From contig QPGO01000006.1 of assembly GCA_008632985.1 (NCBI GenBank), forward strand, positions 555,138 through 619,137: a stretch of 64,000 bases of DNA, given 5' to 3'. A model generated the notes under the pieces. The model saw only the letters and a program-made list of their open reading frames with translations, was not told where the DNA came from and did not search any database. Below, piece after piece: positions 1 through 64,000 of the stretch (positions within the stretch are counted from its first letter, which is position 1; each line of letters starts with the position of its first letter). The position numbers and the translations under genes were made by a program. Source of the DNA: Psammoneis japonica. Taxonomy: Eukaryota.

Positions 1-531
1 TTGCTTGCTTTGCTGCACTGCTTGTAGAACTGGGAGAGCCAAAGGCATCGATGCAAAGAAGCTAGAAGCATCCAACACCAATTGTGGTCAATCTTTGGAT
101 GATGATGATTGCAAACTTTCTCACTTTTGCAGGCATTCTTTGCATTGTCATTGTTGAGGCAAACTTGAGATGTGCTCTGTTCTGGGTGACTGCAGCTTTG
201 ACCCAATGTCAAAGTCATTGCAAAGTTCTTCAAAAACACTTTTTGCTCCTCCAAAACATTGTTTGGAACAAGAACCCAACAAAATGCCTGCATGAGGACA
301 GTCTTGTCTCTCCTGTTCTCATTTGGTGTCATTTGGGTGTGGTGCGACGGCAGCTGTTCTGGCCACATTTGTCATGCTCAACACCACCCAAGAGGGCCCT
401 TGCTTCCTCAGCCAATTGTGGCTGTGGTCAGTTTGCTGCTCTTGTTCTGCAGCGAGCAGTTGGCTGCACATGAATGTGGCAGCAATGATCCAATCTGGAT
501 GTGCTGGGAGTGTTTTTTTGTGCTGTCATGG
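1..531. repeat. Heavily degenerated repeat relic (TA- and CG-poor, TG/CA-rich); host site of the Gypsy insertion
   Basis: Very few TA or CG dinucleotides; only spurious Cys/His-rich ORFs; the same composition resumes after 3680. Confidence 0.6.
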
Positions 532-956
532 TGCAGCATGCCTCGCTGCTGGACAACACGGCGAGACCGTGTACAAGCCTCTTGTGCATGGCAACGCAGC
601 ATTGTTAACACGCACCTGGGAAGCACGACCACAGGAGGGCATGGCTCTAGGTCCCAGGCAATTCCAGAAGGATGCTGAGAGAGCATCCGTGTGAAGCACA
701 CCAGCCCGTCGTCTGGCCCACGATGGTGGCGTGATTCCACATGATGACATCACTCGTGCATGGCGCGTGATGGCTTGATTCGCACGATCCACAACGTGAA
801 CGCACGATCAATTTAATGCGATCCAAATGCGAACGAATGGGGATTTGGCAAGATTCCCTGTTCGCACGATCCCATTTTCTCCACTCTAAACTGGCTCACA
901 ATTTTCACAACAACAAAGTCGCAACACATCTTCTTTTTCAGCGCCTGGTGCATGCA
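532..956 (+). repeat. 5' LTR (425 bp)
   Basis: Aligns without gaps to 3256-3680; begins TG and ends CA. Confidence 0.95.
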
Positions 957-1026
957 TGGGGCACAGTGAGACATCACTCCCGCATGTTGTGCGAGGTGAC
1001 GAAATCTACAGAAATGAAACTACGAA

Positions 1027-3300
1027 ATGTTGGCAGGACCGACAAATCTTAAAACGACCATGAAGAAGCAGATTGAGCCGCCGATTCCGTTCGCACGGCC
1101 GGAGAAGAAAGAGCTGCAGCAGGGCGAGTGCCAGACGTTCAAGCTGCGTAACAACCCTGCTGATCCGGATGGTCCAACGCATGAGATGGGCATTCCGCAC
1201 CTTTCTGCGGCTACATGCGAGACACTCCCAATCTTTCTACGCAACGTGGATCGCGTGCACGAAGGACAAAACATCACGACCGGGCCAGCGAAATTTGCCC
1301 TCATGCGTGACCTGCCACAGGGCGATGCTCTGACGTCATTCAATGATGCCGCTGACAAGCAGGCATCCCAAACCAACGCTGCGCACGCAGCATGCGTCGC
1401 GAAGCTAAAGGAAAGCATCTTCCCACATGGGGCGGTGCCATTGCAGAAGCGTTGTCTGAGGCGCTTCATGCGCAAGCCCGCAGAGGTTTCTGCTCGTGAC
1501 TGCGTCGCGAGGGCTGTTGAAATTAATGGCTGCATCTCTCAGTTTCCACCCGTGACAGAGGATGGAGAAACACCGGCACCATCACCTGATGACGAACATC
1601 CTGATTTTAACAAACCCTTTGAGACACATGCCGATGCCTCTAAATGTCAATTGGGAGCAGTTGCATCCCAGGACAACAAACCTGTCGCCTTTTACAGCAG
1701 AAAGCTCAACAGTGCGCAATTAAATTGTGCAACAACGGAGAGAGAATTGCTCGCCATTGTGGAGATGTTGAAAGAATTTCGAACGATTCTCCTTGGTCAT
1801 CGTGTGATCACACATGCTGATCATAAAAATCTTACGTACAAAGTGCTCAACACCGAGCGCGTTATGCGCTGGCGGTTGGCATGCGAAGAATGCGGTCCCG
1901 AATTGCGCCATGTTGAGGGCACCCACAACCCAGTCGCTGACGCTCTTGGTCGCCTTCGACCAGCACCCAGCTTGCCTTCTGAGGCTAATCCGGATGTAAA
2001 AGACACTCCATCGAGTCATCCTTTGCATGAAGCTTTTAATGCAGATGCGCAAGATGAGCCATCTCTGCCTGTTGGCTTCAAGCGCATTCAAAAAGCACAA
2101 CAAAAGGACAAGCGCCTGCTCTCAAGAGCCAAGGACTCGTCCGACTGCTCCATTCGCGCGTGTCGTGGGGGAGGGTCATCACGACAGTTAATCTGTCATA
2201 AGGACAAAATCGTCGCACCACAGTCATTGCAGGTTCCGCTAACTGAATGGTGCCACAAGACACTGTGTCATCCAGGTGAGACACGCACGGAAATGTCCAT
2301 TGCCCAGCACTTCTGTTGGCCTGGCATGAGGTCTACGGTGCATTCTACGTGCATCAAGTGCGATCGATGCCAGAAGACAAAACGCCGAACGCAGCATCAT
2401 GGGAAGCCACCAGAAAAGGTCGCAGAGACAATTCCATGGGAGACTCTGTGCATGGATGTGATGGGGCCACATAAAATTCAAAGATGCGGAAAGGACACCT
2501 TGCAATTGTGGGCAGTCACAATGATTGACCCAGCAACCGGGTGGTTCGAGATCAAAGAAGTGTCTGCGAAACGTGCAGACATCGCAGCAAACGTCGTAGA
2601 ACAAACGTGGCCATGCAGACATCCGTGGCCAACCCAGGTGGTTTATGACCGTGGGACAGAATTTATGGCAGAATTTAGCCAGATGATTAAAAATGACTGT
2701 GGGATTTTGAAGAAACCCACAAGTGAACGGAATCCACAGGCGAACGCCACAGTGGAACATGTGTGCCAGACACTTGGTGACATGGTGCGTTCCTTTTCAG
2801 CACAGGACATGGAACTGGACAAAGATGACCCATGGAGTGGCATCCTCTCCGCAGCAGCCTTCGCTGTTAGAGCTGCGGTGCATGCGACCACGCGTGCAAG
2901 TCCCATGCAATTGGTCCTCGGACGCGATGCGGTTTTGTCCATTGCCCATCGTGCCAAGTGGAAGTGCACAGAAACCAGAAAGCAGAAGCTTGTCCACTTG
3001 AACAACAAGCGTGAAAATCAGAAACGCAAGGAGCATCAACATGCCGCAGGGCAATTGGCACTTGTCAAACAGGAACAATCCTCTAAATGCAGTTCTGACA
3101 GCTGTGCAGGACCCGCCAGAGTTGTCCGTGTGTGTGACAACGGCACGTTGCGTGTCCAGAATGGAGCGCTGACAGACGCACACAATCTACGGCAGATTGC
3201 ACCCTGTCACCAGCAAGACATTCTGTCACTTGGCGGCCCTGATCATGGGGGAGTGTGCAGCATGCCTCGCCACTGGACAACACGGCGAGACCGTGCATGA
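1027..3300 (+). pseudogene. Gypsy gag fragment fused in frame to RNase H and integrase; protease and RT missing; hypermutated
   Basis: RNase H motifs HADAS..QLGAV, AFYSRKL, ERELLAIV, DHKNL, VADAL; integrase H-H-C-C zinc finger and catalytic core (PWETLCMD, YDRGTEF, NPQANATVE). Confidence 0.9.
3247..3255 (+). other. Polypurine tract of the Gypsy element
   Basis: gggggagtg immediately 5' of the 3' LTR. Confidence 0.75.
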
Positions 3301-3680
3301 GCCTCTTGCACGTGGCAACGTGGCATTGTCAACACGCACCTGGGAAGCACGACCACAGGAGGGCGTGGCTCTAGGTCTTAGGCAATTCCAGAAGGATGCT
3401 GAGAGAGCATCCGTGTGAAGCACACTAGCCCGTCGTCTGGCCCACGATGGTGGCGTGATTCCACACGATGACATCACTCGTGCATGGCGCGTGATGGCTT
3501 GATTCGCACGATCCATAATGCGAACGCACGATCGATTTAATGCGATCCAAATGCGAACGAATAGGGATTTGGCAAGATTCCCTATTCGTACGATCCCATT
3601 TTCTCTACTCTAAACTAGCTCATAATTTTCACAACGACAAAGTCGTAACACATCTTCTTTTTCAGCGCCTAGCACATACA
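3256..3680 (+). repeat. 3' LTR (425 bp)
   Basis: Direct repeat of 532-956 with about 32 transition mismatches. Confidence 0.95.
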
Positions 3681-5330
3681 CAGGGCAATGGTGCTGTGTG
3701 CAGCACGCTGGAGGTAGATCAAAGCCCTGACATTGTGCACCAAGGCAGGCATTTTTTCTTGTCAAGCTTTCTGAAAGCTGTGTGTGAGTTCACAATGGCA
3801 CCCCCAACCCAAGTGAAAACAACGTCATTGCAAACAACATGTGTGCAACTGCAAAGTGTGCACAGCAGCACACACACCCCCTTGCTTCTCAACCATCTGC
3901 TCCTGTGAGTCTGCAAGCACTGCTCTCTTCATCTTTGCACAGTGCACACCCAAGAAAAGAAAGTTTGCAAGTTGACAGCTGGGCCTCACTCAACATGGGC
4001 AATGAGCCCCACCAAACTCATCAAAAACCTGTTGCAACCCTTGCTTTTGCTGAGCATGGCTTGCCAAGAGCACTGGACATGCAATCTGGTGATGCAATTG
4101 CTTGCTGGCACAAGTTTTTCACCACAAAAAAAAATGCACAAGGGACAGTTGCCCTGGGTTGGCAAGAAGTGACAAAGCCCAAAGTGGTTGCCAAGGCAAA
4201 TTTCGCTTTAAAAAAAGGTGACAGCTGCTGCTCCACATTGTTTTGGCAGCTTTGCTGTGGCTCTGGTTTGTTTGGCATGGGGGTTCTTGTGAGCAGAGTG
4301 GTTGTTTCTTTTGCATTTTCTGATTTGGCAGTGCACTTGGTGACCATCAGTTGGGCTGGTTGTTGTGTTGACAAAAAATGTGCTGGCCAGCTGTGCCATG
4401 ACCCAGGCTGTCATTTTGCACATTGCTTGCTGCTCCTGCTCATGGAAAGCAGCTCAGCAACACAGAAAAGTCATCCCTGAGACAGAGCTTTTGTTGTCAA
4501 CTTGAACTCAGGCATGCTCATGTCGACTGAGCAGGTGCTGCGCTTCTTGGAAACAGCTCATCACAAAGGCTTGTCTCTTTGAGTGATGGGCACAACAGAC
4601 TGCCACAACACTTGGCTTGTTCTCACCTTTTCCAGAGCCTTTTTGCCATCTGGGGACCATGAGATTGGCTGTTGGTAACCTCTCACTTGCCAAAGTGGAG
4701 CAAAGCAGAGAGCTTGTTTTGTTCTCAGCCATGTGAGCATGATGGCGACAAAGCTCTGAGCAAACAGAGCTTGGCACATGGCATCAGCGCACATTTCAGC
4801 GCAGTCCAAAAACACGGGGCAAGCTCAGGTCAGAGGGATGGCGCCCAACCCTGCTTTCTCCTTTTCTTCATGAGCGAGCACCTCTCTCCCCGCAAGAGCC
4901 AATGTGCCCAGCTGGGAGCATCTTCATCATCTCTTTGGCTCAAAGCCTCAAACCATTTGTGCCTGCATCGGATTTATGCACATTGTGGGAAGACAATGAG
5001 GAGCATTCTGGAGAGCTGCCTCCTGAGTTTTTCCAAGTTTGGGTGGAGCTGTGGTGACGAGGAGCTTTGGTTTTTGGGCGTCAATCAAAACAATGGCACC
5101 GTGCCTCACAGATGTTTGCAGATGATGTGAACACAAGAAGAAGCACAAGAAGTGCAATCCACACCTTGCAGTGAAGAGAAAGATGGCTTGCCACCACCAG
5201 CAGATCAGCTCTCTTCTCTCTCTCTCTCTACCAGCAGCAGAGTAGAGAGCAACTGCCAGTGGCACCTGGTGGCTCGAACCGCATGCAAACAAAAAAAAGT
5301 GTCACTGTTGCCTCATTCTGTAGGGTTCTT
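3681..5330. repeat. Unidentified degenerate repeat relic
   Basis: Near absence of TA and CG; abrupt return to normal composition at about 5330. Confidence 0.6.
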
Positions 5331-5589
5331 TCGTTAAATGAAGGTCATCATTACATCAAAATTACTTAAGGAGCTGTGACAACGAAGAATACTTCGTTTT
5401 CCTATTGACATTTCATCGTCGTTGCAGTTGCGAATCGGTGTCAAAACAAGGTGTCACGCCTTTGATGGCAGGTTTGAGGAAGGAGCAGAAATGCGAAGAT
5501 CTGATGAAGATCATCCTACAGTACCAATGTACCCATCAATCGTCTCACAAACACAATTGCAACGCAACATAATCTGACACTTTCAAAAA

Positions 5590-6102
5590 ATGAATCAACT
5601 TCTTCTGTTTCCGTCGTTTCTTCTTCTTGTCGTTTCCGCGCAAGCTGCCTTCATCACTCGGCACGCGATTGTCCCGTTCCACAAGAGCGCCACCACAAGA
5701 CGTCACGTTGCATCGGTGGACTGGATCCAAGAATCTGGCGTAACAGATCAACAGGTTGAAGCCACCCCTGCTCCTTGGGTGAAAAAATCAAGCATGTATC
5801 AAGCAGTCGAGTGCGCCGAGGATGAATGCGACCTGAACGAAGTGACGTATCATTTATCTTCCCTCATGCAACTCGACGACGAATGTCTCTTTTATGATGC
5901 ATTCGAGAGCGAACCGACCGCGGAATGCTCAAATACACAAGATAGGCATTTAGTGCAACGAATTCTGGAACTCAAGAGTGAGCTTCACTCACTTCAAAAC
6001 GATTTGAAGGGAAACAAGTCTGTCAATTCAATCAAGAAGGGATACAACGAAGAGTTGCAGAATCATTGGTACAATGATTATCTGAACTTTTACCACATGT
6101 AA
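5590..6102 (+). CDS. Hypothetical 170-aa protein, probably plastid-targeted or secreted
   Basis: Hydrophobic signal peptide followed by an AQA-AF (ASAFAP-like) motif; clean ORF with normal composition. Confidence 0.7.
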   Translation: MNQLLLFPSFLLLVVSAQAAFITRHAIVPFHKSATTRRHVASVDWIQESGVTDQQVEATPAPWVKKSSMYQAVECAEDECDLNEVTYHLSSLMQLDDECLFYDAFESEPTAECSNTQDRHLVQRILELKSELHSLQNDLKGNKSVNSIKKGYNEELQNHWYNDYLNFYHM

Positions 6103-6433
6103 TTCTTCTTTTCGAAGAATTACCTTTTGCTACGCTATATAAAACCGCTTTGCTATGTTATCCCTTTGACTCTAGCGTTCGTCCATTTTAAGTTTGTTTT
6201 CTTGTTTCGTTCTGAAATGAATCGTGGAGGCTTGGCAAGTATTACTAATGTGGCCGGAAGGACATTCTTGTCATAGATTATTGCCAAACACTACTGTATA
6301 TGTCTTCGAAACCTATCCAACCTTGTCGCCAATAATGCATGTTTTATGTCCGCTTTGATGAAGTATTCTTCAAATAACAACCATTCTTGCGCGTACGAAT
6401 AACTTTCTCGCTACGTTTGTAAGAATGGATGCT

Positions 6434-7557
6434 TCAATATAGTCTTCCATAACCAGGACGATCTCGAGGTGAAATGACAAGCATGGATTTCAGAGAATCG
6501 ACCGCTTGAGCTCTTTTATCCTTGCTGCCACTGTCGAGTCGTACAAAGGACGTTTCTCTGCGCATTGTCTCTTGGCATTTCATCATCGCTTTGAAACAAC
6601 ATGTTCTTGCTCTTGTACCCAGGTATAATGTCAAATTTTCCATCGTCCGCGAGGCTGCTAATGGGAATCACGGAGTTGCCTCCAATGTGCTCCAATGTAG
6701 CTCTGAGTCTGTCACAATGAAGTGGTGGCTCTTCCTCAAAAGTTGATCCGCTTTCCCAACAGCAAGGGTAATAGAAATTAACCGCACAAGCAAAATGCCA
6801 ATCGACCAAATATCATATTGCCAAAGATTGGTGTATCGTAGCTGCACCTCTGTACCATTAACAATCACGTGCTCTATCCATCCTTCGGGGGGGGAGAAGC
6901 TTCGAATTAGAGCCGTCTTCATAGCATACTTCCTCCAGCTTTTGTCCTCCGTTCCAGTCAATGATTATTGCACCGCTCCTTGTCATCAAGCCTCCTTGTC
7001 ATCAAACATGGCATTGGATTCGCCATCTAAATCACCATTGCTGAGACCGAGGCTAAAAGGGCGTAATCTAACTGCGAAAGCAAGAGTTTCATAAAGATTT
7101 TCGAATTTCTGGCAGGGTTGCGAGGTGACTGTGCTTGTCGATTGTAGGCTCGCTCGGGACGAGTTTAAGAAATAGGGGACGATATGAACGGTAGTTGAGG
7201 CTGATCCGCTTGGTGTTGCCCATGATATGCCGTCTGTAATGTTTTTCTCGTAGTCCAAGGTCCAAGCCCTGTTGGAACGGATTTGAAACGTTTTGGTCGG
7301 CAAACACCAGCTCAGTCATTTAACGGCTTCAATTCCATAAGATTCACATAAACCATGTCTCTGATAATTTTGAAAGTCATTCTTGATGGTTTCCCTCCCT
7401 TTTCTTCCCACCAACAGTCGGGCGTGACGCCGCAAGCCGCAAAGCAGCATCGAAAAGTTATCCATACTAGTCTCCTGTGAAGGTTAGCGTGTTGTCTACT
7501 CGTTTGTGACTTATGATGGTGATTCTGAGGACAACAGCAGTAATTAAGAGCATCCAA
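6434..7557 (-). pseudogene. Frameshifted protein-kinase-like gene
   Basis: Across frames and in the correct order: GDLDGESNAMF (catalytic-loop-like), IIDWN (DFG-like), LLPPEGW (APE-like), YDIWSIGILL (subdomain IX). Confidence 0.6.
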
Positions 7558-9322
7558 GATGCATCTACTAGTCGATCAGTGAATGGACGGGAGCTACCGT
7601 AGCTGCCCGAGCGATCTCGGCGAGGTCATGGCTATCCTTTCGCGGGTGCAGTTTTCCGTCCCAGCTCCATGATGCCACGTGTAAAAATTAAACCCCCGTT
7701 TTTAACCAAATACCCACCTCGATCGACTAACAGTATACAGATACGAAGTTCAGCACACTTTTGGGGGCCTAGAATGGGGGTGGACGTTAGTTACTTGCCA
7801 ATCACTGAATGTTGACTCTCGCACTTGCCCGTGTAATAAAGGTGCTCCACGAAAAGTTAGTTCTATTTTGAAATACCAGATACCATGAACAATACATACC
7901 TATTACATTCTCGCAAGACATCGGTTTAAAGAGTATGAGACCGATAATGCTCATATCTTGTGTATTTTGTGGCTCTAGCGGGGGTCAAAGTCTAGCTAAT
8001 TCTTCCAAAAATTTCGAGTCGAATGGGTCATGCGGGATTCAAGACACGTGACTCACCGTACGTGAAGGGCAAATTGACCCTTTCTCGACAGCGAGATTAG
8101 ATGATAACATCAACACAAGACCTATTTCACGGTAGCCCTAATATTCTATTCTCTAATCCGTGGCTGGCCTCGTGACAACTATATTTGACCTCTTTCATGC
8201 TATAGATAGGCCAAGTAATCCATAAAAACTCAATGCAAGCAACACACTTCTGTTTTCACATTTGACATTTGTGTCTTTGCGATCTATCTAGAGTAGATAT
8301 AAGCCAGGGAGGAGCTCTATTCACTAATATTTATCATCCTATAGAATAACATCGTCAGAATAATTTTGTCAACGTTGTTTGACTGCTTTTTTGTTGAACC
8401 GTACGCCAGCATAATTCTTCATTTTCACTCCAATCCGCCCCACTCTCTCCCATTCAAGAACACTTGGCTGAATGCATTACAGTTGCTTTATCAAAGTCTT
8501 ATAAATATTCGTCTGTTCAATACCATTGATCAAATGGGATAGATGATATGACGACGACGTTGGATTCGTTCATGTGCTCATGCTAGGAAAGACAACAAGA
8601 ATTGGCTGCGGCGGCAAGAAAGTTGAGTGAGACAACAAGTGGTGAGCCTTGGACATATTGGTAACACAATTTTGATTTTAAATTTACTTGCCTTTTTATA
8701 AACTCGGACTTTAACACATCGGGTTCCGAAAATCCGGCAAATGGTGAGTTGATGCGTCGTCTGCATGCAACATGGCGTCACGACAAAGCGAAGAGGTGTG
8801 TTTGAATATTTCTCGCCAAAATGAACGTCTCCGAATGGACAATTACAACTGTATATCAATGAGGGTCTAATAGAGCTTCTGTTTTAATGGTCCAAAAAAC
8901 GACGAATGTTTAGACACCTTTTCTACCGCGTCAATGTCATCGTCGGCTCCGGCGGGTTTTTGACAATTTCTCCGTGTTGTCACCACGGGGATGGTCTGTA
9001 CGCTCATCCGGAGCGCGCCGGCCATGCCAGTTTGAAGTTACTTAAGGCCTGGATCTCATAGCAGTGCGGCGGCGGCGGCAGCGCAGGGTAAGATTTATCA
9101 TCATCATTCAAAAATTTATAAATACAATAATAAATGTAGATATTAGGGCATTTAGAATTACCTAATATATTGAACAACGAATTTAAATTTTGAATGTAAC
9201 TCTCGCCAAAACCGCCGCCTCTTCATTCACACTGGCAAAAGTATCGTACTGACAATGAACACGTCATTGAGCAGGAACGAGGGCGACGACAGTGAATCAT
9301 CGATTCATTTCAGTCGGTGAGA

Positions 9323-10612
9323 ATGGCGAGAAATACACAGAGATGCTTCACGACTGCAACAACGGTGCTGTTCCTGCTCTGGATCAACGCAACCCTCTTT
9401 CTCTCACGAACGCACTATGCGCAATTGTCGCCAACGACGATAAGTTTTGAAGGAGTGGATAAGTTTGTTGTCCAAAGCATATCGCAAAGTGCCTCAACAA
9501 GACAAATCAATAATGCAAGTATGGATTCTACACTTGTATTGTCAGAAGCAACTATTGATGGAAAAGTACACCGCCAAAGCAATAACAGCACGCAAAAGGG
9601 ACCGCTAGAAAAACAAACGGGGGCATCAATAATGAATTGGTTGCATTATACTGACCAGGAGGCAAGGAAGGCAGTAACACCGATTTGGAAGTGCCACGAT
9701 TCGGTAGAGGCTCGTCGAGGCAAAAAGTTTGTGTTTGTTCACGTCTTCAAAACCGCAGGATCGTCCATGCGTCAATGGTTGCTGGAATATGCCGTTCGGT
9801 GCGGAGTAAACTTCAGCATGGTTTCGACCTGTACCAACGTAAAGCCCAGTACAATGAAGCGAAAAGGCAAAAAAGATCAAAGTTGGAGTCCTTGTCAATT
9901 GTTGGCACACTTGGACCGAGACCGACAATTCAAAGCATTCCGTCCCCCCGCCAAAGTAAACAATACCTTTGTCGAAAAAGAAGTGGAAATCATGGCGGGC
10001 CATTTCAGAACTGGCAGTACTGACCACTTGCAAACACATCATACGCGTCACTTTAGCTTTTTCCGAAACGCCGTAACAAAGTTTGTGAGCGCCAAGCTTT
10101 ATATCAAAATGAATCACCCCAATGTCACCATGGACGACGTGATTAAAGATATCTGCAACCATGCTACAAACAGCATAAAAAATGGCGAGTACTATTCCAG
10201 ATACAGTGACTATCTCTTGACACCCCAACAAAGAGGAATGTTTGAATTGAAGACACGACATAATGAAGCAATCATTCAAAATGCAACGCGCGTCATACTG
10301 GCAAACTTGGTGGAACAAAATGTTCTGGTTGGAGTCGTGGAGCGAATGGATGCTAGCATGGAACTCTTGCAGTACGTACTCGGCGACAACCCAAAAGAGA
10401 AGAGAAGGAGATTGGCATTGACCGGTAGCTTGCGTCATAAGAACCCTTCCAAGGTTCCTTCACGAAAGGTGCTACAAACTATTCGAGATTTCCACCCCCA
10501 TTGCTATGCAACCCTTTTCGAGTTTCAAAAGTATGAGCAAATGATAACAGACTTTGCAACGGAGATGCACGTGAAACAGTACGAGGCTTTTCAGAATACA
10601 AGAGACAGATAA
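9323..10612 (+). CDS. Type II membrane sulfotransferase-like protein
   Basis: N-terminal TM segment; FVHVFKTAGSS 5'-PAPS-binding motif; FFRNAVTKFVS 3'-PB-like motif. Confidence 0.75.
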   Translation: MARNTQRCFTTATTVLFLLWINATLFLSRTHYAQLSPTTISFEGVDKFVVQSISQSASTRQINNASMDSTLVLSEATIDGKVHRQSNNSTQKGPLEKQTGASIMNWLHYTDQEARKAVTPIWKCHDSVEARRGKKFVFVHVFKTAGSSMRQWLLEYAVRCGVNFSMVSTCTNVKPSTMKRKGKKDQSWSPCQLLAHLDRDRQFKAFRPPAKVNNTFVEKEVEIMAGHFRTGSTDHLQTHHTRHFSFFRNAVTKFVSAKLYIKMNHPNVTMDDVIKDICNHATNSIKNGEYYSRYSDYLLTPQQRGMFELKTRHNEAIIQNATRVILANLVEQNVLVGVVERMDASMELLQYVLGDNPKEKRRRLALTGSLRHKNPSKVPSRKVLQTIRDFHPHCYATLFEFQKYEQMITDFATEMHVKQYEAFQNTRDR

Positions 10613-11130
10613 CATGTCTTGTTACCATGTCGTGACTCTGAGTAAAGAAATGGATCCCGCCGATAAGAACCTGTCGGCGTAACACCATGCCTTCACGCAA
10701 TACATTCAATGATGGAATACTGTATCCGTTGAATCATGCAGCAACATCAGGAGTCAGGAGCTCTCCGTTAATTCACCTACCTGGGCTTCATTCCCTACTG
10801 GATGATTTGATCGATGGAACGCCGCGACAGTTGCTTTAAATGTAAGCTAGCGCAGCTCCTAATAGAAGTAAATTAGAGTAAACAAGACGACCTTGAAAAG
10901 ATTCAGATTTCGATTCTTCATACCTTGCTTGGCTATAGCTGCAACATGGTCCGTCTGTCCCTCCGCTATGCTCAATGCGTTCCATCAAAATTTGGCGATG
11001 ACGACCCCGGCGACGCATCGCTTTTGTTACTGATCTGATGTCAAGTACCGTGTAAGCTGTCAATGCAAGGTCCTTCATACCGTGCAATCAGTGTCCTCTT
11101 TGCGTTAAAGTAAGTCTAAAACTCAAGAAA

Positions 11131-12205
11131 ATGAGAGGGGAACAACGACAAGTCGTTGAGGATGAGGCGCCGAAGAAAGCGTCACGATCCAGATTGATGT
11201 TGGAAATCTTTAGTCACCGTATGCTCAATCATGGCTGGAATTGTCATGGGAAAAAATGCTTTCGCTGGAAAAGTAAAATGGCCTGAGAAGTTCCCATGGG
11301 AGAACATAAAGAATCATAATAAAGATTCTTCAGATCACGACCAACTAATTGCAGGCACAGACAGCAAGCAACCGGAAACAAAAGTAGGCGATGACAATTC
11401 TAGAAAGGGTGAAGAAGAATGGGAGAACTTTACGTTCTGGCAACTCTACGACTACTTCCAATGTGAGTTTTGGGAAGACGAACACGAGGTGGAGTCTCAA
11501 ATTCCCACTCAGGAGACCTATCAGTTATTACGAGAGACGTTTTACAATGTTGTTGGACCTGAAAACTCAACGATTGGTCCGCCTTTGGATGGCTCGAATG
11601 GGTTCAAGTACCCCTATCTCGTCAAACAAAGCCCTAATAAAGGCCGAGGAATCTTTGCCGCAACAGACATTCCCAAAGGAGCGTTGGTTTGGTCCAATGA
11701 TAGAGCTGCCGTCTTTCCAGATGCGTCGTATTACAGGAAGTTCTTGCTATCGTTGCCACCAAATATTGCCTGTGATTGTATGCAATGGACTTATATATAC
11801 GATCTATACGGTTTGGGTAAGGACAAGAAGAAAATCATGATTGATCTCGATGAAGGTGCCATGTGCAACGACGGCGAAGAAACCGACGACGGCAGTGACA
11901 TTTCCAATCTAGGTTGGGATAGAGAGCGTGCCAAAAAAGTAAACTCGGGAAACGGAATGCACTTTTTTGCTCTGCGGGATATCAAAGCCGGAGAAGAGTT
12001 CCTATGTGTTTACACGGAGTTTTCTGCGGAAGGCGAAAACGACTGGGCAAATCACGGTCTAGACTGGGAAAGAAAACCAGAAGAAGACTCCTCATTACGA
12101 GATCCGGAAGACGAAGATGATGACTTCGATTATGACGTCGATGATGAATTTATGGATGATGGTGAGGATCAACATGACCACTCGGTAGCTGCTGAAGGGC
12201 GTTGA
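11131..12205 (+). CDS. SET-domain protein with N-terminal hydrophobic segment and acidic tail; apparent 1-bp frameshift near 11210
   Basis: KQSPNKGRGIFAATDIPKG, MCND and FFALRDIKAGEEFLCVY SET motifs. Confidence 0.85.
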
Positions 12206-12424
12206 ACACATTCAATCAAATCAGAAGCAGAGTTCGAAGAGAGCCACAATAGGCCATGTCGTTGTCGAATTTGCGTGAAACTGGAATGCTACGAATAAAC
12301 ATCGGTATGATAGAACCTATTCCTTGAGAGAATAAGACGATGCGTGGTCGGTAATTCTACTTAGTATTGTAGCCATCAGTTGGCTGAGCTTTGACCCAAG
12401 ATGATATCATTGTGGATTCCAAAC

Positions 12425-13777
12425 TCAATTCAGGAGAGCCCCAATTGAGCCCGCCGTCAATTTACATTCCTGCTTTTTATTCAAATGAAGACCAGGATCA
12501 ATGTCTGTATCATACCCATCAGGAACAGCAAACGGGGTTGTCCTTGTCATTTCTTGAACCGATGCATCCAACGCGAACACGGTTTCGCGGTCTTGATCGA
12601 TATCAACCATTTCTCTGTTTTCATAAACGTTTCCGTCGTGCTTCCAGTGTCTACTGTACGTTGCAAAAAGAACTGTTCGCAAGTGCGGACTCACGTTACT
12701 TCCGCCCCGATGCCAAATCTGATTGTCCCAAAAGATTGCATCATTCATATTGAGCAGGGGTGACCTCATCATGTTTTCGGGGCATCCATCAGATTCGGCA
12801 AACTTGTAGTACAACGAGTTCCTGTCCGTCAAAGCAGGGTCCTTCACAGGGGGAAACAAGTGCATACCGCCCAAGTAGGACGATCCTACACACATTTCAG
12901 TCGGACCCATGTCTCTCGTCACATTCCCCAAGGGCGTAAACATGAGGATCTGGGTTGGCGGCAAATCGTGTCCGGCAACCCCGTTCAACGTACGAAATGC
13001 TTCTTCTTCTCCGAAAAGGTATTCATCGTCATGATGCCATTCTTGATATCCAGTCCCTGGGTCTGCCGAGACAACGCCTAATCCGTCGATAATCATGTGT
13101 GGTCCCAGGATAAAGTTGTCGTCGTCGGCAAGAAGTTCCAAAACGTTGTCATCCAATAGAAAGTCGGGATCCGCCAAATGTCGAGGAAGAAGAATCTCCC
13201 ATCGACCCGTTTGCCGTTCCTCCATAAATCCACCTCCATACGATGGATTCGTTGTGTGGCCGGTATGATTGACTTGTCCTGTGTGGAGGCCCACTAGAAA
13301 ATCAGAAACTCGGTCCTTGTACTCCTCCATGAAATCAGGATCAAACAAATTACGAACTACTAGCATTCGGCATTTTGCCAGAGTCTTCCGAGCATCTTGA
13401 ACACTGTAGTTTGGGTCAGTCAAATCATATTCCCATTCCATGCACTCGGGGTCTTCGACGACGTTTAGAAAATCACGAATGTGCCGATCCGCAAACAAGA
13501 GCTCACCGTCCTTGTCGACGTAGCCTTTGTCCATCATCCAGTCGATATAATCCTTGTCTCGGGAATTGTCATACATTTTTTCTCTCTCAACTGCGTCTAG
13601 AATATCATTCAACTCATCGGAAGAAAACAAATCTTGAAACAAAAAGAGCGCTTCTTTTTCTGACTTAGTGTTCAAAAGAATGTTGACGGCCGCGTTCATT
13701 TTCGCTGCTCTTGTTTCTGCTGTTACTTTGGTAGTAAGCACAGCGATTGCAAAGCTGGAAATCAGCGCGACCTTCAT
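12425..13777 (-). CDS. Secreted PhyH-like 2OG-Fe(II) dioxygenase
   Basis: Signal peptide MKVALISSFAIAVL; QEWHHD (HxD), GPTE, WHRGGSN...R motifs. Confidence 0.85.
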   Translation of the reverse strand: MKVALISSFAIAVLTTKVTAETRAAKMNAAVNILLNTKSEKEALFLFQDLFSSDELNDILDAVEREKMYDNSRDKDYIDWMMDKGYVDKDGELLFADRHIRDFLNVVEDPECMEWEYDLTDPNYSVQDARKTLAKCRMLVVRNLFDPDFMEEYKDRVSDFLVGLHTGQVNHTGHTTNPSYGGGFMEERQTGRWEILLPRHLADPDFLLDDNVLELLADDDNFILGPHMIIDGLGVVSADPGTGYQEWHHDDEYLFGEEEAFRTLNGVAGHDLPPTQILMFTPLGNVTRDMGPTEMCVGSSYLGGMHLFPPVKDPALTDRNSLYYKFAESDGCPENMMRSPLLNMNDAIFWDNQIWHRGGSNVSPHLRTVLFATYSRHWKHDGNVYENREMVDIDQDRETVFALDASVQEMTRTTPFAVPDGYDTDIDPGLHLNKKQECKLTAGSIGALLN

Positions 13778-14599
13778 GGTTGATCCTTTTGTTTTGTATG
13801 ACTCGCTTTTATTGTGGATTATGTGAGGTGTGAGCGTTGAGCTGTCGAGGTGCACGAGCGTTGGAAAGAGAGATGCCTTCGCATTCAAAGATCTTGTATT
13901 AAAACTCTACGTACTCGAATAAAATTTGAAATTTTGAAATTGGCCGGAGAAAATTTGTATGATAGTAGTCTGTCTTTTCAACAAGAGAAGATGCGTTTTC
14001 GTTCCTACCCATTTCGTCCAACAATCTTGTCTGCCTCAAAAATCTCTGAAGCTGCGGGAAAGTCAGGTTATGAGCCAAAACTAGCGCTCTGATGCTGTCG
14101 TGAAACAAGACTGTGTCGTGCGCTGGGTACACCATCCACGACCCCATGTTGGCGGAAACAGTCTGCGTGCGGTTCACGTGAAAGACGCGATTTTTTCAAG
14201 AGAACAAGACGATTTCGGCCCTCTAGTTCAAGTTTAAGCCTAGGACCAGATTTAATTCTTGACAGGGCACTGCCACCACAATTGAGAGCCATTGAGTAGC
14301 CAGTTTGCATGATGGCAGTGACACAGAAATCTGATGGAAAGAAAACGCAAAAATGAGTGCGGTGCGGTGCAGCATTTTTGTCCGCGTTTGGAATCCCTGT
14401 CGCAGGCTCCAGCAGCTTACAACAGATGTGTCATGCTACAGCATCTAAATGCACATCATGACTGATGAAAAGAAACAGTTTGCCATCCACACTGCAAACA
14501 GAGCCAACACAGATTGCAGCAGTGTGCTGCTGCGATTCAATCCCTGCGAAATTGCGACCCCGACTGAACCTTGTCCGGCTTCGGCAATGGAACGTCTTT

Positions 14600-15654
14600 C
14601 GGATTCGGCTTCAGATTTCCATGCAAATCTTCTGTGCAAAAAGACCTTTGCCATGCTCAAATGACAATTGTGTCACAACAGCGCAGGCACGGAAACATTG
14701 GCTGTGCAGGCGGATGTCGTGACGAAAGCATTGCGAAAGACACCCAAACAGCTTGAGACGATCATTTGCCGTCTCTTGTTTGTTGCGCACAGCCCCTCTG
14801 CCTTGGCGACAACTTTTGGCTCCATGTGGCGAATCCCACTCGTGCTCTTTACATGCTCCGGGTCCTCCGCTCCGCAGCCATCATCGGCTTCGACCCTCTC
14901 GTTCTCTCCCAAACAGTGCTTGACAGAGTGACGGAAGATTTCGAGATCGGGCCAATCTCCACAAGGAAACAGCCCGTTGATCCACACAATGTTGCCGGTC
15001 AAAATGCACACACAAACTTCATGCCGGAGGGCAGCCTTTTTGAACTTGAAAGAACAAAATGCCTTTGGGTTTTTCCCTTGGCTGGTCGCTTGACAATCGG
15101 TGCAATCGACTGTCACCAAGCAGTCGAGGCCCTTGTCTCTAATGAGATGATTCAACCACACAATCTGTGAAACCCGCAGAGGAAAAGGTCAGACTGAGCA
15201 TCATTCATGTGACACAATCAGGCTGAAAACTCACCACTTCGAACTCCAAATGCGAAACTCGGTCAATGAAGAACCAACTCCACTTGCGAAACGTCTGTTT
15301 GTCAACTCCGCCGCATTTACAAGCAAGGTCTTCTTCGGTTTTGTATGTTTTCACCAAAAGCAACGCCCAGAGCAGATGAACTGGCTTTGCATGTTTCTCA
15401 TCTTTATCTGGCTCTGATTCTGGGTCGGGAACGCCAATCCTCAGCCCAATCCAGATGTCGACACAGACAGCGGGCTCAACAGCAAAGTGAGATGTCCACC
15501 GTCGGTTGAACACCACTTCGCTCCCAGTCCACGGGTGGCGGTTCATGATTTCACTGCCAAGTTCAATGAATGTGTCGTGGTCAGGACCCGGCTTCTTCTT
15601 TGTGGGGGGTCCTGCCGTGGCATCGCCCTGTGGGCGTCGTCGAGTCAACGACAT
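14600..15654 (-). mobile_element. Degenerate DDE_Tnp_4-type (PIF/Harbinger/ISL2EU-like) transposase with one intron
   Basis: HLLWALLLVKTY, VDKQTFRKW, VTVDCTD, RHEV, IVWINGLFPCG, VEADDG; GTGAGT...CAG intron at 15234-15165; frameshift near 14790. Confidence 0.85.
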
Positions 15655-15970
15655 CGTGGAGTGTCGTTTTCTCCGCAAAACTGGGCCCGCCAAGATGGAT
15701 GCAACATCAATGATTCTTGTGCAGTCTCGAATGTGGTTTTTTTTTGTGAGCCGTTAAAAGTCATGCATTGATGCAGTGCGGTTGTGCGACGACACAGGCG
15801 AACGCTTTCGAACTGCTTCGCACAGTGCCGTGATGTACGACGCTCAACAGCTGTGATTTGAATTAGAGTTCTTAATCCATTGAGGTTGTGTGATAAAATA
15901 CAATGCATTGGCTTGCACACACATGAAATGTAATTTTTGCATCTGTGGATGTGCAATTTTTCAGAATCTG

Positions 15971-16510
15971 GAATTTTGACCGGACTTTTTGATTTTGACC
16001 AAAAAGAGAAAGTCCGGTCAAAATTCAAAATTTTCGGTCAAAATGAGCCGAAAAAAAAGAGGCGTTTTCGGCTCACTTCAGTGGCCTGCTGTCTGCAACC
16101 AAAGCCCGTTTGACAGCAGGCCGCTGCTTGTTCAAGGAGTGCTGCATGACTGCTGTTCAGAATCATCCTTCTTCATGTCATCTGCGGATTAAATCTAAAG
16201 ACACACAAGGTTGCACAGACATGAAAAAACTGACCTGAAAATGGTTTTCAGCTCACTTTAGCCTCATTTGCATTTTGTGTGATTGCACCAGACGGCAGCA
16301 CTGAGGTGCTTTCTGATTGCTTGTTTTTGCAACTCTTTGACAGTGTGTCATTGTGTCATCCAACGGCCTTTCGCATGAAGACAGGAAGGATTGAAGTGAC
16401 CGGAAAATGAAAAAGACCCATTTGAAATTTTGGGCCGAATTCGATTTTTCCGGTCGGATTGACCGGACATTTGTTGCTTGACTGGAATTCTCTCAACTGA
16501 CCGGAAATTT
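15971..16510. repeat. Cluster of transposon terminal and subterminal motifs
   Basis: Perfect 18-bp inverted repeat at 15971-15988/16009-16026; related ends ttttcggctcacttca (16065), ttttcagctcacttta (16245) and inverted tgaagtgaccggaaaa (16392); repeated TGACCGGA. Confidence 0.65.
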
Positions 16511-16773
16511 GGCGTTGATGTCCAATGATCACATTCAGTTTTAAAGCCATCATTGTCAACGTCACCATAAAAGCTTGCATGTGATTTTATCGTGTGTCTC
16601 TGCGTCACCTGCACAATGAAAACGTGGCATGGTGCACGCAGGCAGCCCAAACGAAGGCTCTCGATGGCTTTCGAAGAACGAAGCCGAGGCTCCACGCTCA
16701 CTCAGGAGCCAAGACGCAGACGCATCCACCCGCACTTCTGAGCTTGATCATCGTTGTTTGCTTGCTCCTGTCA

Positions 16774-18043
16774 ATGGGACCGCGTTGGGGAACAAAGCAA
16801 CGTCACGAGTGCACGAAGCACTTTAACTCATTCCATGCCAGCAAAGGCAAAGAGGGATGGGACCCGAACAACACCGAGGAGGCGTGTGTCAAGTCCAAGG
16901 TCGCGATGTCGGAAATCATCCGTCCGTTTCTGCATCGAAACCTTGGTGGTCACAAAGATCACAAATCGTTTGACAAGGCTCTCGGTGGCTACAAAAGAAC
17001 CTCTGGTGAGCATTTTGTTGAATTGGCCATTGATGGAACCCGTCGAAGTGCGTGAATTGTCACTTCACCCTGTTGGTTGTTGTTCACGCTCACATTCGCC
17101 GTGACTCATGATGATCTTTTTTTTCCTTGACAGAAGCATGCCCAGCAGACAAGGAGAAAACAGGCGCACGGGCAACTCAAGAAACAGCAGGACAAGGGGT
17201 TGCACGGCTGCCGCAAGGAGGAGACGAAAACGACGACTGCGACAGTGCCGACGACAGCGACCATGAGTTCGAGGAGCAAGAAGACAAATCTGAGGAGGAG
17301 GCGGACGACGAAGGCAATGGCAACAAGCAACAAGAACCCATGAGCACTGGCAACATGAAGAGCCCCAGTGCTGCACCAAGCAAGAAGTCCAAGACGAAGA
17401 GGACTCCCAAGAGCTCCTCGAAAAAGAAGTCGGGCGCAGAAGACTCTCGTCTTGCAAGAGAAATGCAGGAGAAGCTGAACATCTCCAGCCACACGCGCTA
17501 CGTCCGAGACGACATTTTGCCATGCTCCCCCCCATGTCTGGACAGAGCCGGACTCGGGGATCAACTGCGTCACGATCGAAATCGAGCTCCTTGGCACGAT
17601 GGTGGCGCAGGACTGCAAGCCGAGCATCGTGCGCGATGGCACAGAGGTGACTGTGGAGTGCAAGTTCCCAAATGGCGGGGACCTGATGGACCCAGCACAC
17701 CTTTTGTTGACTCACAAGGATCACATTGATTTTTCAGATCAGCACCCGAAGTGTTCAGCCAAGCAGGGGGGCAATGAGGGCCTTGAAAGAGTTGAGCTTT
17801 GACAAGGAAGAAGACAGGAAGCTCCACATTGAGCTTCCTTTCCCTTGCAATTCGAGTGGATTCTATGATCCACTCAAGGATGAGGATAACCAGCATCCAG
17901 CGGTCAACCTGTGTCCGATTCATCCGCGGGAGAGTGTCCCTGAAGGTGCGCCGAAAGCATCCATGAAGAAACCAGAGCTGACCCTGGAGAGCTTGGAAAA
18001 ACCCAGGCATGCGCAAGAGGTCGTGTCGGCTAGTTTCTTCTAG
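16774..18043 (+). pseudogene. Degenerate gene, probable accessory gene of a DNA transposon
   Basis: Lies inside the TA-depleted domain next to terminal motifs; likely intron about 17048-17132; acidic/Lys-rich linker; frameshifts. Confidence 0.45.
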
Positions 18044-18628
18044 GCAGCAGCACACAATGTAGTTGTAAATCTAGATTGCATTGTTTGGGGCACTTTTGTC
18101 TAGCTCTAATTTTTCTGTCGGATGTTTTTCAAATCTAGCTCTTGCTTGTGCAAGGTGCTTGCTTGCGAGCAGCATGTGCTGGGCCGACTGGTGGGGTCCA
18201 GCACTCCCAAATGAAATCAGAACAAGAATGTCAGCCTGGCGAGACATCTGGACAAACTCCTTTCACATCGTAATTGACCTGCCGTTCACGGCAGTGGTCT
18301 TCTTCCCGTGTGGATCCGTAGCTGACCTGGATGCGCAGACGACTGATCTGCGCCGAATCCCGTTTCGCGTTTGCAGAATAGGCATCCAAACTTTACGCGT
18401 CAGAACATGACTTTCCCGCAGCTTCTCTGTAGAATTTGGTATGAAATCTACGTGTCGTGTCACTAACAACGTCACAACTTGGTGACATCACCTGAACGCA
18501 CTCAGCTTTCTCGCAACAAGGCGGGAACGCTGTGTACTGTATTGTGTATGTATCATCAGGAGCAACAAAAAGGTGTTGTCAACGCCACTAACAAACAGCC
18601 GAAAAGAGCAACTCTTCATTGAAACAAC

Positions 18629-19161
18629 ATGTCGTTTTCGATTCGTTCCATTCTTGCCATTTTTGCTGCAATTGCTTTTGTAACAACAACAGAAGCGTTT
18701 GGAGTTGTTCGTCCCAGTGTTGGTCATCGCACAACGACGACGACAAGTTTGAACATCTTTGGTGATGCTCTCAAGGGCGCTTTTGCTAATGAAGACAAGG
18801 GACCTCGTGAAAATGCTGGATTAAAAGGCGTAAGTCTGATGTAACGACTGCTGGGAAAACCCATGATTCAGAGATACCTGGCAATCGATGTTGCTCGTGC
18901 TCAAACTCATTACTTTTCTTTTCTGTGCGTGTGCTTTAGGGCCCAAACTACAACGATAATGTCACGGTCAATGGCAAGCCAGTCAAAGCCGTCGTGGGAC
19001 AAAAAGTGAGCGTCGTGGCTGCATCGGCGCGAGTCAAGATTGCCTACAATTGCAAACAGGGTGATTGTGGAACGTGCATGGTGAAAATCAACGGACGCAA
19101 CGCCAAGGCGTGCCAAGCCACCATTCCTTCGGGACGATGTGCAATTCAGACAATTAATTAA
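18629..19161 (+). CDS. Plastid-targeted small 2Fe-2S ferredoxin-domain protein (2 exons: 18629-18829, 18940-19161)
   Basis: Signal peptide plus TEA-FG; spliced product contains CKQGDCGTC...KACQ (C-x4-C-x2-C...C); GT-AG intron 18830-18939. Confidence 0.9.
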
Positions 19162-19351
19162 AGAGAGGGGATTGTGTTGCTGATTTTCTAGAAGTTATTG
19201 ACGAATTAGAGAAAATGGTGATACCGAGGATTGAGCCGTTGCGAATGTACGTCGATGACAAACTTTTGCGATACACAACTAATCTTTGAGAAGTCTACTT
19301 CATAATTGCGAATCTAGCTTGTGTTCATAGTCTATCGTTTGCGTAACCCTC

Positions 19352-21350
19352 TTACACGTAGTATGCCTTGATGAAAATACTTTGAATCCACGGTTCAATC
19401 GATGCTCTCGTGAGCAAATAAAACACGACACCCAATAAAATGGAAATTGGCAAGGCAGGCAGTGCATGATGATAGACGGCCAACAGAACAAGGGTAAACC
19501 CAAGACCCGCCAACACAACCAAGGTGCAGGCAGCAAAGGTTGTGAAACTGTACAAGGCAGCGGTTGCCACCAAGATGGAATAAAAGATAAAAGTCGCCCT
19601 AAAGGAGAAAAAAGCAGCATAGACAGTGAGACAAAGAAGTCGTCTCAAAATCTGAACATCTTTTGCACAAAAATGCAAACCAACTTACAAGGCCCAGCTT
19701 AATCGTACTGTCCTTTTGCGATTCGTCGGCATCTCGAGGTTGCTCTTCAAACACTCTTCCATCTTCAGCTACATATAGTCGTCGCCGTACAACTCCGTGC
19801 CGATCTCGCACAATATACCGTGGTCCATTGTTGCTACCATTTCCGTCCGATGGGTATTCACAATCAATCCGTCCACCGTTGCGAGGAAAAATAGCTTCGA
19901 CATTGGCCTGCAGTTGAGCAGGTGTGTAGAGCCGCGCCAAGAGGGCATTGGGAGTTGAATTTGCAACCTCTTCTTCGGTCAGCTCTTCTTCTGCTTGTCG
20001 TGCCGGTTGGACGGGGTTGACGAGACGTAGTTTATACAGTTTGGCAATAGCTAGCGGAATCATGGCTGTTGGACGACCATTGTTTTGGTTGTTTGGTGGA
20101 GAAGCATCCGTATCTACGTGATCAGCCGTCTCTTCTGGTTGCGGTATTGGAAACCCTTGGTCGTCCACCCCGGAAAACGACGACGTGCTTGTGGGAGACA
20201 CGTCTGGTATCTCCTCGTCGGTCTCAACAACAACGCTATCTTCTGGTACAGTCATGGATGATGATCGAACCGTGCTTTCTACACCCACTGCACTGGATGA
20301 CCCAAGGCCTGAATCAGTTCGTACAGTGGTAGCCACGCTGGTCTCTTCTACCGTCAGTTCTGTATCACTTTGATGTCTCAATCGTCTTGCTCTTCGTCGT
20401 CTTCCCGGTGAATGTTCTGGCAACGTCTCTTCGGCATTTCTTTCTTGAGTATTTCTAGCACTCTCTGTAGCATTGTTGCTATTTTGTTGTTGTTGCTGCT
20501 GCTGCTCTTGTCGTGATCCCGGTCGTCGAGCATGCGATGGCAAATGTGCTTCATACAAGAGTCCAGGAAGTATTCCGTCCGAACCTTCCTTGGTCATGAG
20601 TTTCACCAACCACTTGAGTGGTCCACAGGGTGTCAGGACGGCACACAAATCATACAAGGCCAACATGACAAGCAAGGTCCACGATGTCCACGCATCAAAG
20701 TTGGAAAGCTGCCACGCCAAAATGACTGAAGTCGCAATGAGATATCCCTGTGTCGCATAGACGGGCACGCCTCGAGCAAAAAAGACACAGACGGTACCGA
20801 CCAGTGCAAAGTTCCACATTGTAAAATAAAAAGAAATCTTGTCAATGGTCAAATTGTACTTGTCAATTGCCACGGTAAACATGCGTCCACCCATAAATCC
20901 CAACAGCGTTCCGGACGCCAGCACCATGTAGGCCATTAACACTTTGAAGCACTTGTACTTGTACAGAAGTACAATCCCAAACGTCATGGCACACACCACC
21001 GACACGATGATTAGCGCATTCACCACGGACAAGCCCAGTGTTTCGGAATTGGAAGACGAATCAGTCGTGTCAAACACCGTGTAGGCGTTTGCCAATTGTT
21101 CTTGTCCTTCTTGTCGAGTTTCATCGGTATTGATATAAATGACAGCCAGTGATGCCAATACCATGGTGAGTGTTACGGGTTTGACAATGGCGTGATAGGA
21201 AGCGGCGCTGTACATGAGTTCCTCCACCGATAATTGATTACTGTTATTGTTGTTGTCATTTTCAGCAGAATTGTTGCGGTTGTTGTTTGTTGATGATGAT
21301 TCCTCTTCTTGTACCGCCTCCAGTCTCTCATTTTCTTCTTGAGGACTCAT
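19352..21350 (-). CDS. PSEN: Presenilin (gamma-secretase aspartyl protease), intron 19688-19599
   Basis: LALYDLCAVL (YD), spliced IKLGLGDFIFYS (GxGD), ALPALPIS (PAL), multiple TM segments. Confidence 0.95.
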
Positions 21351-21862
21351 AAGTATTGTAACAGGAGCGTCTTGTATGCAATCTAGTGTAAAGGTCAACA
21401 CAGAACCCAACAAATGCGATGATATGATCGACCGTGAGCGACCGAAAGGTCGAGTGTTGCGTGTTGCTTCACGCGCAACAACATACATGCTGTTTTTGCG
21501 CGTCGTCCGTTTGCCGTTGGGCGACTATGCCAAACAGTCATTATATACATATAAGTGATCTTATACAAATATAAAAGTTTCTAATTGCCCAAAAGCCAAT
21601 TCCCGGAACATTCAATCCCACATGAAATATACCTATTCAAACATGAGAATAGAACATTCGTTCCCGGATCACGTCAAAATGGCACAAAGGTCACGAAAAA
21701 ATCAAACGCCAACGCATACATCCGACCGTCGCGACGACTCGAGTCGTGACTTGTTTTGACGCGACTACCAAGAAGAGCACAATACCGGTAGTAACAAACC
21801 CGTCACACAAGAAGGGGTGCATGAATGAGATATCCTTTCGAGTAAAAAAGAGCATTCCAAAA

Positions 21863-24780
21863 ATGACGGACAAAACGAACGAAAGCGGCGAACGGTCTGC
21901 GACATTGATGGACGTTGCACTGCGGGAAAATGAGGTTGAGAATAATCTCACTCCTACTCGCACCAATTTGGACGATTCTTGTACTAGTATTGAGAAAACA
22001 TTGGATGAGTATGAATTAGACTCTTCCCTTCCATCAACAAATGATTCAGATTCTGGCCAAGAATTGTTGTCTGATACTACATCATCTCTCAACAAGAACG
22101 ACAAATCCGACGACGACTTTGATGCTCTTTCCATCATTAGCGATGCCGACAGCGAGTCCAATGGATCGGTATTTGAAGACTCGGATGAAGACGTGTGCTC
22201 TCCACCGCCCCCTCCTCCACCTCTGACATTAGACAGTAGTACTGACGAGGAAGAATGTTCTGTAATGTCAGAAGAGAGTGACGCCTCGGACCGAGGACAA
22301 TTGTTTCTTCCCAACCTGCTTCAGTCAAAAAGTGATAATGAAAGTTCTACACCAAACTCCGTGTCTTTGTTGGGACCACAAGTGACGAATAATCAAGTAC
22401 CGTCGCCATCAACTGCCTCCAGTACGACGAGAAGCAACAGCCCACTGTCGCTAGGAAAGGGCGCACTGTTGCTTCCAAACATGTTTCAACGAATGCGCAG
22501 CAAGTCGAACAACAGTATCAGCAGTGATACAACAAATGAAACAGGTCCAGCCTTTTCTACACAAAATAAAGGTGTCTCATCGCCAGCGCCAATCACTGCA
22601 AAGGACATTGATCGATTTCCCGTTCCCGAATACAAGGAGGAGAACCGCATGCTGATGCGATCCCCGTTGCCATCGCCAAGGACCGGTCCCAAACGAATTG
22701 TCATTCCTCAACCACGCACCTTGGCCGATGATTCCGATTCCGAAGATGGTCGTATGGAACGAGAAGAAACCACCATGAAACGGCTTGTCCGCATGGCCAA
22801 GCAACAGCATAATTTTGCGACAGCGTGGTTTGCCACAAGTGCCGGAGAAGAACCTGTACTACCTGCCATGGCTCCAAGGCCCAAACGACGACCACGACCG
22901 GCGCATCCTGCAGTGTTGAATGCAAGCTCATCCTCCAGTCGACCCGTGGATCTAGACATGGGTGATGACGATAGGAGTCAGGTTTCCGGCAGTACCACGA
23001 GCAGTGCGTCTTCACGAATGCGTTCTTTTCTAACAAAGATTATCCCATCGGCATCTAGCATCAATCCTGATGACTCTAGAGGTGCAATGACGCCAACTAC
23101 TGGTTCCCCCGGCTCTTCGGAATCGGATGACGTGGACCTAGAGGCTGCGAGATCGGGTACAGACAAGGACGGAGGAGTCTGGTATCGTACACGCAGTTTC
23201 TATGTGATTCTGGTGTTCTTGACTTTATGCATTGGTTCCGTAGCGGCGGCATCTGTTATACTCGCACAGCGGAGCCTTAGCGGCAACGACGATGGAAGCG
23301 CTTCGGCAAGCAGTACGTTTCCTCCCTTTCCCACACGGATTCCTACAATGACGCCGCCTTTTTCCCCTGCTCCCACGATGACCATGCCATCGTCCGAGCC
23401 AACGCCATCTCCATCATTGGCTCCATCCTTCGTGCCGTCGAGCGCGCCGTCGTCCGTACCGACAAGGCAGCCTTCAAGAGCTCCCAGCACGGCTCCATCG
23501 ATTTCACCCACGTCTTCGCCGGCACCGTCAAGTGCCCCTTCCATGGCTCCCACCAGTATTTTTTCTACAACCGTCTTTGAATTATTAGGATCCACTCTCC
23601 AAGGCAACTTGCAAGAGAACAATATGGCAATTCCGTTTCGCTATCGTCGGATGGACCGTCTTGCGGTTGGTGCACGATACTACGAACACAATGGCAACCG
23701 ACGCGCCGGTCGTGTTCAAGTCTTTGACCTAAAGGGCAAAGTATGGGCCATGAGAAATGACCCCCTGCAGTCTCTGTTCGGTCGAAACGACATGGACCAA
23801 TTTGGATTTTCCGTTTCACTGAGTGGCGACGGACGTCGACTCGCCGTTGCCGAACCAGGCTTTGACGGACCCGCCGGAAGTCGTTCGGGCAATGTGCGAG
23901 TCTTTGACTGGATCAATGGATTTTGGATCCAAGTAGGTGCCGACATTGGAGGCAAGCAGCGACAGACTTGTTTGGATACGGTCTGACGCTGTCGGGCAAT
24001 GGCCAGCGCCTTGCTGTGGGTGCCCCTTACCACGACAATGAAGTGGGGTCGCTGGCTGGACAAGTACGAATCTTTGAATTTTCCAGTGCCAAACGATTGG
24101 GAATCCCTCGGAAATGACATGGACGGAACGCAGGCCCTAGATTGGTTTGGATGGGACATTGATTTAGACTGGAACGGCGAGACCGTGGCAATTGGTGCAC
24201 CACGAAACAGCAATTTCGGCGGTTATGTTCGATGCTTTGTTCTGGAACAAGACGATTCGTGGAAACAAGTCGGAAATGATATTATCAATAACTTTGGTTT
24301 CGTACAGTTGGACGACCGCTTTGGTTCTTCCGTTTCGCTATCGGCTGATGGACAACGCGTGGCGGTAGGTGCTCCCGGAAAAGATGCCGACACGACACAA
24401 GTAACTCGGGTCTCGCAGCCGTTTATGAACTGGGCCTAACACCCGCTGGACAAGCATGGCTCCGATTAGGCGAAGCTCTGGCGGGTCAAGAATTTAACCA
24501 TCAGTTGGGTTGGTCCGTAGAATTGTCGTCGTCGGGTGAATTCTTATCGGTCGGTGCACCCGGCGTGGATGAGAACCGCGGCCAAGTCAACCTTTATCGC
24601 TGGAACGGAAACAGCGAGTGGGATGCGACATCCACACCTCTTCAAGGTACATCACCACAAGATGAGTTTGGTTTTGCCCTGGCAGTCTCGGACGATGGTT
24701 CTCGAGTGGCGGTGGGTGCCGTTGAAGCAGAAGCCGGAGGAGCGGGGTATGCACGAGTCTTTGAAGAAGCTTCTTCATGA
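21863..24780 (+). CDS. Single-pass membrane protein: long disordered N-terminus, TM, PS/PT-rich stalk, FG-GAP-like beta-propeller repeats; several frameshifts
   Basis: Repeated FGxSVSLSxDGxRxAVGAP motifs; TM FYVILVFLTLCIGSVAAASVILA; PSxAPS repeats. Confidence 0.8.
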
Positions 24781-25269
24781 TGAAAAGGTCGCTTGAGACA
24801 GTCGGCATGATTTTGTAGCTTTCTTGCTGGGTGGATGATTCTCATCCGTACATAGGAGCAGACAGGCAGCCACCACCAGGAGTGATGAAACGATCCAAGG
24901 TTCCATCGTGTTCAGGAACTGGTCTGAACGAATCATCTTACTGCCAGTTTCGAGCATGACAGCACTCCTTCCAAGTCGTACGGAGAACAAGTTTTTCGAT
25001 AGGAAAGTTTAGAAATATCTTGTTTTGTGTCATAAAGTTCCACATTGTAGATATTGTGCCTCCAACTCGTAGCTAGTATGCTCCCGACAATCATCGTGAG
25101 CGTCTTAGGGTGAGAGGTGAGCGAGCTACTTTGAGAATCTTGGGGAATGCAGTCTTGTTTGATTTTTGTCCGGAAAAGTAGATCTTCTCTCCAGCTGAAA
25201 CAGAAAAGTCTTGGACGCAGTTGTCACCCAGCAATCAAGACTTGAGTACAGTCCATTCTTTTGGGGATT

Positions 25270-26173
25270 TCACCCGGCGTTCATGTAGCAAATGAAGTAG
25301 TAGGCCACCACCGCCAAGAGGGATGAATCGAAGCGATCCAGGATACCACCATGCCCTGGAATGAGTCCAGACGAATCCTTTTTGCCACATTTGCGCTTGA
25401 CGGCACTCTCCACCAAGTCACCCAAGATTGCGAGAAAACTAAGCGTCATTCCTAAAGCTAGGCGTTGTGATGGAGAATTGTATGGAAATGATATTTGCCA
25501 ATCATATCTTGATAGAAATTGTAAAATAGTCTTGTTTCGCAAGGCAAAGCTCCACAGGGCTGGTATGATACATGCGGTACCCGTTCCTCCCAGCATACCA
25601 CCCACCATTCCCATGACGGTCTTGGAGGGTGAGTTTGAGCGAGCCACTTGCGAAATGATACGCCGGATTTCGTTCTGTTTGTGAGTCCAGAAATTGTTTT
25701 TCGCTTGCTAACACTCTTACTTAATCGCCCTACAAGGAGTGCCCCCGTGTCACAATTCCATACAATCAGCAACAAGGAAACAGCATGACAAAACGACTTG
25801 TCTACCAGCTTGTACCAGAATCCAAACGGGATGGCCAGATAGACGAATCCAAAGATACAGTGACTACTTGTGTCTTGCGGATACCACACCAAGTAAAAGA
25901 GACACGATACCAACACGAGCGCGGGTAGAAATAAACTTCATTGTAGTACAAGAGCATAGAGAGTCCCATGCAACTCGCAACAAAGAGCCACTTTTTGTAG
26001 TTGTTGGAAACTTGAATCAGATGGATCCACTCCAAGCACGCCAAACAGTGAATTCCTTGAACATGACATAGCTCGTAACTATCACTCAGCATGAATATCA
26101 CAAATGGAAAGCCGATACAAATCGTCGTGAGACGACGAGGAAGGTCTGACCATTGTGACCGCGACGACGCCAT
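25270..26173 (-). CDS. Phosphatidate cytidylyltransferase (CDP-DAG synthase), frameshifted in this assembly
   Basis: WNCDTGALLVGR, SPSKT, GDLVESAVKR...KDS..LIPGHGGILDRFDS signature. Confidence 0.9.
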
Positions 26174-26925
26174 GGTTGTCGTTGCGATGTGTGTTGTGTG
26201 TGCGTTGTGCGACTGCTGTCACATTATATTGTTTAGGTGCATGTGCTTTCGAGCTCGCTCAAGCTTTACTTATTTAAGCAAGCGTAAGCGAGGTGTAGCT
26301 GGTAGAGAACCATTGAATACGATAGCTAATAGTAGAGATAACTACAGTATGTCCCCGAGCAACCGCGGACTTGTTTAGTTGCGACTCACTATGCTAGTAG
26401 CTAGAGTATCTAGTAGAGTAGAGCTACTGGTAGTGGTAGGAGGTGTAACGCTGGCTTTACGATTCGGTTCTCACGATCACTCACTATCAACATTCTTGAC
26501 ATCAGTGTTTGAGCGATCTTGCAAAACGGCACTTTCCCTGGTTTCTCATCAACAAGTGTAAGTCGCGCTCGCTGGAGTAATGCCCTGTTACCAAGGCATG
26601 GGCCTCTAGAGAAAGGGAGCGTCGGAAAATGTGCTCTCCATCGTTGTGCAACAAAAGTTGCTGTTGTTGGAGAAACGTCCGCCGAAAAGGCGCAGTTTTG
26701 ATTTTCGATTTGATTCTCAGCCATTTGTTGCCACAGATTGATGAAACTTTCAGCTCGATCAAGACGAAAATATATCTGGTAGAGTCATGACATGCCGTTG
26801 CATCAAGACTAGATGGATTTTTCCAGCTATATCGATGCAACAATGAATACATTCATCGGTTTAGCGTGGCAAGTTCAATTTCGGTCTCCATCTTGTCTGT
26901 TACGCCATTTTGCGCAGCATCAAGA

Positions 26926-28029
26926 TTATTGGCAGTTTCCTCTGATTGTCAAATGCACGTATGTAGTTGTCTCATTTCGTGACGGCGACAGCGCTGGTAA
27001 AAATAACTCTTCGTCATTGTCGTTTCGTTCTTTTTCGCTTTCGGAGCGTGGCGCTGGCTGTGCCGAGTACATGTACATGCCCAACACAACGCTTGCAATG
27101 GCCCAAACCATTGGTAACGTCACGTTGGTACCAAACAGGACATAACTTAGAAACGGTAATGCTACCACCACCAGTGCTGCTGCAATCGACTTGCGCACCG
27201 AATCAAAAACCTTTAGGAATCGACTCGTCACAATGCCAGCCATCGACATGCATACGGCCATGCCGAGAATGATGGGTTGGCGTAGCACTTGCAAGTCAAA
27301 GTGCGAATCATCATCATCATCATCACCTTCGCCTTGTTGTTGCTTCATACTCGTGAGGGAACCGAGAAGGGTGAGCAAGAAAATGCCGTCCAAATAGAGG
27401 CAGATATTTTGTAGATTGATTGGTATGGACGGTTTGTCCTTGAGGAGTTTCTCATTGTACACACCCGCCACTGTACTGGCAAGAATTTGGAATAGGAGAA
27501 TGATATAGTTGATATAAGTCGGATGACTGTGAACATCTTGGCCGTTTTGCTCGTCTAGACTGTCGACCGTCTTAAGCACACATCCCAGGGTGATGATTCC
27601 AAGTGCCAGCCAGTGCCAGAAATTCAAGCGCCGTTGAAACAAAATCTGATGAATCACGGCTGTCAAGACCAATTTCATTTCACTCAGCAGGTAATATGTG
27701 GCTGGATCAAAGGACCGGAGATTGATGTAGGTCAACACGTCCGTCAGAGCATACAGTCCAGCGGGGATCATGTACCAAAGCAGCATGATGGCATGCGCTC
27801 GAGCGCTTACCACGAACTGACGGAATCCTCCATCCTGGAGACCAAACAGACCAATCGACAAGACCAGCTTGAGGACTTCCTGTACCCAGACGAGGGTTGC
27901 GGCATTGAATTCGAGTCCACGTTCTTTGGCGGCTTGGTTCAAGAGCCCATAGACGATCCATAAAACCATAAACAACAAAAAGACCGAGCGCTCCGCCCAA
28001 GTGGCCTCGGTGAAGGAAGTAGAGCCCAT
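26926..28029 (-). CDS. SLC35A-type nucleotide-sugar transporter
   Basis: EVLKL, IPAGLYA, DPATYYLLSEMKLVLTA, AGVYNEKLLK, NLQNICLY; about 10 TM segments. Confidence 0.9.
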   Translation of the reverse strand: MGSTSFTEATWAERSVFLLFMVLWIVYGLLNQAAKERGLEFNAATLVWVQEVLKLVLSIGLFGLQDGGFRQFVVSARAHAIMLLWYMIPAGLYALTDVLTYINLRSFDPATYYLLSEMKLVLTAVIHQILFQRRLNFWHWLALGIITLGCVLKTVDSLDEQNGQDVHSHPTYINYIILLFQILASTVAGVYNEKLLKDKPSIPINLQNICLYLDGIFLLTLLGSLTSMKQQQGEGDDDDDDSHFDLQVLRQPIILGMAVCMSMAGIVTSRFLKVFDSVRKSIAAALVVVALPFLSYVLFGTNVTLPMVWAIASVVLGMYMYSAQPAPRSESEKERNDNDEELFLPALSPSRNETTTYVHLTIRGNCQ

Positions 28030-28199
28030 GGCCTCATGGACGCCTATATCACCTTTGGAGGGCGCGGTGTTGTTAATGGGAGGACCCTTGTAGGTGTTAC
28101 TTGCTGCCGCAATAACAAAGGCAATGAATGACCGCGTCCTCTCGAACCTTACAGATGAAGTCTTGTGCCGCCGATCCAGCACCCACCGACGCTCGCTCG

Positions 28200-29430
28200 C
28201 TCGATGCCACATGAAAAAAGTCGGTCAGAGCTCCCCTGCGGAGCTCGCTTGAACACTGGGAAATCTGCTGTCTCTCCAACACAGTGCTGCCAATGAAGTG
28301 AATGATGTTCCCCAAGACCACCATTTCCCCATTGACCCAACTCCAAATTCCCCTCCAGACCAGCAAACCCAGCATGCAACAAGAAGCAGTGCAAAGAGCA
28401 GCGTGCCATCACACAGGAGCATGTGCTGCAGCAGAGAAATGCCTCCCCCACAGCACGTGCGCCAGTCTCCTCCCAAAGCATCACTCTCAATCACTTTTTC
28501 AGCTTGCTTGGAGTGAAACTGACAGTGAGTGTGAAGCTGGGTTGCAACAAACATCTCTGCTCTCCTGCCTCATTTGCCCAGAGGAGCTGCTGCTGTGTGG
28601 CTGGTGTTTTTTTGCGCAGCCTGCTTCCCAACAAGTGGGGGGGCACACCGCCCGCTAATCTCGAAGACCTGCCCAAAGCTCTGTTTGGGCATGAAACAAG
28701 ACAGGGAGCAAAAACAGTCACAAAAGCACTTTGAAAAGCAGCTCCCTCCAAGGTGTGCTGCTGGTGCTTTGTTGCTTTGGGGGTGCTGCAAAGGGGTGGT
28801 GCGCAGAGGGTTGCTGCTGACCACATGTCTCTGTCAACTGTCAACGGGGCAACAAAAACAAAAACAAAAGGACATCTTTTGGCACTTGTGGTGCAGGGTG
28901 TTTTCACTTGTGCAGATGAACAACTTGATGTTGCAACATTTGGCACGCTCACCTTTGCCACACAAAAAGGCAAGGTGCCCGAGGCAAAGTCACAGGCCTT
29001 GGCCTGTCAGGCCATCCAAACCTCTGTCCTGCACACACACTTGTCTGCCATGTCTGTCATGACAAATGCTGTGGTGTGATTCTCAGAGCTCAGCAGAGGG
29101 CAAGATGCAGCAACGCACAGAGCCACTCGATGGCTTGACCACGTGCGCAGGAGCAGGAGAGCCACTTGGGCCTTCTCTCTGGCCACTCTGAACCCCTGAG
29201 AGCTGCCTCAGATGGGAGTCAACTCAATGTCATCTAATTTGAAGGCAGGTTCCTAGCTCCAAGCTGTTCTCTGGAGCTTTGGGTGTGATCTTCTTCACAC
29301 AAAGCACCATCATTGCAGTGATGATGCGCACTCAACAGCGCCACCTTGCGGTGACTCGCATGACTCAATTCATTCACGCGAGCTCATCGCTTCTGCCTTC
29401 TGCGTTTCATCAGCGGTGCCGGCAAAGGAT
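28200..29430. repeat. TA-depleted degenerate repeat relic
   Basis: Very few TA dinucleotides over about 1.2 kb; CG depleted centrally and retained at the edges. Confidence 0.55.
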
Positions 29431-29457
29431 CCATGACGATGCACCGACGACTTAACA

Positions 29458-32400
29458 ATGCCAACTAGTGCTAGTAGCCCATCGTATGAGCCTGTACCTT
29501 CTCTGGAAGGCCAAGATCATGATGTGGAGCATGACGGACCCACCTTGGAAAGCACACACTTGCAGCAGCATACAAGAAGGTTTGATCCACTCCAAGTCGA
29601 ACAAGAAGAAGAAGAGGACGGTCTAGTTGTATCCATCAGCGACGATACTACCAACGTCCCTCTATGCAGTTTACGAGATCCCTGGTTGGTTTCCGTAGGC
29701 ATCACGCTGATTTTAATTGTACCTACATTGTGCAAGGCGACTTTCATGACAAATGATTTAACAGGACGCATGTGGCCCACCACGCTGTTTTCGCTGCACA
29801 TGGCACTCGCATCGTGGACCGCCTATTGCTTGGTACCCAACAAGAACAAACGAAAAAGTAGGGTTCTAGTGATATTTTCCTTCTTGTTGGATGTTCTCTT
29901 GTTTGGAACCTTTTATCCCGTCACGTGCCGAGCAACCGTCGACAATCTCTTTACAGAGCCCGATGGCACGACCGTGATTGAGTGGTCCGACGTGGCTCGA
30001 GATTTGCGAGTCTTGCGGATTCTAGCGCTGCTGATTGCTCTGCTAAGAATTTGTATACTTGGTCTGGCTTTTGTTATAGCGTTGGTATCGCGACGTGCGA
30101 CAAGAACAGCAACAACAAATCCGCAACAACAAGCGCCGCCCAGATGGAGAGTACCTCGCATGTGCACTACAGCCATGACGAGGCTCGAACATTGGGATGA
30201 ATCGATTTCATCGTCCAACAAGAATCGATTCAAGACGATGCTAAGGGCTATCTTTGGTGTCGTTACAGTGTTTGCTCTGGCACTTGTAGTGTGGTGCGTC
30301 GTATCCTTGGTGGGGCATTTCGGTACGTGGTCCGCTCCATCAACGGACGCAGAAGGTTGCGATCCTCTCGACATTACCGAATGCTGCTTGCCCTTTCCGT
30401 CTTTTCATCACATGGTTCCCGATGAAACGACGGTGACGGGATGGCGTGTGAATTTGCGTAGCAACGTACTGCCACCGTTGAAAGGACGACGGGATTCGCA
30501 CATTGATCCATCATTTCTCAACGAATTGGATGGATTCAGTACAATGGCTCCAATGTTGTTTTATTTGGAGGGACTCAAGGAAGCTCAACTTTCGGGAAAA
30601 AGCAATACTGTACGACTACAGGGATATTCCAATTTGGCTCTATCTGTGACAAATCAAAGCATCACTCTGCTTCTGGACGTGGATGCAAAGCAACTGGTGC
30701 ATCACAGCGCCGAAATTGATTATCTGGATCCGGATCGGCCCTTGGTCATGGTGTTTCCCGCACAACCACTCAAGCACAATACACACTATGCCTTGGCGGT
30801 CGTCAATGCGGCGGATGTGCATGGAGAATTGTTGGATCCAACACCAGGCATGACGGCACTTTTTGCTCTCAAGACAAACGGGACAGGCAGCAGCAATCTT
30901 GCAGCAACCATTCGACTCGGGCTCTACCAAAACCTAGTCTTACCTTCTCTTGTCACTGCTGCTCCGTGGCTTACTCTTGACGACGAACCGAAATCCTTGC
31001 AATTGCTGTTTGACTTTCAAACTGTTAGTGCTGAATCACAGCTTGGAAGCGTGCGGGCGGTGCGAGACGCCACGATGCGACACATCGAATCTCCCGCATG
31101 GGATTGGAAAGAGCACGCTCGTGTGGTTCGCAAATTTGACGGGGACTGTAGAAGGAATGGTGTCTTGACTGCTCGAACCATTCACGCCGAATTAGACGTG
31201 CCGTGGTTTCTACAGGGCTACGGTCCTGGTCACCGGGGCGACGTACTGGATGATGAGGCGGTCCAATGGGGCATTGCCAAACGACTGGGCAAGGCCAAGT
31301 TTGTGATTTATGTTCCGTGCTCAATTCGCGCAGCAGCATTGAACGAAACCTCCGGTATGCCGTTGAAGGCTTTTGTCGAGTTTGGTCACGGACTTTTTGG
31401 TACTCGAATGGAGTCATCGGAACATTTTCTCCAAAAGTAAGTCCGGATTCTTTGCCAAAGCATATCGGTCCGCAGATGCTGTCAGCCGCTAATCTTCTTT
31501 CTCTATGGCTCGTTTCTCTGCTTTCTTTTGATATTTCAGGATGAATAACGACAAGGGCTACATCATGACAGCAATGGATTGGAGAGGAATGAGTGCATTT
31601 GACATGCTAATTGTTGTCAAGACGCTCATGGCGACTCCTCGATTGTTTCAGGCGGTGCGAGACAACTTAATACAAGGTTATGCCAACAAGTACGCCATGC
31701 AGCATTTTGTGCGACATGCGCTACTCGAAATGGATTGGATGACGTTTAGCTCTCGGAGACAGAAACAGATACCGATTCCATTGGCAAATGCGACCACACC
31801 TTCTGTCTTTTATGGAATATCCCAAGGGGGCATTCTTGGCGCAGGCTACACCGCGCTGTCTGGGACAACGGGTTTGATCGATCGTGGTGCCCTTGGCGTT
31901 CCGGGTACACCCTTTGCTCTCGTCATGACGAGATCCCATGAATTCAAGGAGTATGATAGCCTTTTGCTTCTCAATTTTTTCAACAACCGACATGTGCGGG
32001 TACTACTCTCTCTTGTCCAGATGGGTTGGGACTCAGTTGAAGGTTCTGGAGTACTGTCGCGTCCGCTGACCGAACCTTATCCACCACTCTTACTACAGGC
32101 CGGTCTTGGCGACGCTGTTGTGTCCACAATTGCAGCCGAAGCCCTTTCAAGAGCGTTGAATGCTTCGATCCTCCCAGGAAACCCTCGCCAAGATATTTTT
32201 GGTATTCCAGTGAAAGCACCCGCCAACGAGACATGGCCTGGTCCTCGGGTGACATTGACCGAAATGCTCTACGAAGACGAATACGCCAGTCTTCCAAAAC
32301 AAGACATTTTGAATGCAAGCAACTGGGTCCACCTCTGCACACGTCGAGATACCGCAATGATTACACAGGTGGAAGAGTTCATAGACACGGGTCGAGTCAT

Positions 32401-32467
32401 GGACCCTTGTGAACTTGATGGCTGCATTCGGAGTCACGCTTCTTATTGCTTTGCTACCAGAAGGTGA
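29458..32467 (+). CDS. Multi-TM protein fused to a bacterial-type alpha/beta hydrolase; intron 31437-31539
   Basis: CDPLD..CCLPFPS, NELDGFS, GHGLFG, DWRGM, YGISQGGILG (GxSxG nucleophile elbow), GLGDAVV, late His. Confidence 0.75.
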
Positions 32468-32824
32468 TACAATAATACGATTTCGATATAGAATTCCGAA
32501 AATAGATAATAATAGCATCTGTTTCCTAAATTAGAGATAACAGCTCATAGCATGCACAAATGAGCAAGAATGCAAATTTTCCTTTTGTTTGCAACAGGCT
32601 GAAGGCCAGGATGGAGGTCTCCACTTCTCTTTCAAGAACCGGAACTTTTTGTACAGATTTTGCAATCGCACGATTTGATAAGAATTTCCTAATGTTATTT
32701 GACTTCCAGCTCTACAGCTATCCAAATATTCTTCAGAGCTACAGCGTCTGAGAACAAGAGAGCACTGAAAAGCGCTAGTACAGATAATCAGGTGACCACT
32801 CAGCGATTGTAAAATAGAGCGCGT

Positions 32825-34012
32825 TTAATTCTCTTCCTTTTTCTTCAAAGCCCTCAAAGCCTCCACTCCCGTTTTCAACTTGACACCGTCTAGGAGCGGC
32901 ATGTCTTTGAGCACAACGTCCGAATGGTTGTGGACTAAATCCACAACGTCCTCCATGGTGCGTGCACCAAAGGACAGCAACGTATCTGCCACTTCTTTTG
33001 GCAGCCTCTGTCGATTAAGCCATCGTTGCATGTCAGCCTCGTCCTTTTCGGTAGCGCAGGGACGTAGGGGATCATTTTCAGAATCATTTGCGGCTTTGGG
33101 TTCTTCGGCAATTGAAGCATTATCTTCTTGGGAGTCTTGAGCAAAGGAAACATTAACTTCCTGGGGCAGAAAAGCCACCGTGCTTGGGGTGCCGGGCGAA
33201 GCCGCGAACTCTCGCGTCTCCGGAGTAAACTTGTGCTGTGATGACGGTGTGCATTCACTGCAGTCTTCCAAAGAGGAAACTGATGCCCTCGAAGACATGA
33301 CAGATGAATGCACAGAGATGACTTCATCTTGAGTGCTGTTGCGCTGCTGTTTATGAACTTGATTGTCTCGGCCTGTCGTGTTGTTGCCAGCTGCGGACAA
33401 TCGAGCTGCAACAGCAGGAGTTTCCTCCCGAGAGACAGAAGTTTTCTTACGAGCAGCATCTGGCACCCCAGCTGCGGGAGGAGCAGTCTTCCTCTTTTTG
33501 TTGGTGCCGTTTTGCTTCTTGGAGTGCTGATTCTTCTCCTCTTTGGCAGAAGGAGACACGCGAGCCGCTTGTTTCTTGCCGCCTTTGCCAGCAGACGCTT
33601 TGCCATCATTTCCTGAACGACTGACAATGTGGCCAACCGTGTTGCCATCTTCAACGCACTTTTTCCAAATGTCTTCATAGCGATCAAACTTGCCCGCACC
33701 GTTGGGGTCAAAAAAGAAATACGACGTGTGTTGTCCGCGGCGCGGTCGGCTTTTCCAACCCTTGGGCACCAGACAGGAATGAAAAACCCGCTTGCCATTG
33801 TCGCGATGAAGAAGCTTGTCTTCTTCATCCTTCGCAGTCCGTTTCATGGCTCCCAGTTGATTCAATCCTCTTGCTTCTACACAATCATGCGTTTCATGCA
33901 CACCATTGTTGTCCGTGACGTGGCACAACCTTTCCTCTTGAGGAATGCTCCGGTCAATGCCGTTGCTCGAACGGGTCACACGACGTGACGACGAATTCGT
34001 CGGTGTGCTCAT
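32825..34012 (-). CDS. Protein with an MBD-like N-terminal module and a SAM-like C-terminal module; TA-poor
   Basis: VPKGWKSRPRRGQHTSYFFFDPNGAGKFDRYEDI resembles MBD; MQRWLNRQRLPKEVADTLLSFGARTMEDV...KLKTGVEAL resembles SAM. Confidence 0.5.
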   Translation of the reverse strand: MSTPTNSSSRRVTRSSNGIDRSIPQEERLCHVTDNNGVHETHDCVEARGLNQLGAMKRTAKDEEDKLLHRDNGKRVFHSCLVPKGWKSRPRRGQHTSYFFFDPNGAGKFDRYEDIWKKCVEDGNTVGHIVSRSGNDGKASAGKGGKKQAARVSPSAKEEKNQHSKKQNGTNKKRKTAPPAAGVPDAARKKTSVSREETPAVAARLSAAGNNTTGRDNQVHKQQRNSTQDEVISVHSSVMSSRASVSSLEDCSECTPSSQHKFTPETREFAASPGTPSTVAFLPQEVNVSFAQDSQEDNASIAEEPKAANDSENDPLRPCATEKDEADMQRWLNRQRLPKEVADTLLSFGARTMEDVVDLVHNHSDVVLKDMPLLDGVKLKTGVEALRALKKKEEN

Positions 34013-34247
34013 GATGACGGCAAGAACCGGCTGCGGTGTGGAAATGCTGGAAACGAGAGAGAAAGAGAGAGAATTGTGAGCTGACCCTTTGATGAAATGC
34101 CGAGTGCACAAGGTCTCTCGTCCCGTGAAACGCATTGCTCTCACCGTTGTGACTGGTGAGACGTTGCAGCGACCCAATTGTCTGCGATGTTGGCTGTTCT
34201 AACGTTTGCGTTAGACCCCTGCATGCACAAAGTATGCCTTTATTGTG

Positions 34248-34308
34248 GCTTTCGCTCTCGCTTTCGCTTTTCGCTCTCGCCTTCGCTTTCGCTCTCGCTT
34301 TTTGCTCT
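34248..34308. repeat. Imperfect (TTCGCT/CTCGCT)n microsatellite
   Basis: Directly visible hexamer repeats. Confidence 0.85.
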
Positions 34309-34766
34309 CAGCATGTTTTCGCAACAAAACCGAAAAAGCTAAAAAACATGGCGCGCCTGTTATCACAGATCGAGTGAGTCAAATTTATATATTTATCTAT
34401 GTTGATACATGTAGATGATGAATGATTGATTGATGCGTGACGTGGCAGGCTTCGGGTTCGCATGGCTGGGTACTGATGGATCTTGATTGGCGGTGAGTCC
34501 TGGAAAATAAAAACAAGATCAAGCAGGCAGGACACACACAGGACTAATATTTAGGCCCTACTCTCTAGAGTAGAGCTAGTAGCAGTATGAGCGCAGTTGA
34601 AACTAACAAATAGGTCAAAACTAATATATAGTAGTGTACTATTGTTTCTTTTTTTCTGCTTCTAAATGGTCTCCTTGTCGGAGGAACGAGGTATCTTGTT
34701 AACACATCATGTATCCCAATGTTATTGCGTGCCTTATGGCACAACCCGAAGAAAGTATGTCGTCTA

Positions 34767-36040
34767 TTATTTCCAAATAATAGACGACATAAAGTCGACA
34801 AGGTCGTCGTCGACACCCAGAACATCAAGAGACGACATGACACGCTTCATGTCGGAGTTTGATTCAGTGGTAGTAGGAATCAACTCTTCGTCTTCGTCTT
34901 CTAGAGAGTCCTCATCGAACACGTCTTGAAAGGATTCGGAATCCAACTGAGACATGGATGACAAGGAAATGTCATCATCGTCTTGTTGCAAGGTGAGTGG
35001 AAGTGGTTCCAAACTCTTGTCTTGAGGAGATTGCTGCTGCTGTGGCTGTGCTTGTGATGATACCGAAGGCTGTACTTGTGGTGTAAGGTGGTAGCGCAAA
35101 GCAAGAGCCTCTGGAGAGAGGCGGCTGCTGTAGTGAAAGCCATTCAAGATATGGTTCGAAGCACTTGTAGTAGCAGTGAACATGGCTTGGCTGCTGGTGG
35201 TGCTACAAACCGACCGGCGGGTGGGTGGAACCAGATTAGGTTTAGTGGTGGTGACCGTACTGCAGCTGCTGACACTGCACGGCACAATAGGAGACCGAGT
35301 ACTATCAGTACTACGGCTGCGACTCATGTTGTTGGAGTCACTGCTCTTTACGGTACACGGCTCGGGTTCCGAGGACGAGCGACGACGTCTCGAAGGAGAA
35401 GGGCTACTTTCGCCTCCTATTTGCTTGCGAAGACTGGAGACTTCCCGAATGATTTCTTGTTGCCTCTTGGAGCGTTTCCACTTTGCCAGGAGCGCAAAGT
35501 AGTGTTGCTTTTCTTCTTGAGCTCGGGCTTCGTAATAGCTTCTCGAGTTGGGATCGAGATTGTTCCACTTTTGAGCGATAAACTGAGCCATGGCACGAAA
35601 GCCCCTGGCCTTGGCCCAGTCTGCAACCTTGCCGGTTACGATGCGTTCACGCTCATCCTTGAAGTAGAGATTGTATGCTGATTAGAGAGAGCGTTTGGAA
35701 ATGAGGAGTGAGTACACATGATTGTCGGGTACGATGATAGCATACATAAGTGAACAATATATGGACACTCACCAGATAGGGGCCGTTTGGGCTTATCCTT
35801 TGGTTTACGCCACTTGCGTCGGCCCTTTTGCGTCTTTTTCATCTTGGAGCCAGTCGAGGACGCTGACTTGGAGGAGGAAACTCTTCTCGGACTGGGTCCG
35901 GTCGGAGGAGGGATCATGGGAATCGTTGCCAGTTCCCTCGGCGATGTTTCAGGAGTGTTGGGTAGCGATACAATAGCGGGAGGAGCGACCAACGCTTCCG
36001 ACTTGGTCGTGGTGGGTACCATGGCGGTGGACATGTTCAT
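34767..36040 (-). CDS. HMG-box protein, intron 35772-35678
   Basis: Spliced KPKDKPKRPLSAYNLYFKDERERI...FRAMAQFIAQKWNNLD...YYEARAQEEKQHY. Confidence 0.92.
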
Positions 36041-37189
36041 CGTTGGAGAAGCGAATTTTGAGCTTCAGAAAAAGAAGTGAACATGCGAAATTCTCGTTCT
36101 GTAATACACATCAGGTGACACAAAAATCGTTAGGACACCCGGTTTTCAAATTCTCGAATCTCAAACGAGCCCAATTTCGAACCAGACAACGCATCAAAAG
36201 AGCCTCCAACAGCAACAACATCTTACAATGAAATGTAGCAATGAACGAAACGATATCAATGTGCTAATGGACTCCGTGTCGGGTTCATCTGTCCTGTACA
36301 ACATGGTCATGTCTTTCGCTTACCTTGCAGTTTTTGTGTTGTGTCCAGCGGTCTCCCGCGAGTGGTGGTACTTGTCCGGACACATGAGGTTAGGTGATCT
36401 CAGTAGATCTCTACACACAGCTACGATGGTATGTTCATGGTAGATTTCCACTTGGGAGTCATCGTATCCGGTTTTGACGTTAATTCTACAGAGTCACATA
36501 CCAAGGCAAGGAACCCCAAAAGTGCCGAGTGTTTGTGTCTATCGGTGATACTGATCGTCTCTCCATAAATGAGAATGACCCATGAAGTTTTCAAAAGACA
36601 TGACTGCGAATTCTTTTCTACACAACGGAAATCGTAGACAAGACAGTACATTTAAAAGAAAATTCTCAATATCAACGAAAAGAGCAAACGTGTTGTCTCA
36701 AGAGACATAGATAAAACCCGAGCCGCTTCATGTATGACTCACCTGCGTAAGAGATCATAGAACGAGTACCGGATACGTTAAATGACTTATTCTTGGTAGG
36801 CTATCTGTGAACGGGTTCGGAATCATAAGTAATTCACAGTTACAATGTCCCGTTTTGGTGGTCAAAAATTTGGACAACAGCAAAGATGAGATCTAAAAAC
36901 ACTTTGGAGAAGTCGAACCAGTATAAAAACTACGACGGGCTACAGGCATTCGTGCAAAGTTGGTTCGTGACTTCCCCCAATGACTGGACATGTGCACACG
37001 TTTCCGGGGTATCCCCGCGAATCGCGGATGGCGGATACCGGTATCGAGAATTTGAATCTTTTGCGCATGCTCACTTATCATTTTCATGTTGAAGCCGTGT
37101 CAAGCGTCGAAGCATGCAACAAAAAGCGAGCAGCTGCAGAGCTGTAGCCAGCTGCCAGCTGGTGAAGGACACAGCATCATCATCGTCAT

Positions 37190-37915
37190 GTCCCGCAATC
37201 ACAGACATCATCGATTAACCAAAAGAATCTTTTTTCCGTCACTTTCGAATCTCAGCTGGCGGAGCGCAGTTGCCAATGTCAACAGTTGTTGTGCAAGTAG
37301 TGTGTTTCGCGTGAACAAGCCATCTCCATGTACCTTCGGTCTCTTTAAGGGACGGGAGAAAAAGTGCAAGAGAGAGGATCCAAACATGAAGACCTGATCC
37401 TCGTTTCTCGACTACAGTACAGGTTAAAACAGACTTTAAGAGGATCTAATAATGTTTATTGTTTCATAGTAGATACCGGTATGTCGTTTCATGGTTGACG
37501 ATTGTCACCTGATATTCTTCCTCCTCTGCAATTGATTGGTTGGAATCAGATTGCTCTGATACTTGGATTATAATGTGCTTACTATTACTAACATGCGTGA
37601 TTGAACATGCAGAGCATCCGTGAACATGTATCGTCTCTACTATCTCTCTAGAGTAGATGCAATGGTAAAGCATCGTCTGGTTTGCACGCAACCACATCGA
37701 CATCATCGGCAACCAAAAGCATCTTTTTCCGTCACTTTTTGAATCACAGCTGGAATTGCCAATGCCAACCTCCTCTACAGCCATTGATTGGTTGGAATCA
37801 GATTGCTCTCGATATGAAAAGCAGTACTAGTGATATCATTTTACATAAATATCCTGGATTATAATGCGTTGCTAATACTAACTTTCGTGATATTTACACA
37901 GAGCATCCGTGAAGT
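37190..37915. repeat. Local diverged duplication
   Basis: ttttccgtcacttt..gaatc.cagctgg at about 37231 and 37724; attgattggttggaatcagattgctct at about 37531 and 37783; cagagcatccgtgaa twice. Confidence 0.7.
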
Positions 37916-38280
37916 AGGCAAAGCACCTTCTCATTGCTTTGCATCGCAATCGCGAGATAGTTCGAGTCGTGCCTCCGGTTCCACATTAGAATGTAAGAAT
38001 GAATACGGTGAGCATCGTTGGTGACGATTGTGGTCTTTTGTCCCGTCTCGCTGAAAGCGTCCACTAAGAGTAGTATGATTGAGCATGGAAGTGCCGCGAA
38101 AGATAAGTACGGTGGGTTGCTCAGGACTTGAAAAGCAGTGAAATAGTAGGTCAAGAACAATCTTAGATCAATAATACATGTTACACAACATTTGGGTGCA
38201 TACTGACAAGATGATTTAACATCCAGAGCATCGTGCAAACATCTTCGTGTAGCTAGCAAGGCTTTAGCAGCACCCTCTCT

Positions 38281-39890
38281 TCATTCGTTTGTGAGCGCCG
38301 AAACCGCGAGATAGTTCACGTCGTCATCGTCAAACGACACTCCTGTGGATGCCGTGGAGTTGGTCCCCGGTGACAGGCTCTTACCGGTGAGGGAGGGCCG
38401 ACACTTGCGTTTCACGTGAACATCTTCTACGGAAGAAATGCTTTCTTCGTCAATGGAAACGATATCGTGACATCTGGACCTTTCGGCGCTTTGGTAGATT
38501 TCTTGTACAACTTCCGTCAACTCGCCACATTGCACCTCTTCACCGTTGATGTGTACCTGATTCTGAGATGCCGCCTTGCGCACCATTTCTACTGATGACG
38601 GGGAATGAAAGCGGCAGACGCCTACATGAACAAGGTGGACAGGAACATAATGTGAGCAACAGATGGCACTATTTTCTTCAATCAACCTGCGTACTTCCTA
38701 TCAAGACTTACCGTACCCACCGCTGCTCGACATAGCGGCGTATCTGATGGATCCAAACTCTTCCATTTCCATTTCTAAATCCTTGCTTGTTGTCTCGGTG
38801 CCGCCTAGGGCCCCTAAACCGCTAAGAACGACCGTGTCAGGGGACAGTGGCTCGGTCAATTCCATACCAAGGACTCCTGCGACCATTCGCATGATTCCTG
38901 CCGCCTCCCATGGTGACAGCATTCCATTCTTGACTTGAGAGATGACAGAGTCAACTTGCTGTTGCATGTATAGCTTTTTTCGTTCATTCGCATCTCTCTC
39001 ATTGTAAAAGTCATCGGCATTGTCTCGGAGCCAATCTAAAGCACCCAACAATGCAGTCGCCTCTTCGTCGATTTCCTCGTCGTCACCATCGGTTGAAAAG
39101 GATTCGAACAGTGAAGACTCGCTATCATTAAACAGGGAAGCGAAAATCCCTTTTGAGATCAAGTCATCGGTCTGCGGTACAGACTTTGCCATCGCCTCTC
39201 GAAGTACATCCAGCTTGCGCACATGCAACTCTGAATGGAGTTCATCTAGAACCAGCTCTGAATCCGATGCATAGCGTCGATGCCCGTATATAGAATCTGG
39301 ATCGCTACCTTCGCGCTTATCCTTCAACGATGCAATTTCATCCAATATTCCCAATGCGATTGGGCTATGTTGTTCCTCGACCAGGCATTCAACACTCTTC
39401 ATCTCAGTCTCTTGACATTGCACGTCCTCTTCAGCATACAGTAATCGTTGTCTGCCAATCACATCAGAAACGCCCATCAAAGAGTGAAAGCTCCTTCCGT
39501 CCAGAAACAAGTCGTACTGCCTGGTATCTGGTGCAACAATACCAGCAGGATCGCTTGCGTAAGCCTCAATGCGGAACTCAATGGCTTCATACTCCCAACT
39601 CAGTCTAAGCGTGGACTTTGGTTTACCACTCGATTCTATAACCGTGCAACTAATGTCATTGTTGTTCCACCGCAGCGTCCATTTGCCACTCCTGAGTGAC
39701 CATATCAGTCGAATCTACGGTTGATGAAGCGCATCCACGACCCAAACGTGAAGGTGAGCGAAAAACTACAAAACCATGTCGCCGGGATGGCTAGCGAGTC
39801 CCACCATGATGATGGCGAATCATCGCTGATCAAAAGACTTACCTCGTACTCTTGTCCATATTCACCGTTCGATGATTGCATCCTTTCCAT
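38281..39890 (-). CDS. Protein with an N-terminal beta-rich module (WS..SGK...QYDLFLDG.SF, FAIM-like) and a C-terminal RRM-like domain; stop or frameshift near 39720; intron about 38709-38623
   Basis: LIWSLRSGKWTL...RQYDLFLDGRSF; TVVLSGL...EFGSIRYA..GYG|VCRF RRM-like pattern. Confidence 0.55.
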
Positions 39891-40831
39891 CCCGAACCGC
39901 CTTGAGAAAGAAAGAATTAACAAAAGGGAAAAGTATAAGTAACGGGTAACGGCAGAAGCAGGAGCTAGAACAACCGGATTCAACAGAGGAATCTCAATCG
40001 AGAGTATGAAGTCTTTGTCAACCGAGTCATAGGGAATACTAACAAAGAAGAAGGTCATCCGCCTTTGGTGCTTACCATGACAGTTCTCTTTTCGTGCCGG
40101 CAATGTGACGGCCAACGTGGGAACACGACGAAGAAATCCGATAAAGGGCAAGCTGCACGCTCGGTCGCTCGTCATGGCACGATATTCTAGGTTGAGGCAC
40201 ATCAACGGAGAGTGCCATGCTCTGGATGGGTACCCTATTCATTGATAAGGTTGGATGGTCGTCACGATGTTGCTTTATCAGCTCCATCACGCTTGCACAC
40301 AAGCTTCTCTTCTTGTTGTGTTGGAAAAGAGAAAATTGCGATCCCCGATCCCACGAGTCGCTAAGTGCGGAAAACAATTAGTGTTGTCCTTTCTACAAGT
40401 TTTATGTACTGGAAGGTTACGAAAATTTTTAAACGTTTCACGGGATCGTGATATGACCGTCTCTCATAAATCTCTTCCATCAGCTGTTTATCATTATTTA
40501 TGACGAAATGACTGTGATTGACATTTCCATATAGTTCGTGAGATGAAACCAATGACCAAGTCGAATTAACCGAATGTTTGAATATTAAATATACTAATTT
40601 TGGAAATGAATAATTTCGAACGATTAAATTTGCAGCGTACCATCGGTACAGCTCTATACTGATCTAAAACACTGATACTGAAGAAGGTATCATCATAAGG
40701 CGATTAAAGTCGTTATAGACTTGAAATATTAGTAACGGAAATACTATGATCTATTGACTTTAACGTTTTCCATATGACATTGTTTACCCGTTTGAAATGT
40801 CATACGGTATGGAACATGTCCGTTCCACGTC

Positions 40832-41560
40832 TTGCCTGAGGAGGAGTCTGCGAGAACACGAATCATCTTTCTGCTTTCTGCTCTCACCACTGCCAATCCA
40901 AAGAAATCCCATGGCATTGCACTCCTCAAACACCTTGGTCGGCACCTGCTAAAGACATGCAACAAGGGCTGCTGTGTTCAGATGCCACCTGACTGCACAA
41001 AGAGTTTTGAGTGCTGTGTGGATGCTGATTTCTCTGTGGCAATTGTGACAAAGCACCCGCAGCTCAGGGGATCCCAAGCGACACGGCAAAGTTTCACAGC
41101 GGCTTTGCATTCTCAAGCATGGAAGAGCCCCACCATCCACTGGTCATCCAACTTATAGACTCAGTTTGCTCTCAGCAGCAGTGAGAGTGAATGCTTGGCC
41201 ATGCCAGCTCTGCTGCCAGGCAGCTCATGTTCTTCTTGAGGCACCCGCGCATCTGTGTTTGGACAAGGTCAACAAAACATTTTGCCCAGTGACAGCCACA
41301 CCAATGTCACTCTGCAAGCTGTTTGAGGGCAGCTTGGCAGCACTCAAAATCACCAAGGTTCTTAAGATGAGGCCCAGAATGCATCACATCAACAGCGCAT
41401 CTGCCGCCACCACTTCCCTGCTCAAAAATCACTGCCCATGGATGCCTCCTGACTGAGGCTGTCGGGGCTGAACTTCAACAGGCTGACTTCTTGACCAAGA
41501 TGCTCAACATGTCAACATTTGTGTGCCATCATCTGTCTCTTCAAGGATGGCAATTGTTTG
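40832..41560 (+). mobile_element. Ty1/Copia RT C-terminus and RNase H relic
   Basis: KHLGRHL, FECCVDADFS, FALSSSESEC, CKLFE, KMRPRMHHIN, QQADFLTK. Confidence 0.8.
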
Positions 41561-42474
41561 AGTGTGACATTGTGGATCATGCACTCATGCAGCACCAGCC
41601 TGGTGCCTCAAGCTGCGAGAGACCAATGATGGATGACTGCCACAACAACCGCCATCAACAAATGAACCAGTCACAGATCAAACAACAACAGATTGCTCTC
41701 ATTGATCCTGAAGGTTCAAATCAAAAATGAAGCATGTCTTCTTCTTGCTCTTCTCTCGTGCAAATGAGAACTTCTTGTTTTGGGCAAGTCTTTCACTCAT
41801 GTTTGTCTGTGTGGGCTCCGGCACACATGCCAGCCAGTCACTTCTTGTTTTTCTTCTCATTTGTTGTTGGTTGTCAAGCAGCCCAGTTTTAAGTCTCACA
41901 ATTTAAAAATTGGCAAATTCAAACCCTGCGTGATTGTCAATCTTTGCTGTTTTTTGGTCTCTGTGGTGCAAAATGCCGTTGACCCCCGCGCACTTTGCAG
42001 CAGCTCACAATCATTCATTCATTGTTGTCATCTTGTGCTGATCAGTTCATTCATGGAGAGGGGCTCACCAATGTGTTGATGCCACCCACTTGCACCACTT
42101 GACTGGAAGCAATTCTCTGTTGTCATGCAGCACTGAGCATCCAGGTCATGCTTCTGCTTCATTTTTTTTACTTTGGTTGGAGTTCTCTCTCTCTCCTCTC
42201 TCCTTCTCTCTCTCCAATGGGCACTGTTGGTGAAGTTCTCTCTCACTCTTGTCATTTTCATTGGTTCCATGTGGTGCTCCTTGTCTCTCGGCAGTGCCTG
42301 CACAACAGCAGCCATCATGTGAATTTTCTTGTGGCTGCAAGAAGAGTTGCGGTGTGTGTCCACACATTTGCACCCTGACAAAAATGAGTGCAATTTGCTT
42401 CTGGACTTGTGCTCTGGAAAACTCAGCTGGCAGGTGGCTTTCCCCTGCCCTGCATGAGGACCAACAGCTTGATT

Positions 42475-43167
42475 TCATGATGCTTCGCGGCCCATTGTTG
42501 CACTCACTGTGGACATCATGCAATGGTGTTGTGCAAAAGCTGCTTGCAATTTGTCCGGGAGAGATGGATCATCCTCAAGCCACTCAAAATCGCAAGGAGG
42601 TAGACCGGGATCATGCTTGGACTTCTTGTGCATCAGTCCCCAATGTTTGGTGCACCACAAATGCTTGGCCATGTGCTTGAGTGGATCACAACAACGAAGC
42701 TCAGCCGGGGCCTTGGAAAACTTGGACAAGGTGACAACAGGACAACCAACATCCAAATGACAACAGGAGCAGGCAAAGACCAACTCACCCAGAGCAGAAT
42801 GGCAAGAGAAGCCTTGGGACTCAGAGAGAGCATCATGCTCAGGAGCACCCTCTTCAGGGCCTTCAGCAGTGTGCAGATCAGGAATGCAATCAACCGGAAT
42901 GGGTGCAGCCTTGAAATCAGACTCAGATTCATTCGCAGCGAGAGCATCCCAACCATGGGTCTTGAAGACACGATCAAGGCAGCTGGCAACATTGACAGCA
43001 ATTGAATCGTCATTTTGGATGACATCAATGCCATTGAATTCAGCAACCAAGCCCAAATGCTTGAACGGAGGAGTGTCCTCATTCTCCATCTGGAGAGCCT
43101 TGCCAATGTGGTCGCAGATCTCTTTTGCAATCTTTTTGGAGGGACAAGCAAGAGCAAAAGAAGTCAC
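42475..43167 (-). mobile_element. Ty1/Copia (CoDi-like) reverse transcriptase relic
   Basis: FALACP, PFKHLG, FNGIDVIQ, GFSCHSALGELVFAC, DVGCPVVTLSKF, AKHL..TKHWG. Confidence 0.85.
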
Positions 43168-43980
43168 GCCACATCATCAGCCCTTGAGATTGTTGTTGTG
43201 TTCCGGTGTTGTGATTGGTTGTCCTTGTTGTTCAACTCAATTCAACTCAATTGTCGTGTGTGTTTGCCAAGGCAAAAACAACTCTGCTTTGCTGGGGCGC
43301 AGTGCCAACTGCTGCACTGAAAAAGGGACACCAGGTGGTGAGATGAGACAGCAGCGCCATTTCTCTTTTCTGTTTGCACTGCTGCCCAACTTTCAGACAT
43401 CCAACATGACCTCAGTTTCAACCCTTTTTGTTTGTCACATGAGATTCATTTGTTCCCTGCTGGCTGACAGCATTGCAAAACAACTCTTTTGGTTTTTGCA
43501 CAGGCTGAACACTTGCTTCACTCATTGAAAAAATTTGCACTTTTCTGGGACAAGAAGGGTTTGTTTTCATTGCATCCTGTGTTTTCATTCTTGCAGCTCA
43601 TCTGAGTTCATTTCCTCCAATTCAGGCAGCATGCACAGCTTGCCACAAGCTGTGTGAGCCTGTCATGTCTTTGCACACCATCATCTTCAAGAAGTTTGCT
43701 GTTGGGGGTGCATTGACACACAAGTCAACTTGGCAGAGCAGCTCTGTCTTTGGCTCATCTGCCACCTTGGCCTTTGACGCTGGTGCTTTCTTTGTGGCAC
43801 TGATGCAGCCCAAGAAGCCCAACGACCATTGGCTCTCAGTGCCAGCCACAAGCTTTGTTTGCTGACTGCCCTCCATGCTCCCCCTTCTTTTTGCTTGTTG
43901 CCTGTCATTTTCCACCCAAATTTGCTTCTCTTGCAATCTTAAATTTGCTCTCTCCCACCATTTCCTTGCTTGACAACAAT

Positions 43981-44040
43981 GCTCATCTCAAGCATGACTG
44001 CAGTGACCGTGCTCATCTCAAGCATGACTGCAATGACTGT
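43981..44040. repeat. 30-bp tandem duplication
   Basis: gctcatctcaagcatgactgca.tgac.gt twice. Confidence 0.85.
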
Positions 44041-44176
44041 GGCACCAATGTTTTGTCAGGAGCCCACCTGGTCAAAGTCTTTTCATGGATCTCATCACAC
44101 TGCCAGCAGTGCTTGGTTTTGTCAAACATCATGGTTGCAAAGCTTTTCTTGTCCTTCTTTGTGAGAATTCTTTCTC

Positions 44177-44566
44177 GACGCGTTCCAGCCCTAGGTGGGA
44201 CTCCGTGTGACATTGGGCCCGTAGAATTCTACGTGCGAGCTCCGTAGTACGAGAATTTAATTAATGGATATATTTATCTTCAACATCAAATAAACGGCCA
44301 AGTTTGTGGTACAATTATGCCTCTTACCACTCGACGTTTTTGCAACTTCGCCTGCCCTACGCGATTCTTAAGACATTGTAGAATCGCGCTGTAACAAAAA
44401 ATGTCAAAAGTTGTTACACGGATCACTCAATAAGTGTACCGTAAAATGACACAAAATATCAAAAAAATCACGTAGAAATCTACGTGCGCGACATACGACG
44501 AGACTCAAAAAACCATCGATGTCACAGTTCAGTAGTACGAGGTCCCACCTAGACCTGGAACGCGTC
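44177..44566. mobile_element. Putative 390-bp MITE with 30-bp imperfect TIRs and TCTC flanking duplication
   Basis: gacgcgttccagccctaggtgggactccgt (44177-44206) is inverted relative to acgaggtcccacctagacctggaacgcgtc (44537-44566); tctc on both sides. Confidence 0.6.
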
Positions 44567-47500
44567 TCTCAGCCAGCAACACAAAAGCTGCCAGCTTTAG
44601 AAAAAAGATGCCAGCCCACCCTCCACATTGTGGTGCAAAGCAAACATGAGAACAGCACAGCAGGCAGCAAACAGCATGCTGGTTGCATGTTTTGCAGTTG
44701 CAGTCTGAGCAAAGTTGCTGGTGAGTGGTGAGCGGTGAGCACACAATTTGAGCTCACAAAACAACAAAGCCAGTGTGGAGCCATGCAGGTGTCAGCATCA
44801 CGTTGAGTCTGTCCACACCAGCTGGCAGTTGAAACACAACAACAATCTGCTTGTTTCTGCATGATTTAGAAACACCATGCTGCAACCCAGCCCCTGGCAA
44901 CAGAGAGTGATTGGGGTTGATGATTGTTCACCTCAGCACTTTAGATGTGTGATGTGTGGTGATGACTGCAGCCAATTTGAGGCTGCAGCTCTGTGAAGTT
45001 GTTTTTTTTCCAGTGGGGTTGCACTTCTTGCTTTTGCCATGCAAGCCTGCATTTGATGAAGTGCAACGCACAACAGTGTCAAGACAGGCTGGCACATTTT
45101 TTCTGATTGTCTGACTCCTGAGGAAACATTTGCTCAGCTGTCAAAATTTTCAGCTCATGATGGCCCAGCTGATGCATCGATGAACAGAGTGGTTCTGCAA
45201 ACCACTTTTGCATTCCCCATCATTGCAACTCACCAAGCTGACACACTTTCACATTGGTGTGCTGGAAGTGTGGGTCAGCCTGCACCAGCGCCACCAGTCA
45301 AAAGAGCAGCAGCACTGAAAATTGGGTCTGCTTCATTCTTCATTTTGAAACAAGTTTTGTTGCTCATCAAAACTGTGCCGTGGTGTGAGTGTTTCTGTGG
45401 CAACCCCATTTTTTCCCTGTTTTGATTCTCCTCCTGCCTCCATTTTGTCTGTTCACTCTGCTCTCTCATGGGCTTGTTTCTGCTCTTCTTTTGCTTGCAC
45501 TGTTCTCACAATGACTTGGTGCTTTGTGTGAGCAAAGAGCAGCCTGTGACGAAAAAAAAAAAACAGCTTTGTTCCACAGCCCTGTGTCATCTGTTTCAAA
45601 GAGGCTCTGTTGAGTTGCATTTTTTCAGCACAGAGTGGGGTTTAGAGTGCTTTAAAAAGGGCAGCTCAATCACACATTTCTTCACCATGTTCCAAGGTTG
45701 AGTGAGTGGACTTTTGCAGATCAAATTTTCTGGGGCTTTCTGCAAAACAAGAGAGGTGCAGTGCAGGCACAAAAAGCCATCTCAGATGCCAACAAACTTT
45801 GCCATGTGACCCCGTGGGCTGTGGTGTGGAAGGAGTCAAGACCCATGAAGCTGGTGCATCTTCCTTCAGGAAGTTGTGCTGCTTGACTCTCACCTTTTGG
45901 GTGCTGAGAACCTCTTTTTGGATGGCATGTCCCATCAAGACAAAAGTGCATCACAGCTGCTCCTGGGTCAAGCAAGTGTGGTGCCAGTGTTGAGAATTTG
46001 CAGTTGATGCCAGTGAAAAATCACAGAAGTTTGCCAAGACAGAAAAGAAAGAGTGAGAGCAGCCCCAAGAAGAGGAGCCCAAAGCCACAAACAAAGAAAA
46101 ATGGGTCCTCCTCTGACAAACATGGGCAGAATGCCAGTGCTTTGCTGCCCTCTAGAAGAGATGTGCCTCCTGCTTCTTCCTCAGCAGAGCCAGAGTGAAT
46201 GATGGCAAATGGCACATGTTGCTGGATCTGCAGCTGGCCAAAACTCATCTTCCCCAGTCTTGTCTGGCAGCAACGGACACATCATGTTGATCACAGTTTT
46301 GGCACTGACTGCAAGGGCTGCCTTGTGCTGGAGGACATGGAAGTGACCTTCAATGTGTGGGAAAAGTTTGAGAAAGGAAAAAAACTTTCAGCTGGAGTGC
46401 CGTTGAGAGTGTTGTTGTTCTTCATGCAACTGCATTCTCAGAGATCATGTGTGCTCACCTGTGCAAAGACCTGTGCACAGGACAATTCACTGACAACAAG
46501 TCTGCAAGGAACTGATCAATGGGGTCATGCAGGGAAATGTGCTTTGCCAACAGAGGCATCAGCCCCCAATTCTGTGTGTGCCCAGGGGCAGAGAAACTTG
46601 GTCATCTCATCAGTGATTTGTCATGGCATGTGCTTGGTGTGCTGCATTTGCAAGCAAGCTTGCTCTGCACACTGCACATCTCTGTTGGTGTTTTTGTTTC
46701 TGAGTGCATTTTGCAGGAACACCTGGGTTTTTGAGGCTGACAATGTCTCTGTGCAGCTTCAAAGCCCAGTGGGCATGTGATCATCACACTGCCAAGTTGT
46801 TGATAGAAGGGTCCATTGCAACTGCTGCCAACAAGGGCAGCCACACAATGGCAGGCTGCAGATGATGGCTGCTTTTGCACGTCCCAGCATTGCCCGCCCT
46901 TGCTGTGCCACAATCCATGACTGCATTGCTGGACAGGAGCAAGCCTGCCCTTGAAGCTGTCAACAATGGACAGCCTCTCCGGACAGCCCAGCTGGCCATG
47001 GATGCAATTGGAGTGAATGGACATGCACCCCAGAGTGATGCTGAGCAATGCAATGCACTCAGCTCAAATCCAGCTGCTCATCTCAAAGACAAAAACCAGC
47101 CAACATGCATTGAGAGGCAACCTCAGCAGCAGATTCATCTCCATCTGCAAGAAGATTCTTGATGGGCAACAATCTGAGTGCCCAGAGCTGTGACAAGGAA
47201 GGGGCTGAGTGCACTGACACACCCAGTCTTCTTTGACACTGTCCAGATGGTTGAGTGGAGTGGAGGAGTCATGCAAAGCTTGTGAGCTTTTTGTGGAGCA
47301 AAGCAGGGATGCAGACAATGAGCCAGTCAAGAAGTGGAACATTTCTAGGCTCAAGAGCAGGAGCGCAGACAATGTGAAAGCATGGTTTGACAAGAGAGTC
47401 ATGCAGACACAGCATCCATGATGTTTGGACAAGAGCGGCTGGTGCTCCACCCCACGCTTGTGTTGGTTGACAAGAGTGGGCATTGGGCTGGTGGTGGGTG

Positions 47501-47690
47501 CATCAATTTCATCTGGCATGGCGGTACAAAGCTGGTCAAAGAGGCAGACAAGTGGGGCACAACCCACATGACTTTTGGAAGGATCCAAGTTGATGGATTT
47601 TTGCGCTGCAAAATGGATTCAGGAGGACCAACGACATCATTGCAGTGATGGAGGCAGATCCACACATTTGCTGAAGCCCCACAGGTCTGG
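44567..47690. repeat. Unidentified degenerate repeat relic (TA- and CG-depleted)
   Basis: About 3 kb nearly devoid of TA and CG. Confidence 0.6.
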
Positions 47691-47826
47691 TGTACCTGTG
47701 GGTCGCCGGCCCTCCGTTGGTCAGCCGTGTTCTCCACGTCCCATGCCGCCGACGTGTTGAGAAGCTTCCGCAAGGGGTAACGTGGCTCCACATTAGATCG
47801 AGAGGCCATCTTTGCTAAAGTAGTGC

Positions 47827-47934
47827 CAGCTCATGACATGCTTGGAAACTCATTCCGATTGTATCAGATCTAACTCTCTCTTTTCTTAAGTAGCAGCAGC
47901 TCATGACATGCTTTGGAATCTCATTCCGATTGTA
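47827..47934. repeat. About 37-bp direct repeat, 70-bp period
   Basis: cagctcatgacatgctt..ctcattccgattgta at 47827 and 47897. Confidence 0.8.
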
Positions 47935-48032
47935 CGTCTCGACTGTAATCCATGAAAACTGTTCTAAAATTACATGAGTACGGTCTGATGGCGAAATGGG
48001 CCGTTAAAATACCATCAGTTCAACCACCAACA

Positions 48033-48907
48033 CTAATCCTCGTAATTACTCCAATCCATGGTTACCGATTGACAAATCTCAGCTCCACCTCGCGCAATAT
48101 CCGACTCTATACCTTGTCGTCTTCGATTGCTTCCGCTGCACTTCAAAAATCGGGCCCGCACAGTTTTTCATCACACTCCAAGCATCTGTTCAATTGCCGT
48201 CGTGCAAGGAATTCTTTGGTTCTCTTAACAAGTATACACTCTTGAGACAGGTAAAGATGCATTGTTGAATACTACACACCATGTCATCCAACCAACACTC
48301 TTGACAGTCGGGTGTAAAGCCAACCGACTCGGCCATGCAATCCGACGCGGTTTTCGATAAACATCAATGCCTCGCCACAAAAAGAGCGACACGAGGTAAC
48401 CCTTGGTAGAACACCGTGTAGCACCGTCCGTTAGAGTACGTGTCGTTCCGGCATAAATTCCCATGTCGTGCAAATTGCTGCAACGCCCGCATGCACCACA
48501 GTGAGCAATGTTGTAATTCGTTTTGGAACCGAGTCTCGATTCGGAAACGTGACGAAATTATTTGTCTCGGGAGAAGCCGCCGCACAAACACGCTTATCAT
48601 TTGTGTACAGTTCCAATGATTCCTTGGCTTCGTCAATCGCAGACTGCTCAAAATGTGATCCAATGAGGATAATTGGAATTCCCATGAAAAGGGGAAGCAG
48701 CAGAAACAATAGAAGAATTGTTGCGACACGTGCCGGCCTCTTTTGTTTACCAGCAATTTCTCTTTTTCAACTTCATCTTCAATCGATGAAAACGAGGTTG
48801 ACGCTGTGCCTGGCGTCTTATCCAATAAGTGAGGGCGGCGGCGACGGACCTCGCTGCGGCCATTCATCATGGCCGCGTTGAAGATTTGCTTCAATTTTTT
48901 GCTTCAT
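48033..48907 (-). CDS. Cys-rich type II membrane or secreted protein, broken by several 1-bp indels
   Basis: Across frames: HCGACGRCSNLHDMGIY, VGFTPDCQECWLDDMVCSIQQCIFTC, CLECDEKLCGPDF, CSGSNRRRQGIESDIAR. Confidence 0.7.
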
Positions 48908-49108
48908 GTTGGTGGCAGCTCTGTCCGTCTGTCAACAATTAGGATGACGTCCATCAAAATCATTTCAATAAATTGAAGTTCCGGATTCCAAATCTTTTTC
49001 TACGTACTTTTCTACGTCTTTTTCCTACCAGTTCCACGTGGTACGTGTTGTTCCCACAAATTTGTGGCGCAAAAGTTGTTCTTTGTTCTTTGCATTCCGT
49101 TTTCCACC

Positions 49109-50241
49109 ATGACCAAGTCCGGTTTAGCCCAAGATTTGATTCTCTTTGCCGTTGCGGCCGCCTTGACGTTGGCTTGGCAGAAGCGGGCGTCCGCCAAGGC
49201 CGAAGCAGCATCGTCATCGTCGTGTCCTGCCGCTCCTCTGGTCAATTCCGCCTTTGTTTTCGTCAAGCCTCACGCCAACACGGCCGCTACTCAGAAACTT
49301 GTAAAGTCCAAACTTATCGAGGCGGGTATTGCCATTTTAAGTGAATCCGATATTGATGGCGAAACCATTGATGAAAAGAAACTCATTGATCAGCACTATT
49401 ATGCCATTGCCAGCAAGGCCACTATTTTGAGTCCCAAAGACATTCCCGTGCCGGCCGATAAATTCAAGGATTTCTTTGGAGAAGACTGGAGTGTCGTACT
49501 CAAAGAAGGACGCGCCTACAATGCCATGGAGGCGTGTCAGTACTTTGGATGCACCGCCAATGAATTGAACGATGCGTGGCAAAAGGCAAAATTGGTCAAA
49601 TTTGGTGGAGGCTTTTACTGTGGACTCGTCTCGGCTTCCTCCACAAAGCCACCCGCCTATGTCTTTAACGCGTTCTTCATGACGATGCGATCCAAATTTG
49701 TCACGCCGGGAACTAGCATTCATTGTTACGAAGTCGAGTGGAATCAAGATACGCTATCGTGGAGTGCCTTTCGCAACGAACTCTTGGGACCCACCGATCC
49801 GGCCGAAGGACCTGTTGGATCCATCCGAAGGACCATTCTAGATGAGTGAGTTATTTGTTTTTGCTTGTTATTTTTCTCTCTATTGATTCTCGATTTGCCA
49901 TAGTCTCACGATAAAATCCTTTTGTTCCTTTCTTTAGTTACAAATCTCTCGGATTATCGTCACAACCCAACAAGGGTGACAATGGCGTCCACGCGAGTGC
50001 GTCTCCCCTGGAGGGACTTGCCGAAAAGACCAATTGGCTCGGCATTGCCGTCAAGAAGGACGGATTTGGTAAGGCATTGTTGGATGCTGGCGTGTCGCTA
50101 AAAACTATCCAAGAGTGGTCTGTGGACCCGCAGGTTGCATTGCCCGATGGTAGCAAGGGAAGCATTTTTGATGCTGTGGAAGATATGGATGCCGATGGGT
50201 GTTTGGAAACGTTGGTCAAGATTAACAAACTAAACGCCTAA
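49109..50241 (+). CDS. Nucleoside diphosphate kinase family protein with N-terminal hydrophobic anchor; intron 49846-49937
   Basis: NSAFVFVKPHA, IDQHYYAIA, LGPTDPA..GSIR, DNGVHASASP (catalytic His). Confidence 0.9.
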
Positions 50242-50739
50242 GTGGATGGATGGAGTTGAGGGGGCGCCTGTACGAGGGCGAAGGGACTGGTGTAGTTTGA
50301 TTCAACAGCATGCCATTGTATAGAGCTTACGATAAAGCGCCGAGAAACAAAACGTTTAACCTCTACTCTAACAACTGTACCCAATCGTTGAAGGCCTCGA
50401 TTCTGGTCCTGATACAATTTGTTTCAAGTTATCCTCTCAGATATGTTCTTGTCCAGTCCAGTCAAATCCGAGCCATAAAAAAAGAGCAGTTTCTGTATTG
50501 TGTCCTTCCCGTGCGTATTTGACGTCGGATTTCAAACCAACCAATCACTTTCGTGATTCCCGAGACGTTGCCATTGTCCCATGATCTCCCAAAGACAAAA
50601 ATTGATCTTCATGCTACCCCTCTTGCAAGGCAGTGTGATAACGAAAACGCAAGCATGCCCATGCTATATCTTCCAATGATGATTTGTTGTGCCACTTGCG
50701 ACTTCTCTTCCTCTCGCTCAAAGTGAATGAACTGCATCT

Positions 50740-53560
50740 ATTTTTATTTTGGCCGTGTGTTGGAAGGAGCCCAACTTGGACCACATGTGAAAAAAGAATG
50801 TTTGGAAATTGAAAAAAAATCAGGGGTGTTTTGGTGAAGCCTTCATCTCATTTGCACAAGGGCTTAAAGTTTGCTTCTCATTGCTCTCTTCAAGGTTGCT
50901 GCAGTCATCATCATGCATCCTCAGTGTCCTCATCAAGCTCACACAAATGTTCTCTCAGAGGGTCCACATCAGGCAATGATGAGTGTTTTGCTCAATTGAA
51001 TGTGAAAAGAATGTGGCTTGTCAGAGGGAGAAGAGAAGTTTTGCACTGAATGTGGGAGCTCAAACAATGGCCAAATCTTCATGTGCTTGGCTGAAATCCT
51101 GAGTGGGCAGATGATGTGTTGCATGTCTTAAGTGACATCATAAAAGTGCTTGGCCTGCTGGGCAGTGCTGGAATGTTGGCTTCTTCCCAAATTGGGCTTC
51201 AGCATTCTTGCAAAACTTGTGAGAAAAGACAAGATTCAATGACAAGATTGTGAGTCAAACTGGGTGTTGTCATCACACTTGCAGTCATCATGCACAACAA
51301 GAAAATCTGTGGCAGCATTGGCTCAATGCTCACACTCGGCAATGACTTCCTCACAACTGCAAATCTGTGCAGGTGAGCAAAGAGGCTGATGACCTTAGAG
51401 CAAAGTCTCTTGACCAAAAAAATTTCCATGCTGCCCATGCTTGTGAACCAAGAATGCACAAATGATCTGCACAAAATGTCTCTTGTCGAGCTTGCTGAAC
51501 TTGTCCTTTTGGGCAGCTCCAAATTGTGCCGCCAAATTTGATGCATTGGGGCCATCACAAATGCCACAGAGTTGACCACACTTGATGTGAGGCAAGATCT
51601 TCTTATTGTGCTGCAACTGGCTCTGGCAGAAATGCAAGCTGCAAGACCCCGTTGGGGTTTCAGCTTGCACTCTCACCACTGGCAAGGACAAGGGGGTGGT
51701 TGCACAATCCACCACTGCATCTTGGAGGTGGCACCAGCAGCAGCAAAGGAGGATGGGGCAGTGTGATGGTTGATGTGGATCATGTTGACATTGGGAAAGA
51801 CCTGTGGGTTGCATGATCCCTGGAGCCTTGAACAATGCACTGCCTTCTTCCTCGACACAAAACAGCAGCACCAAAATGGAAACTTGACAATCATTGACAG
51901 ATGCAGAAAACCTGTGACATCACTTGAGGCACAGCCCTTGATGGGTGGGAGACTGGCAGAGAGTCAAAGAAACTCAAGCAGGGTTTTTTTGGATGATGAG
52001 CTGAGCGGCACAGCAGGCTGTCCGATCACAACAATGCCTCAAGAAAATGATGCCCTGCCAGGGCCATCCACAGAAGAACTGTGTTGTGGTGTGTGAACAT
52101 GTCCAAGCTTGTTGACAATGAACAGAGCTCCATTGCAGCAGAAAAGTGCTGGCACATGAGCACACGCTTGTGTGGGCAAGCACGCTCCTCTTGCTGCAGC
52201 AGATCTGTGTCTCTGTTGCACGACATCATCTCACCAACTTGCTGATGCCATTGCTGATGGTGCTCAAATGTGCTCCTTGCAATTTTGAAGCTGATGCCCT
52301 CTTTGCTGTCCCCCTCCCAATTTTCCCACAACACTCAGCCAGCGAAAACCTTGGGGGCAGAGCAACTTTCCTTGCATGGCTGAGGGCTGAGCAAAGCAGC
52401 AGAAAAAGAGTCAAGGAGCACAGGAGTGAGGCCAGGTGCACCCTAAGAGGGTGTTCTCATTGGTGTGCAACATGCCAGGAAAGGCTTCAGGCTGCAGTCT
52501 ACAGCTGCCCAGAAGTGATGCTGTGGTGTGAGCAGAAGTGCGACATCTCAGTGGATCGCATCATTCCTGCTTAGATGCAGGGATCTCCATCAGGTCATGA
52601 GCAACGCTTGCACAGACATGCAAGCAAGGCTCCTCTGCCACTGCCGACAACACATTTTCCTCTCGTTTTGTCATCGACAACACCGGCAGAGAGTGTTTGC
52701 ATCGCAAACTTTGCCGCTCTGTCAACGACAACGACGTCCGCGCATTGGACGCTGATTCACGCCATTGCCATTTGTTTTTGCAGCTGCTTGCGTGGGCATC
52801 AGCACACCTTCTACGTGTGTCATGATCTCCTTGGGTCTGTGCCACAGAGATCCGATGCATGCTGCCCCCACGTGGTGTGACGACATCGATTTTTATTTTC
52901 ATTGTCGATCACCATGGCGCCTGCCAACAGCACCCGTTCGAAAACGGCATCCTCTTGGCAGGACACTCTGTCATCACTCAAGGCCACCACATCACCTGTG
53001 TCAGCCGATGACTCCCCAGTCTCTCCTCCTCCGGCAGAGACTGACCTTGCGTCCACTGGTGATGCAACGGCAGAGGACACTTCGGTGCCTCACAATGCGC
53101 CCCCACGGCAGAGGACGCAATTGAGGCTGAAGCCACACTGGCGGCGAACATCACTGCTCCGGAAGCTGATGCAAGTCCTGAACAGATGAACACCGCCAAA
53201 TCTGCATTGGAGCAGCCGACGCTGCCAGTGCTCCCAAGCTTGCCTCCATGCTTGCCGCCTGCCCCACCTCCTGAATGGCCTCACACACGCCTCCTGGCAC
53301 TCTCCCGCCACCTGAGGAACCTCCCGACCCTCCACACTCACCTCCGACATTGACACAGGCTCTCCTCAAGATGCGTGAGAGCAATCTCACATCAGCTGTT
53401 GCCCGCATCCATGAACATGAGCGGGCACTGGACGCATCTGCGGAAGAGGTTTCCAAGCCAAAGCGGGAGAGCCACGCGGACTCCGTTCGGTCACGAATGA
53501 TCATGCCTCGGCCATCACGGACCTCAAACATGCTCGTGACTTCGAGCTCCTACGTACCGA
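50740..53560. repeat. TA-depleted repeat domain: older CG-poor part to about 52500, younger CG-retaining part 52550-53560 (possibly LTR plus gag-like)
   Basis: Composition; Pro/Ser-rich broken ORFs at 52902-53577. Confidence 0.5.
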
Positions 53561-53998
53561 GGTCCAGACCCAGCTGAAAGCAACTTAGATACAGGGATCT
53601 CTATCACGACATACAGCTGATGCGTCACTCGGTTCGTACGTGCACCCAATCGCGTCGCGTGCCGCATGAACTAGCCCTCTATGTATCGCGCATTCGTCTT
53701 CAGTCTGGCGCGTCATTGGTACTTACCGAAGTGAGCAGGACTGGCCATTAAAAACATACAGTATTTATGTTGGAAAATCTTATTAACAGTATTCATCAAT
53801 ATATTTTGAAACACATTACATACACATGTAGATAGTAACAAATCTTGGATATGTATATATTTTAAAAAATACAACGTCTGCGCTGTACTGTACCCGGTGC
53901 ACACCGACTGGAAACAAGCAAACATCACACAAAATGCGAAGAGTGTAACCTACCGTATCTTTGTTTGATTGCAGAAGTAGTCTATCTTAACCGGCACC

Positions 53999-56900
53999 AT
54001 GAGGCTTGCTACGACCTTCTTGATCGTGCGCTTTGCCCATCTGGTGCTTAACCCGTACCGGGTGCTGCTGAATCCATGGCGCCGATGCGAACATGGAAGA
54101 AGAAATTTTCGGTGACCAAGAAGAAGCTGAGTATTGGCACCGTTTCATGGAAGATGAACATTCGGTGACCCGAACAGACATCCTGCCAAGCAAGAAGAGG
54201 CTGAGTATTGGCACCGTTCATTGAGGCAGACGCCAACAGTCTCAGTATGTCCAAGCCGACAGTCAGGTATGTCCGGGAAACGACCGACCTTTGTCATTCC
54301 ACCGAATTCAATGCTAACTTTCTCTCAACTCGTGTGTTGTAGCCCGCGGCCCACGTCGAGCCCTGCACCGTCCTCAGAACCGTCAACAAGCTCGCAGCCG
54401 ACGGTCAGCCAGGCACCGTCTACGTCCTCAGAACCGACAGCAACCTCGCAGCCGACGGTCAGCCAAGCACCGTCTCCTGCACCATGTTTCGTGAATGTAA
54501 CCGATCTCGACCTTGTATTCCATCGGCTCTACGATGTTGTTGAGGTTTTCGGGACCAACGAGATCTTGAACCAGAAGATTCCTTTTGTTGGGTCGTCGAT
54601 GAATACACTCATTGGTGGACACAATAGCACTATTGATGCCGTTCTTGATTTACGGGACTTTGTGGAAGAGGTGTTGATGGATACGCCTGATGGCCTCCTT
54701 ATGTGCGACGACTTCGAACGTCGACTGGGTTCCTACCTTGCACGAGATGGAACTATTTCATCACACCCTTCATCCTTTTGTGATGGCATGAACGGCCCTA
54801 TTGTCCTTGAACAAGGTGAAACAGGTTTTCCTCTCTTTTCAAGTTTTATCCAGATTGACTTTTGCTCTGTTATTGATTTCAACAGAGCTTACACCCTAGA
54901 CGGCACTGGGCTTTTTCGAGCCGTTGGAGAGTGTATTGAGCTTGAAACCAATGCAACGCAGCAAATCCCTTCAAGACTCAAGTTTGGTGCTAGTTTGTCC
55001 ATCTATCCCCAACTGCCATTACAAACATCACGATCGACCCCCTCGAGGCATCACTCAGTTTCACCGGCACGCCAGACCTGGATCTATACTTGGGGATGTT
55101 GAATCTGGATTGTAAATCCGATGCTGCTGAAGCCTTCGCCAGCTACACTCTCACCTTTTGCGAAGCAAACTGTGGTCTTCTTGGAATGCAAATCGAAGAA
55201 GACGCCTCCTTTTACCTTATGGCTGGTGGGAACTATACAATTGATGGCGTTTGTGAGGTTGGCGACCCATTCCCCGGAGTGAAACTCAGTGGCGAAGAGG
55301 GAGGCTCGACGCCGTTCAGTATCGTTGAGGACGTTATCTACTCGTCGACTGCACAAGTGGATGTACCCGGCTTGAATGTTGATGATTTCTTGGTATTTTG
55401 TCCAATCAATGCGCTTTCTCTTCTTCGAGCAATGGATAGCACTGTAATACGGACTGCGCAGAATGATGCGACGGACTTGAACCTACCTCTGACGTCTATT
55501 TCGTACAGCGAATCGCTCCGAACAGGTTCCGTTATTATCAGTCAGCTTTGGCCGCGCTTTCTCAAAGTGCAGGACTTTGTCGATCGTCCGAGTGGAAGTA
55601 TAAAGCTGAATGCCCGGAATGCCTTCAATGCAACAAGCGGCGACTTCAACAGGACAAATATCACGGTGGAGTTCTACTTTGTTGAGGAGGAACTGATAGT
55701 AGACCCCGAAGATAGTTCCGCAGTGAGAAATCTTGCCAACCAAACTGATGGGGTTTGCACCTTCCAGTTAGCGGTACCCGAAGAGGATCAACTGATGGAC
55801 AATGCTGACTTTGTCGATTTGCTTATCACAGGAATTAATAACATGACCTGTAGCGTTACTGCATGCATGGTAGACACCTGCAGGGTCGAAAACACCACGG
55901 AGACAGAGGAATACTTTGCCTGTGATGACCCAGCTTGTGACGTTGTGATTGGTATAGATGAAGCAGATCAAGAGAACGAAGAGGATCTCGTGTTTATTGC
56001 TACTGTAGCCTATAGTGGGGATCAGGGAGTTGGGCCAAAGGACGTGCAGTTGATTGGCCTCTACGAAGACTTGAGTGAATTGGAAGGACCGACGTCCCTC
56101 TTTGAGTTTCCATTGAACCAGCCAATTACACCTGGCGTAGTTCCCCGCTTCCGAACCCTTCACGATCTTTCGGAGCGTGTCAAGGCAACGGTACAAAGCT
56201 TCAACCTAACAGACGTCGACATGGTCTTCTCTTACGTTGAAGAGACTGTGGATCCAAGCCGCTTTGAAGTCAGCCTAGTCTTTCAACGAGAGGCCGAATT
56301 CAACATCCGACTCGATACTACTGGTAGTCTGGGAGACTTGGAAAACATACGACGAGTAGCCAACGTCAATGAAAGCTCGATCAGTGCATCTGTTGAAGCA
56401 GAACACACAGCGAATCTCACAGTTATCCTTGGGCCGAACGAGAATGAAAGTCTGGTCGTGTTTGGAAGCGTCTGTACCAATCTTGACATGGACGTGGAGG
56501 ATAAGACTACTTGTGACGTTACGGCACTGAGTTTGCTGCTTGAATATGTCACTCCCGATGGCAATACATCCACATATTTGACTCTTGACGACGGAACTGG
56601 CGTCAAGCCCGCGGATGTGCTTGGGTCGAAATTTCCTAGCATTGCAGATGTCATCCAGCCACGCAACGAGTCTTCTCTATTGGTCATCAAGTTTGATCCG
56701 TCCGTAAGCCAGGTAAGACTCTGGAATGAAAAGGACTGCGTGGACTTTTCGACAGGCGAGGAGGTTACCGTTCCGGCGCAAAGAGGTGGATTCGTTTGCG
56801 ATAATGATCAGAGGGTGCAATTAAAAAATGAGAAAAATGACTATGGCCTACAAGACCAAGATCTGGTTCGAAGACCGTTTCAAATTGCAGTCAGACAGGG

Positions 56901-59900
56901 CTCAATCGACGCAAATTTTCGAGTTGAGGGGCGTGAGGATGTTGTTGCCACTGTCGGTCCGGGCTTCGTGGAGCTAGAAACGGACTTAGACTTGATGCTT
57001 ACTGGAGATTTGAGCTTGTCAGTTGGTACGGGTGGCTTGATGTTATTCTGCGATTGGCTTATTGCGGTCGCGTCCATTCTTCGTGAGGAAGACGAAGGGT
57101 ACATCGAGGGGTTTATGGACATTTCATCTACGTTTAATTCAGATACTTTTTCAGGAGCAGTCAGACTAGCCCCTCCATTTGATGACTTTGAACAAGCCGT
57201 ACAACCTGGTTCTTTCGAGCCTTTTGCTGTCGACTTTATTGGGAAGATCAATACTCCTTCAGTTCTTTTCGGCGTCGATCTCCCTGGAGGTATCCCTAAG
57301 TTGTCTTTCGATAATTTAGTTGATAGTCTCCAAAGGGCAGTGAAATTTCTTATTGGCGATGGGACTGTCCAGTCCTGTTCGGGTGGCTTGCTAGGCATTG
57401 ATCTGGTTGCCAAACAAATCCCGAGTAAGTGTTAGTGTATGCTCAGAAAATATCGAAATGGTAGGCCATGAATTGCGTCTGACACATTGAAATGTTTTCG
57501 TGGCTTATCAGTTATCGGGGCCAGTGGTTGCGATGCGGCTCGCTTTTTGCAGGTACTCGTTGACGCTGTCAATGTACTCACAGAAGAAATGAATCTCGCT
57601 GACTTAATTGATGATGCAGTCAACGACACCGTTGACGACGTATTTGAAATGGTCGCTAGAGAGAGGGGACTCTCCACTATCAGCAGCCTCTCCTCCATTC
57701 AGAATAAGCTGGAGACGATGCTTTCTGATGGCATTGGGCACCCAAGAGTAGAAATGAACGCTACCGACTCTCTTCTACTGCTTCAGCTTGAGCTTGGATG
57801 GGAATTTAGGGAGGTTGAGTCCTTCAATATCAATCTAGCTGATATCCTTTCCGGCGAAGTTGGTATGGCGGCAGAACCTCTTGGCAAAGCACTAGCTGCA
57901 GAACTTCTTGGCAAAGCACTAGTGCCAGCAAACGGCGATGCTGCCGGTATGGCTGAAGTCAGTGGAGGCCTGACCTTTCGGCTTGCTTTACGGGTTGAGT
58001 ATGATTCTACTACGAGTAAGGTGAACACCTACATTGGAGGAGGCTCTATTTTCACTTCTTTTTTTTCAGCGAATGGTACATTTGACTTCGAACCTGACAT
58101 AGGGCCTTTTTCGGCTAGTGTTGATGGTAGTTTCCTTGTCGGGAGTGATTCTACTCCGCTGCAGCTGGACATAAGTCTTTCTGACGGAGAGTTTGTCCAG
58201 CTTGATGAAACCGGTAGCCTTGTCGGACCAGAGCTCGAAGCGTCGTTTTCTGGACCGCTCAGTTCGGAAATTGGCATTGATGTGCCATTTCCTGGATTTG
58301 GGGCGAACGTCTCGTTTGAAATTCAAGACCTGGGCCAATTTCTTCGAGAGCCCCCCGCAGGGATGACTTATCAATTCACGGCCGATGATGAGATAAACAT
58401 TCCAGACCTTTTTACGCTTCTACTTTCCCAGCGACATAGATTCGTTGACGCTTTGGACGACGTATTTAGAATCATTGAAGCTGCCGTCTTTGGTGAAGGT
58501 GGTGCTGTGTCTACTTTTAGACTCCCGTTTATTCGGGGTGGGCTTGGGAGCGCACTAGGTGCTGGCACTGATAACAACATTTTTGCTCGTGTCCGCAGAG
58601 ACATAATACCAAAAATGAGGGATACTCTCAATGAAATTGACAATGTCGAGGATGTTGTCAATGTTATACAGGACTTGCTTCGGGACGCATTGCAGGACGC
58701 TGAACTGATCAATGGGCTTGTCTCGACTCAATGTTTCGATCGAAATGCTGATGCTGCAAATAATAATGTAAGCTGCACTGAAGGCAACCCAACATCTGTT
58801 ATGTGGACCATTCCATTTGAGCAGGAACTGGTTCAGCGGTTCCCTCTTGACTTCAGTCTAGACGAAGGCTTTCCGCTAGAAATAAGAGTGGATGACAATG
58901 ACGAAGATGGTTATGGTTCTGGGCCATCTCTCGAAGTCTTGTGGCAGTTCAAATTTGCTTTTGGCTATGACGACAGGGAAGGGTTCTTTCTTCATACCTT
59001 CCCAGTGGAGGATGGATCTGAGCTGGCCATCAAGGCAGCTTTGAATATTCCAGACCTCGACGTCAGTGCTTCTCTATTTTTCCTAACTGCCAGCTTGAAT
59101 GGTGACTTATCTGTGGGCGCAGGTGTATTTGTGGACATTTTGACCGGTGATGAGCAAAGCTCTGGGGGAGGTCGTGTCACCCGGGGCGATTTTCAGAGTA
59201 TGCGCGACAAGAGTGGACTGTTCAGAATAAGTGCCTTGGCTGGTGCATCTCTCGATACTGATATCTCTTTGGGGCTGGAAGTTACAGGTGACGAATTTAA
59301 GAAAGTAGAGCCGTGGATTCCAACCTTAGATTTGAAGCTCAAGGCTCGTTTCCGAAGAGAGGTTGGATCGGTGAATGGCACAGACGCAACGTTTCTTGGA
59401 TTTGACGAAGCAGAATACGCTCAGGACGTTGCGGAGCTAACGGAAATTGGTTTAAATTTGAAAAAGATATCTGAATTTGTTCGGGGTATCCTCGACGAAA
59501 TAGCGAGTGACGGACAGGGATATCTAGATAAAGTTGTACAGCCGGTGAAACCGCTCAACGACCCATTGCCGGGGATCTCAGACGTTGCTGGAACGGATAT
59601 CACCGTGCTAGACATTGCTCAGCAATTTATTGGGGACAAATCTGGCGTCAAAACAGTCCGCAAGATTCTTGAGATCTACGAGAAGGTCAAAAATTTGTAC
59701 AATCAGTTCCTTAATGACACGGATATCATTGTACTTGCGGACAGGTGCGATCTGCTTGACAATTTCAATTGCTCTGGTGGCCTGAAGGATGCATTAGCTC
59801 GACGAAACACCACCGATCAACGCAGCCTGCAATCCTGTGAGCCACCAGATTCGGTTCTGTGTGTTGCACAACGACTCAAAGATAGGGCTGACTCCGTCGA

Positions 59901-62900
59901 TGGATTGGCATTTCCAATCTTGCAGCAGCCACTTGATGCTCTTAATCTGCTGCGGGGAGGCGACATTGTAAGTTGAAGTGGAAGAGGGAGGTTTGAAGAG
60001 TTTGATCCAAATGGCTTACACACCTTATATCATTCTTTGTGCCATCAGAAACTAGTCACGTTTGTGGCTCCAACAGTGGTATTTGCGTTTGAATACGAGT
60101 TCCAGGTGACAGTGTAAGTTCCACGTGACTAGTCCGTATGGCGTTCTGTTGTGTTTCATGACCCTCACCCCTCCTTTCCTATATATTATCTTCTTAGCTG
60201 GACTCCACCAACGGTGAAACTGGGCGTTGGATTCGAATTCGTTGCTGCCCTGAAAGTTGGTGTCGCGTTAGACTCCAAAGGCATCCGTGAAGCAATAGAG
60301 CAGAAAGCCCCGAAGAAGTTGATAAACAGTTTTGGCCTACTTGATAAATTCGAAGGCGTTGACAAGCCAATGATAAAGCTGACTGGCACCGTCTATGTCA
60401 TCGTTAGTGTCAGCGCTGGATTTATTGAGATCGGAATTTCCGGAGGCATCCAATTTATTGCAACGATTGATTTGTTTGATCCGAAACCACAGCAGTCAGG
60501 AGGATTGGTACGTCCTTATGAGCTGCTTACTGCTGGATCGTCGCCATTAGATTGGTTTGAATTCTCCCTTCGAATCAAGGTCTTCGTTAGGATATACATC
60601 AAGATCATTATCGATTTATTTTTTGGCAAGATTACACTCTTCTCGTACTCCAAGACGTTCACGACAGAGCTGATTGATCCCTTGGTTTATACGCCCCGTA
60701 TTTCTGGATCCGGAGTATCCCTGGATGTCTCAAGTGGGCTACTGCAGCTCCCATCGGCTGGCGACAAAGCTCTGGTTTGCACAAGCTTGTCCGGAAGCGT
60801 GGGAAATGAGATGATCGAATGTGTTTCAGGGGGGACGGCTTTTGACTCTTTTTCGAATGTAAAGCAGATTGGCGATCTCATTGACGGAGCAGGGTCTCGT
60901 AGAAGGCTGGAGGATGCTAAGGACATCAGACTGCAGGGTATCCAGTCAGCAGCTGTTTTTAGTGTCCCGTTGAATGAGCTTGGCCTTGACTATTCAGCAA
61001 ATGGTGCAGATTTACTGGATTCGGTGCTAGTTGGTGAGTCACAGGTATTTGCTGGCCCAATCTCCGTGAGTTTTACGCAGCTTTCATCGGGTAAAATTGT
61101 ATTTCCTCAGCCGGAGGAGCAATTACTGGTAACAACATTTGGCGATTGTAGGCATGATTGGGTGTTAGAAGGACATTCTAATCTGAGGGTGAACGCGAAC
61201 GAGGTTAAAGCAGGGTGCGAAATACATGCGGGAGGAGGAATGTACACCAAAGCACAGTTAGTGATCGACTTCGGCTTCGAAGACATGGCTGAATGTAGTA
61301 ATGGCAACAAAGTTGTTGTCTCTGCTGTTTCAACTGATGTGGGAGATGATGAAGGCGATCAAAAGACACGCGTTGTGATTTCACGTCCAGATCTGGACGA
61401 GGACGTGATAATTAATGTCAGCCCTGTGTTTTCCGATTTGCAGATCAGAATGTCTGAATGCAATGATGAAGTTCTTGTAGAGGGAGTAGCCGTGCAGGGC
61501 TTAGAACGTGTATGCCCCCCAGAAACAACGCGTCCGTCTCCTGCGCCTACTCCAGTCGTAGTAGAACGACGAAAACTTGACGAGGGAATGGTAATTGCTC
61601 CTTTTTCTCGAACCTGTCCGGTTAGTTCAGGCTCAGTTTCCATTTACGGCGGTGGAGGAAACGACAGTTTCACCATTGGAAACACACGAAATGGACTTGA
61701 CGAGCTCGCTAACAAAGTCGACGTTGTAGTTGATGGGGGCGCTGGCATTGATAGTTTGCTCGTGGAGGACTCTGCTGGTTCCATTGCAATAGGAGCTGTT
61801 GGTCAGATGAACTCTGGCACCGTGGGTCGCCGTGGAAGCATTATCGATCCTGAATCATTTGATTGCAAATGCTGCTGTTTCGTCAAGGTGGATAATCCTT
61901 TTCTGTACTACGTCAGGATGGAAAGCTTGGAAATTTGCTTAAGTGAAATGACTTCCTTCTTCACTGTGGAATCAACGGCACCAGGATGTCGCACGATTGT
62001 GAAACCAAATAAAAATGAAATCCGAATTAATGCACAGGACGATATGGATGTGTCCGGCGGAGACAGCAACGAGAAATTTATAGTGGTTGCCCGCGAGGAT
62101 GGAGAGAACTGGCCAACCGTGGATACTTCCCTCGGAGACGGGATTGAAAGAGTTTATGTGATAGGAGTCCCAAAGGGTAAGAGCCTCACCATTCGTGGAG
62201 GCGATGGCAATGACGAACTTTGGCTGGGTGCCACGGGCGAAAACCCCGAGGATCCAGTGATTCCTCTAGTGTCGAATAGCTTGCAGTGGATTGGGGGAGC
62301 TGGCAACGACATTGTGCATGCATTCTTTACGGCCGAAGGCGTATACGATCTTGAAATTCTCGAAGATTCCGATGGAATCAACACCGCAGAAATCGCTTGT
62401 GTAGACACTGCGTGTGCAATTCGGAGTACGGAAGACAGCATAGCAAGCATGCGTGCTACAACGAACTTAACAACATATGCCGAGAAAATCAGCATTCAAA
62501 TGGAATCGGCTTACGTTCATGCGGTAGTGTTGCGGTTGGCCGCCAACGAAACCAGCGAGGTGCATTTCGACGATACGTTTGCTGTAATGGATGTTATTGG
62601 CGGAACAGAGGCCGATAGTGAGTGTATCTTATGCATTTGCGTCCTTTAGCAAACCTGCATTGTGCTCACCTTCCCCCGTTGTATGCGTTTTTCAGTGTTC
62701 TTCGTTGGGCTAAGATACGACTCACCAGAGACCGACGATGCCCCAGCGGATTTGTTGAGTACAACTGACGGATATCTCTCCAATGGAAACTCTCATCCCA
62801 TCACGATTAACGGTGGCGGAGGCAACGATGAGTTCACAGTACGCCGGAACACTCAAGTCCTTGATCTAAACGGCGACTCCGGTGACGATACACTGATTGT

Positions 62901-64000
62901 TGAATCGTCGCTTGCTTCTCCTGGAACGGAGATGCCAGACTATGTTGTTAACTCGTTGGTTGATATGAGTGGAGGCACTGGAAAGGACTCCATCTTCATT
63001 GTGGTGAAGAGGGAAGAGGATTACGTCGCGACACCCAAGGAAATTCTTGGTGGTGGCCTGTCGATAAAGTATAAAACCATCGAGGCGCTGAATGTCGGAG
63101 CAAATGAGCAGATCACGGTTCTATCGATGGATCAAGATCAAGTCTTGCGACTTTTGTCGCCAGATGGATCAGTCGTGCCCAACTCAATCAATCCTCTGAG
63201 TATCGATCCAATCATCTCCAAGAATCTCCGTGGGCACCGTGGAATCATACAGCATGAGGTATCAAGTGACGATCCCGCCTACAACAACCTATACGTGGAG
63301 GGAGTCGCATTCAACGTGCTCGATAACGACGGCGACTTTGCATACATCGGCATCCTGCAGTCAGAAGAGTTCCATCTTATGAATGAAGATGGAGTTGGCC
63401 GCTTTGAAATCTCTGTTTATCCAACTCGAGAGCCAAATGGCACCGTGGCTGTTGATCTAGTTGCGCCAGCGGACGTGGATGGAAACCAGATGCTTCAGCT
63501 GAACGGCGCGACTACTGCTGCAATCACGCTAATATTCGACAGTACGCAGCCGCAGCAGGTCGAGGTCTCTTACAAGACTAGCAGTGCGCCGTTGGAAGTT
63601 ACAGAGCGTGACCTCATGATCAAGATATTATTGAACACGGACTCGACGACCGACGAACGGTTTATCACAACCAAGCAGTCTATCCTACCCATCCACATTA
63701 CGCTCATTCCGGGCACCAATTCTGAAATGGCAAAGTCTGTTACTATTTCCAAGTCCGTTGAAGACTTGTTTGTAGTGGAAGATTCGAGCGTCACTGGGCC
63801 ATTGACTGACTCTTATGACTTGATCTTGCGCCCGTGTCCCGGTTCCGAGACTGCCCTAAATGGCGCATTGCGCATTGGAGTCTCAGATGTTACCCAAGAG
63901 GGGCAGGTTCGGCTCAATGGTCAACTTGATGAGCTTGAAATCTCCTACAACGACTGGGTGAATGCAGATGATTGCATTGTGACTGTCACTGTCAAAGCGG
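53999..64000 (+). CDS. Giant (about 3000 aa or more, runs off the window) secreted or surface protein with RTX-like GGxGxD calcium-binding repeats; multiple introns
   Basis: Long acidic ORFs joined by GT-AG introns (about 54267-54341, 57425-57551, 59968-60048, 60113-60197, 62618-62695); YGGGGNDSF, DGGAGIDSL, RGGDGNDEL, IGGAGNDIV, NGGGGNDEF, NGDSGDDTL. Confidence 0.8.

Follow-up and report, generated by a model that had tools for sequence, protein, structure and literature searches.

Fungal RIP changes C to T at CpA, which makes TpA, and requires duplicated sequence. A process that instead turns TpA into TpG or CpA has been reported from the chlorarachniophyte Bigelowiella natans, a rhizarian, as localised hypermutation of integrated viral DNA (bioRxiv 10.64898/2026.01.13.699255). 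There, two viral inserts gained 231 de novo mutations, of which 230 were A>G or T>C and fell without exception on TpA, and the process was seen live in mutation-accumulation lines; TpA-poor coding sequences of this alga were enriched for reverse-transcriptase and DDE domains (bioRxiv 10.64898/2026.01.13.699255). In diatoms, DNA methylation lies mainly at CpG (PMC5124317).

Here, we analyse a 64-kb stretch of DNA from a diatom, a stramenopile (hereafter the window), and conclude that stretches of inserted DNA very likely undergo, after integration and at the DNA level, a conversion of TpA to TpG or CpA that is far faster than other changes and stops sharply at their borders. The targets are one Ty3/gypsy LTR retrotransposon, one stretch holding a remnant of a large protein family without Pfam domains, and several stretches without assigned origin. 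An earlier note on this DNA had known of no described system carrying such a signature; the B. natans preprint does describe TpA>TpG/CpA hypermutation (bioRxiv 10.64898/2026.01.13.699255), and by analogy we infer that the process in the window is of the same kind. Our literature search, whose reach excluded subscription journals, found no report of a TpA signature in a diatom.

Composition and borders of the TA-poor blocks

Over the whole window the observed/expected ratio (o/e) of TA is 0.45. Within blocks of 1.1–3.7 kb it falls to 0.04–0.11, and TG and CA each rise to an o/e of 1.4–1.9. Seven blocks pooled (16,432 bp) hold 72 TA, or 4.4/kb, against 1717 TA, or 42.0/kb, in 40,906 bp of host DNA, and the Poisson P of single blocks relative to the host TA rate runs from 6e-8 to 3e-48. 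Most blocks are also low in CG (23.2/kb versus 54.5/kb in host DNA, seven blocks pooled). The balance per kb, blocks minus host, is −37.6 for TA, −31.3 for CG and +64.8 for CA+TG, such that the gain in TG and CA is about the fall in TA and CG. AA is flat (77.2/kb in blocks, 78.1/kb in host DNA), TT and GG are likewise unchanged, and the GC content of the blocks is marginally above that of the host. The TA depletion with TG/CA excess that the earlier note had read from rough counts is therefore real, although the accompanying CpG decay had escaped it.

Block borders are defined to tens of bases. On the left of the largest block, TA occurs about every 10 bp until 40808 and then not again before 40950; at the right end of the last block, 53200–53551 is without TA and dense TA resumes beyond. 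The coordinates proposed earlier stand to within tens of bases, save for an end at 18250 that we place at 18030. The earlier list of domains had missed 33122–34199 and had entered 40830–44170 and 44570–47690 as two, whereas 40.8–47.7 kb is a single block interrupted by a 390-bp MITE. The blocks and the MITE are as follows, with the strand given where one is assigned.

1–527: older DNA, poor in TA and CG, that borders the nested LTR element on its left (over 1–530, TA o/e 0.054, CG o/e 0.14)
3692–5330: older DNA, poor in TA and CG, that borders the nested LTR element on its right (over 3688–5330, TA o/e 0.067, CG o/e 0.18)
14298–18030: TA-poor block with almost normal CG (TA o/e 0.11, CG o/e 0.82); contains ORF 15208–15753 (− strand)
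28151–29452: TA- and CG-poor block (3 TA in 1302 bp, TA o/e 0.043, CG o/e 0.41)
33122–34199, − strand: TA-poor stretch with normal CG, within the open frame 32825–34198 (−) (TA o/e 0.115, CG o/e 0.91)
40810–44176: TA- and CG-poor left part of the 6.5-kb block (9 TA in 3367 bp, TA o/e 0.040, CG o/e 0.24)
44177–44566: MITE of 390 bp with 30-nt terminal inverted repeats, inside the 6.5-kb block (TA o/e 0.95, CG o/e 1.52)
44567–47692: TA- and CG-poor right part of the 6.5-kb block (9 TA in 3126 bp, TA o/e 0.044, CG o/e 0.10)
50746–53550: TA-poor block whose right part is a dispersed repeat family (TA o/e 0.061, CG o/e 0.39)

All domains had earlier been called derived from transposable elements (TEs). 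Judged by sequence features, direct proof of a TE covers 531–3687 only; weaker evidence comes from block parts that are repeated in the source reads and from ORF 15208–15753, and searches of the other blocks turned up no TE domain. A Pfam search of 145 block ORFs of at least 70 aa found no TE domain, the only matches being sub-cut-off ones to UPF0506, DUF5795 and Innexin, and block 28151–29452 gave no Pfam match. ORF 15208–15753 (−) matches 1661 database clusters at E≤1e-3 (best 3e-29); Pfam domains were found in 0 of 10 tested relatives and the cluster names are uninformative, and the ORF is a remnant of a large Pfam-less protein family. The open frame 32825–34198 (−) contains 0.4% Tyr and returned 0 homologues among 8000 scored candidates and 0 Atlas matches. 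TA-free DNA is poor in stop codons and therefore gives rise to long false ORFs. Self-comparison of the window, in ordinary and in purine/pyrimidine coding and in both orientations, identified the LTR pair described below as the sole repeat linking blocks, and Rfam and tRNA scans found nothing. The frames that we scanned, namely the 22 largest out of 28 that reach 200 aa and 17 out of 33 host ORFs with 120–199 aa, did not include the NDK gene that had served as the earlier host reference. Most blocks lack a known ancestor, and the direction of mutation in them is therefore read from composition.

The nested LTR element and the polarity of change

The older DNA at the left end of the window is interrupted by an LTR element and resumes at 3692, beyond its 4-bp target duplication.

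531–3687, + strand: nested LTR element (Ty3/gypsy); TA o/e 0.22–0.61 and CG o/e 0.78–1.09 across its parts
528–963, + strand: target-site duplication ATGG (528–531) and 5' LTR (about 531–963) with TG..CA ends; 5 TA, 27 CG
964–3254, + strand: internal region with open frame 1018–3300, RNase H and integrase at about 1597–3216; TA o/e 0.26
3255–3691, + strand: 3' LTR (3255–3687), with a purine tract upstream, and target-site duplication ATGG (3688–3691); 15 TA, 32 CG

The internal region matches RT_RNaseH, Integrase_H2C2 and rve in Pfam and lacks protease and reverse transcriptase; in a tblastn search of the window with 30 gypsy pol homologues, matches were confined to 1432–3216.

Both LTRs of an element are identical when it integrates, and changes between them therefore arose in the chromosome. 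The two LTRs, a direct repeat of 433 bp, share 92.1% of their letters, and their identity rises to 100% in purine/pyrimidine coding. Their 34 differences are transitions without exception, and 33 of these are interchanges among TA, TG, CA and CG (TA/CA 9, TA/TG 5, CG/CA 4, CG/TG 3, and 6 TG/CA doubles). Outside any Y-R step, 1 of 193 positions differs in the 436-bp LTR alignment. The 3' LTR is less mutated than the 5' LTR. As a rough estimate for the pair, the hit fraction is 0.83 and 0.48 for TA sites and 0.18 and 0.03 for CG sites; we estimate that some half of the LTR TA sites, or more, have been hit and, from these fractions, that TpA mutates roughly 10–20 times faster than CpG. The LTR pair reveals action on integrated DNA and on retrotransposons, and it yields a first figure for the rate in comparison with CpG decay.

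The pol protein of the element gives the direction of change. Across 306 columns with at least 70% agreement among 120 homologues, the window retains 2 of 14 conserved Tyr (7 have become His and 5 Cys), compared with 237 of 292 other conserved residues (Fisher P=3e-7). At least 10 of the 14 Tyr are kept in 120 of 120 homologues, which average 3.87% Tyr versus 0.5% in the window frame 1018–3300. Among 67 substitutions, 30 agree with one TA step (16 TA>TG and 14 TA>CA), with 3 CG>TG/CA, 4 other transitions, 12 transversions and 18 multi-step changes making up the rest, in a classing that favours a TA-type explanation whenever the ancestral codon is ambiguous. The strands are near-equally affected, with 16 A>G-type and 14 T>C-type steps on the sense strand.

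Related copies point the same way. Within the dispersed family at 52818–53540, comparison with the majority of related contigs, covering 19 of 40 variant rows with 599 more in existence, gave at least 3 places where the majority has TA and at least 8 where it has CG while the window has TG or CA; the other rows among these 19 comprise 2 TG/CA doubles that take up 4 rows, a single reverse case and 3 of other kinds. At 55 conserved columns of ORF 15208–15753, 0 of 9 substitutions are TA-type and the sole conserved Tyr is kept, a test that says little because the columns hold one Tyr.

We also detected the signature in environmental DNA. Of 80 metagenome loci in which a related pol gene was present, seven show a TA o/e of 0.15–0.39 and keep 0–2 of 14–31 aligned Tyr, a share that is biased upward because the search patterns were peptides from the mutated protein and favour mutated relatives. 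In one metagenome family, TA in the less mutated copy stands against TG/CA in the others 33, 26 and 13 times, and the converse is seen 2, 3 and 2 times; in the same comparison (33:2 for TA loss) other transitions are symmetric. Locus L014 carries a TA-free domain with normal-TA flanks. Three further loci (L002, L013 and L019) have lost CG and not TA. Together with the TA loss at near-normal CG in 14298–18030 and 33122–34199, this indicates that the two processes are separable.

The targeted, TpA-specific A:T>G:C change that the earlier note had proposed for silenced repeats is borne out, for inserted and possibly silent DNA, by the conversion of Tyr to Cys and His and by related copies that keep TA where the window has TG or CA. 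The checks it had suggested point in the same direction: intact family members are not Tyr-poor, TA>TG/CA outnumbers other A>G and T>C changes by 30 to 4, and contigs from accurate reads carry the same bases, with the caveat that these reads may be the assembly's own sample.

Candidate mechanisms and alternative explanations

In the process as we read it, A>G on either strand converts TpA to TpG or CpA, and a slower decay of CpG to TpG/CpA is superimposed on the same stretches, as expected of CpG-methylated repeats. Older inserts are left almost without TA and CG, the younger nested LTR element is part-converted and the MITE is untouched. The observed age series runs from the old flanks (TA o/e 0.05–0.07, CG o/e 0.14–0.18) through the nested LTR element (0.22–0.61 and 0.78–1.09) to the MITE (0.95 and 1.52). 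The base-changing step may be the deamination, at the DNA level, of an adenine preceded by T (A>inosine>G), with an ADAT/TadA-like deaminase as one candidate enzyme, a guess to which we give somewhat less than even weight; the tRNA deamination target A34 comes after U33. Deamination of adenine or 6mA was also among the candidates of the earlier note. Error-prone repair synthesis would be a distinctly less probable guess.

Of the alternatives, the one that fares best keeps TpA as the target and places the modification on thymine: a TET/JBP-like oxygenase would make 5hmU or 5fU at TpA, which would mispair with G and yield T>C. Because TpA is a palindrome, T>C on either strand is indistinguishable from A>G on the opposite one, and the near-equality of the two products (16 versus 14) agrees with this route. 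5-Formyluracil mispairs with G, and dinoflagellate 5hmU prefers TpA. We nonetheless regard this route as unlikely, as the window shows no sign of such an enzyme or base and the sole published proposal, in the B. natans preprint, is an adenine deaminase (bioRxiv 10.64898/2026.01.13.699255).

Could the blocks owe their composition to no TpA-specific process at all, having come from TA-poor donor DNA or through general GC-biased conversion plus CpG decay? The missing ancestors of most blocks and their slightly raised GC would fit, but the LTR copies diverged in situ at TA sites, Tyr is not scarce in intact relatives, few A>G and T>C changes fall outside TpA (4 versus 30), AA, TT and GG are unchanged, and the metagenome family combines TA loss with otherwise symmetric transitions, leaving this explanation very improbable.

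Editing ahead of integration, whether ADAR-like (A>I) on the retrotransposon RNA or on the cDNA, with reverse transcription fixing the result, deserves hardly any credence. One target is indeed a retrotransposon, and ADAR usually prefers U 5' of the edited A (bioRxiv 10.64898/2026.01.13.699255, discussion). However, the 33 of 34 LTR differences of TA/TG/CA/CG type are necessarily post-integration, sense-RNA editing would yield A>G alone and not the mix of 14 T>C with 16 A>G that the sense strand shows, AA is not depleted, and stretches at about single-copy depth without a recognisable reverse transcriptase are also saturated.

The chance that base-calling or polishing errors at modified DNA wrote TG or CA for TA is similarly negligible, even if the blocks are probably modified DNA. 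Contigs from accurate reads (run X1, depth about 57–66, up to 14 kb) reproduce the TA-poor sequence, differing from the window by 0 letters over 7.2 kb, 1 over 1.5 kb and 6 over 3.8 kb, the last being a 3815-nt contig of depth 61 that spans 44541–48352; X1, whose platform is not on record, is possibly the assembly's own sample. The same signature is present in metagenome contigs of other origin, the B. natans signature came from Illumina NovaSeq data (bioRxiv 10.64898/2026.01.13.699255), and a systematic miscall would not set TG against CA between the two LTRs at 6 sites.

Strict TpA specificity inside sharp domains is explained neither by UV photoproducts nor by a bias in the repair of T:G mismatches. 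A Pol eta-like source, which the earlier note had entertained, is unlikely, because its WA>WG signature would affect AA as well as TA, and AA is unchanged while TA drops from 42.0 to 4.4/kb.

Targeting and comparison with known systems

Copy number alone does not explain targeting. The summed read depth of the MITE is about 1.2e5 against about 57 for a single copy, or some 2000 copies, and it is untouched; 44672–47339 and 50675–52008 lie at 1–2 times single-copy depth in contigs at least 80% alike, a threshold past which older copies may have drifted, yet their TA loss is saturated. Elsewhere, depth is 277–615 at 52009–53342 and, again over contigs at least 80% alike, 69–1466 at 40810–44176. 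The MITE may have been spared merely through its youth. The earlier term "repeat-restricted" finds no support in this result, and with an untouched MITE and with targets in single copy, a trigger that counts repeats is hard to uphold; the stretches would instead be marked as silent or foreign chromatin.

The window resembles B. natans in the near-exclusive A>G/T>C change at TpA, the confinement to discrete and probably inserted regions, the depletion of TpA with gain of CpA and TpG, and the possibility of a single-copy target. With regard to change at TpA only, pol holds 30 TA-type steps, compared with 3 of CpG type and 4 transitions of other kinds, CpG being an added component; confinement to inserted DNA is seen for the LTR element, with sharp borders, a host at 42 TA/kb and one block that is a proven TE. 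The two cases differ in host lineage and in target, here an LTR retrotransposon with LTR-LTR evidence of post-integration action and there viral inserts. TA o/e is 0.04–0.11 here and 0.45 in a B. natans giant-virus insert (bioRxiv 10.64898/2026.01.13.699255). CpG decay co-occurs here, whereas the main text of the preprint does not contain the term CpG. The process in the window is known from its footprint in sequence, that in B. natans also from live mutations. The B. natans type is marked by a de novo rate in the affected region some 1000-fold that of the remaining genome; the LTR alignment, in which 1 of 193 positions outside any Y-R step differs, gives an indirect hint of such a contrast.

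Like fungal RIP, the process leaves irreversible transition hypermutation of inserted or mobile chromosomal DNA with sharp borders and a dinucleotide-specific footprint. Its direction is opposite, as had been claimed from the sequence: TA falls 10-fold, and the changes run from TA to CA or TG. Its targets differ as well, with stretches at about single-copy depth saturated and the MITE of about 2000 copies untouched. In 5 of the 7 pooled blocks, deamination of 5-methylcytosine at CpG accounts for the missing CG and for some of the additional TG/CA, but it cannot remove TA. Methyl-CpG decay alone fails because more TA (−37.6/kb) than CG (−31.3/kb) has been lost, and TA has been lost even where CG is near normal. 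Animal APOBEC and ADAR offer a parallel in deaminase-driven hypermutation of mobile elements as defence. The C>U signature of APOBEC is not seen here, and ADAR acts on RNA, is sense-strand-specific after reverse transcription and also affects AA, the latter two features being absent from the window.

Rewriting one dinucleotide in chosen chromosome stretches would be a genome defence of a kind new to eukaryotes, known to date from one 2026 preprint on one alga. That a diatom and environmental contigs carry the footprint too suggests a wide spread among ecologically dominant algae. We tentatively raise the possibility that TpA hypermutation is a shared defence pathway of SAR-clade algae, possibly older, which would mark inserts regardless of copy number and erase TpA about 10–20 times faster than methyl-CpG decays, maybe through a heritable palindromic TpA mark (modified A or T) comparable to 5mC on CpG. 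If so, diatoms would be tractable hosts for finding the enzyme. A natural TpA-specific A>G editor of DNA would be of interest for base editing, and TE annotation and TE dating are biased in genomes with TpA loss.

The sequence context of the remaining sites is uneven: surviving TA in blocks favour TTAA, TTAG and CTAA, at 0.22–0.44 of the host rate, and ATAT, GTAC, ATAC and GTAT stand at 0–0.05 of it, with −2 and +1 flank effects inseparable because the strands are symmetric and the LTRs provide no more than 14 polarised events. Although we do not take the pattern as a sign of silence, run X2, which is RNA-like with spliced joints, covers host genes and leaves the TA-poor blocks next to uncovered.

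TA-poor blocks and their composition

The observed/expected ratio (o/e) of TA over the whole window is 0.45, and the shortfall is concentrated in seven blocks whose borders we refined by locating each TA and CG dinucleotide.

TA-poor blocks (window positions)
1-5330: TA-poor block with a less depleted nested element at 531-3687
14298-18030: TA-poor block
28151-29452: TA-poor block
33122-34199: TA-poor block
40810-44176: TA-poor block
44567-47692: TA-poor block
50746-53550: TA-poor block

Excluding the nested element, the pooled blocks contain 72 TA in 16,432 bp (4.4 per kb) versus 1717 in 40,906 bp of host DNA (42.0 per kb), with a Poisson P per block against the host rate of 6e-8 to 3e-48. 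Together with a rise in CA+TG to 211.6 from 146.8 per kb, this bears out the TA depletion and TG/CA richness described in the earlier note. That sequence-only reading lacked a further point, the loss of CG (23.2 versus 54.5 per kb); the CA+TG gain of 64.8 per kb approximates the combined TA and CG loss of 68.9 per kb, and AA, TT and GG do not change. Composition changes at the block borders within tens of bases, less sharply at the first block's right edge, where 5331-5700 forms a transition zone with TA o/e 0.34 and CG o/e 1.22.

Since TAA and TAG stops are nearly absent from TA-free DNA, long ORFs lie open in several overlapping frames, and gene callers would predict too many genes in the blocks. 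Three overlapping ORFs of at least 200 aa occupy 17065-17733, and long multi-frame ORFs also occur in other blocks.

The bases themselves appear sound. Contigs of sequencing run X1 (depth 57-66), which is of unrecorded platform and possibly from the assembly's own sample, reproduce the TA-poor sequence, matching 34000-41154, 41171-42631 and 44541-48352 with 0, 1 and 6 differing letters. The metagenome loci and Illumina-based Bigelowiella natans data described below give independent support.

Direction, timing and rate of mutation

The only demonstrable transposable element in the window, at 531-3687, is flanked by a 4-bp target duplication and carries between its long terminal repeats (LTRs) an open frame for Ty3/gypsy-type RNase H and integrase domains; protease and reverse transcriptase are absent from it. 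The surrounding DNA is older and poorer still in TA and CG.

LTRs of the Ty3/gypsy-type element (433-bp direct repeat, TG..CA ends)
531-963: 5' LTR
3255-3687: 3' LTR, preceded by a purine tract

Both LTRs of a retrotransposon are identical at integration. This pair now differs at 34 positions, all transitions, of which 33 are interchanges among TA, TG, CA and CG (including TA/CA 9, TA/TG 5, TG/CA 6, CG/CA 4 and CG/TG 3), indicating that the changes arose in the chromosome and not in RNA or cDNA. The process is uneven inside this single insert, the 5' LTR being far more mutated than the 3' LTR (5 versus 15 TA left, 27 versus 32 CG). Estimated from the small counts of this pair, the fraction of sites hit is 0.83 (5') and 0.48 (3') for TA, and 0.18 and 0.03 for CG, which puts TpA mutation at roughly 10-20 times the CpG rate in this DNA.

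Comparison of pol at 306 columns with at least 70% agreement among 120 homologues gave the same direction. Tyrosine is kept at 2 of 14 conserved columns (7 became His, 5 Cys), compared with 237 of 292 columns for other residues (P = 3e-7). Thirty of 67 substitutions are single-step TA>TG (16) or TA>CA (14), a classing that leans to TA-type where the ancestral codon is ambiguous, although Tyr>His and Tyr>Cys leave no such doubt; the remainder comprise 3 CpG steps, 4 other transitions, 12 transversions and 18 changes of several steps. The proposed direction, TA to TG/CA, holds, and in pol its excess over other transitions is 30 to 4. Nor is the pol family natively TA-poor, as the earlier note had allowed, because none of the 120 homologues has fewer than 10 of these 14 tyrosines. 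At 52818-53540, among the 19 of 40 variant rows listed, the majority of related contigs have CG at at least 8 places and TA at at least 3 where the window has TG/CA; the same rows hold at least 2 TG/CA doubles, at least 1 reverse case and at least 3 others.

Related signatures and a precedent

A metagenome search with pol returned 80 loci. In seven, a share biased by search patterns derived from the mutated protein, TA o/e is 0.15-0.39 and TG/CA o/e 1.4-1.6; they keep 0-2 of 14-31 aligned tyrosines, with 10-18 turned Cys or His, while intact relatives retain Tyr. None of the seven has nucleotide similarity to the window. In one family among these loci, the less mutated copy, L009, has TA where L006, L008 and L010 have TG/CA 33, 26 and 13 times, the reverse being seen 2, 3 and 2 times, and CpG-type differences in this family are symmetric. 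Another locus, L014, holds a 2.4-kb TA-free domain with flanks of TA o/e near 1. Three loci with related gypsy pol (L002, L013, L019) show strong CG loss alone: their CG o/e is 0.08-0.14 and their TA o/e an ordinary 0.45-0.76. The hosts of these elements have CpG decay without TpA hypermutation, and the two processes are therefore separable.

The claim that no described system has this signature is contradicted by a preprint of April 2026 (bioRxiv 10.64898/2026.01.13.699255). According to its main text, of the 231 de novo mutations that B. natans mutation-accumulation lines acquired in two integrated viral regions, 230 were A>G or T>C, these all on TpA, at a rate about 1000-fold over the rest of the genome. 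It further describes 124 clusters of genomic windows poor in TpA and rich in CpA+TpG, reports that RT and DDE domains are enriched among low-TpA genes, and names an ADAT2-like candidate; the words 'CpG' and 'diatom' never occur in that main text. The host here is a diatom, not Bigelowiella, and full-text literature searches found no report of this signature in diatoms. We take the process seen here to be of that kind, described once, in a new lineage.

Targeting and candidate mechanism

Outside the LTR element, block 14298-18030 contains the remnant of a protein whose family spans 1661 database clusters and lacks Pfam domains. This fits a mobile-element protein but is not proof of one; domain and homology searches of the other blocks found no domain or homologue. 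We gauged repeat content by adding up the depths of contigs with 80% or more similarity, a single copy being about 57. By this measure 42004-43337 (334-1466) and 52009-53342 (277-615) are repeated, and 44672-47339 and 50675-52008 have 1-2 times the single-copy depth. A gap inside a TA-free block is filled by a further element.

Inserted element between blocks
44177-44566: MITE, 390 bp, 30-nt terminal inverted repeats

Its summed depth of about 1.2e5 reads as roughly 2000 copies, with TA o/e 0.95 and CG o/e 1.52; it is also the only part of the window present in the tiny sequencing run X3. Restriction to repeats, as first proposed, is not supported: saturation reaches stretches of about single-copy depth, and the MITE, for all its copies, is untouched, although it may simply be young. 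This pattern suggests that chromatin in a silent or foreign state, and not the number of copies, would direct targeting.

The feature is real and striking, with a precedent, and is not repeat-counted: a post-integration, strand-symmetric, TpA-specific A:T>G:C process limited to inserted DNA with sharp borders and overlaid by a slower decay of CpG. For the base change we tentatively favor adenine deamination in DNA with a required 5'-T. Thymine oxidation at TpA comes second and is rather unlikely, and error-prone repair third and improbable; the Pol eta-like form named in the earlier note fails on its WA signature, as AA is unchanged in blocks versus host. ADAR-type editing and APOBEC each likewise fail a tested feature. 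Methyl-CpG decay accounts for only the CG part of the loss; diatom methylation is described as mainly at CpG (PMC5124317). Fungal RIP runs in the opposite direction, as had been recognized, TA being destroyed in the blocks.

Host genes between the blocks encode a SET-domain protein, a PhyH-like dioxygenase, presenilin, an FG-GAP protein, a nucleotide-sugar transporter, an HMG-box protein and a cytidylyltransferase fragment. All named relatives of the presenilin are from diatoms, and all are well short of full identity (best 64% over 40% of the query, 43% over 84%). The SET-domain and PhyH-like 2OG-dioxygenase genes (11198-13906) are close to the left border of the block at 14298, with no implied tie to hypermutation. 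At 38620-40075 (- strand), contigs of run X2 skip stretches of 90, 128 and 175 bases bounded by CT..AC; read on the minus strand, where the gene lies, they are GT..AG introns, and X2, labelled 'DNA?', therefore behaves as an RNA run. Short local direct repeats, 77-89% identical, lie in host intergenic DNA at 37194-37913 and 47809-47934. Five consecutive long open frames at 54158-63999 (+ strand; 314, 813, 834, 838 and >450 aa), without Pfam domain, could belong to a single very large gene or form a tandem family.

Follow-up and report, generated by a model that had tools for sequence, protein, structure and literature searches.

Transitions at TpA and CpG steps in an LTR pair and other transposon remnants of Psammoneis japonica: a possible case of TpA-directed hypermutation

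Results

The DNA analyzed was a 64-kb stretch of the Psammoneis japonica genome (GCA_008632985.1, contig QPGO01000006.1), here called the window, and all coordinates are positions in it. A pair of LTRs with TG..CA ends and 92% identity was found on the forward strand at positions 532-963 (5′ LTR) and 3256-3687 (3′ LTR). Both are 432 bp long in the alignment, and not 425 bp as stated in the original prediction. In the sequence they are flanked by a perfect 4-bp target-site duplication (ATGG, positions 528-531 and 3688-3691, forward strand), and a forward-strand polypurine tract (GGGGGAG, 3247-3253) lies immediately 5′ of the 3′ LTR. The LTR end at 963 is supported by a public run, in which numerous contig pieces stop or begin to differ at positions 963-965; a further difference, at position 964, lies outside the LTR. 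The internal region carries a forward open frame of 760 codons (1018-3300), in which an N-terminal part with no assigned domain precedes an RNase H, a zinc finger of the integrase type and an integrase core (Pfam: RT_RNaseH, 9e-25; Integrase_H2C2, 4e-12; rve, 2e-5, the latter below Pfam's cut-off). Twelve full-length relatives align colinearly with this frame, only from their own residue ~505-555 onward, and no RVT or RVP match for the reverse transcriptase and the protease was obtained with Pfam in the element. On its domain content, the element is probably a non-autonomous deletion derivative of a Ty3/gypsy-type LTR retrotransposon. The host of this high-copy gypsy family is a diatom-like stramenopile. 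A repeat search of the 64-kb window returned the LTR pair only and no second copy of the element, and tblastn with 12 pol proteins matched the window at the LTR element alone. For the family at large, 0 stretches with a 47-nt degenerate LTR pattern were found in metagenomes, and a search of shorter proteins for family fragments gave nothing above 63% identity among the matches listed.

The two LTRs were compared by gap-free alignment (offset 2724). Among the 432 columns, 34 mismatches were counted, all of them transitions, with no transversions or indels; the original prediction had the type of change right and its number (about 32) slightly too low. Even if two-thirds of all changes are assumed to be transitions, 34 out of 34 has a probability of about 1e-6. 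Furthermore, pyrimidine-purine (YR) steps make up 55.6% of the LTR positions, yet they hold 33 of the 34 mismatches (binomial P = 6e-8), the sole mismatch outside this scheme being position 654 (C/T before C/T); one site had likewise been left unexplained in the original prediction. As had been proposed, context-specific mutation at the DNA level, instead of ordinary decay, accounts for this spectrum. The YR steps of the two LTRs are the same in 120 cases and differ in 27. The numbers expected for two classes of differing steps were reproduced, i.e., 14 steps with TA in one LTR and CA/TG in the other, and 7 with CG versus TG/CA, whereas the class with TG in one copy and CA in the other exists as described, with 6 members and not five. 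The TA copy was the 3′ LTR in 12 of the 14 cases and the 5′ LTR in 2, and the CG copy was the 3′ LTR in 6 of the 7. Of the 12 cases with TA in the 3′ LTR, 10 lie at LTR positions 261-423, which agrees with the expected bias to its distal part, and the damage is uneven along the LTRs, as a patchy exposure would leave it. The 5′ LTR (TA o/e 0.22, 5 TA, 27 CG) is the more mutated of the pair. The TG-versus-CA sites are consistent with a TA ancestor that was struck independently in each LTR (odds ratio 1.5, P = 1); a CG ancestor was rejected for them, since independence does not hold in that case (odds ratio 52, P = 7e-6). The K2P distance was 0.086 over all LTR sites and 1/192 = 0.005 at non-YR sites, so that the age deduced from LTR divergence is inflated about 16-fold for this element, an overestimate that had been anticipated.

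The direction of the changes was analyzed with the family of the element, represented by 3,547 contig pieces of the public run, of which 1,902 are <95% alike and 739 are ≥99% alike. Across the family, 243 of the 250 variable places are transitions. Polarized changes were taken from the best 40 of these 250 family differences, i.e., rows in which the 5′ LTR is at odds with at least 79% of the family. With respect to the family, this copy had 21 CG→TG/CA, 6 TA→CA/TG and 4 CA/TG→TA changes among the best 40, the rest being 3 TG→CG changes, 5 other transitions, 1 CpG polymorphism in the flank and 0 transversions. Thus, 6 of about 40 TA (15%) and 21 of about 180 CpG (12%) of the family majority were lost, against a change rate of 0.4-0.8% at other sites; the probability of at least 6 TA losses at the background rate is 5e-6. 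The TA at positions 882, 677, 1316, 1905, 1948 and 2553 is kept in 83-98% of the family depth, so that the TpA process was not uniformly saturating.

Nine of the 34 LTR mismatches were polarized among the best 40 differences, a set that by design is limited to positions at which the 5′ LTR departs from the rest. They comprise 5 CpG losses in the 5′ LTR (positions 588, 641, 742, 797 and 810; 5 of the 7 CG sites), one TA→CA change, one CA→TA change and 2 others. The family consensus, which had been put forward as the arbiter of the TA sites, could be read at 2 of the 14, with opposite outcomes: at position 882 a T is present in ~98% of the family depth, hence TA is ancestral there and the 5′ LTR has changed, whereas at position 572 all the family depth shows C, hence TA arose newly in the 5′ LTR by a CA→TA change. 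With just 9 of the 34 mismatches polarized, we infer that the 12 TA of the 3′ LTR represent the ancestral state. At the two other polarized sites the changes were TG→CG (795, where the family majority is TG) and TC→CC (654); these two sites fit neither a TpA nor a CpG process.

The opposite direction was also considered, i.e., a local, RIP-like burst of C→T changes at CpA/TpG, by which the 12 TA of the 3′ LTR would be new and the TG-versus-CA sites would have passed through TG→TA→CA in that LTR. The gain at position 572 and those at 815, 1986 and 2598 are of this type, and the 11 remaining sites with TA in the 3′ LTR fall outside the rows that set ≥79% of the family against the 5′ LTR, so that the 5′ LTR letter is no rarity among the family copies there. 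However, CA/TG→TA gains were found at only 4 of 518 sites (0.8%) of this copy, and 11 gains within about 300 bp would require a burst that spared each CpG in the segment. In fact, the distal half of the 3′ LTR (3472-3687) keeps CpGs of the family majority (797 and 810) and has an unmutated-like composition, with 12 TA (o/e 0.74) and 17 CG (o/e 1.62). We consider this explanation unlikely. A second possibility is that the LTRs are not sister copies, one of them having been altered by recombination or gene conversion with a less mutated family member, in which case the mismatches would be family polymorphism. The family is indeed large and diverse, its own variation is almost entirely made of transitions, and the TA differences are clustered in one segment of ~290 bp; but the element sits in a perfect target duplication and hence was inserted once, a foreign tract betrayed by indels or transversions was not seen, and family polymorphism would still require an identical mutational process. 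Conversion is therefore regarded as quite improbable.

Conserved residues provided a reading of the polarity that establishes the TA→CA/TG direction independently of the LTR pair. At 25 conserved Tyr columns in remnants of three superfamilies (gypsy, copia and Harbinger), 21 residues were His or Cys and 2 were Tyr. In the gypsy RNase H-integrase region, 13 such columns had 6 His, 5 Cys and 2 Tyr (60 of the 120 homologs listed); in the copia reverse transcriptase remnant, 9 columns had 5 Cys, 2 His, 1 Ser, 1 Phe and no Tyr (87 of the 150 matches listed; RVT_2 was present in all 3 long matches checked); and in the Harbinger ORF, 3 columns had 2 Cys and 1 His when compared with 7 metagenome loci. 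In the host presenilin gene, used as a control, 12 of the 13 columns had Tyr and one had Phe (70 of the 120 homologs listed), and the difference in Tyr loss between the transposons and the host gene was significant (Fisher P = 4e-7). In addition, 38 of the 80 inferred codon-level changes were TA>CA/TG, and 12 of the 15 A>G changes at codon position 1 followed a T. The conserved Tyr columns, the codon changes and the family differences agree, and they bear out the TA→CA/TG direction that had been proposed for this genome; the residue-based polarity is wholly opposite to that of the RIP-like burst considered above. None of the 11 Tyr codons lost from the gypsy element appears among the best 40 family differences, so that many TA losses may be family-wide and may predate this insertion. 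Three metagenome relatives of the Harbinger element have a TA o/e of 0.36-0.46.

The loss of TA is not limited to the LTR element. In the window, TA-poor domains add up to 19,539 bp with 126 TA (0.64 per 100 bp), and the remaining 44,457 bp hold 1,837 TA (4.13 per 100 bp), i.e., a 6.5-fold depletion. Per 100 bp, the TA-poor domains have 10.5 CA and 10.1 TG, against 7.2 and 7.6 elsewhere, and 3.1 CG against 5.4, a comparison that presupposes a similar initial composition of both kinds of domain. The A+T content is nearly unchanged between the domains compared (0.50 in the TA-poor versus 0.53 in the others), CA is about equal to TG across all domains, and in the TA-poor 2-kb segments TA o/e ranges over 0.02-0.27 and CA/TG o/e over 1.37-1.78. 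The longest stretch free of TA measures 1339 bp, against a median TA spacing of 16 bp. CpG o/e is 0.20-0.35 in the oldest domains and about 1.0 in genes. The TA-poor domains match the positions of remnants from the gypsy, copia and Harbinger superfamilies, and the domain edges are abrupt, within about 20 bp of the transposon edges.

The LTR element itself is inserted in such DNA, since both the left (1-531) and the right flank (3688-5400) are TA-free and CpG-poor. A domain with the remnant of a PIF/Harbinger-type transposase (14446-17864, reverse strand; ORF at 14673-15185) is TA-free and CpG-normal, as is a short domain at 33448-34200, and a TA-free domain at 28150-29235 has reduced CpG. The domain of the Ty1/copia reverse transcriptase remnant (40816-44176, reverse strand; remnant at 42475-43173) is TA-free and CpG-poor and holds the 1339-bp run. 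It is interrupted by a 390-bp element with 30-bp terminal inverted repeats (44177-44566), which has normal TA and CG contents, and beyond it the TA-free, CpG-poor domain continues (44567-47400). The last TA-free domain (50865-53551) is CpG-poor up to ~52500 and then CpG-normal, with an abrupt right edge at ~53551. The 390-bp element is an unmutated insertion, either younger than the process or exempt from it. A genome-wide mutation bias was rejected, because the intergenic DNA that adjoins the domains is TA-rich and an unmutated element lies inside one of them. For the RIP-like burst these domains are likewise unfavorable, all the transposon domains of the window being TA-poor and none TA-rich. 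Pfam searches with 27 + 12 ORFs of the TA-free domains identified no family and gave chance-level matches alone up to E 10; the copia and Harbinger pieces also retrieved nothing from Pfam.

Some platforms make systematic transition errors at modified motifs, and a sequencing or assembly artefact at modified bases of methylated repeats could in principle imitate such domains. Nevertheless, the single-copy TA-free flank at 300-560 has 1 difference in 261 bases with independent contigs of the public run, the 739 closely similar family pieces argue in the same direction, and an artefact would not follow transposon edges to ~20 bp while sparing the inverted-repeat element; concordance between two chemistries applied to the same DNA has been seen in part. 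An artefact is thus extremely unlikely. Editing of RNA or cDNA intermediates before integration, in the manner of ADAR or APOBEC, is a further alternative to chromosomal mutation, and in animals the intermediates of retroelements are known to be edited by deaminases (cf. PMC4866542). In contrast to what such editing would produce, both strands were struck at similar frequency (T>C 8, C>T 11, G>A 9 and A>G 6 between the LTRs), which is also reflected in the CA/TG balance of all domains, the cut-and-paste Harbinger transposon has undergone the same Tyr→Cys/His loss, and the two LTRs of one insertion are unlike each other. This alternative is very unlikely.

The surviving TA steps were analyzed with their flanking bases. 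YTAR was enriched (59 observed versus 22.8 expected) and RTAY depleted (9 versus 38.8; chi-square P = 2e-18). Tyr codons preceded by a pyrimidine had become Cys in 11 cases and His in 2, and those preceded by a purine His in 7 and Cys in 1 (P = 0.002), and the dinucleotide mass balance agreed with the same rule. Hence, the flanking base determines which strand is mutated (TAY rule). In mechanistic terms, the changing A has a 3′ pyrimidine (5′-TAY) or, equivalently, the changing T has a 5′ purine, so that YTAR sites survive. For the purine-preceded Tyr codons, a symmetric TAY rule gives ~1:1, and the 7:1 ratio of His to Cys counts against it. By symmetry, T→C at RTA and A→G at TAY are inseparable in these data, and the flank rule is thus equally compatible with a different chemistry, in which the thymine of TpA is modified or oxidized, mispairs with G and gives T→C with no deamination of adenine. 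Thymine products of TET/JBP-type enzymes (5hmU/5fU) are known. However, none of the analyses supports this route and the sole published proposal for the signature is adenine deamination, so that a thymine chemistry is held to be improbable.

Discussion

The analyses establish a TA→CA/TG signature, its direction, its restriction to transposon DNA of three superfamilies, and a flank rule. Our preferred reading, to which we assign a probability of roughly 0.7, is that the differences between the LTRs result from TpA and CpG transition processes that acted on double-stranded chromosomal DNA and were confined to the inserted, deleted gypsy element. The first process would convert TpA to CpA or TpG by an A:T to G:C transition on either strand of the palindromic step, and the second, CpG to TpG/CpA, would be the usual decay of methylated cytosines, so that both would push pyrimidine-purine steps to CA/TG. 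After insertion each LTR would have been struck separately, the 5′ LTR almost throughout, with the 3′ LTR being spared along about 290 bp. Such independent strikes would yield the TA-versus-CA/TG sites, the CG-versus-TG/CA sites and the TG-versus-CA flips, the latter being one ancestral TA struck on opposite strands in the two LTRs. By analogy with the proposal for Bigelowiella natans, the agent may be a TadA/ADAT-like adenine deaminase with a 5′-T preference. No deaminase domain was detected among the window ORFs scanned.

The hypermutation may serve as a defence. Tentatively, and with less confidence than in the reading of the LTR differences, diatom-like algae could possess a RIP-like, chemically opposite defence, in which a DNA adenine deaminase acting at 5′-TAY attacks new or repeated elements in bursts and on both strands. 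Such a burst would erase nearly all TpA, together with Tyr codons and TAA/TAG stops, and a slower, methylation-driven CpG decay would follow.

Several known systems share part of this pattern. RIP, in Neurospora and other fungi, also inactivates repeats permanently by dense transitions that are confined to the elements, patchy and sharp-edged, and it inflates the divergence between duplicates. However, RIP changes C to T mainly at CpA and makes TpA, stop codons and AT-rich DNA (PMC2621366, available part), whereas here TpA is destroyed, A+T is barely altered and TAA/TAG stops are removed, so that the decayed frames, unlike those left by RIP, stay open. Fungal RIP was therefore rejected on its opposite polarity. 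The CpG decay of methylated transposons in vertebrates and plants is matched by the 21 polarized CG→TG/CA losses and by the CpG-poor old domains, but it covers 7 of the 27 differing LTR steps and none of the TA loss. In diatoms, transposons are cytosine-methylated. The APOBEC3 and ADAR systems of animals also cause deaminase-driven, context-specific transitions in mobile elements (PMC4866542, in the part available); they act on single-stranded cDNA or RNA, before integration and with strand asymmetry, whereas here both strands, DNA transposons and post-insertion DNA are affected.

The closest known case is that of B. natans, and the present one looks like a new, saturated stramenopile instance. 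The available text of the preprint (Mettrop et al., bioRxiv 10.64898/2026.01.13.699255) describes de novo mutations only at TpA (TpA→TpG/CpA, according to the strand) in integrated NCLDV/virophage DNA, at a rate elevated about 1000-fold in living lines; it proposes an ADAT2-like candidate and notes the preference of ADAR and ADAT enzymes for U/T on the 5′ side of the edited A. In the same text, the common features extend to foreign or mobile DNA as the target, to an uneven and episodic activity, to a long-term depletion of TpA with a gain of CpA/TpG in clustered 1-kb windows, and to the enrichment of DDE endonuclease and reverse transcriptase domains among the TpA-poor CDS. The differences, as far as that text goes, are also clear. 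B. natans is a rhizarian with viral inserts as targets, its NCLDV target being single-copy, whereas here the host is a stramenopile and the targets belong to three transposon superfamilies. The depletion is near saturation in our case (TA o/e 0.02-0.27 per 2 kb versus 0.45 for the NCLDV region), most of these TA-poor 2-kb segments being beyond the B. natans cut-offs of 0.43 (TA) and 1.52 (CA/TG). CpG decay accompanies TpA loss here, and the term 'CpG' has 0 occurrences in the preprint text; the TAY flank rule and the LTR-pair read-out are likewise absent from its available text. Finally, the B. natans events were measured de novo, whereas ours is a signature read from sequence alone. In the literature searched, no description of TpA-directed mutation of transposons in diatoms was found, and in the available part of a 2025 preprint on diatom transposons (10.1101/2025.10.24.684338) the terms RIP, hypermutation, dinucleotide, deamination and methylation are absent. 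A TpA-type genome defence has so far been described solely in the 2026 B. natans preprint, for an unrelated alga.

The TAY flank rule, the near-saturation, the element-sharp edges and the coupling to CpG loss are testable specifics that go beyond the available preprint text. Since TAA/TAG stops are removed, decayed elements retain long open frames and ORF length is no sign of function, and homology searches miss the mutated remnants, as seen with the Pfam-blank copia and Harbinger pieces. If the defence reading is true, LTR-based insertion dating and ORF-based gene calling would be systematically falsified in such genomes. With the same signature present in a rhizarian, the defence system would then be ancient within SAR or wider. 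If true, the recently described and experimentally observed TpA hypermutation would reach beyond a single rhizarian alga and its viral inserts, to a stramenopile and to three superfamilies of transposons, and this would point to a eukaryotic defence of wide occurrence in which DNA is edited at adenine/thymine and not at cytosine.

The LTR pair of the gypsy element differs at pyrimidine-purine steps

The Ty3/gypsy-type LTR element at 532-3687 carries two 432-bp LTRs (532-963 and 3256-3687), slightly longer than the 425 bp of the original prediction, which have TG..CA ends and align without gaps at an offset of 2724. As read from the sequence, the element is flanked by perfect 4-bp copies of its target site, ATGG at 528-531 and 3688-3691, and GGGGGAG at 3247-3253 forms a purine tract. 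The internal 2.3 kb hold a single open frame of 760 codons (1018-3300), in which a domain search found, in Ty3/gypsy order, RNase H and then the zinc finger and core of integrase, and neither protease nor reverse transcriptase. Since, in addition, 12 full-length relatives align to this frame only from their residue ~505-555 on, the element is a non-autonomous copy with an internal deletion.

The two LTRs differ at 34 of 432 columns, a little more than the ~32 originally counted, and, as had been claimed, all 34 mismatches are transitions and there are no indels. At 14 steps TA stands against CA or TG, with TA on the 3′ LTR side at 12 of them and on the 5′ LTR side at 2, exactly as predicted. 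Flips, i.e., TG in one LTR and CA in the other, were also of the predicted kind, with six found instead of five. The expected seven or so steps of CG against TG/CA were seven, with CG on the 3′ LTR side at six, and the single unexplained site was position 654, the sole change that does not fit a scheme of pyrimidine-purine (YR) steps. YR steps thus hold 33 of the 34 mismatches and 55.6% of the positions (P = 6e-8). The K2P divergence is 0.086 over all sites vs 0.005 (1/192) at non-YR positions, so that an insertion age taken from LTR divergence would come out ~16-fold too high, an overestimate against which the original prediction had warned. The observation on the LTR pair is genuine and striking.

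TA depletion spans whole domains with sharp edges

The LTR pattern is one symptom of a phenomenon that extends over whole domains. In the whole window TA is at 0.45 of expectation and CA/TG at 1.33, and the distribution of TA is bimodal: genes and intergenic DNA have 15-40 TA per 500 bp, and TA-poor blocks, ~19.5 kb in total, have 0-7. CpG is normal in some of these TA-free blocks (the LTR element, 14446-17864, 33448-34200 and 52572-53551) and low in the others (1-531, 3688-5400, 28150-29235, 40816-44176, 44567-47400 and 50865-52500). Pooled TA is 0.64 per 100 bp in the TA-poor blocks vs 4.13 in the rest of the window; CA and TG are each up by ~3 per 100 bp, and base composition is nearly constant. 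The longest TA-free run measures 1339 bp, against a median distance of 16 bp between TA.

Block edges are abrupt (≤ ~20 bp), and the adjoining intergenic DNA is TA-rich. Furthermore, the 390 bp at 44177-44566, bounded by terminal inverted repeats of 30 bp (87% complementary) and flanked by CTC/TCTC, form an element with normal TA (about 26) and CG inside a TA-free block; the element resembles a MITE spared by hypermutation or inserted later. Because this element is normal and the neighbouring intergenic DNA is TA-rich, both a genome-wide bias and a simple regional spreading could be ruled out. Two transitions, G/A and C/T, separate the copies of a 30-bp tandem duplication at 43980-44039, and they are of the same kind as those between the LTRs.

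Loss of tyrosine codons in transposon remnants

The coding remnants show that the TA-poor blocks are dead transposons, from three superfamilies, and that TA has changed to CA/TG. Replacement of Tyr (TAY) by His (CAY) or Cys (TGY) corresponds exactly to TA→CA and TA→TG. In an alignment of the gypsy frame with 60 of 120 listed homologs, 251 of the 316 conserved columns were identical; the 13 conserved Tyr columns held His in 6, Cys in 5 and Tyr in 2, and the Tyr content of the frame was 0.5% vs 4.0% in the homologs. The minus-strand frame at 42475-43173 matched no Pfam family, even at E = 10; exhaustive phmmer gave 597 relatives, and RVT_2 and other copia-type domains were present in all three long relatives tested, which identifies a Ty1/copia reverse-transcriptase remnant. 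At its nine Tyr columns (87 of 150 listed hits) it has Cys five times, His twice, and Ser and Phe once each, and no Tyr is left anywhere in the remnant. R→H/C/W and P→L, which are typical of lost CpG, occur as well. The domain 14446-17864 contains a PIF/Harbinger-type DNA transposon remnant that was missed by Pfam, with transposase pieces at 14673-15188 and 15205-15753 (minus strand). The nearest named Atlas clusters of its minus-strand ORF 14673-15185 are DDE_Tnp_4 transposases (score 0.95), and all three Tyr columns, defined with 7 metagenome relatives, are lost (Cys, Cys, His). TA loss seems to be earlier than CpG loss, since this domain has a normal CpG content (5-8 per 100 bp) and almost no TA. 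Three metagenome relatives of the Harbinger transposase (L001-L003) retain Tyr, and their contigs have a TA o/e of 0.36-0.46, which hints at partial TpA depletion of such elements in other organisms.

As a control we used the host presenilin gene (19602-21524), whose labelled relatives are diatoms only (Thalassiosira, Cyclotella, Skeletonema, Fragilaria and others, ~41-55% identity), none of the entries being near-identical; the host is a diatom-like stramenopile. Tyr was kept in 12 of its 13 columns, with Phe in the other (70 of 120 listed homologs), vs 2 of 25 in the transposons (P = 4e-7). The genes of the window are mostly uninterrupted; a match of the open frame 25273-25707 (minus) to just the final third of the CTP_transf_1 (CDP-diglyceride synthase) profile indicates that at least some host genes are intron-split.

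Among 80 codon changes inferred for the conserved gypsy columns, 38 were TA>CA/TG, 6 were CpG losses and 27 were transversions, with the ancestral codon chosen in a way that is biased toward transitions; ordinary lineage divergence probably accounts for part of the transversions, given that the homologs share only ~60% identity. Whatever ancestral codon was chosen, T preceded the A→G changes at codon position 1 in 12 of 15 cases.

A flank rule for the TpA change

Among the 126 TA that survive in the poor domains, YTAR was observed 59 times vs 22.8 expected from the normal domains, with TTAA 4.3-fold over-represented; RTAY occurred 9 times vs 38.8 expected, and ATAT not at all (chi-square P = 2e-18). 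In the tetranucleotide mass balance, YTAY was mostly converted to YTGY rather than YCAY. Tyr codons after a pyrimidine became Cys in 11 cases and His in 2, and those after a purine His in 7 and Cys in 1 (Fisher P = 0.002); for the latter ratio, a symmetric rule would predict less skew. Since surviving contexts, mass balance and polarised Tyr outcomes agree, the changing base is the A before a pyrimidine (TAY) or, equivalently, the T after a purine.

Family copies and the ancestral LTR state

Contigs of one public run that contains this locus, aligned to 300-3250 at ≥80% likeness, yielded 3,547 family pieces (739 ≥99% alike, 906 at 95-99%, 1,400 at 90-95% and 502 lower). The summed word depth, which is not a copy number, was 11,000-72,000 over the element vs 60 in the single-copy flank, and the element clearly belongs to a large, diverged family. 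Over 300-560 the window and the single-copy contig of the run differ only once, at the CpG site 481 (A vs G; CA vs CG), and this change of the CpG-decay type reflects variation between strains or alleles.

Transitions made up 243 of the 250 variable places in the family. The best 40 of these 250, each with ≥79% of the depth unlike the window, comprised, from family to window, 21 CG→TG/CA, 6 TA→CA/TG, 4 CA/TG→TA, 3 TG→CG, 5 other transitions, 1 flank CpG polymorphism and no transversions. Per target site, TA was lost in 6/~40 (15%) and CG in 21/~180 (12%), vs 0.8%, 0.6% and 0.4% for the other classes, and at least six TA losses at the background rate have P = 5e-6. In the gypsy element TpA is therefore about as mutable as CpG, both ~20-fold over other transitions. 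Several TA are conserved in 83-98% of the family, so that the TpA process is not uniformly saturating.

Nine of the 34 LTR sites could be polarised, all as 5′ LTR changes, the best 40 places showing only the window copy as the odd one. They comprise five CpG losses (588, 641, 742, 797 and 810), two other T→C changes (654, TC→CC; 795, TG→CG) and two of the 14 TA sites. At 882 the family has T in 98% of the depth, and the predicted TA ancestor holds (TA→CA); at 572 the family depth is all C and the prediction fails, so that the reverse change, CA→TA, does happen in this copy and counts against a TA ancestor. Elsewhere in the copy CA/TG→TA is rare (0.8%). With TA as the ancestor, 3 steps are intact in both LTRs, 12 are hit in the 5′ LTR only, 2 in the 3′ LTR only and ~12 in both, the last being the 6 visible flips doubled, and this table fits independent hits (odds ratio 1.5, P = 1). 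A CG ancestor for the flips was rejected, since its table (26/6/1/12) fails independence (odds ratio 52, P = 7e-6). TA o/e is 0.74 and CG o/e 1.62 in the distal half of the 3′ LTR, which resembles unmutated DNA and retains CpGs found in the family majority. The independence fit, this unmutated-like half and the rarity of CA/TG→TA favour retention of TA by the 3′ LTR and its loss from the 5′ LTR, to which we give roughly two chances in three. Against it stand, besides 572, the TA conserved in 83-98% of the family and the 11 lost Tyr codons of the gypsy frame; these codons are absent among the best 40 of the 250 family differences, so that much of the TA loss may be common to the family and older than this insertion.

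Open frames in decayed DNA

Because the TpA process removes TAA and TAG stop codons, the decayed elements retain long open frames on both strands, and the 760-codon gypsy frame is no indication of function. In TA-free blocks (17065-17733 and others), where TGA is the only stop left, frames of 150-250 codons overlap in several frames on both strands, so ORF length misleads there. A 457-codon frame without a Pfam family (32825-34198, minus) is TA-free in its upstream part (33448-34200) and normal downstream, and may be chimeric or spurious, spanning a domain edge. At 54158-63999 (+), five successive long frames (314, 813, 834, 838 and >450 codons) with normal TA and no Pfam families may represent a single very large gene or a gene array.

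Possible mechanism and relation to known systems

These results showed two element-restricted transition processes on double-stranded DNA, which convert both self-complementary YR steps to CA/TG, the TpA process with a trinucleotide preference. Since the affected elements include a cut-and-paste DNA transposon and the two strands are hit in equal measure (CA ~ TG), the target is chromosomal DNA rather than reverse-transcription intermediates. Diatom transposons carry methylation, and the CpG part would be deamination of methylated cytosine. In the TpA part, a TadA/ADAT-like enzyme might deaminate adenine to hypoxanthine, which pairs as G; such enzymes edit the A after U33 in tRNA, according to a 2026 preprint on Bigelowiella natans (10.64898/2026.01.13.699255), which would explain the requirement for a 5′-T. 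Thymine modification is a possible alternative route, as the symmetry of the step leaves the same signature. A site once hit would no longer be TA, and each TA would end as either CA or TG, which would account for the flips seen in the LTR pair. That block edges are sharp and that the inverted-repeat element is untouched speaks for elements being recognised as such or for time-limited bursts, and candidates for recognition would be repeat pairing, small RNA or chromatin.

In the literature searched we found no description of TpA-directed mutation in diatoms, nor for transposons generally. Fungal RIP is the chemical opposite, as it makes TpA, stop codons and AT-rich DNA. In B. natans mutation-accumulation lines, as described in the available part of the preprint, an integrated NCLDV and an integrated virophage together accounted for 231 of the 302 nuclear mutations. 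Of these 231, 230 were A→G or T→C, all 230 at TpA, and rates were ~1000-fold over background in some lines only. DDE and reverse-transcriptase domains were over-represented in clusters of TpA-poor, CpA+TpG-rich windows and in TpA-poor CDS, and an ADAT2-like deaminase was proposed as the agent (10.64898/2026.01.13.699255). As far as that part of the source goes, the present locus shares the signature, the restriction and the clustering; it differs in lineage (stramenopile), in targets (transposons), in being near saturation, in the flank rule and in the CpG loss that accompanies TpA loss, CpG having no mention in that part. In the literature searched, TpA-targeted hypermutation is known so far from this one preprint (10.64898/2026.01.13.699255), and the present case is best regarded as a new and saturated example of it, in a stramenopile and on transposons.

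Follow-up and report, generated by a model that had tools for sequence, protein, structure and literature searches.

In the nuclear genome of the diatom Psammoneis japonica we observe a DNA transposon that has lost most of its TpA dinucleotides, and we consider it likely, with a probability of roughly 0.8, that the inserted element underwent a TpA-specific hypermutation acting at the DNA level and converting TpA to TpG or CpA. Over positions 14250-17900 of the window (the whole stretch of 64,000 nucleotides analyzed here), the TpA observed/expected ratio is 0.12, with 28 sites present and approximately 138 expected at the background of 0.60 (P = 5e-30). An earlier note on this DNA, made from its letters, had argued for mutation at the DNA level, and this view gains support from the loss of TpA in intron and noncoding DNA, from the equal rise of TpG and CpA, and from a diverged pair of LTR-like copies elsewhere in the window.

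A Harbinger-like transposon with two divergent genes

The depleted block lies in an element at 14048-18425, which we identify as a single copy of a cut-and-paste DNA transposon of Harbinger-like type. It measures 4.4 kb, carries a TIR at each end, and contains two divergent genes (Table 1). Its assignment to class II is based on the TIRs, on a second divergent ORF common to its relatives, and on an intron conserved across the family. To locate the TIRs, 13900-14700 was compared with 17500-18500 in a diagonal scan that tolerates transitions; the left TIR was the sole match, and alignment shows the same pair. The trinucleotides directly outside the TIRs are identical, a match that is weak as a target-site duplication, since identity over 3 bp has a 1 in 64 chance.

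Table 1. Window coordinates of the features discussed in the text
Feature	Positions	Strand	Remarks
TCT outside left TIR	14045-14047		Read directly; possible 3-bp target-site duplication with 18426-18428
Left TIR, 26 nt	14048-14073		24/26 match to reverse complement of 18400-18425
Right TIR	18400-18425		Diagonal scan and alignment
TCT outside right TIR	18426-18428		Read directly
Transposase exon 1	15235-15654	-	ATG at 15654; only surviving Tyr codon is TAC at 15343-15345
Transposase intron, 70 nt	15165-15234	-	GTGAGT...CACAG, phase 0; 0 TpA
Transposase exon 2	14611-15164	-	Stop codon at 14611-14613; frame change by one base near 14796-14799, in a CCCC run
ORF2 first exon (unnamed second element gene)	16774-17049	+	Aligned to L003 and L007 (tblastx, pairwise); divergent from transposase
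ORF2 distal part	17536-18043	+	Stop TAG at 18041-18043; frame change between 17700 and 17801, in a GGGGGG run
TpA-poor zone 1	14447-15754		5 TpA in 1308 nt; transposase gene, ~165 nt past its stop and ~100 nt before its ATG
Island of near-background TpA	15755-15931		7 TpA in 177 nt; separates the two divergent genes
TpA-poor zone 2	15932-18030		11 TpA in 2099 nt; ORF2 plus the region upstream
Cys codon TGT in FCS	15054-15056	-	Column Tyr in 73/134 Tyr-normal homologues
His codon CAT in RHEV	15021-15023	-	Column Tyr in 130/137 Tyr-normal homologues
Cys codon TGC in DDGC	14874-14876	-	Column Tyr in 128/135 Tyr-normal homologues
His codon CAT in PEHVK	14853-14855	-	Column not conserved, not diagnostic
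LTR-like repeat, 5' copy, 433 nt	531-963	+	TG...CA ends; 92.1% identity to 3255-3687
LTR-like repeat, 3' copy	3255-3687	+	Preceded by a purine run
RNase H/integrase ORF	1018-3300		Between the LTR-like copies

The first gene is a Harbinger-like DDE transposase. The relation to DDE_Tnp_4 (PF13359) put forward in the earlier note holds for some members of its family and not for the window gene itself, which stays below the threshold of this model and was assigned to no Pfam family. Among 32 aligned homologues, DDE_Tnp_4 was found in 4 (best E value, 2.5e-11) and DDE_Tnp_1 in 2, and among 10 homologues from the other scan only P0072 passes DDE_Tnp_4 (28.7 bits, cut-off 24.8). The nearly invariant acidic columns of alignment A2 (D20, D23, D73, E89, and D94) are all retained in the window protein. 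A profile search of the PDB with the same alignment gave 0 matches; searches for homologous proteins found 11 near ones and, at E <= 1e-10, no longer ones. The intron that had been described as retained is indeed in place, and with a gap of 47 to 104 nt at the same site in 35 of the 39 relatives having both exons, it is genuine and ancestral.

Both genes contain a change of reading frame. In exon 2 of the transposase, a 150-homologue profile fits frame 0 (198.7 bits) up to approximately 14798 and frame 2 (54.0 bits) from approximately 14796, and in distal ORF2 the tblastx segments fall in frames 1 and 2, compared with a single continuous ORF in L003. Neither break is present in the contigs of a public DNA run (X1), where every contig covering the site near 14798 has one extra base and a contig at the site near 17770 is without one base at 17770, so the assembly may contain errors.

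PIF/Harbinger elements usually duplicate TWA as their 3-bp target site, and their second gene encodes a Myb/SANT-like DNA-binding protein. The window element resembles them in its DDE transposase distantly matching DDE_Tnp_4, its two genes, its TIRs, and its identical 3-bp flanks. It differs in that the transposase copy falls short of the Pfam threshold, the flanks read TCT, and the second gene is without a recognizable Myb/SANT domain, a Pfam search of ORF2 and its relatives having returned zero families.

TpA loss in genes, intron, and noncoding DNA

Over the transposase CDS and intron we count 5 TpA where 37 are expected at the window background (ratio, 0.08; Poisson P = 5e-11), and the part of the block that lies beyond the transposase CDS has 23 of an expected 100. 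Introns of relatives contain 2 to 15 TpA, whereas that of the window copy contains none; the exception among relatives is the TpA-poor metagenome contig L002 (rho TpA, 0.08), with 0 TpA in an intron of 88 nt. Since exons, intron, and noncoding DNA are depleted alike, the cause is not specific to the protein.

The change is symmetric between strands and confined to a dinucleotide context. On one strand of the transposase gene, TpG (1.41) and CpA (1.44) are raised about equally, and the element as a whole has TA at 0.12, TG at 1.45, and CA at 1.42, compared with background values of 0.60, 1.18, and 1.18. When TpA-poor DNA is set against background, only TA (0.11 versus 0.60) and CG (0.50 versus 0.99) drop and only TG/CA go up (1.65 versus 1.18). 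ApT (0.86 versus 0.97) and ApA/TpT (1.21 versus 1.12) are essentially unaltered, the loss being restricted to the TpA context.

CpG decay is visible in the same element, for example in changes of Arg CGT to His CAT and of Pro CCG to Leu CTG. Rho CpG is 0.81 in the element and 0.08 to 0.5 in several other TpA-poor blocks. Regarding the sequence contexts of surviving TpA sites, TTAA is kept at 0.63 and ATAT at 0.00, values that come from few sites with block edges included and from which we claim no motif.

Cys and His codons at tyrosine columns of the family

The sequence words that had drawn attention to this gene (AFCSFKF, ALRHEV, EADDGC, and PEHVK) are all present in the minus-strand translation, as KAFCSFKF, AALRHEV, EADDGCG, and DPEHVKS. 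We scored the homologue states of the corresponding columns in a MAFFT alignment with the best 150 of 1,268 homologues. From a separate table of conserved columns we discarded the C-terminal rows at positions 290-297, which mafft --add had misaligned, and from the count of Tyr codon fates we left out the last Tyr column (query Ile, at the extreme C terminus), where the alignment is uncertain. Tyr had been expected in relatives at all four sites, and this expectation is borne out at three of them, with Tyr in 50 to 95% of relatives: the FCS column (Tyr in 73/146, Phe in 25), the RHEV column (132/150), and the DDGC column (130/145). It fails at PEHVK, whose column is a mixture of Tyr (25), Lys (22), His (19), and Phe (17) among 134 homologues. 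Scoring of Tyr codon fates, as the earlier note had suggested, gives TGT, CAT, and TGC at the three conserved columns, each a single transition away from TAY. Among metagenome relatives, 52 of 53 loci have TAT or TAC at RYEV and 47 of 48 have one of these codons at DDGY; the second count is biased by a search pattern that required Y or C there.

The same replacement extends to both genes of the element and to the overall composition of the protein. Read without frame correction, the 304-residue transposase contains 1 Tyr, 15 Cys, and 12 His, while Tyr averages 3.4% in homologues and makes up mostly 1 to 4% of host ORFs in the window. Of the robust Tyr columns, three of four in the transposase are now C, H, and C, and two of three in ORF2 are now C and H; each of these five codons is one transition away from TAY. 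In ORF2, TGT (16885-16887) and CAT (17011-17013) stand where both relatives (L003 and L007) have Tyr, and TAC is retained at 16990-16992.

Other copies have been altered independently. The 46 cells of 13 Tyr-poor homologues at the Tyr columns hold C (15), H (13), Y (5), and other residues (13), and Cys and His are both seen at one Tyr column in different Tyr-poor copies. When Y, C, and H are masked before tree building, the 11 Tyr-poor rows require 11 changes and are scattered, independent tips. Further conserved residues are lost as well, namely, Arg to His (column conserved in 85/94) and Pro to Leu (135/150 homologues). Functional homologues with Cys or His at the Tyr columns, named in the earlier note as the finding that would speak against mutation, did not emerge; these residues are found almost solely in Tyr-less, evidently mutated relatives.

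The same signature in other blocks and copies

Approximately one-third of the 64-kb window shows the same TpA loss, which is organized in blocks (1-5700, 14250-17900, 28150-29450, 33450-34200, 40950-47700, and 50865-53550). Recognizable element genes are present in only two of these, and a Pfam search of 49 ORFs from the other TpA-poor blocks returned 0 families. The adjacent host ORFs examined are spared, with TpA observed/expected ratios of 0.46 to 0.59.

The first block contains a pair of LTR-like repeats with 34 differences between them. Every one is a transition, and TA/CG/TG/CA sites account for 33; 14 are TA versus TG/CA, 7 are CG versus TG/CA, 12 form six TG-versus-CA swaps, and 1 is of another kind. 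Because the two copies differ by transitions at such sites, this retroelement was mutated after duplication.

Other versions of the transposon, recovered as X1 contigs, differ from the window at 338 positions, 302 of which are transitions. Among the 40 of these 338 differences that were listed, 28 events are visible; 9 are TG/CA swaps, 12 involve CpG, 3 involve TpA, and only 2 of the differences restore TA. Two further runs, X2 and X3, gave one piece matching the stretch and none, respectively.

Proposed mechanism

We propose that, after insertion, the DNA of the element was hit by a context-specific hypermutation in which the self-complementary TpA becomes TpG or CpA through an A:T-to-G:C transition on either strand. 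Of the TpA in the central 3.6 kb, about 80% is gone. In coding sequence, the outcome is the replacement of Tyr (TAY) by Cys (TGY) or His (CAY) and the erasure of TAA and TAG stops. Ordinary decay of CpG to TpG/CpA runs in parallel and accounts for roughly one-quarter to one-third of the extra TG and CA. The data presented here show the sequence context, the symmetry between strands, the limitation to blocks, the independence of copies, and an action later than duplication. We read the direction of change from the TpA depletion and the Tyr columns, not from polarized substitutions, and TG/CA swaps are ambiguous in origin, as CpG as well as TpA can yield them.

For the chemistry, we favor, by analogy with the proposal for Bigelowiella natans, an enzymatic deamination that turns the adenine of TpA sites in DNA into hypoxanthine, with a deaminase of the TadA/ADAT2 type, targeted to mobile DNA, as the candidate, and we infer that the process may serve as genome defense. 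A broader reading, which we advance tentatively and with some doubt, is an active diatom defense similar to fungal RIP with opposite polarity, where a putative natural enzyme drives TpA of mobile elements to TpG/CpA; such a system could be common to chlorarachniophytes and hence old within SAR eukaryotes.

The TA map shows near-background TpA at both element ends (14048-14446 and 18031-18425), and these, together with the 177-nt island, are unexplained by a simple model in which the whole repeat is mutated. That the loss ends near both gene ends and spares the gap between them hints at targeting by transcription units or RNA guides rather than by repeat pairing. We keep transcription-coupled targeting only as a low-probability idea, because the hypermutable NCLDV region of B. 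natans is reported as transcriptionally silent (Mettrop et al., bioRxiv 10.64898/2026.01.13.699255).

Alternative explanations

The pyrimidine could be attacked instead of the adenine, such that the thymine of TpA in silenced mobile DNA is oxidized or hydroxymethylated (to 5hmU/5fU, by a TET/JBP-type enzyme), mispairs with G, and is replaced by C. In dinoflagellate DNA, 5hmU prefers TpA. As TpA is palindromic, the adenine and thymine routes look identical in outcome, and the equal rise of TG and CA leaves A-to-G and T-to-C indistinguishable from sequence. We nevertheless regard the thymine route as unlikely, as the only paper found on the signature proposes adenine deamination, itself without biochemical proof. 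Far less probable is an ADAR-like A-to-I editing of element RNA, or an error of reverse transcriptase, fixed via a reverse-transcribed copy, even though ADAR favors a U 5' of the edited A (as cited in the B. natans preprint) and the same signature is present on retroelement remains in the window. Here the DNA transposon is the key control by which RNA editing and reverse transcriptase error are excluded, and the reasoning of the earlier note, that a class II element leaves no place for either, is upheld by the TIRs, the second ORF, the DDE transposase, and the conserved, retained intron. Intron and noncoding DNA are also as depleted as the exons, both strands are equally hit, where editing of a sense transcript would not give an equal rise of TpG and CpA, and the LTR-like copies diverged after duplication by the same changes.

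We consider it just as improbable that the Cys/His residues and low TpA are functional or selected, in a transposase subfamily using Cys and His or through selection against TA/UA. A few homologues do have Cys or His at Tyr columns and TpA is mildly underrepresented throughout the window (0.60), but these homologues are the Tyr-less ones, scattered at the tips of the tree and with C and H mixed at one column, and the depletion of intron and noncoding DNA and the loss of further conserved residues (Arg to His and Pro to Leu) equally argue against selection. Least credible is GC-biased gene conversion, or a general AT-to-GC bias among repeats, in combination with CpG decay: GC content is indeed higher in the blocks (0.50 to 0.53) than in much of the background (0.42 to 0.47), but the loss is confined to TpA, with ApT and ApA/TpT not lost. 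A very unlikely origin, if somewhat less so than the preceding ones, is an assembly or base-calling artifact, in which a long-read assembly took modified bases of silenced DNA (methylated CpG, modified TpA) for TG/CA. In its favor, the two frame breaks both fall within homopolymers and find no support in X1 contigs, and X1 contains just 47% of the words sampled from the stretch. Against an artifact, 110 of 320 matching contig pieces have an identity of 99% or more to TpA-poor window sequence (X1 is possibly the window's own source and so not independent), and only the two visible X1 differences noted above restore TA. In addition, the signature occurs in the independent metagenome contig L002 and in Tyr-less proteins of other public sources, and that of B. 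natans was measured with Illumina reads, according to the preprint.

Significance

The only description of TpA-specific A:T-to-G:C hypermutation of invading DNA that we found is one 2026 preprint on one unrelated alga, which was also the sole result of a literature search for the signature in diatoms that covered sources outside subscription journals. If the process is true of a diatom, near saturation and in both transposon classes, then it is not a single-lineage curiosity, it shapes the repetitive DNA of one of the major groups of primary producers in the sea, and its enzyme can be sought through genome comparison. A natural enzyme making A:T-to-G:C changes in DNA at a defined dinucleotide would be of interest for base editing. 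In practical terms, erasure of TAA/TAG and Tyr codons would leave long spurious ORFs and pseudo-proteins rich in Cys and His, by which gene callers and domain searches are misled, and it would distort divergence dating, with transposon copies appearing older or younger than their true age.

Comparison with known systems

The closest parallel is B. natans, in which integrated viral DNA undergoes TpA-targeted hypermutation, de novo TpA-to-TpG/CpA changes were measured in mutation-accumulation lines, domains of DDE endonucleases and reverse transcriptases are overrepresented in TpA-poor CDS, and adenine deamination is proposed (Mettrop et al., bioRxiv 10.64898/2026.01.13.699255). Both systems convert TpA to TpG and CpA on both strands, are limited to blocks of mobile or foreign DNA, and leave low rho(TpA) and high rho(CpA+TpG) as their long-term trace. 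They differ in host, a chlorarachniophyte (rhizarian) there and a diatom (stramenopile) here, and in target, with giant-virus and virophage insertions there and transposons of both classes in the window. According to the preprint, rho TpA is 0.45 in the NCLDV region, in contrast to the near-saturated 0.01 to 0.2 observed here, and the CpA+TpG threshold is 1.52, above the 1.37 to 1.47 of our block. Its reported spectrum is almost exclusively A:T to G:C, whereas C-to-T change at CpG also occurs here; the CpG decay accompanying TpA loss is possibly a separate long-term process, invisible to a short mutation-accumulation experiment.

ADAR and APOBEC enzymes likewise produce clustered transitions in mobile elements, and ADAR shares the 5' U preference, but they act on RNA or reverse transcription intermediates and leave a strand bias, and the element has neither such a stage nor such a bias. 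CpG methylation and decay by deamination are known for diatom transposable elements. The loss of CpG to TpG/CpA in the same blocks resembles this decay, which is unable to remove TpA or to make Tyr codons into Cys or His codons and appears here as a second, parallel process.

Fungal RIP, known from ascomycetes, offers a likeness in organization: it acts on DNA, in a dinucleotide context and by transitions only, in blocks of repeated mobile DNA, and it spares neighboring genes. Its polarity is opposite, as RIP changes CpA to TpA (C to T) and thereby creates TpA and stop codons. The RIP pattern of C:G-to-T:A change at CpA with a gain of TpA is not seen in the window, where TpA is lost. In the diatom element, TpA is destroyed and TAA and TAG are erased, so that reading frames stay open and the damage is missense.

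TpA loss in the element and along the window

TpA (TA dinucleotide) runs at an observed/expected ratio of about 0.60 in the window background and drops to 0.00 to 0.2 in blocks that together cover about 20 of the 64 kb. One such block covers most of the element, a TIR-bounded DNA transposon with a minus-strand transposase gene and a divergent second gene, ORF2; TpA counts for its parts are given in the table. Sparing of the island between the two genes and of both ends could reflect targeting that tracks transcribed DNA. Over the gene, TpG (1.41) and CpA (1.44) rise equally on one strand. The only dinucleotides to fall in TpA-poor DNA are TA and CG, with AT, AA/TT and the rest near background, so the depletion is not a general drift from AT to GC. 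In the block, deficits of about 110 TpA and about 43 CpG roughly balance a surplus of about 120 TG plus CA; TpA loss thus accounts for most of the surplus and CpG decay for the remainder. CpG decay is also seen at conserved codons, where Arg CGT has become His CAT and Pro CCG has become Leu CTG.

The deepest blocks, 40950-47700 and 50865-53550, show TpA ratios of 0.01-0.09 and CpG ratios of 0.08-0.47 across many kb, interrupted at about 44200-44600 by an island that contains TpA; a Pfam scan of 23 ORFs of at least 110 codons in these two blocks gave no family. A further block, 28150-29450, starts inside a nucleotide-sugar transporter ORF (26926-28224, minus strand), among its first 25 codons, and the process may thus reach the edge of this host gene. 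By context, TpA survival across all window blocks is 0.63 of background for TTAA, 0.32 for TTAG/CTAA and 0.00 for ATAT, figures based on few sites with block edges counted in.

Features of the element and TpA counts (expected values at window background)
Feature	Window position	Strand	Detail	Basis
Inverted repeats, 26 nt	14048-14073 and 18400-18425		24/26 positions matching; ends of 4378-nt element	
Element ends	14048-14446; 18031-18425		11 and 12 TpA, near background	
TpA-poor DNA	14447-15754		5 TpA	
Island between divergent genes, 177 nt	15755-15931		7 TpA, near background	
TpA-poor DNA	15932-18030		11 TpA	
Transposase exon 1	15654-15235	minus	ATG at 15654	gene model
Transposase intron, 70 nt	15234-15165	minus	phase 0, GTGAGT...CACAG; TpA 0 vs 2.5 expected, alone not significant	gene model
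Transposase exon 2	from 15164	minus	stop at 14611-14613	gene model and homologue profile
ORF2, first exon	16774 to ~17049	plus	ATG at 16774; divergent from transposase	homology
ORF2, distal part	to 18041-18043	plus	ends at TAG	homology
Whole block	14250-17900		TpA 28 vs ~138 expected, P 5e-30	
Transposase CDS plus intron			TpA 5 vs 37 expected, P 5e-11	
Block outside transposase CDS	within 14250-17900		TpA 23 vs 100 expected, P 1e-20	

A Harbinger-like element with a probably inactive transposase

The inverted repeats, the divergent second gene, the family intron and the nearly invariant acidic columns of the homologue alignment, which the window transposase retains, together identify a Harbinger-like class II element; TCT lies outside both repeats. 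A search of 1.84 billion representatives returned 1268 transposase homologues at E <= 1e-3, the top one 59% identical. The window transposase matched no Pfam family; of 32 aligned homologues, four matched DDE_Tnp_4 (best E 2.5e-11) and two DDE_Tnp_1, and membership of this divergent branch in DDE_Tnp_4 is weakly supported. ORF2 likewise has no Pfam family, and has a homologous ORF at the equivalent relative position on two metagenome contigs (L003 and L007). Upstream of ORF2, at 15965-16044, we observe an almost perfect hairpin of 33 nt (85% complementary, loop of 2 nt) accompanied by further nested inverted repeats.

The intron claimed in the earlier note is present, and a gap of 47-104 nt, mostly GTRAGT...YAG, lies at the same codon boundary in 35 of the 39 environmental relatives with both exons; it is a family trait. 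The other four (L006, L012, L017 and L026) lack it, intron loss or transcript-derived contigs both being possible. Introns of relatives hold 2-15 TpA, with the exception of the TpA-poor L002 (none). This 1067-nt contig from an independent metagenome encodes a 58% identical transposase relative; its TpA ratio is 0.08, its 88-nt intron is free of TpA, and the FYS column holds His (CAT).

A profile of 150 homologues matches one frame up to about 14798 (198.7 bits) and another from about 14796 to the stop (54.0 bits), indicating that the frame is shifted by one base at a CCCC run. All aligned contigs of a public DNA run carry one extra base at 14798/14799 (T depth 114.5, C depth 159.9, total 274.4), and the aligned contig has one base fewer at 17770. 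Both sites are homopolymer runs, and the two breaks may be private mutations or assembly errors. The pseudogene call leaves them aside; it is the lost conserved Tyr, Arg and Pro residues that suggest an inactive protein. Changes of TpA to TpG or CpA create no TAA or TAG and remove both, a stop being retained only via TAA to TGA. The transposase frame thus stays open despite heavy mutation, and for the same reason three overlapping ORFs of at least 200 codons (two minus, one plus) occupy 17065-17733, with a fourth of 118 codons in another plus-strand frame. Such overlapping ORFs in TpA-poor DNA would mislead gene callers.

Tyrosine codons follow the dinucleotide

All four strings quoted in the earlier note, which proposed Cys or His in place of Tyr, occur in the translation. 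Against the 150 best of the 1268 homologues, the replacement is borne out at FCS (window Cys; Tyr in 73/146), RHEV (His; 132/150) and DDGC (Cys; 130/145), but not at PEHVK (His), a variable and undiagnostic column (Tyr 25/134, Lys 22, His 19, Phe 17). The codons at the first three are TGT, CAT and TGC, each a single transition from TAY. Among metagenome relatives, TAT or TAC fills the RYEV column in 52 of 53 and the DDGY column in 47 of 48, where the search pattern admitted only Y or C. Three ORF2 sites that are Tyr in both relatives read TGT, TAC (kept) and CAT. Across both genes, five of seven robust Tyr columns are altered, every one to Cys or His; the cause of Tyr loss is the dinucleotide, not the amino acid.

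Diverged copies

The window has one long repeat, a sharp-ended, 92.1% identical direct pair of 433 nt (531-963 and 3255-3687) with TG...CA termini, a purine run ahead of the 3' copy and an enclosed RNase H/integrase ORF. LTR copies are identical when made, so the differences of this LTR-like pair arose in DNA after duplication. All 34 are transitions, and 33 lie at TA/CG/TG/CA dinucleotides: 14 TA versus TG/CA, 7 CG versus TG/CA, 12 in six dinucleotides swapped between the copies (TG against CA), and 1 other. More mutations have accumulated in the 5' copy, which has 5 TpA versus 15 and keeps CG at 1/7 of the differing CpG sites versus 6/7.

The public DNA run contains 47% of the element's sampled words, and 320 of its contig pieces align to 14000-18200 (110 at >=99% identity, 100 at 95-99%, 87 at 90-95%, 23 below 90%), a spread that implies several versions, which may be paralogues, alleles or strains. 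Of the 338 places at which they depart from the window sequence, 302 are transitions. Typing of 40 places gave 28 events: 9 TG/CA swaps, 10 with TG/CA in the window and CG in the other version, 2 the reverse, 2 with CA in the window and TA in the other, 1 the reverse and 4 others. This sample supports independent hits on the copies, and cannot alone apportion TpA and CpG since swaps are derivable from either ancestor.

Mechanism and alternatives

The best supported reading is an attack at the DNA level on the TpA sites of mobile DNA, together with CpG methylation decay. TpA would be attacked after insertion, the strand hit deciding whether TpG or CpA is fixed, and methylation decay would proceed alongside. 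The DNA-level mutation proposed in the earlier note is supported by the depleted intron and non-coding DNA, the strand symmetry and the post-duplication divergence of the LTR-like pair; RNA editing with reverse transcription is contradicted by that same depletion and by equal TpG and CpA on one strand. Gene-conversion bias is contradicted by the restriction of the fall to TA and CG, and a base-calling artefact is also contradicted. The chemistry we infer is adenine deamination; thymine modification at TpA, which would leave an identical sequence trace, is a live alternative.

Functional substitution by Cys or His would predict such residues in functional homologues. They are almost never seen at Tyr columns of Tyr-normal homologues, and are found in the 13 of 150 that are Tyr-poor (<1.1% Tyr; five without any) and rich in Cys plus His; their 46 Tyr-column cells hold C 15, H 13, Y 5, F 5, S 4 and other 4. 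A single column can be Cys in certain Tyr-poor copies and His in others. On a tree from which Y, C and H were masked, 11 changes are needed for the 11 Tyr-poor rows (of 140), making each an independent tip. Functional substitution is thus contradicted, and a functional Cys/His state confined to certain relatives is ruled out by these carriers.

Comparison with Bigelowiella natans

The window presenilin is nearest to diatom presenilins (named matches: Thalassiosira, Cyclotella, Skeletonema, Minutocellus, Ditylum, Fragilaria), at about 40% identity over most of its length and about 65% over the conserved part; by these matches the host is a diatom, not Bigelowiella. Window ORFs are long and intron-poor. 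At 54994-63999, four ORFs of about 810-840 codons follow one another on one strand, the last running off the window and none with a Pfam family; they may form a host gene family in tandem.

In the full-text literature searched, which leaves most subscription journals outside its coverage, the TpA signature is described only for B. natans (bioRxiv 10.64898/2026.01.13.699255) and in no diatom; the preprint's abstract, Results and Discussion make no mention of diatoms. That preprint reports 302 new mutations in mutation-accumulation lines, 231 of them inside two integrated viral regions; every GC-biased one hit TpA and gave TpG or CpA. It counts 124 genomic clusters of windows poor in TpA and rich in CpA+TpG, finds DDE endonuclease and reverse-transcriptase domains over-represented among TpA-poor CDS, and proposes an ADAT2-like deaminase as the enzyme, without biochemical proof (bioRxiv 10.64898/2026.01.13.699255). 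The thresholds given there are reached by 13 of the 64 one-kb windows of our stretch, and those of the element fall short because their CpA+TpG excess is smaller. The phenomenon thus belongs to a kind with a single earlier report, from 2026 and from a different lineage. There, integrated viral regions are mutated, whereas here both transposon classes are affected, near saturation; as far as our searches reach, this presence in a diatom, at that level and on both classes, is new.
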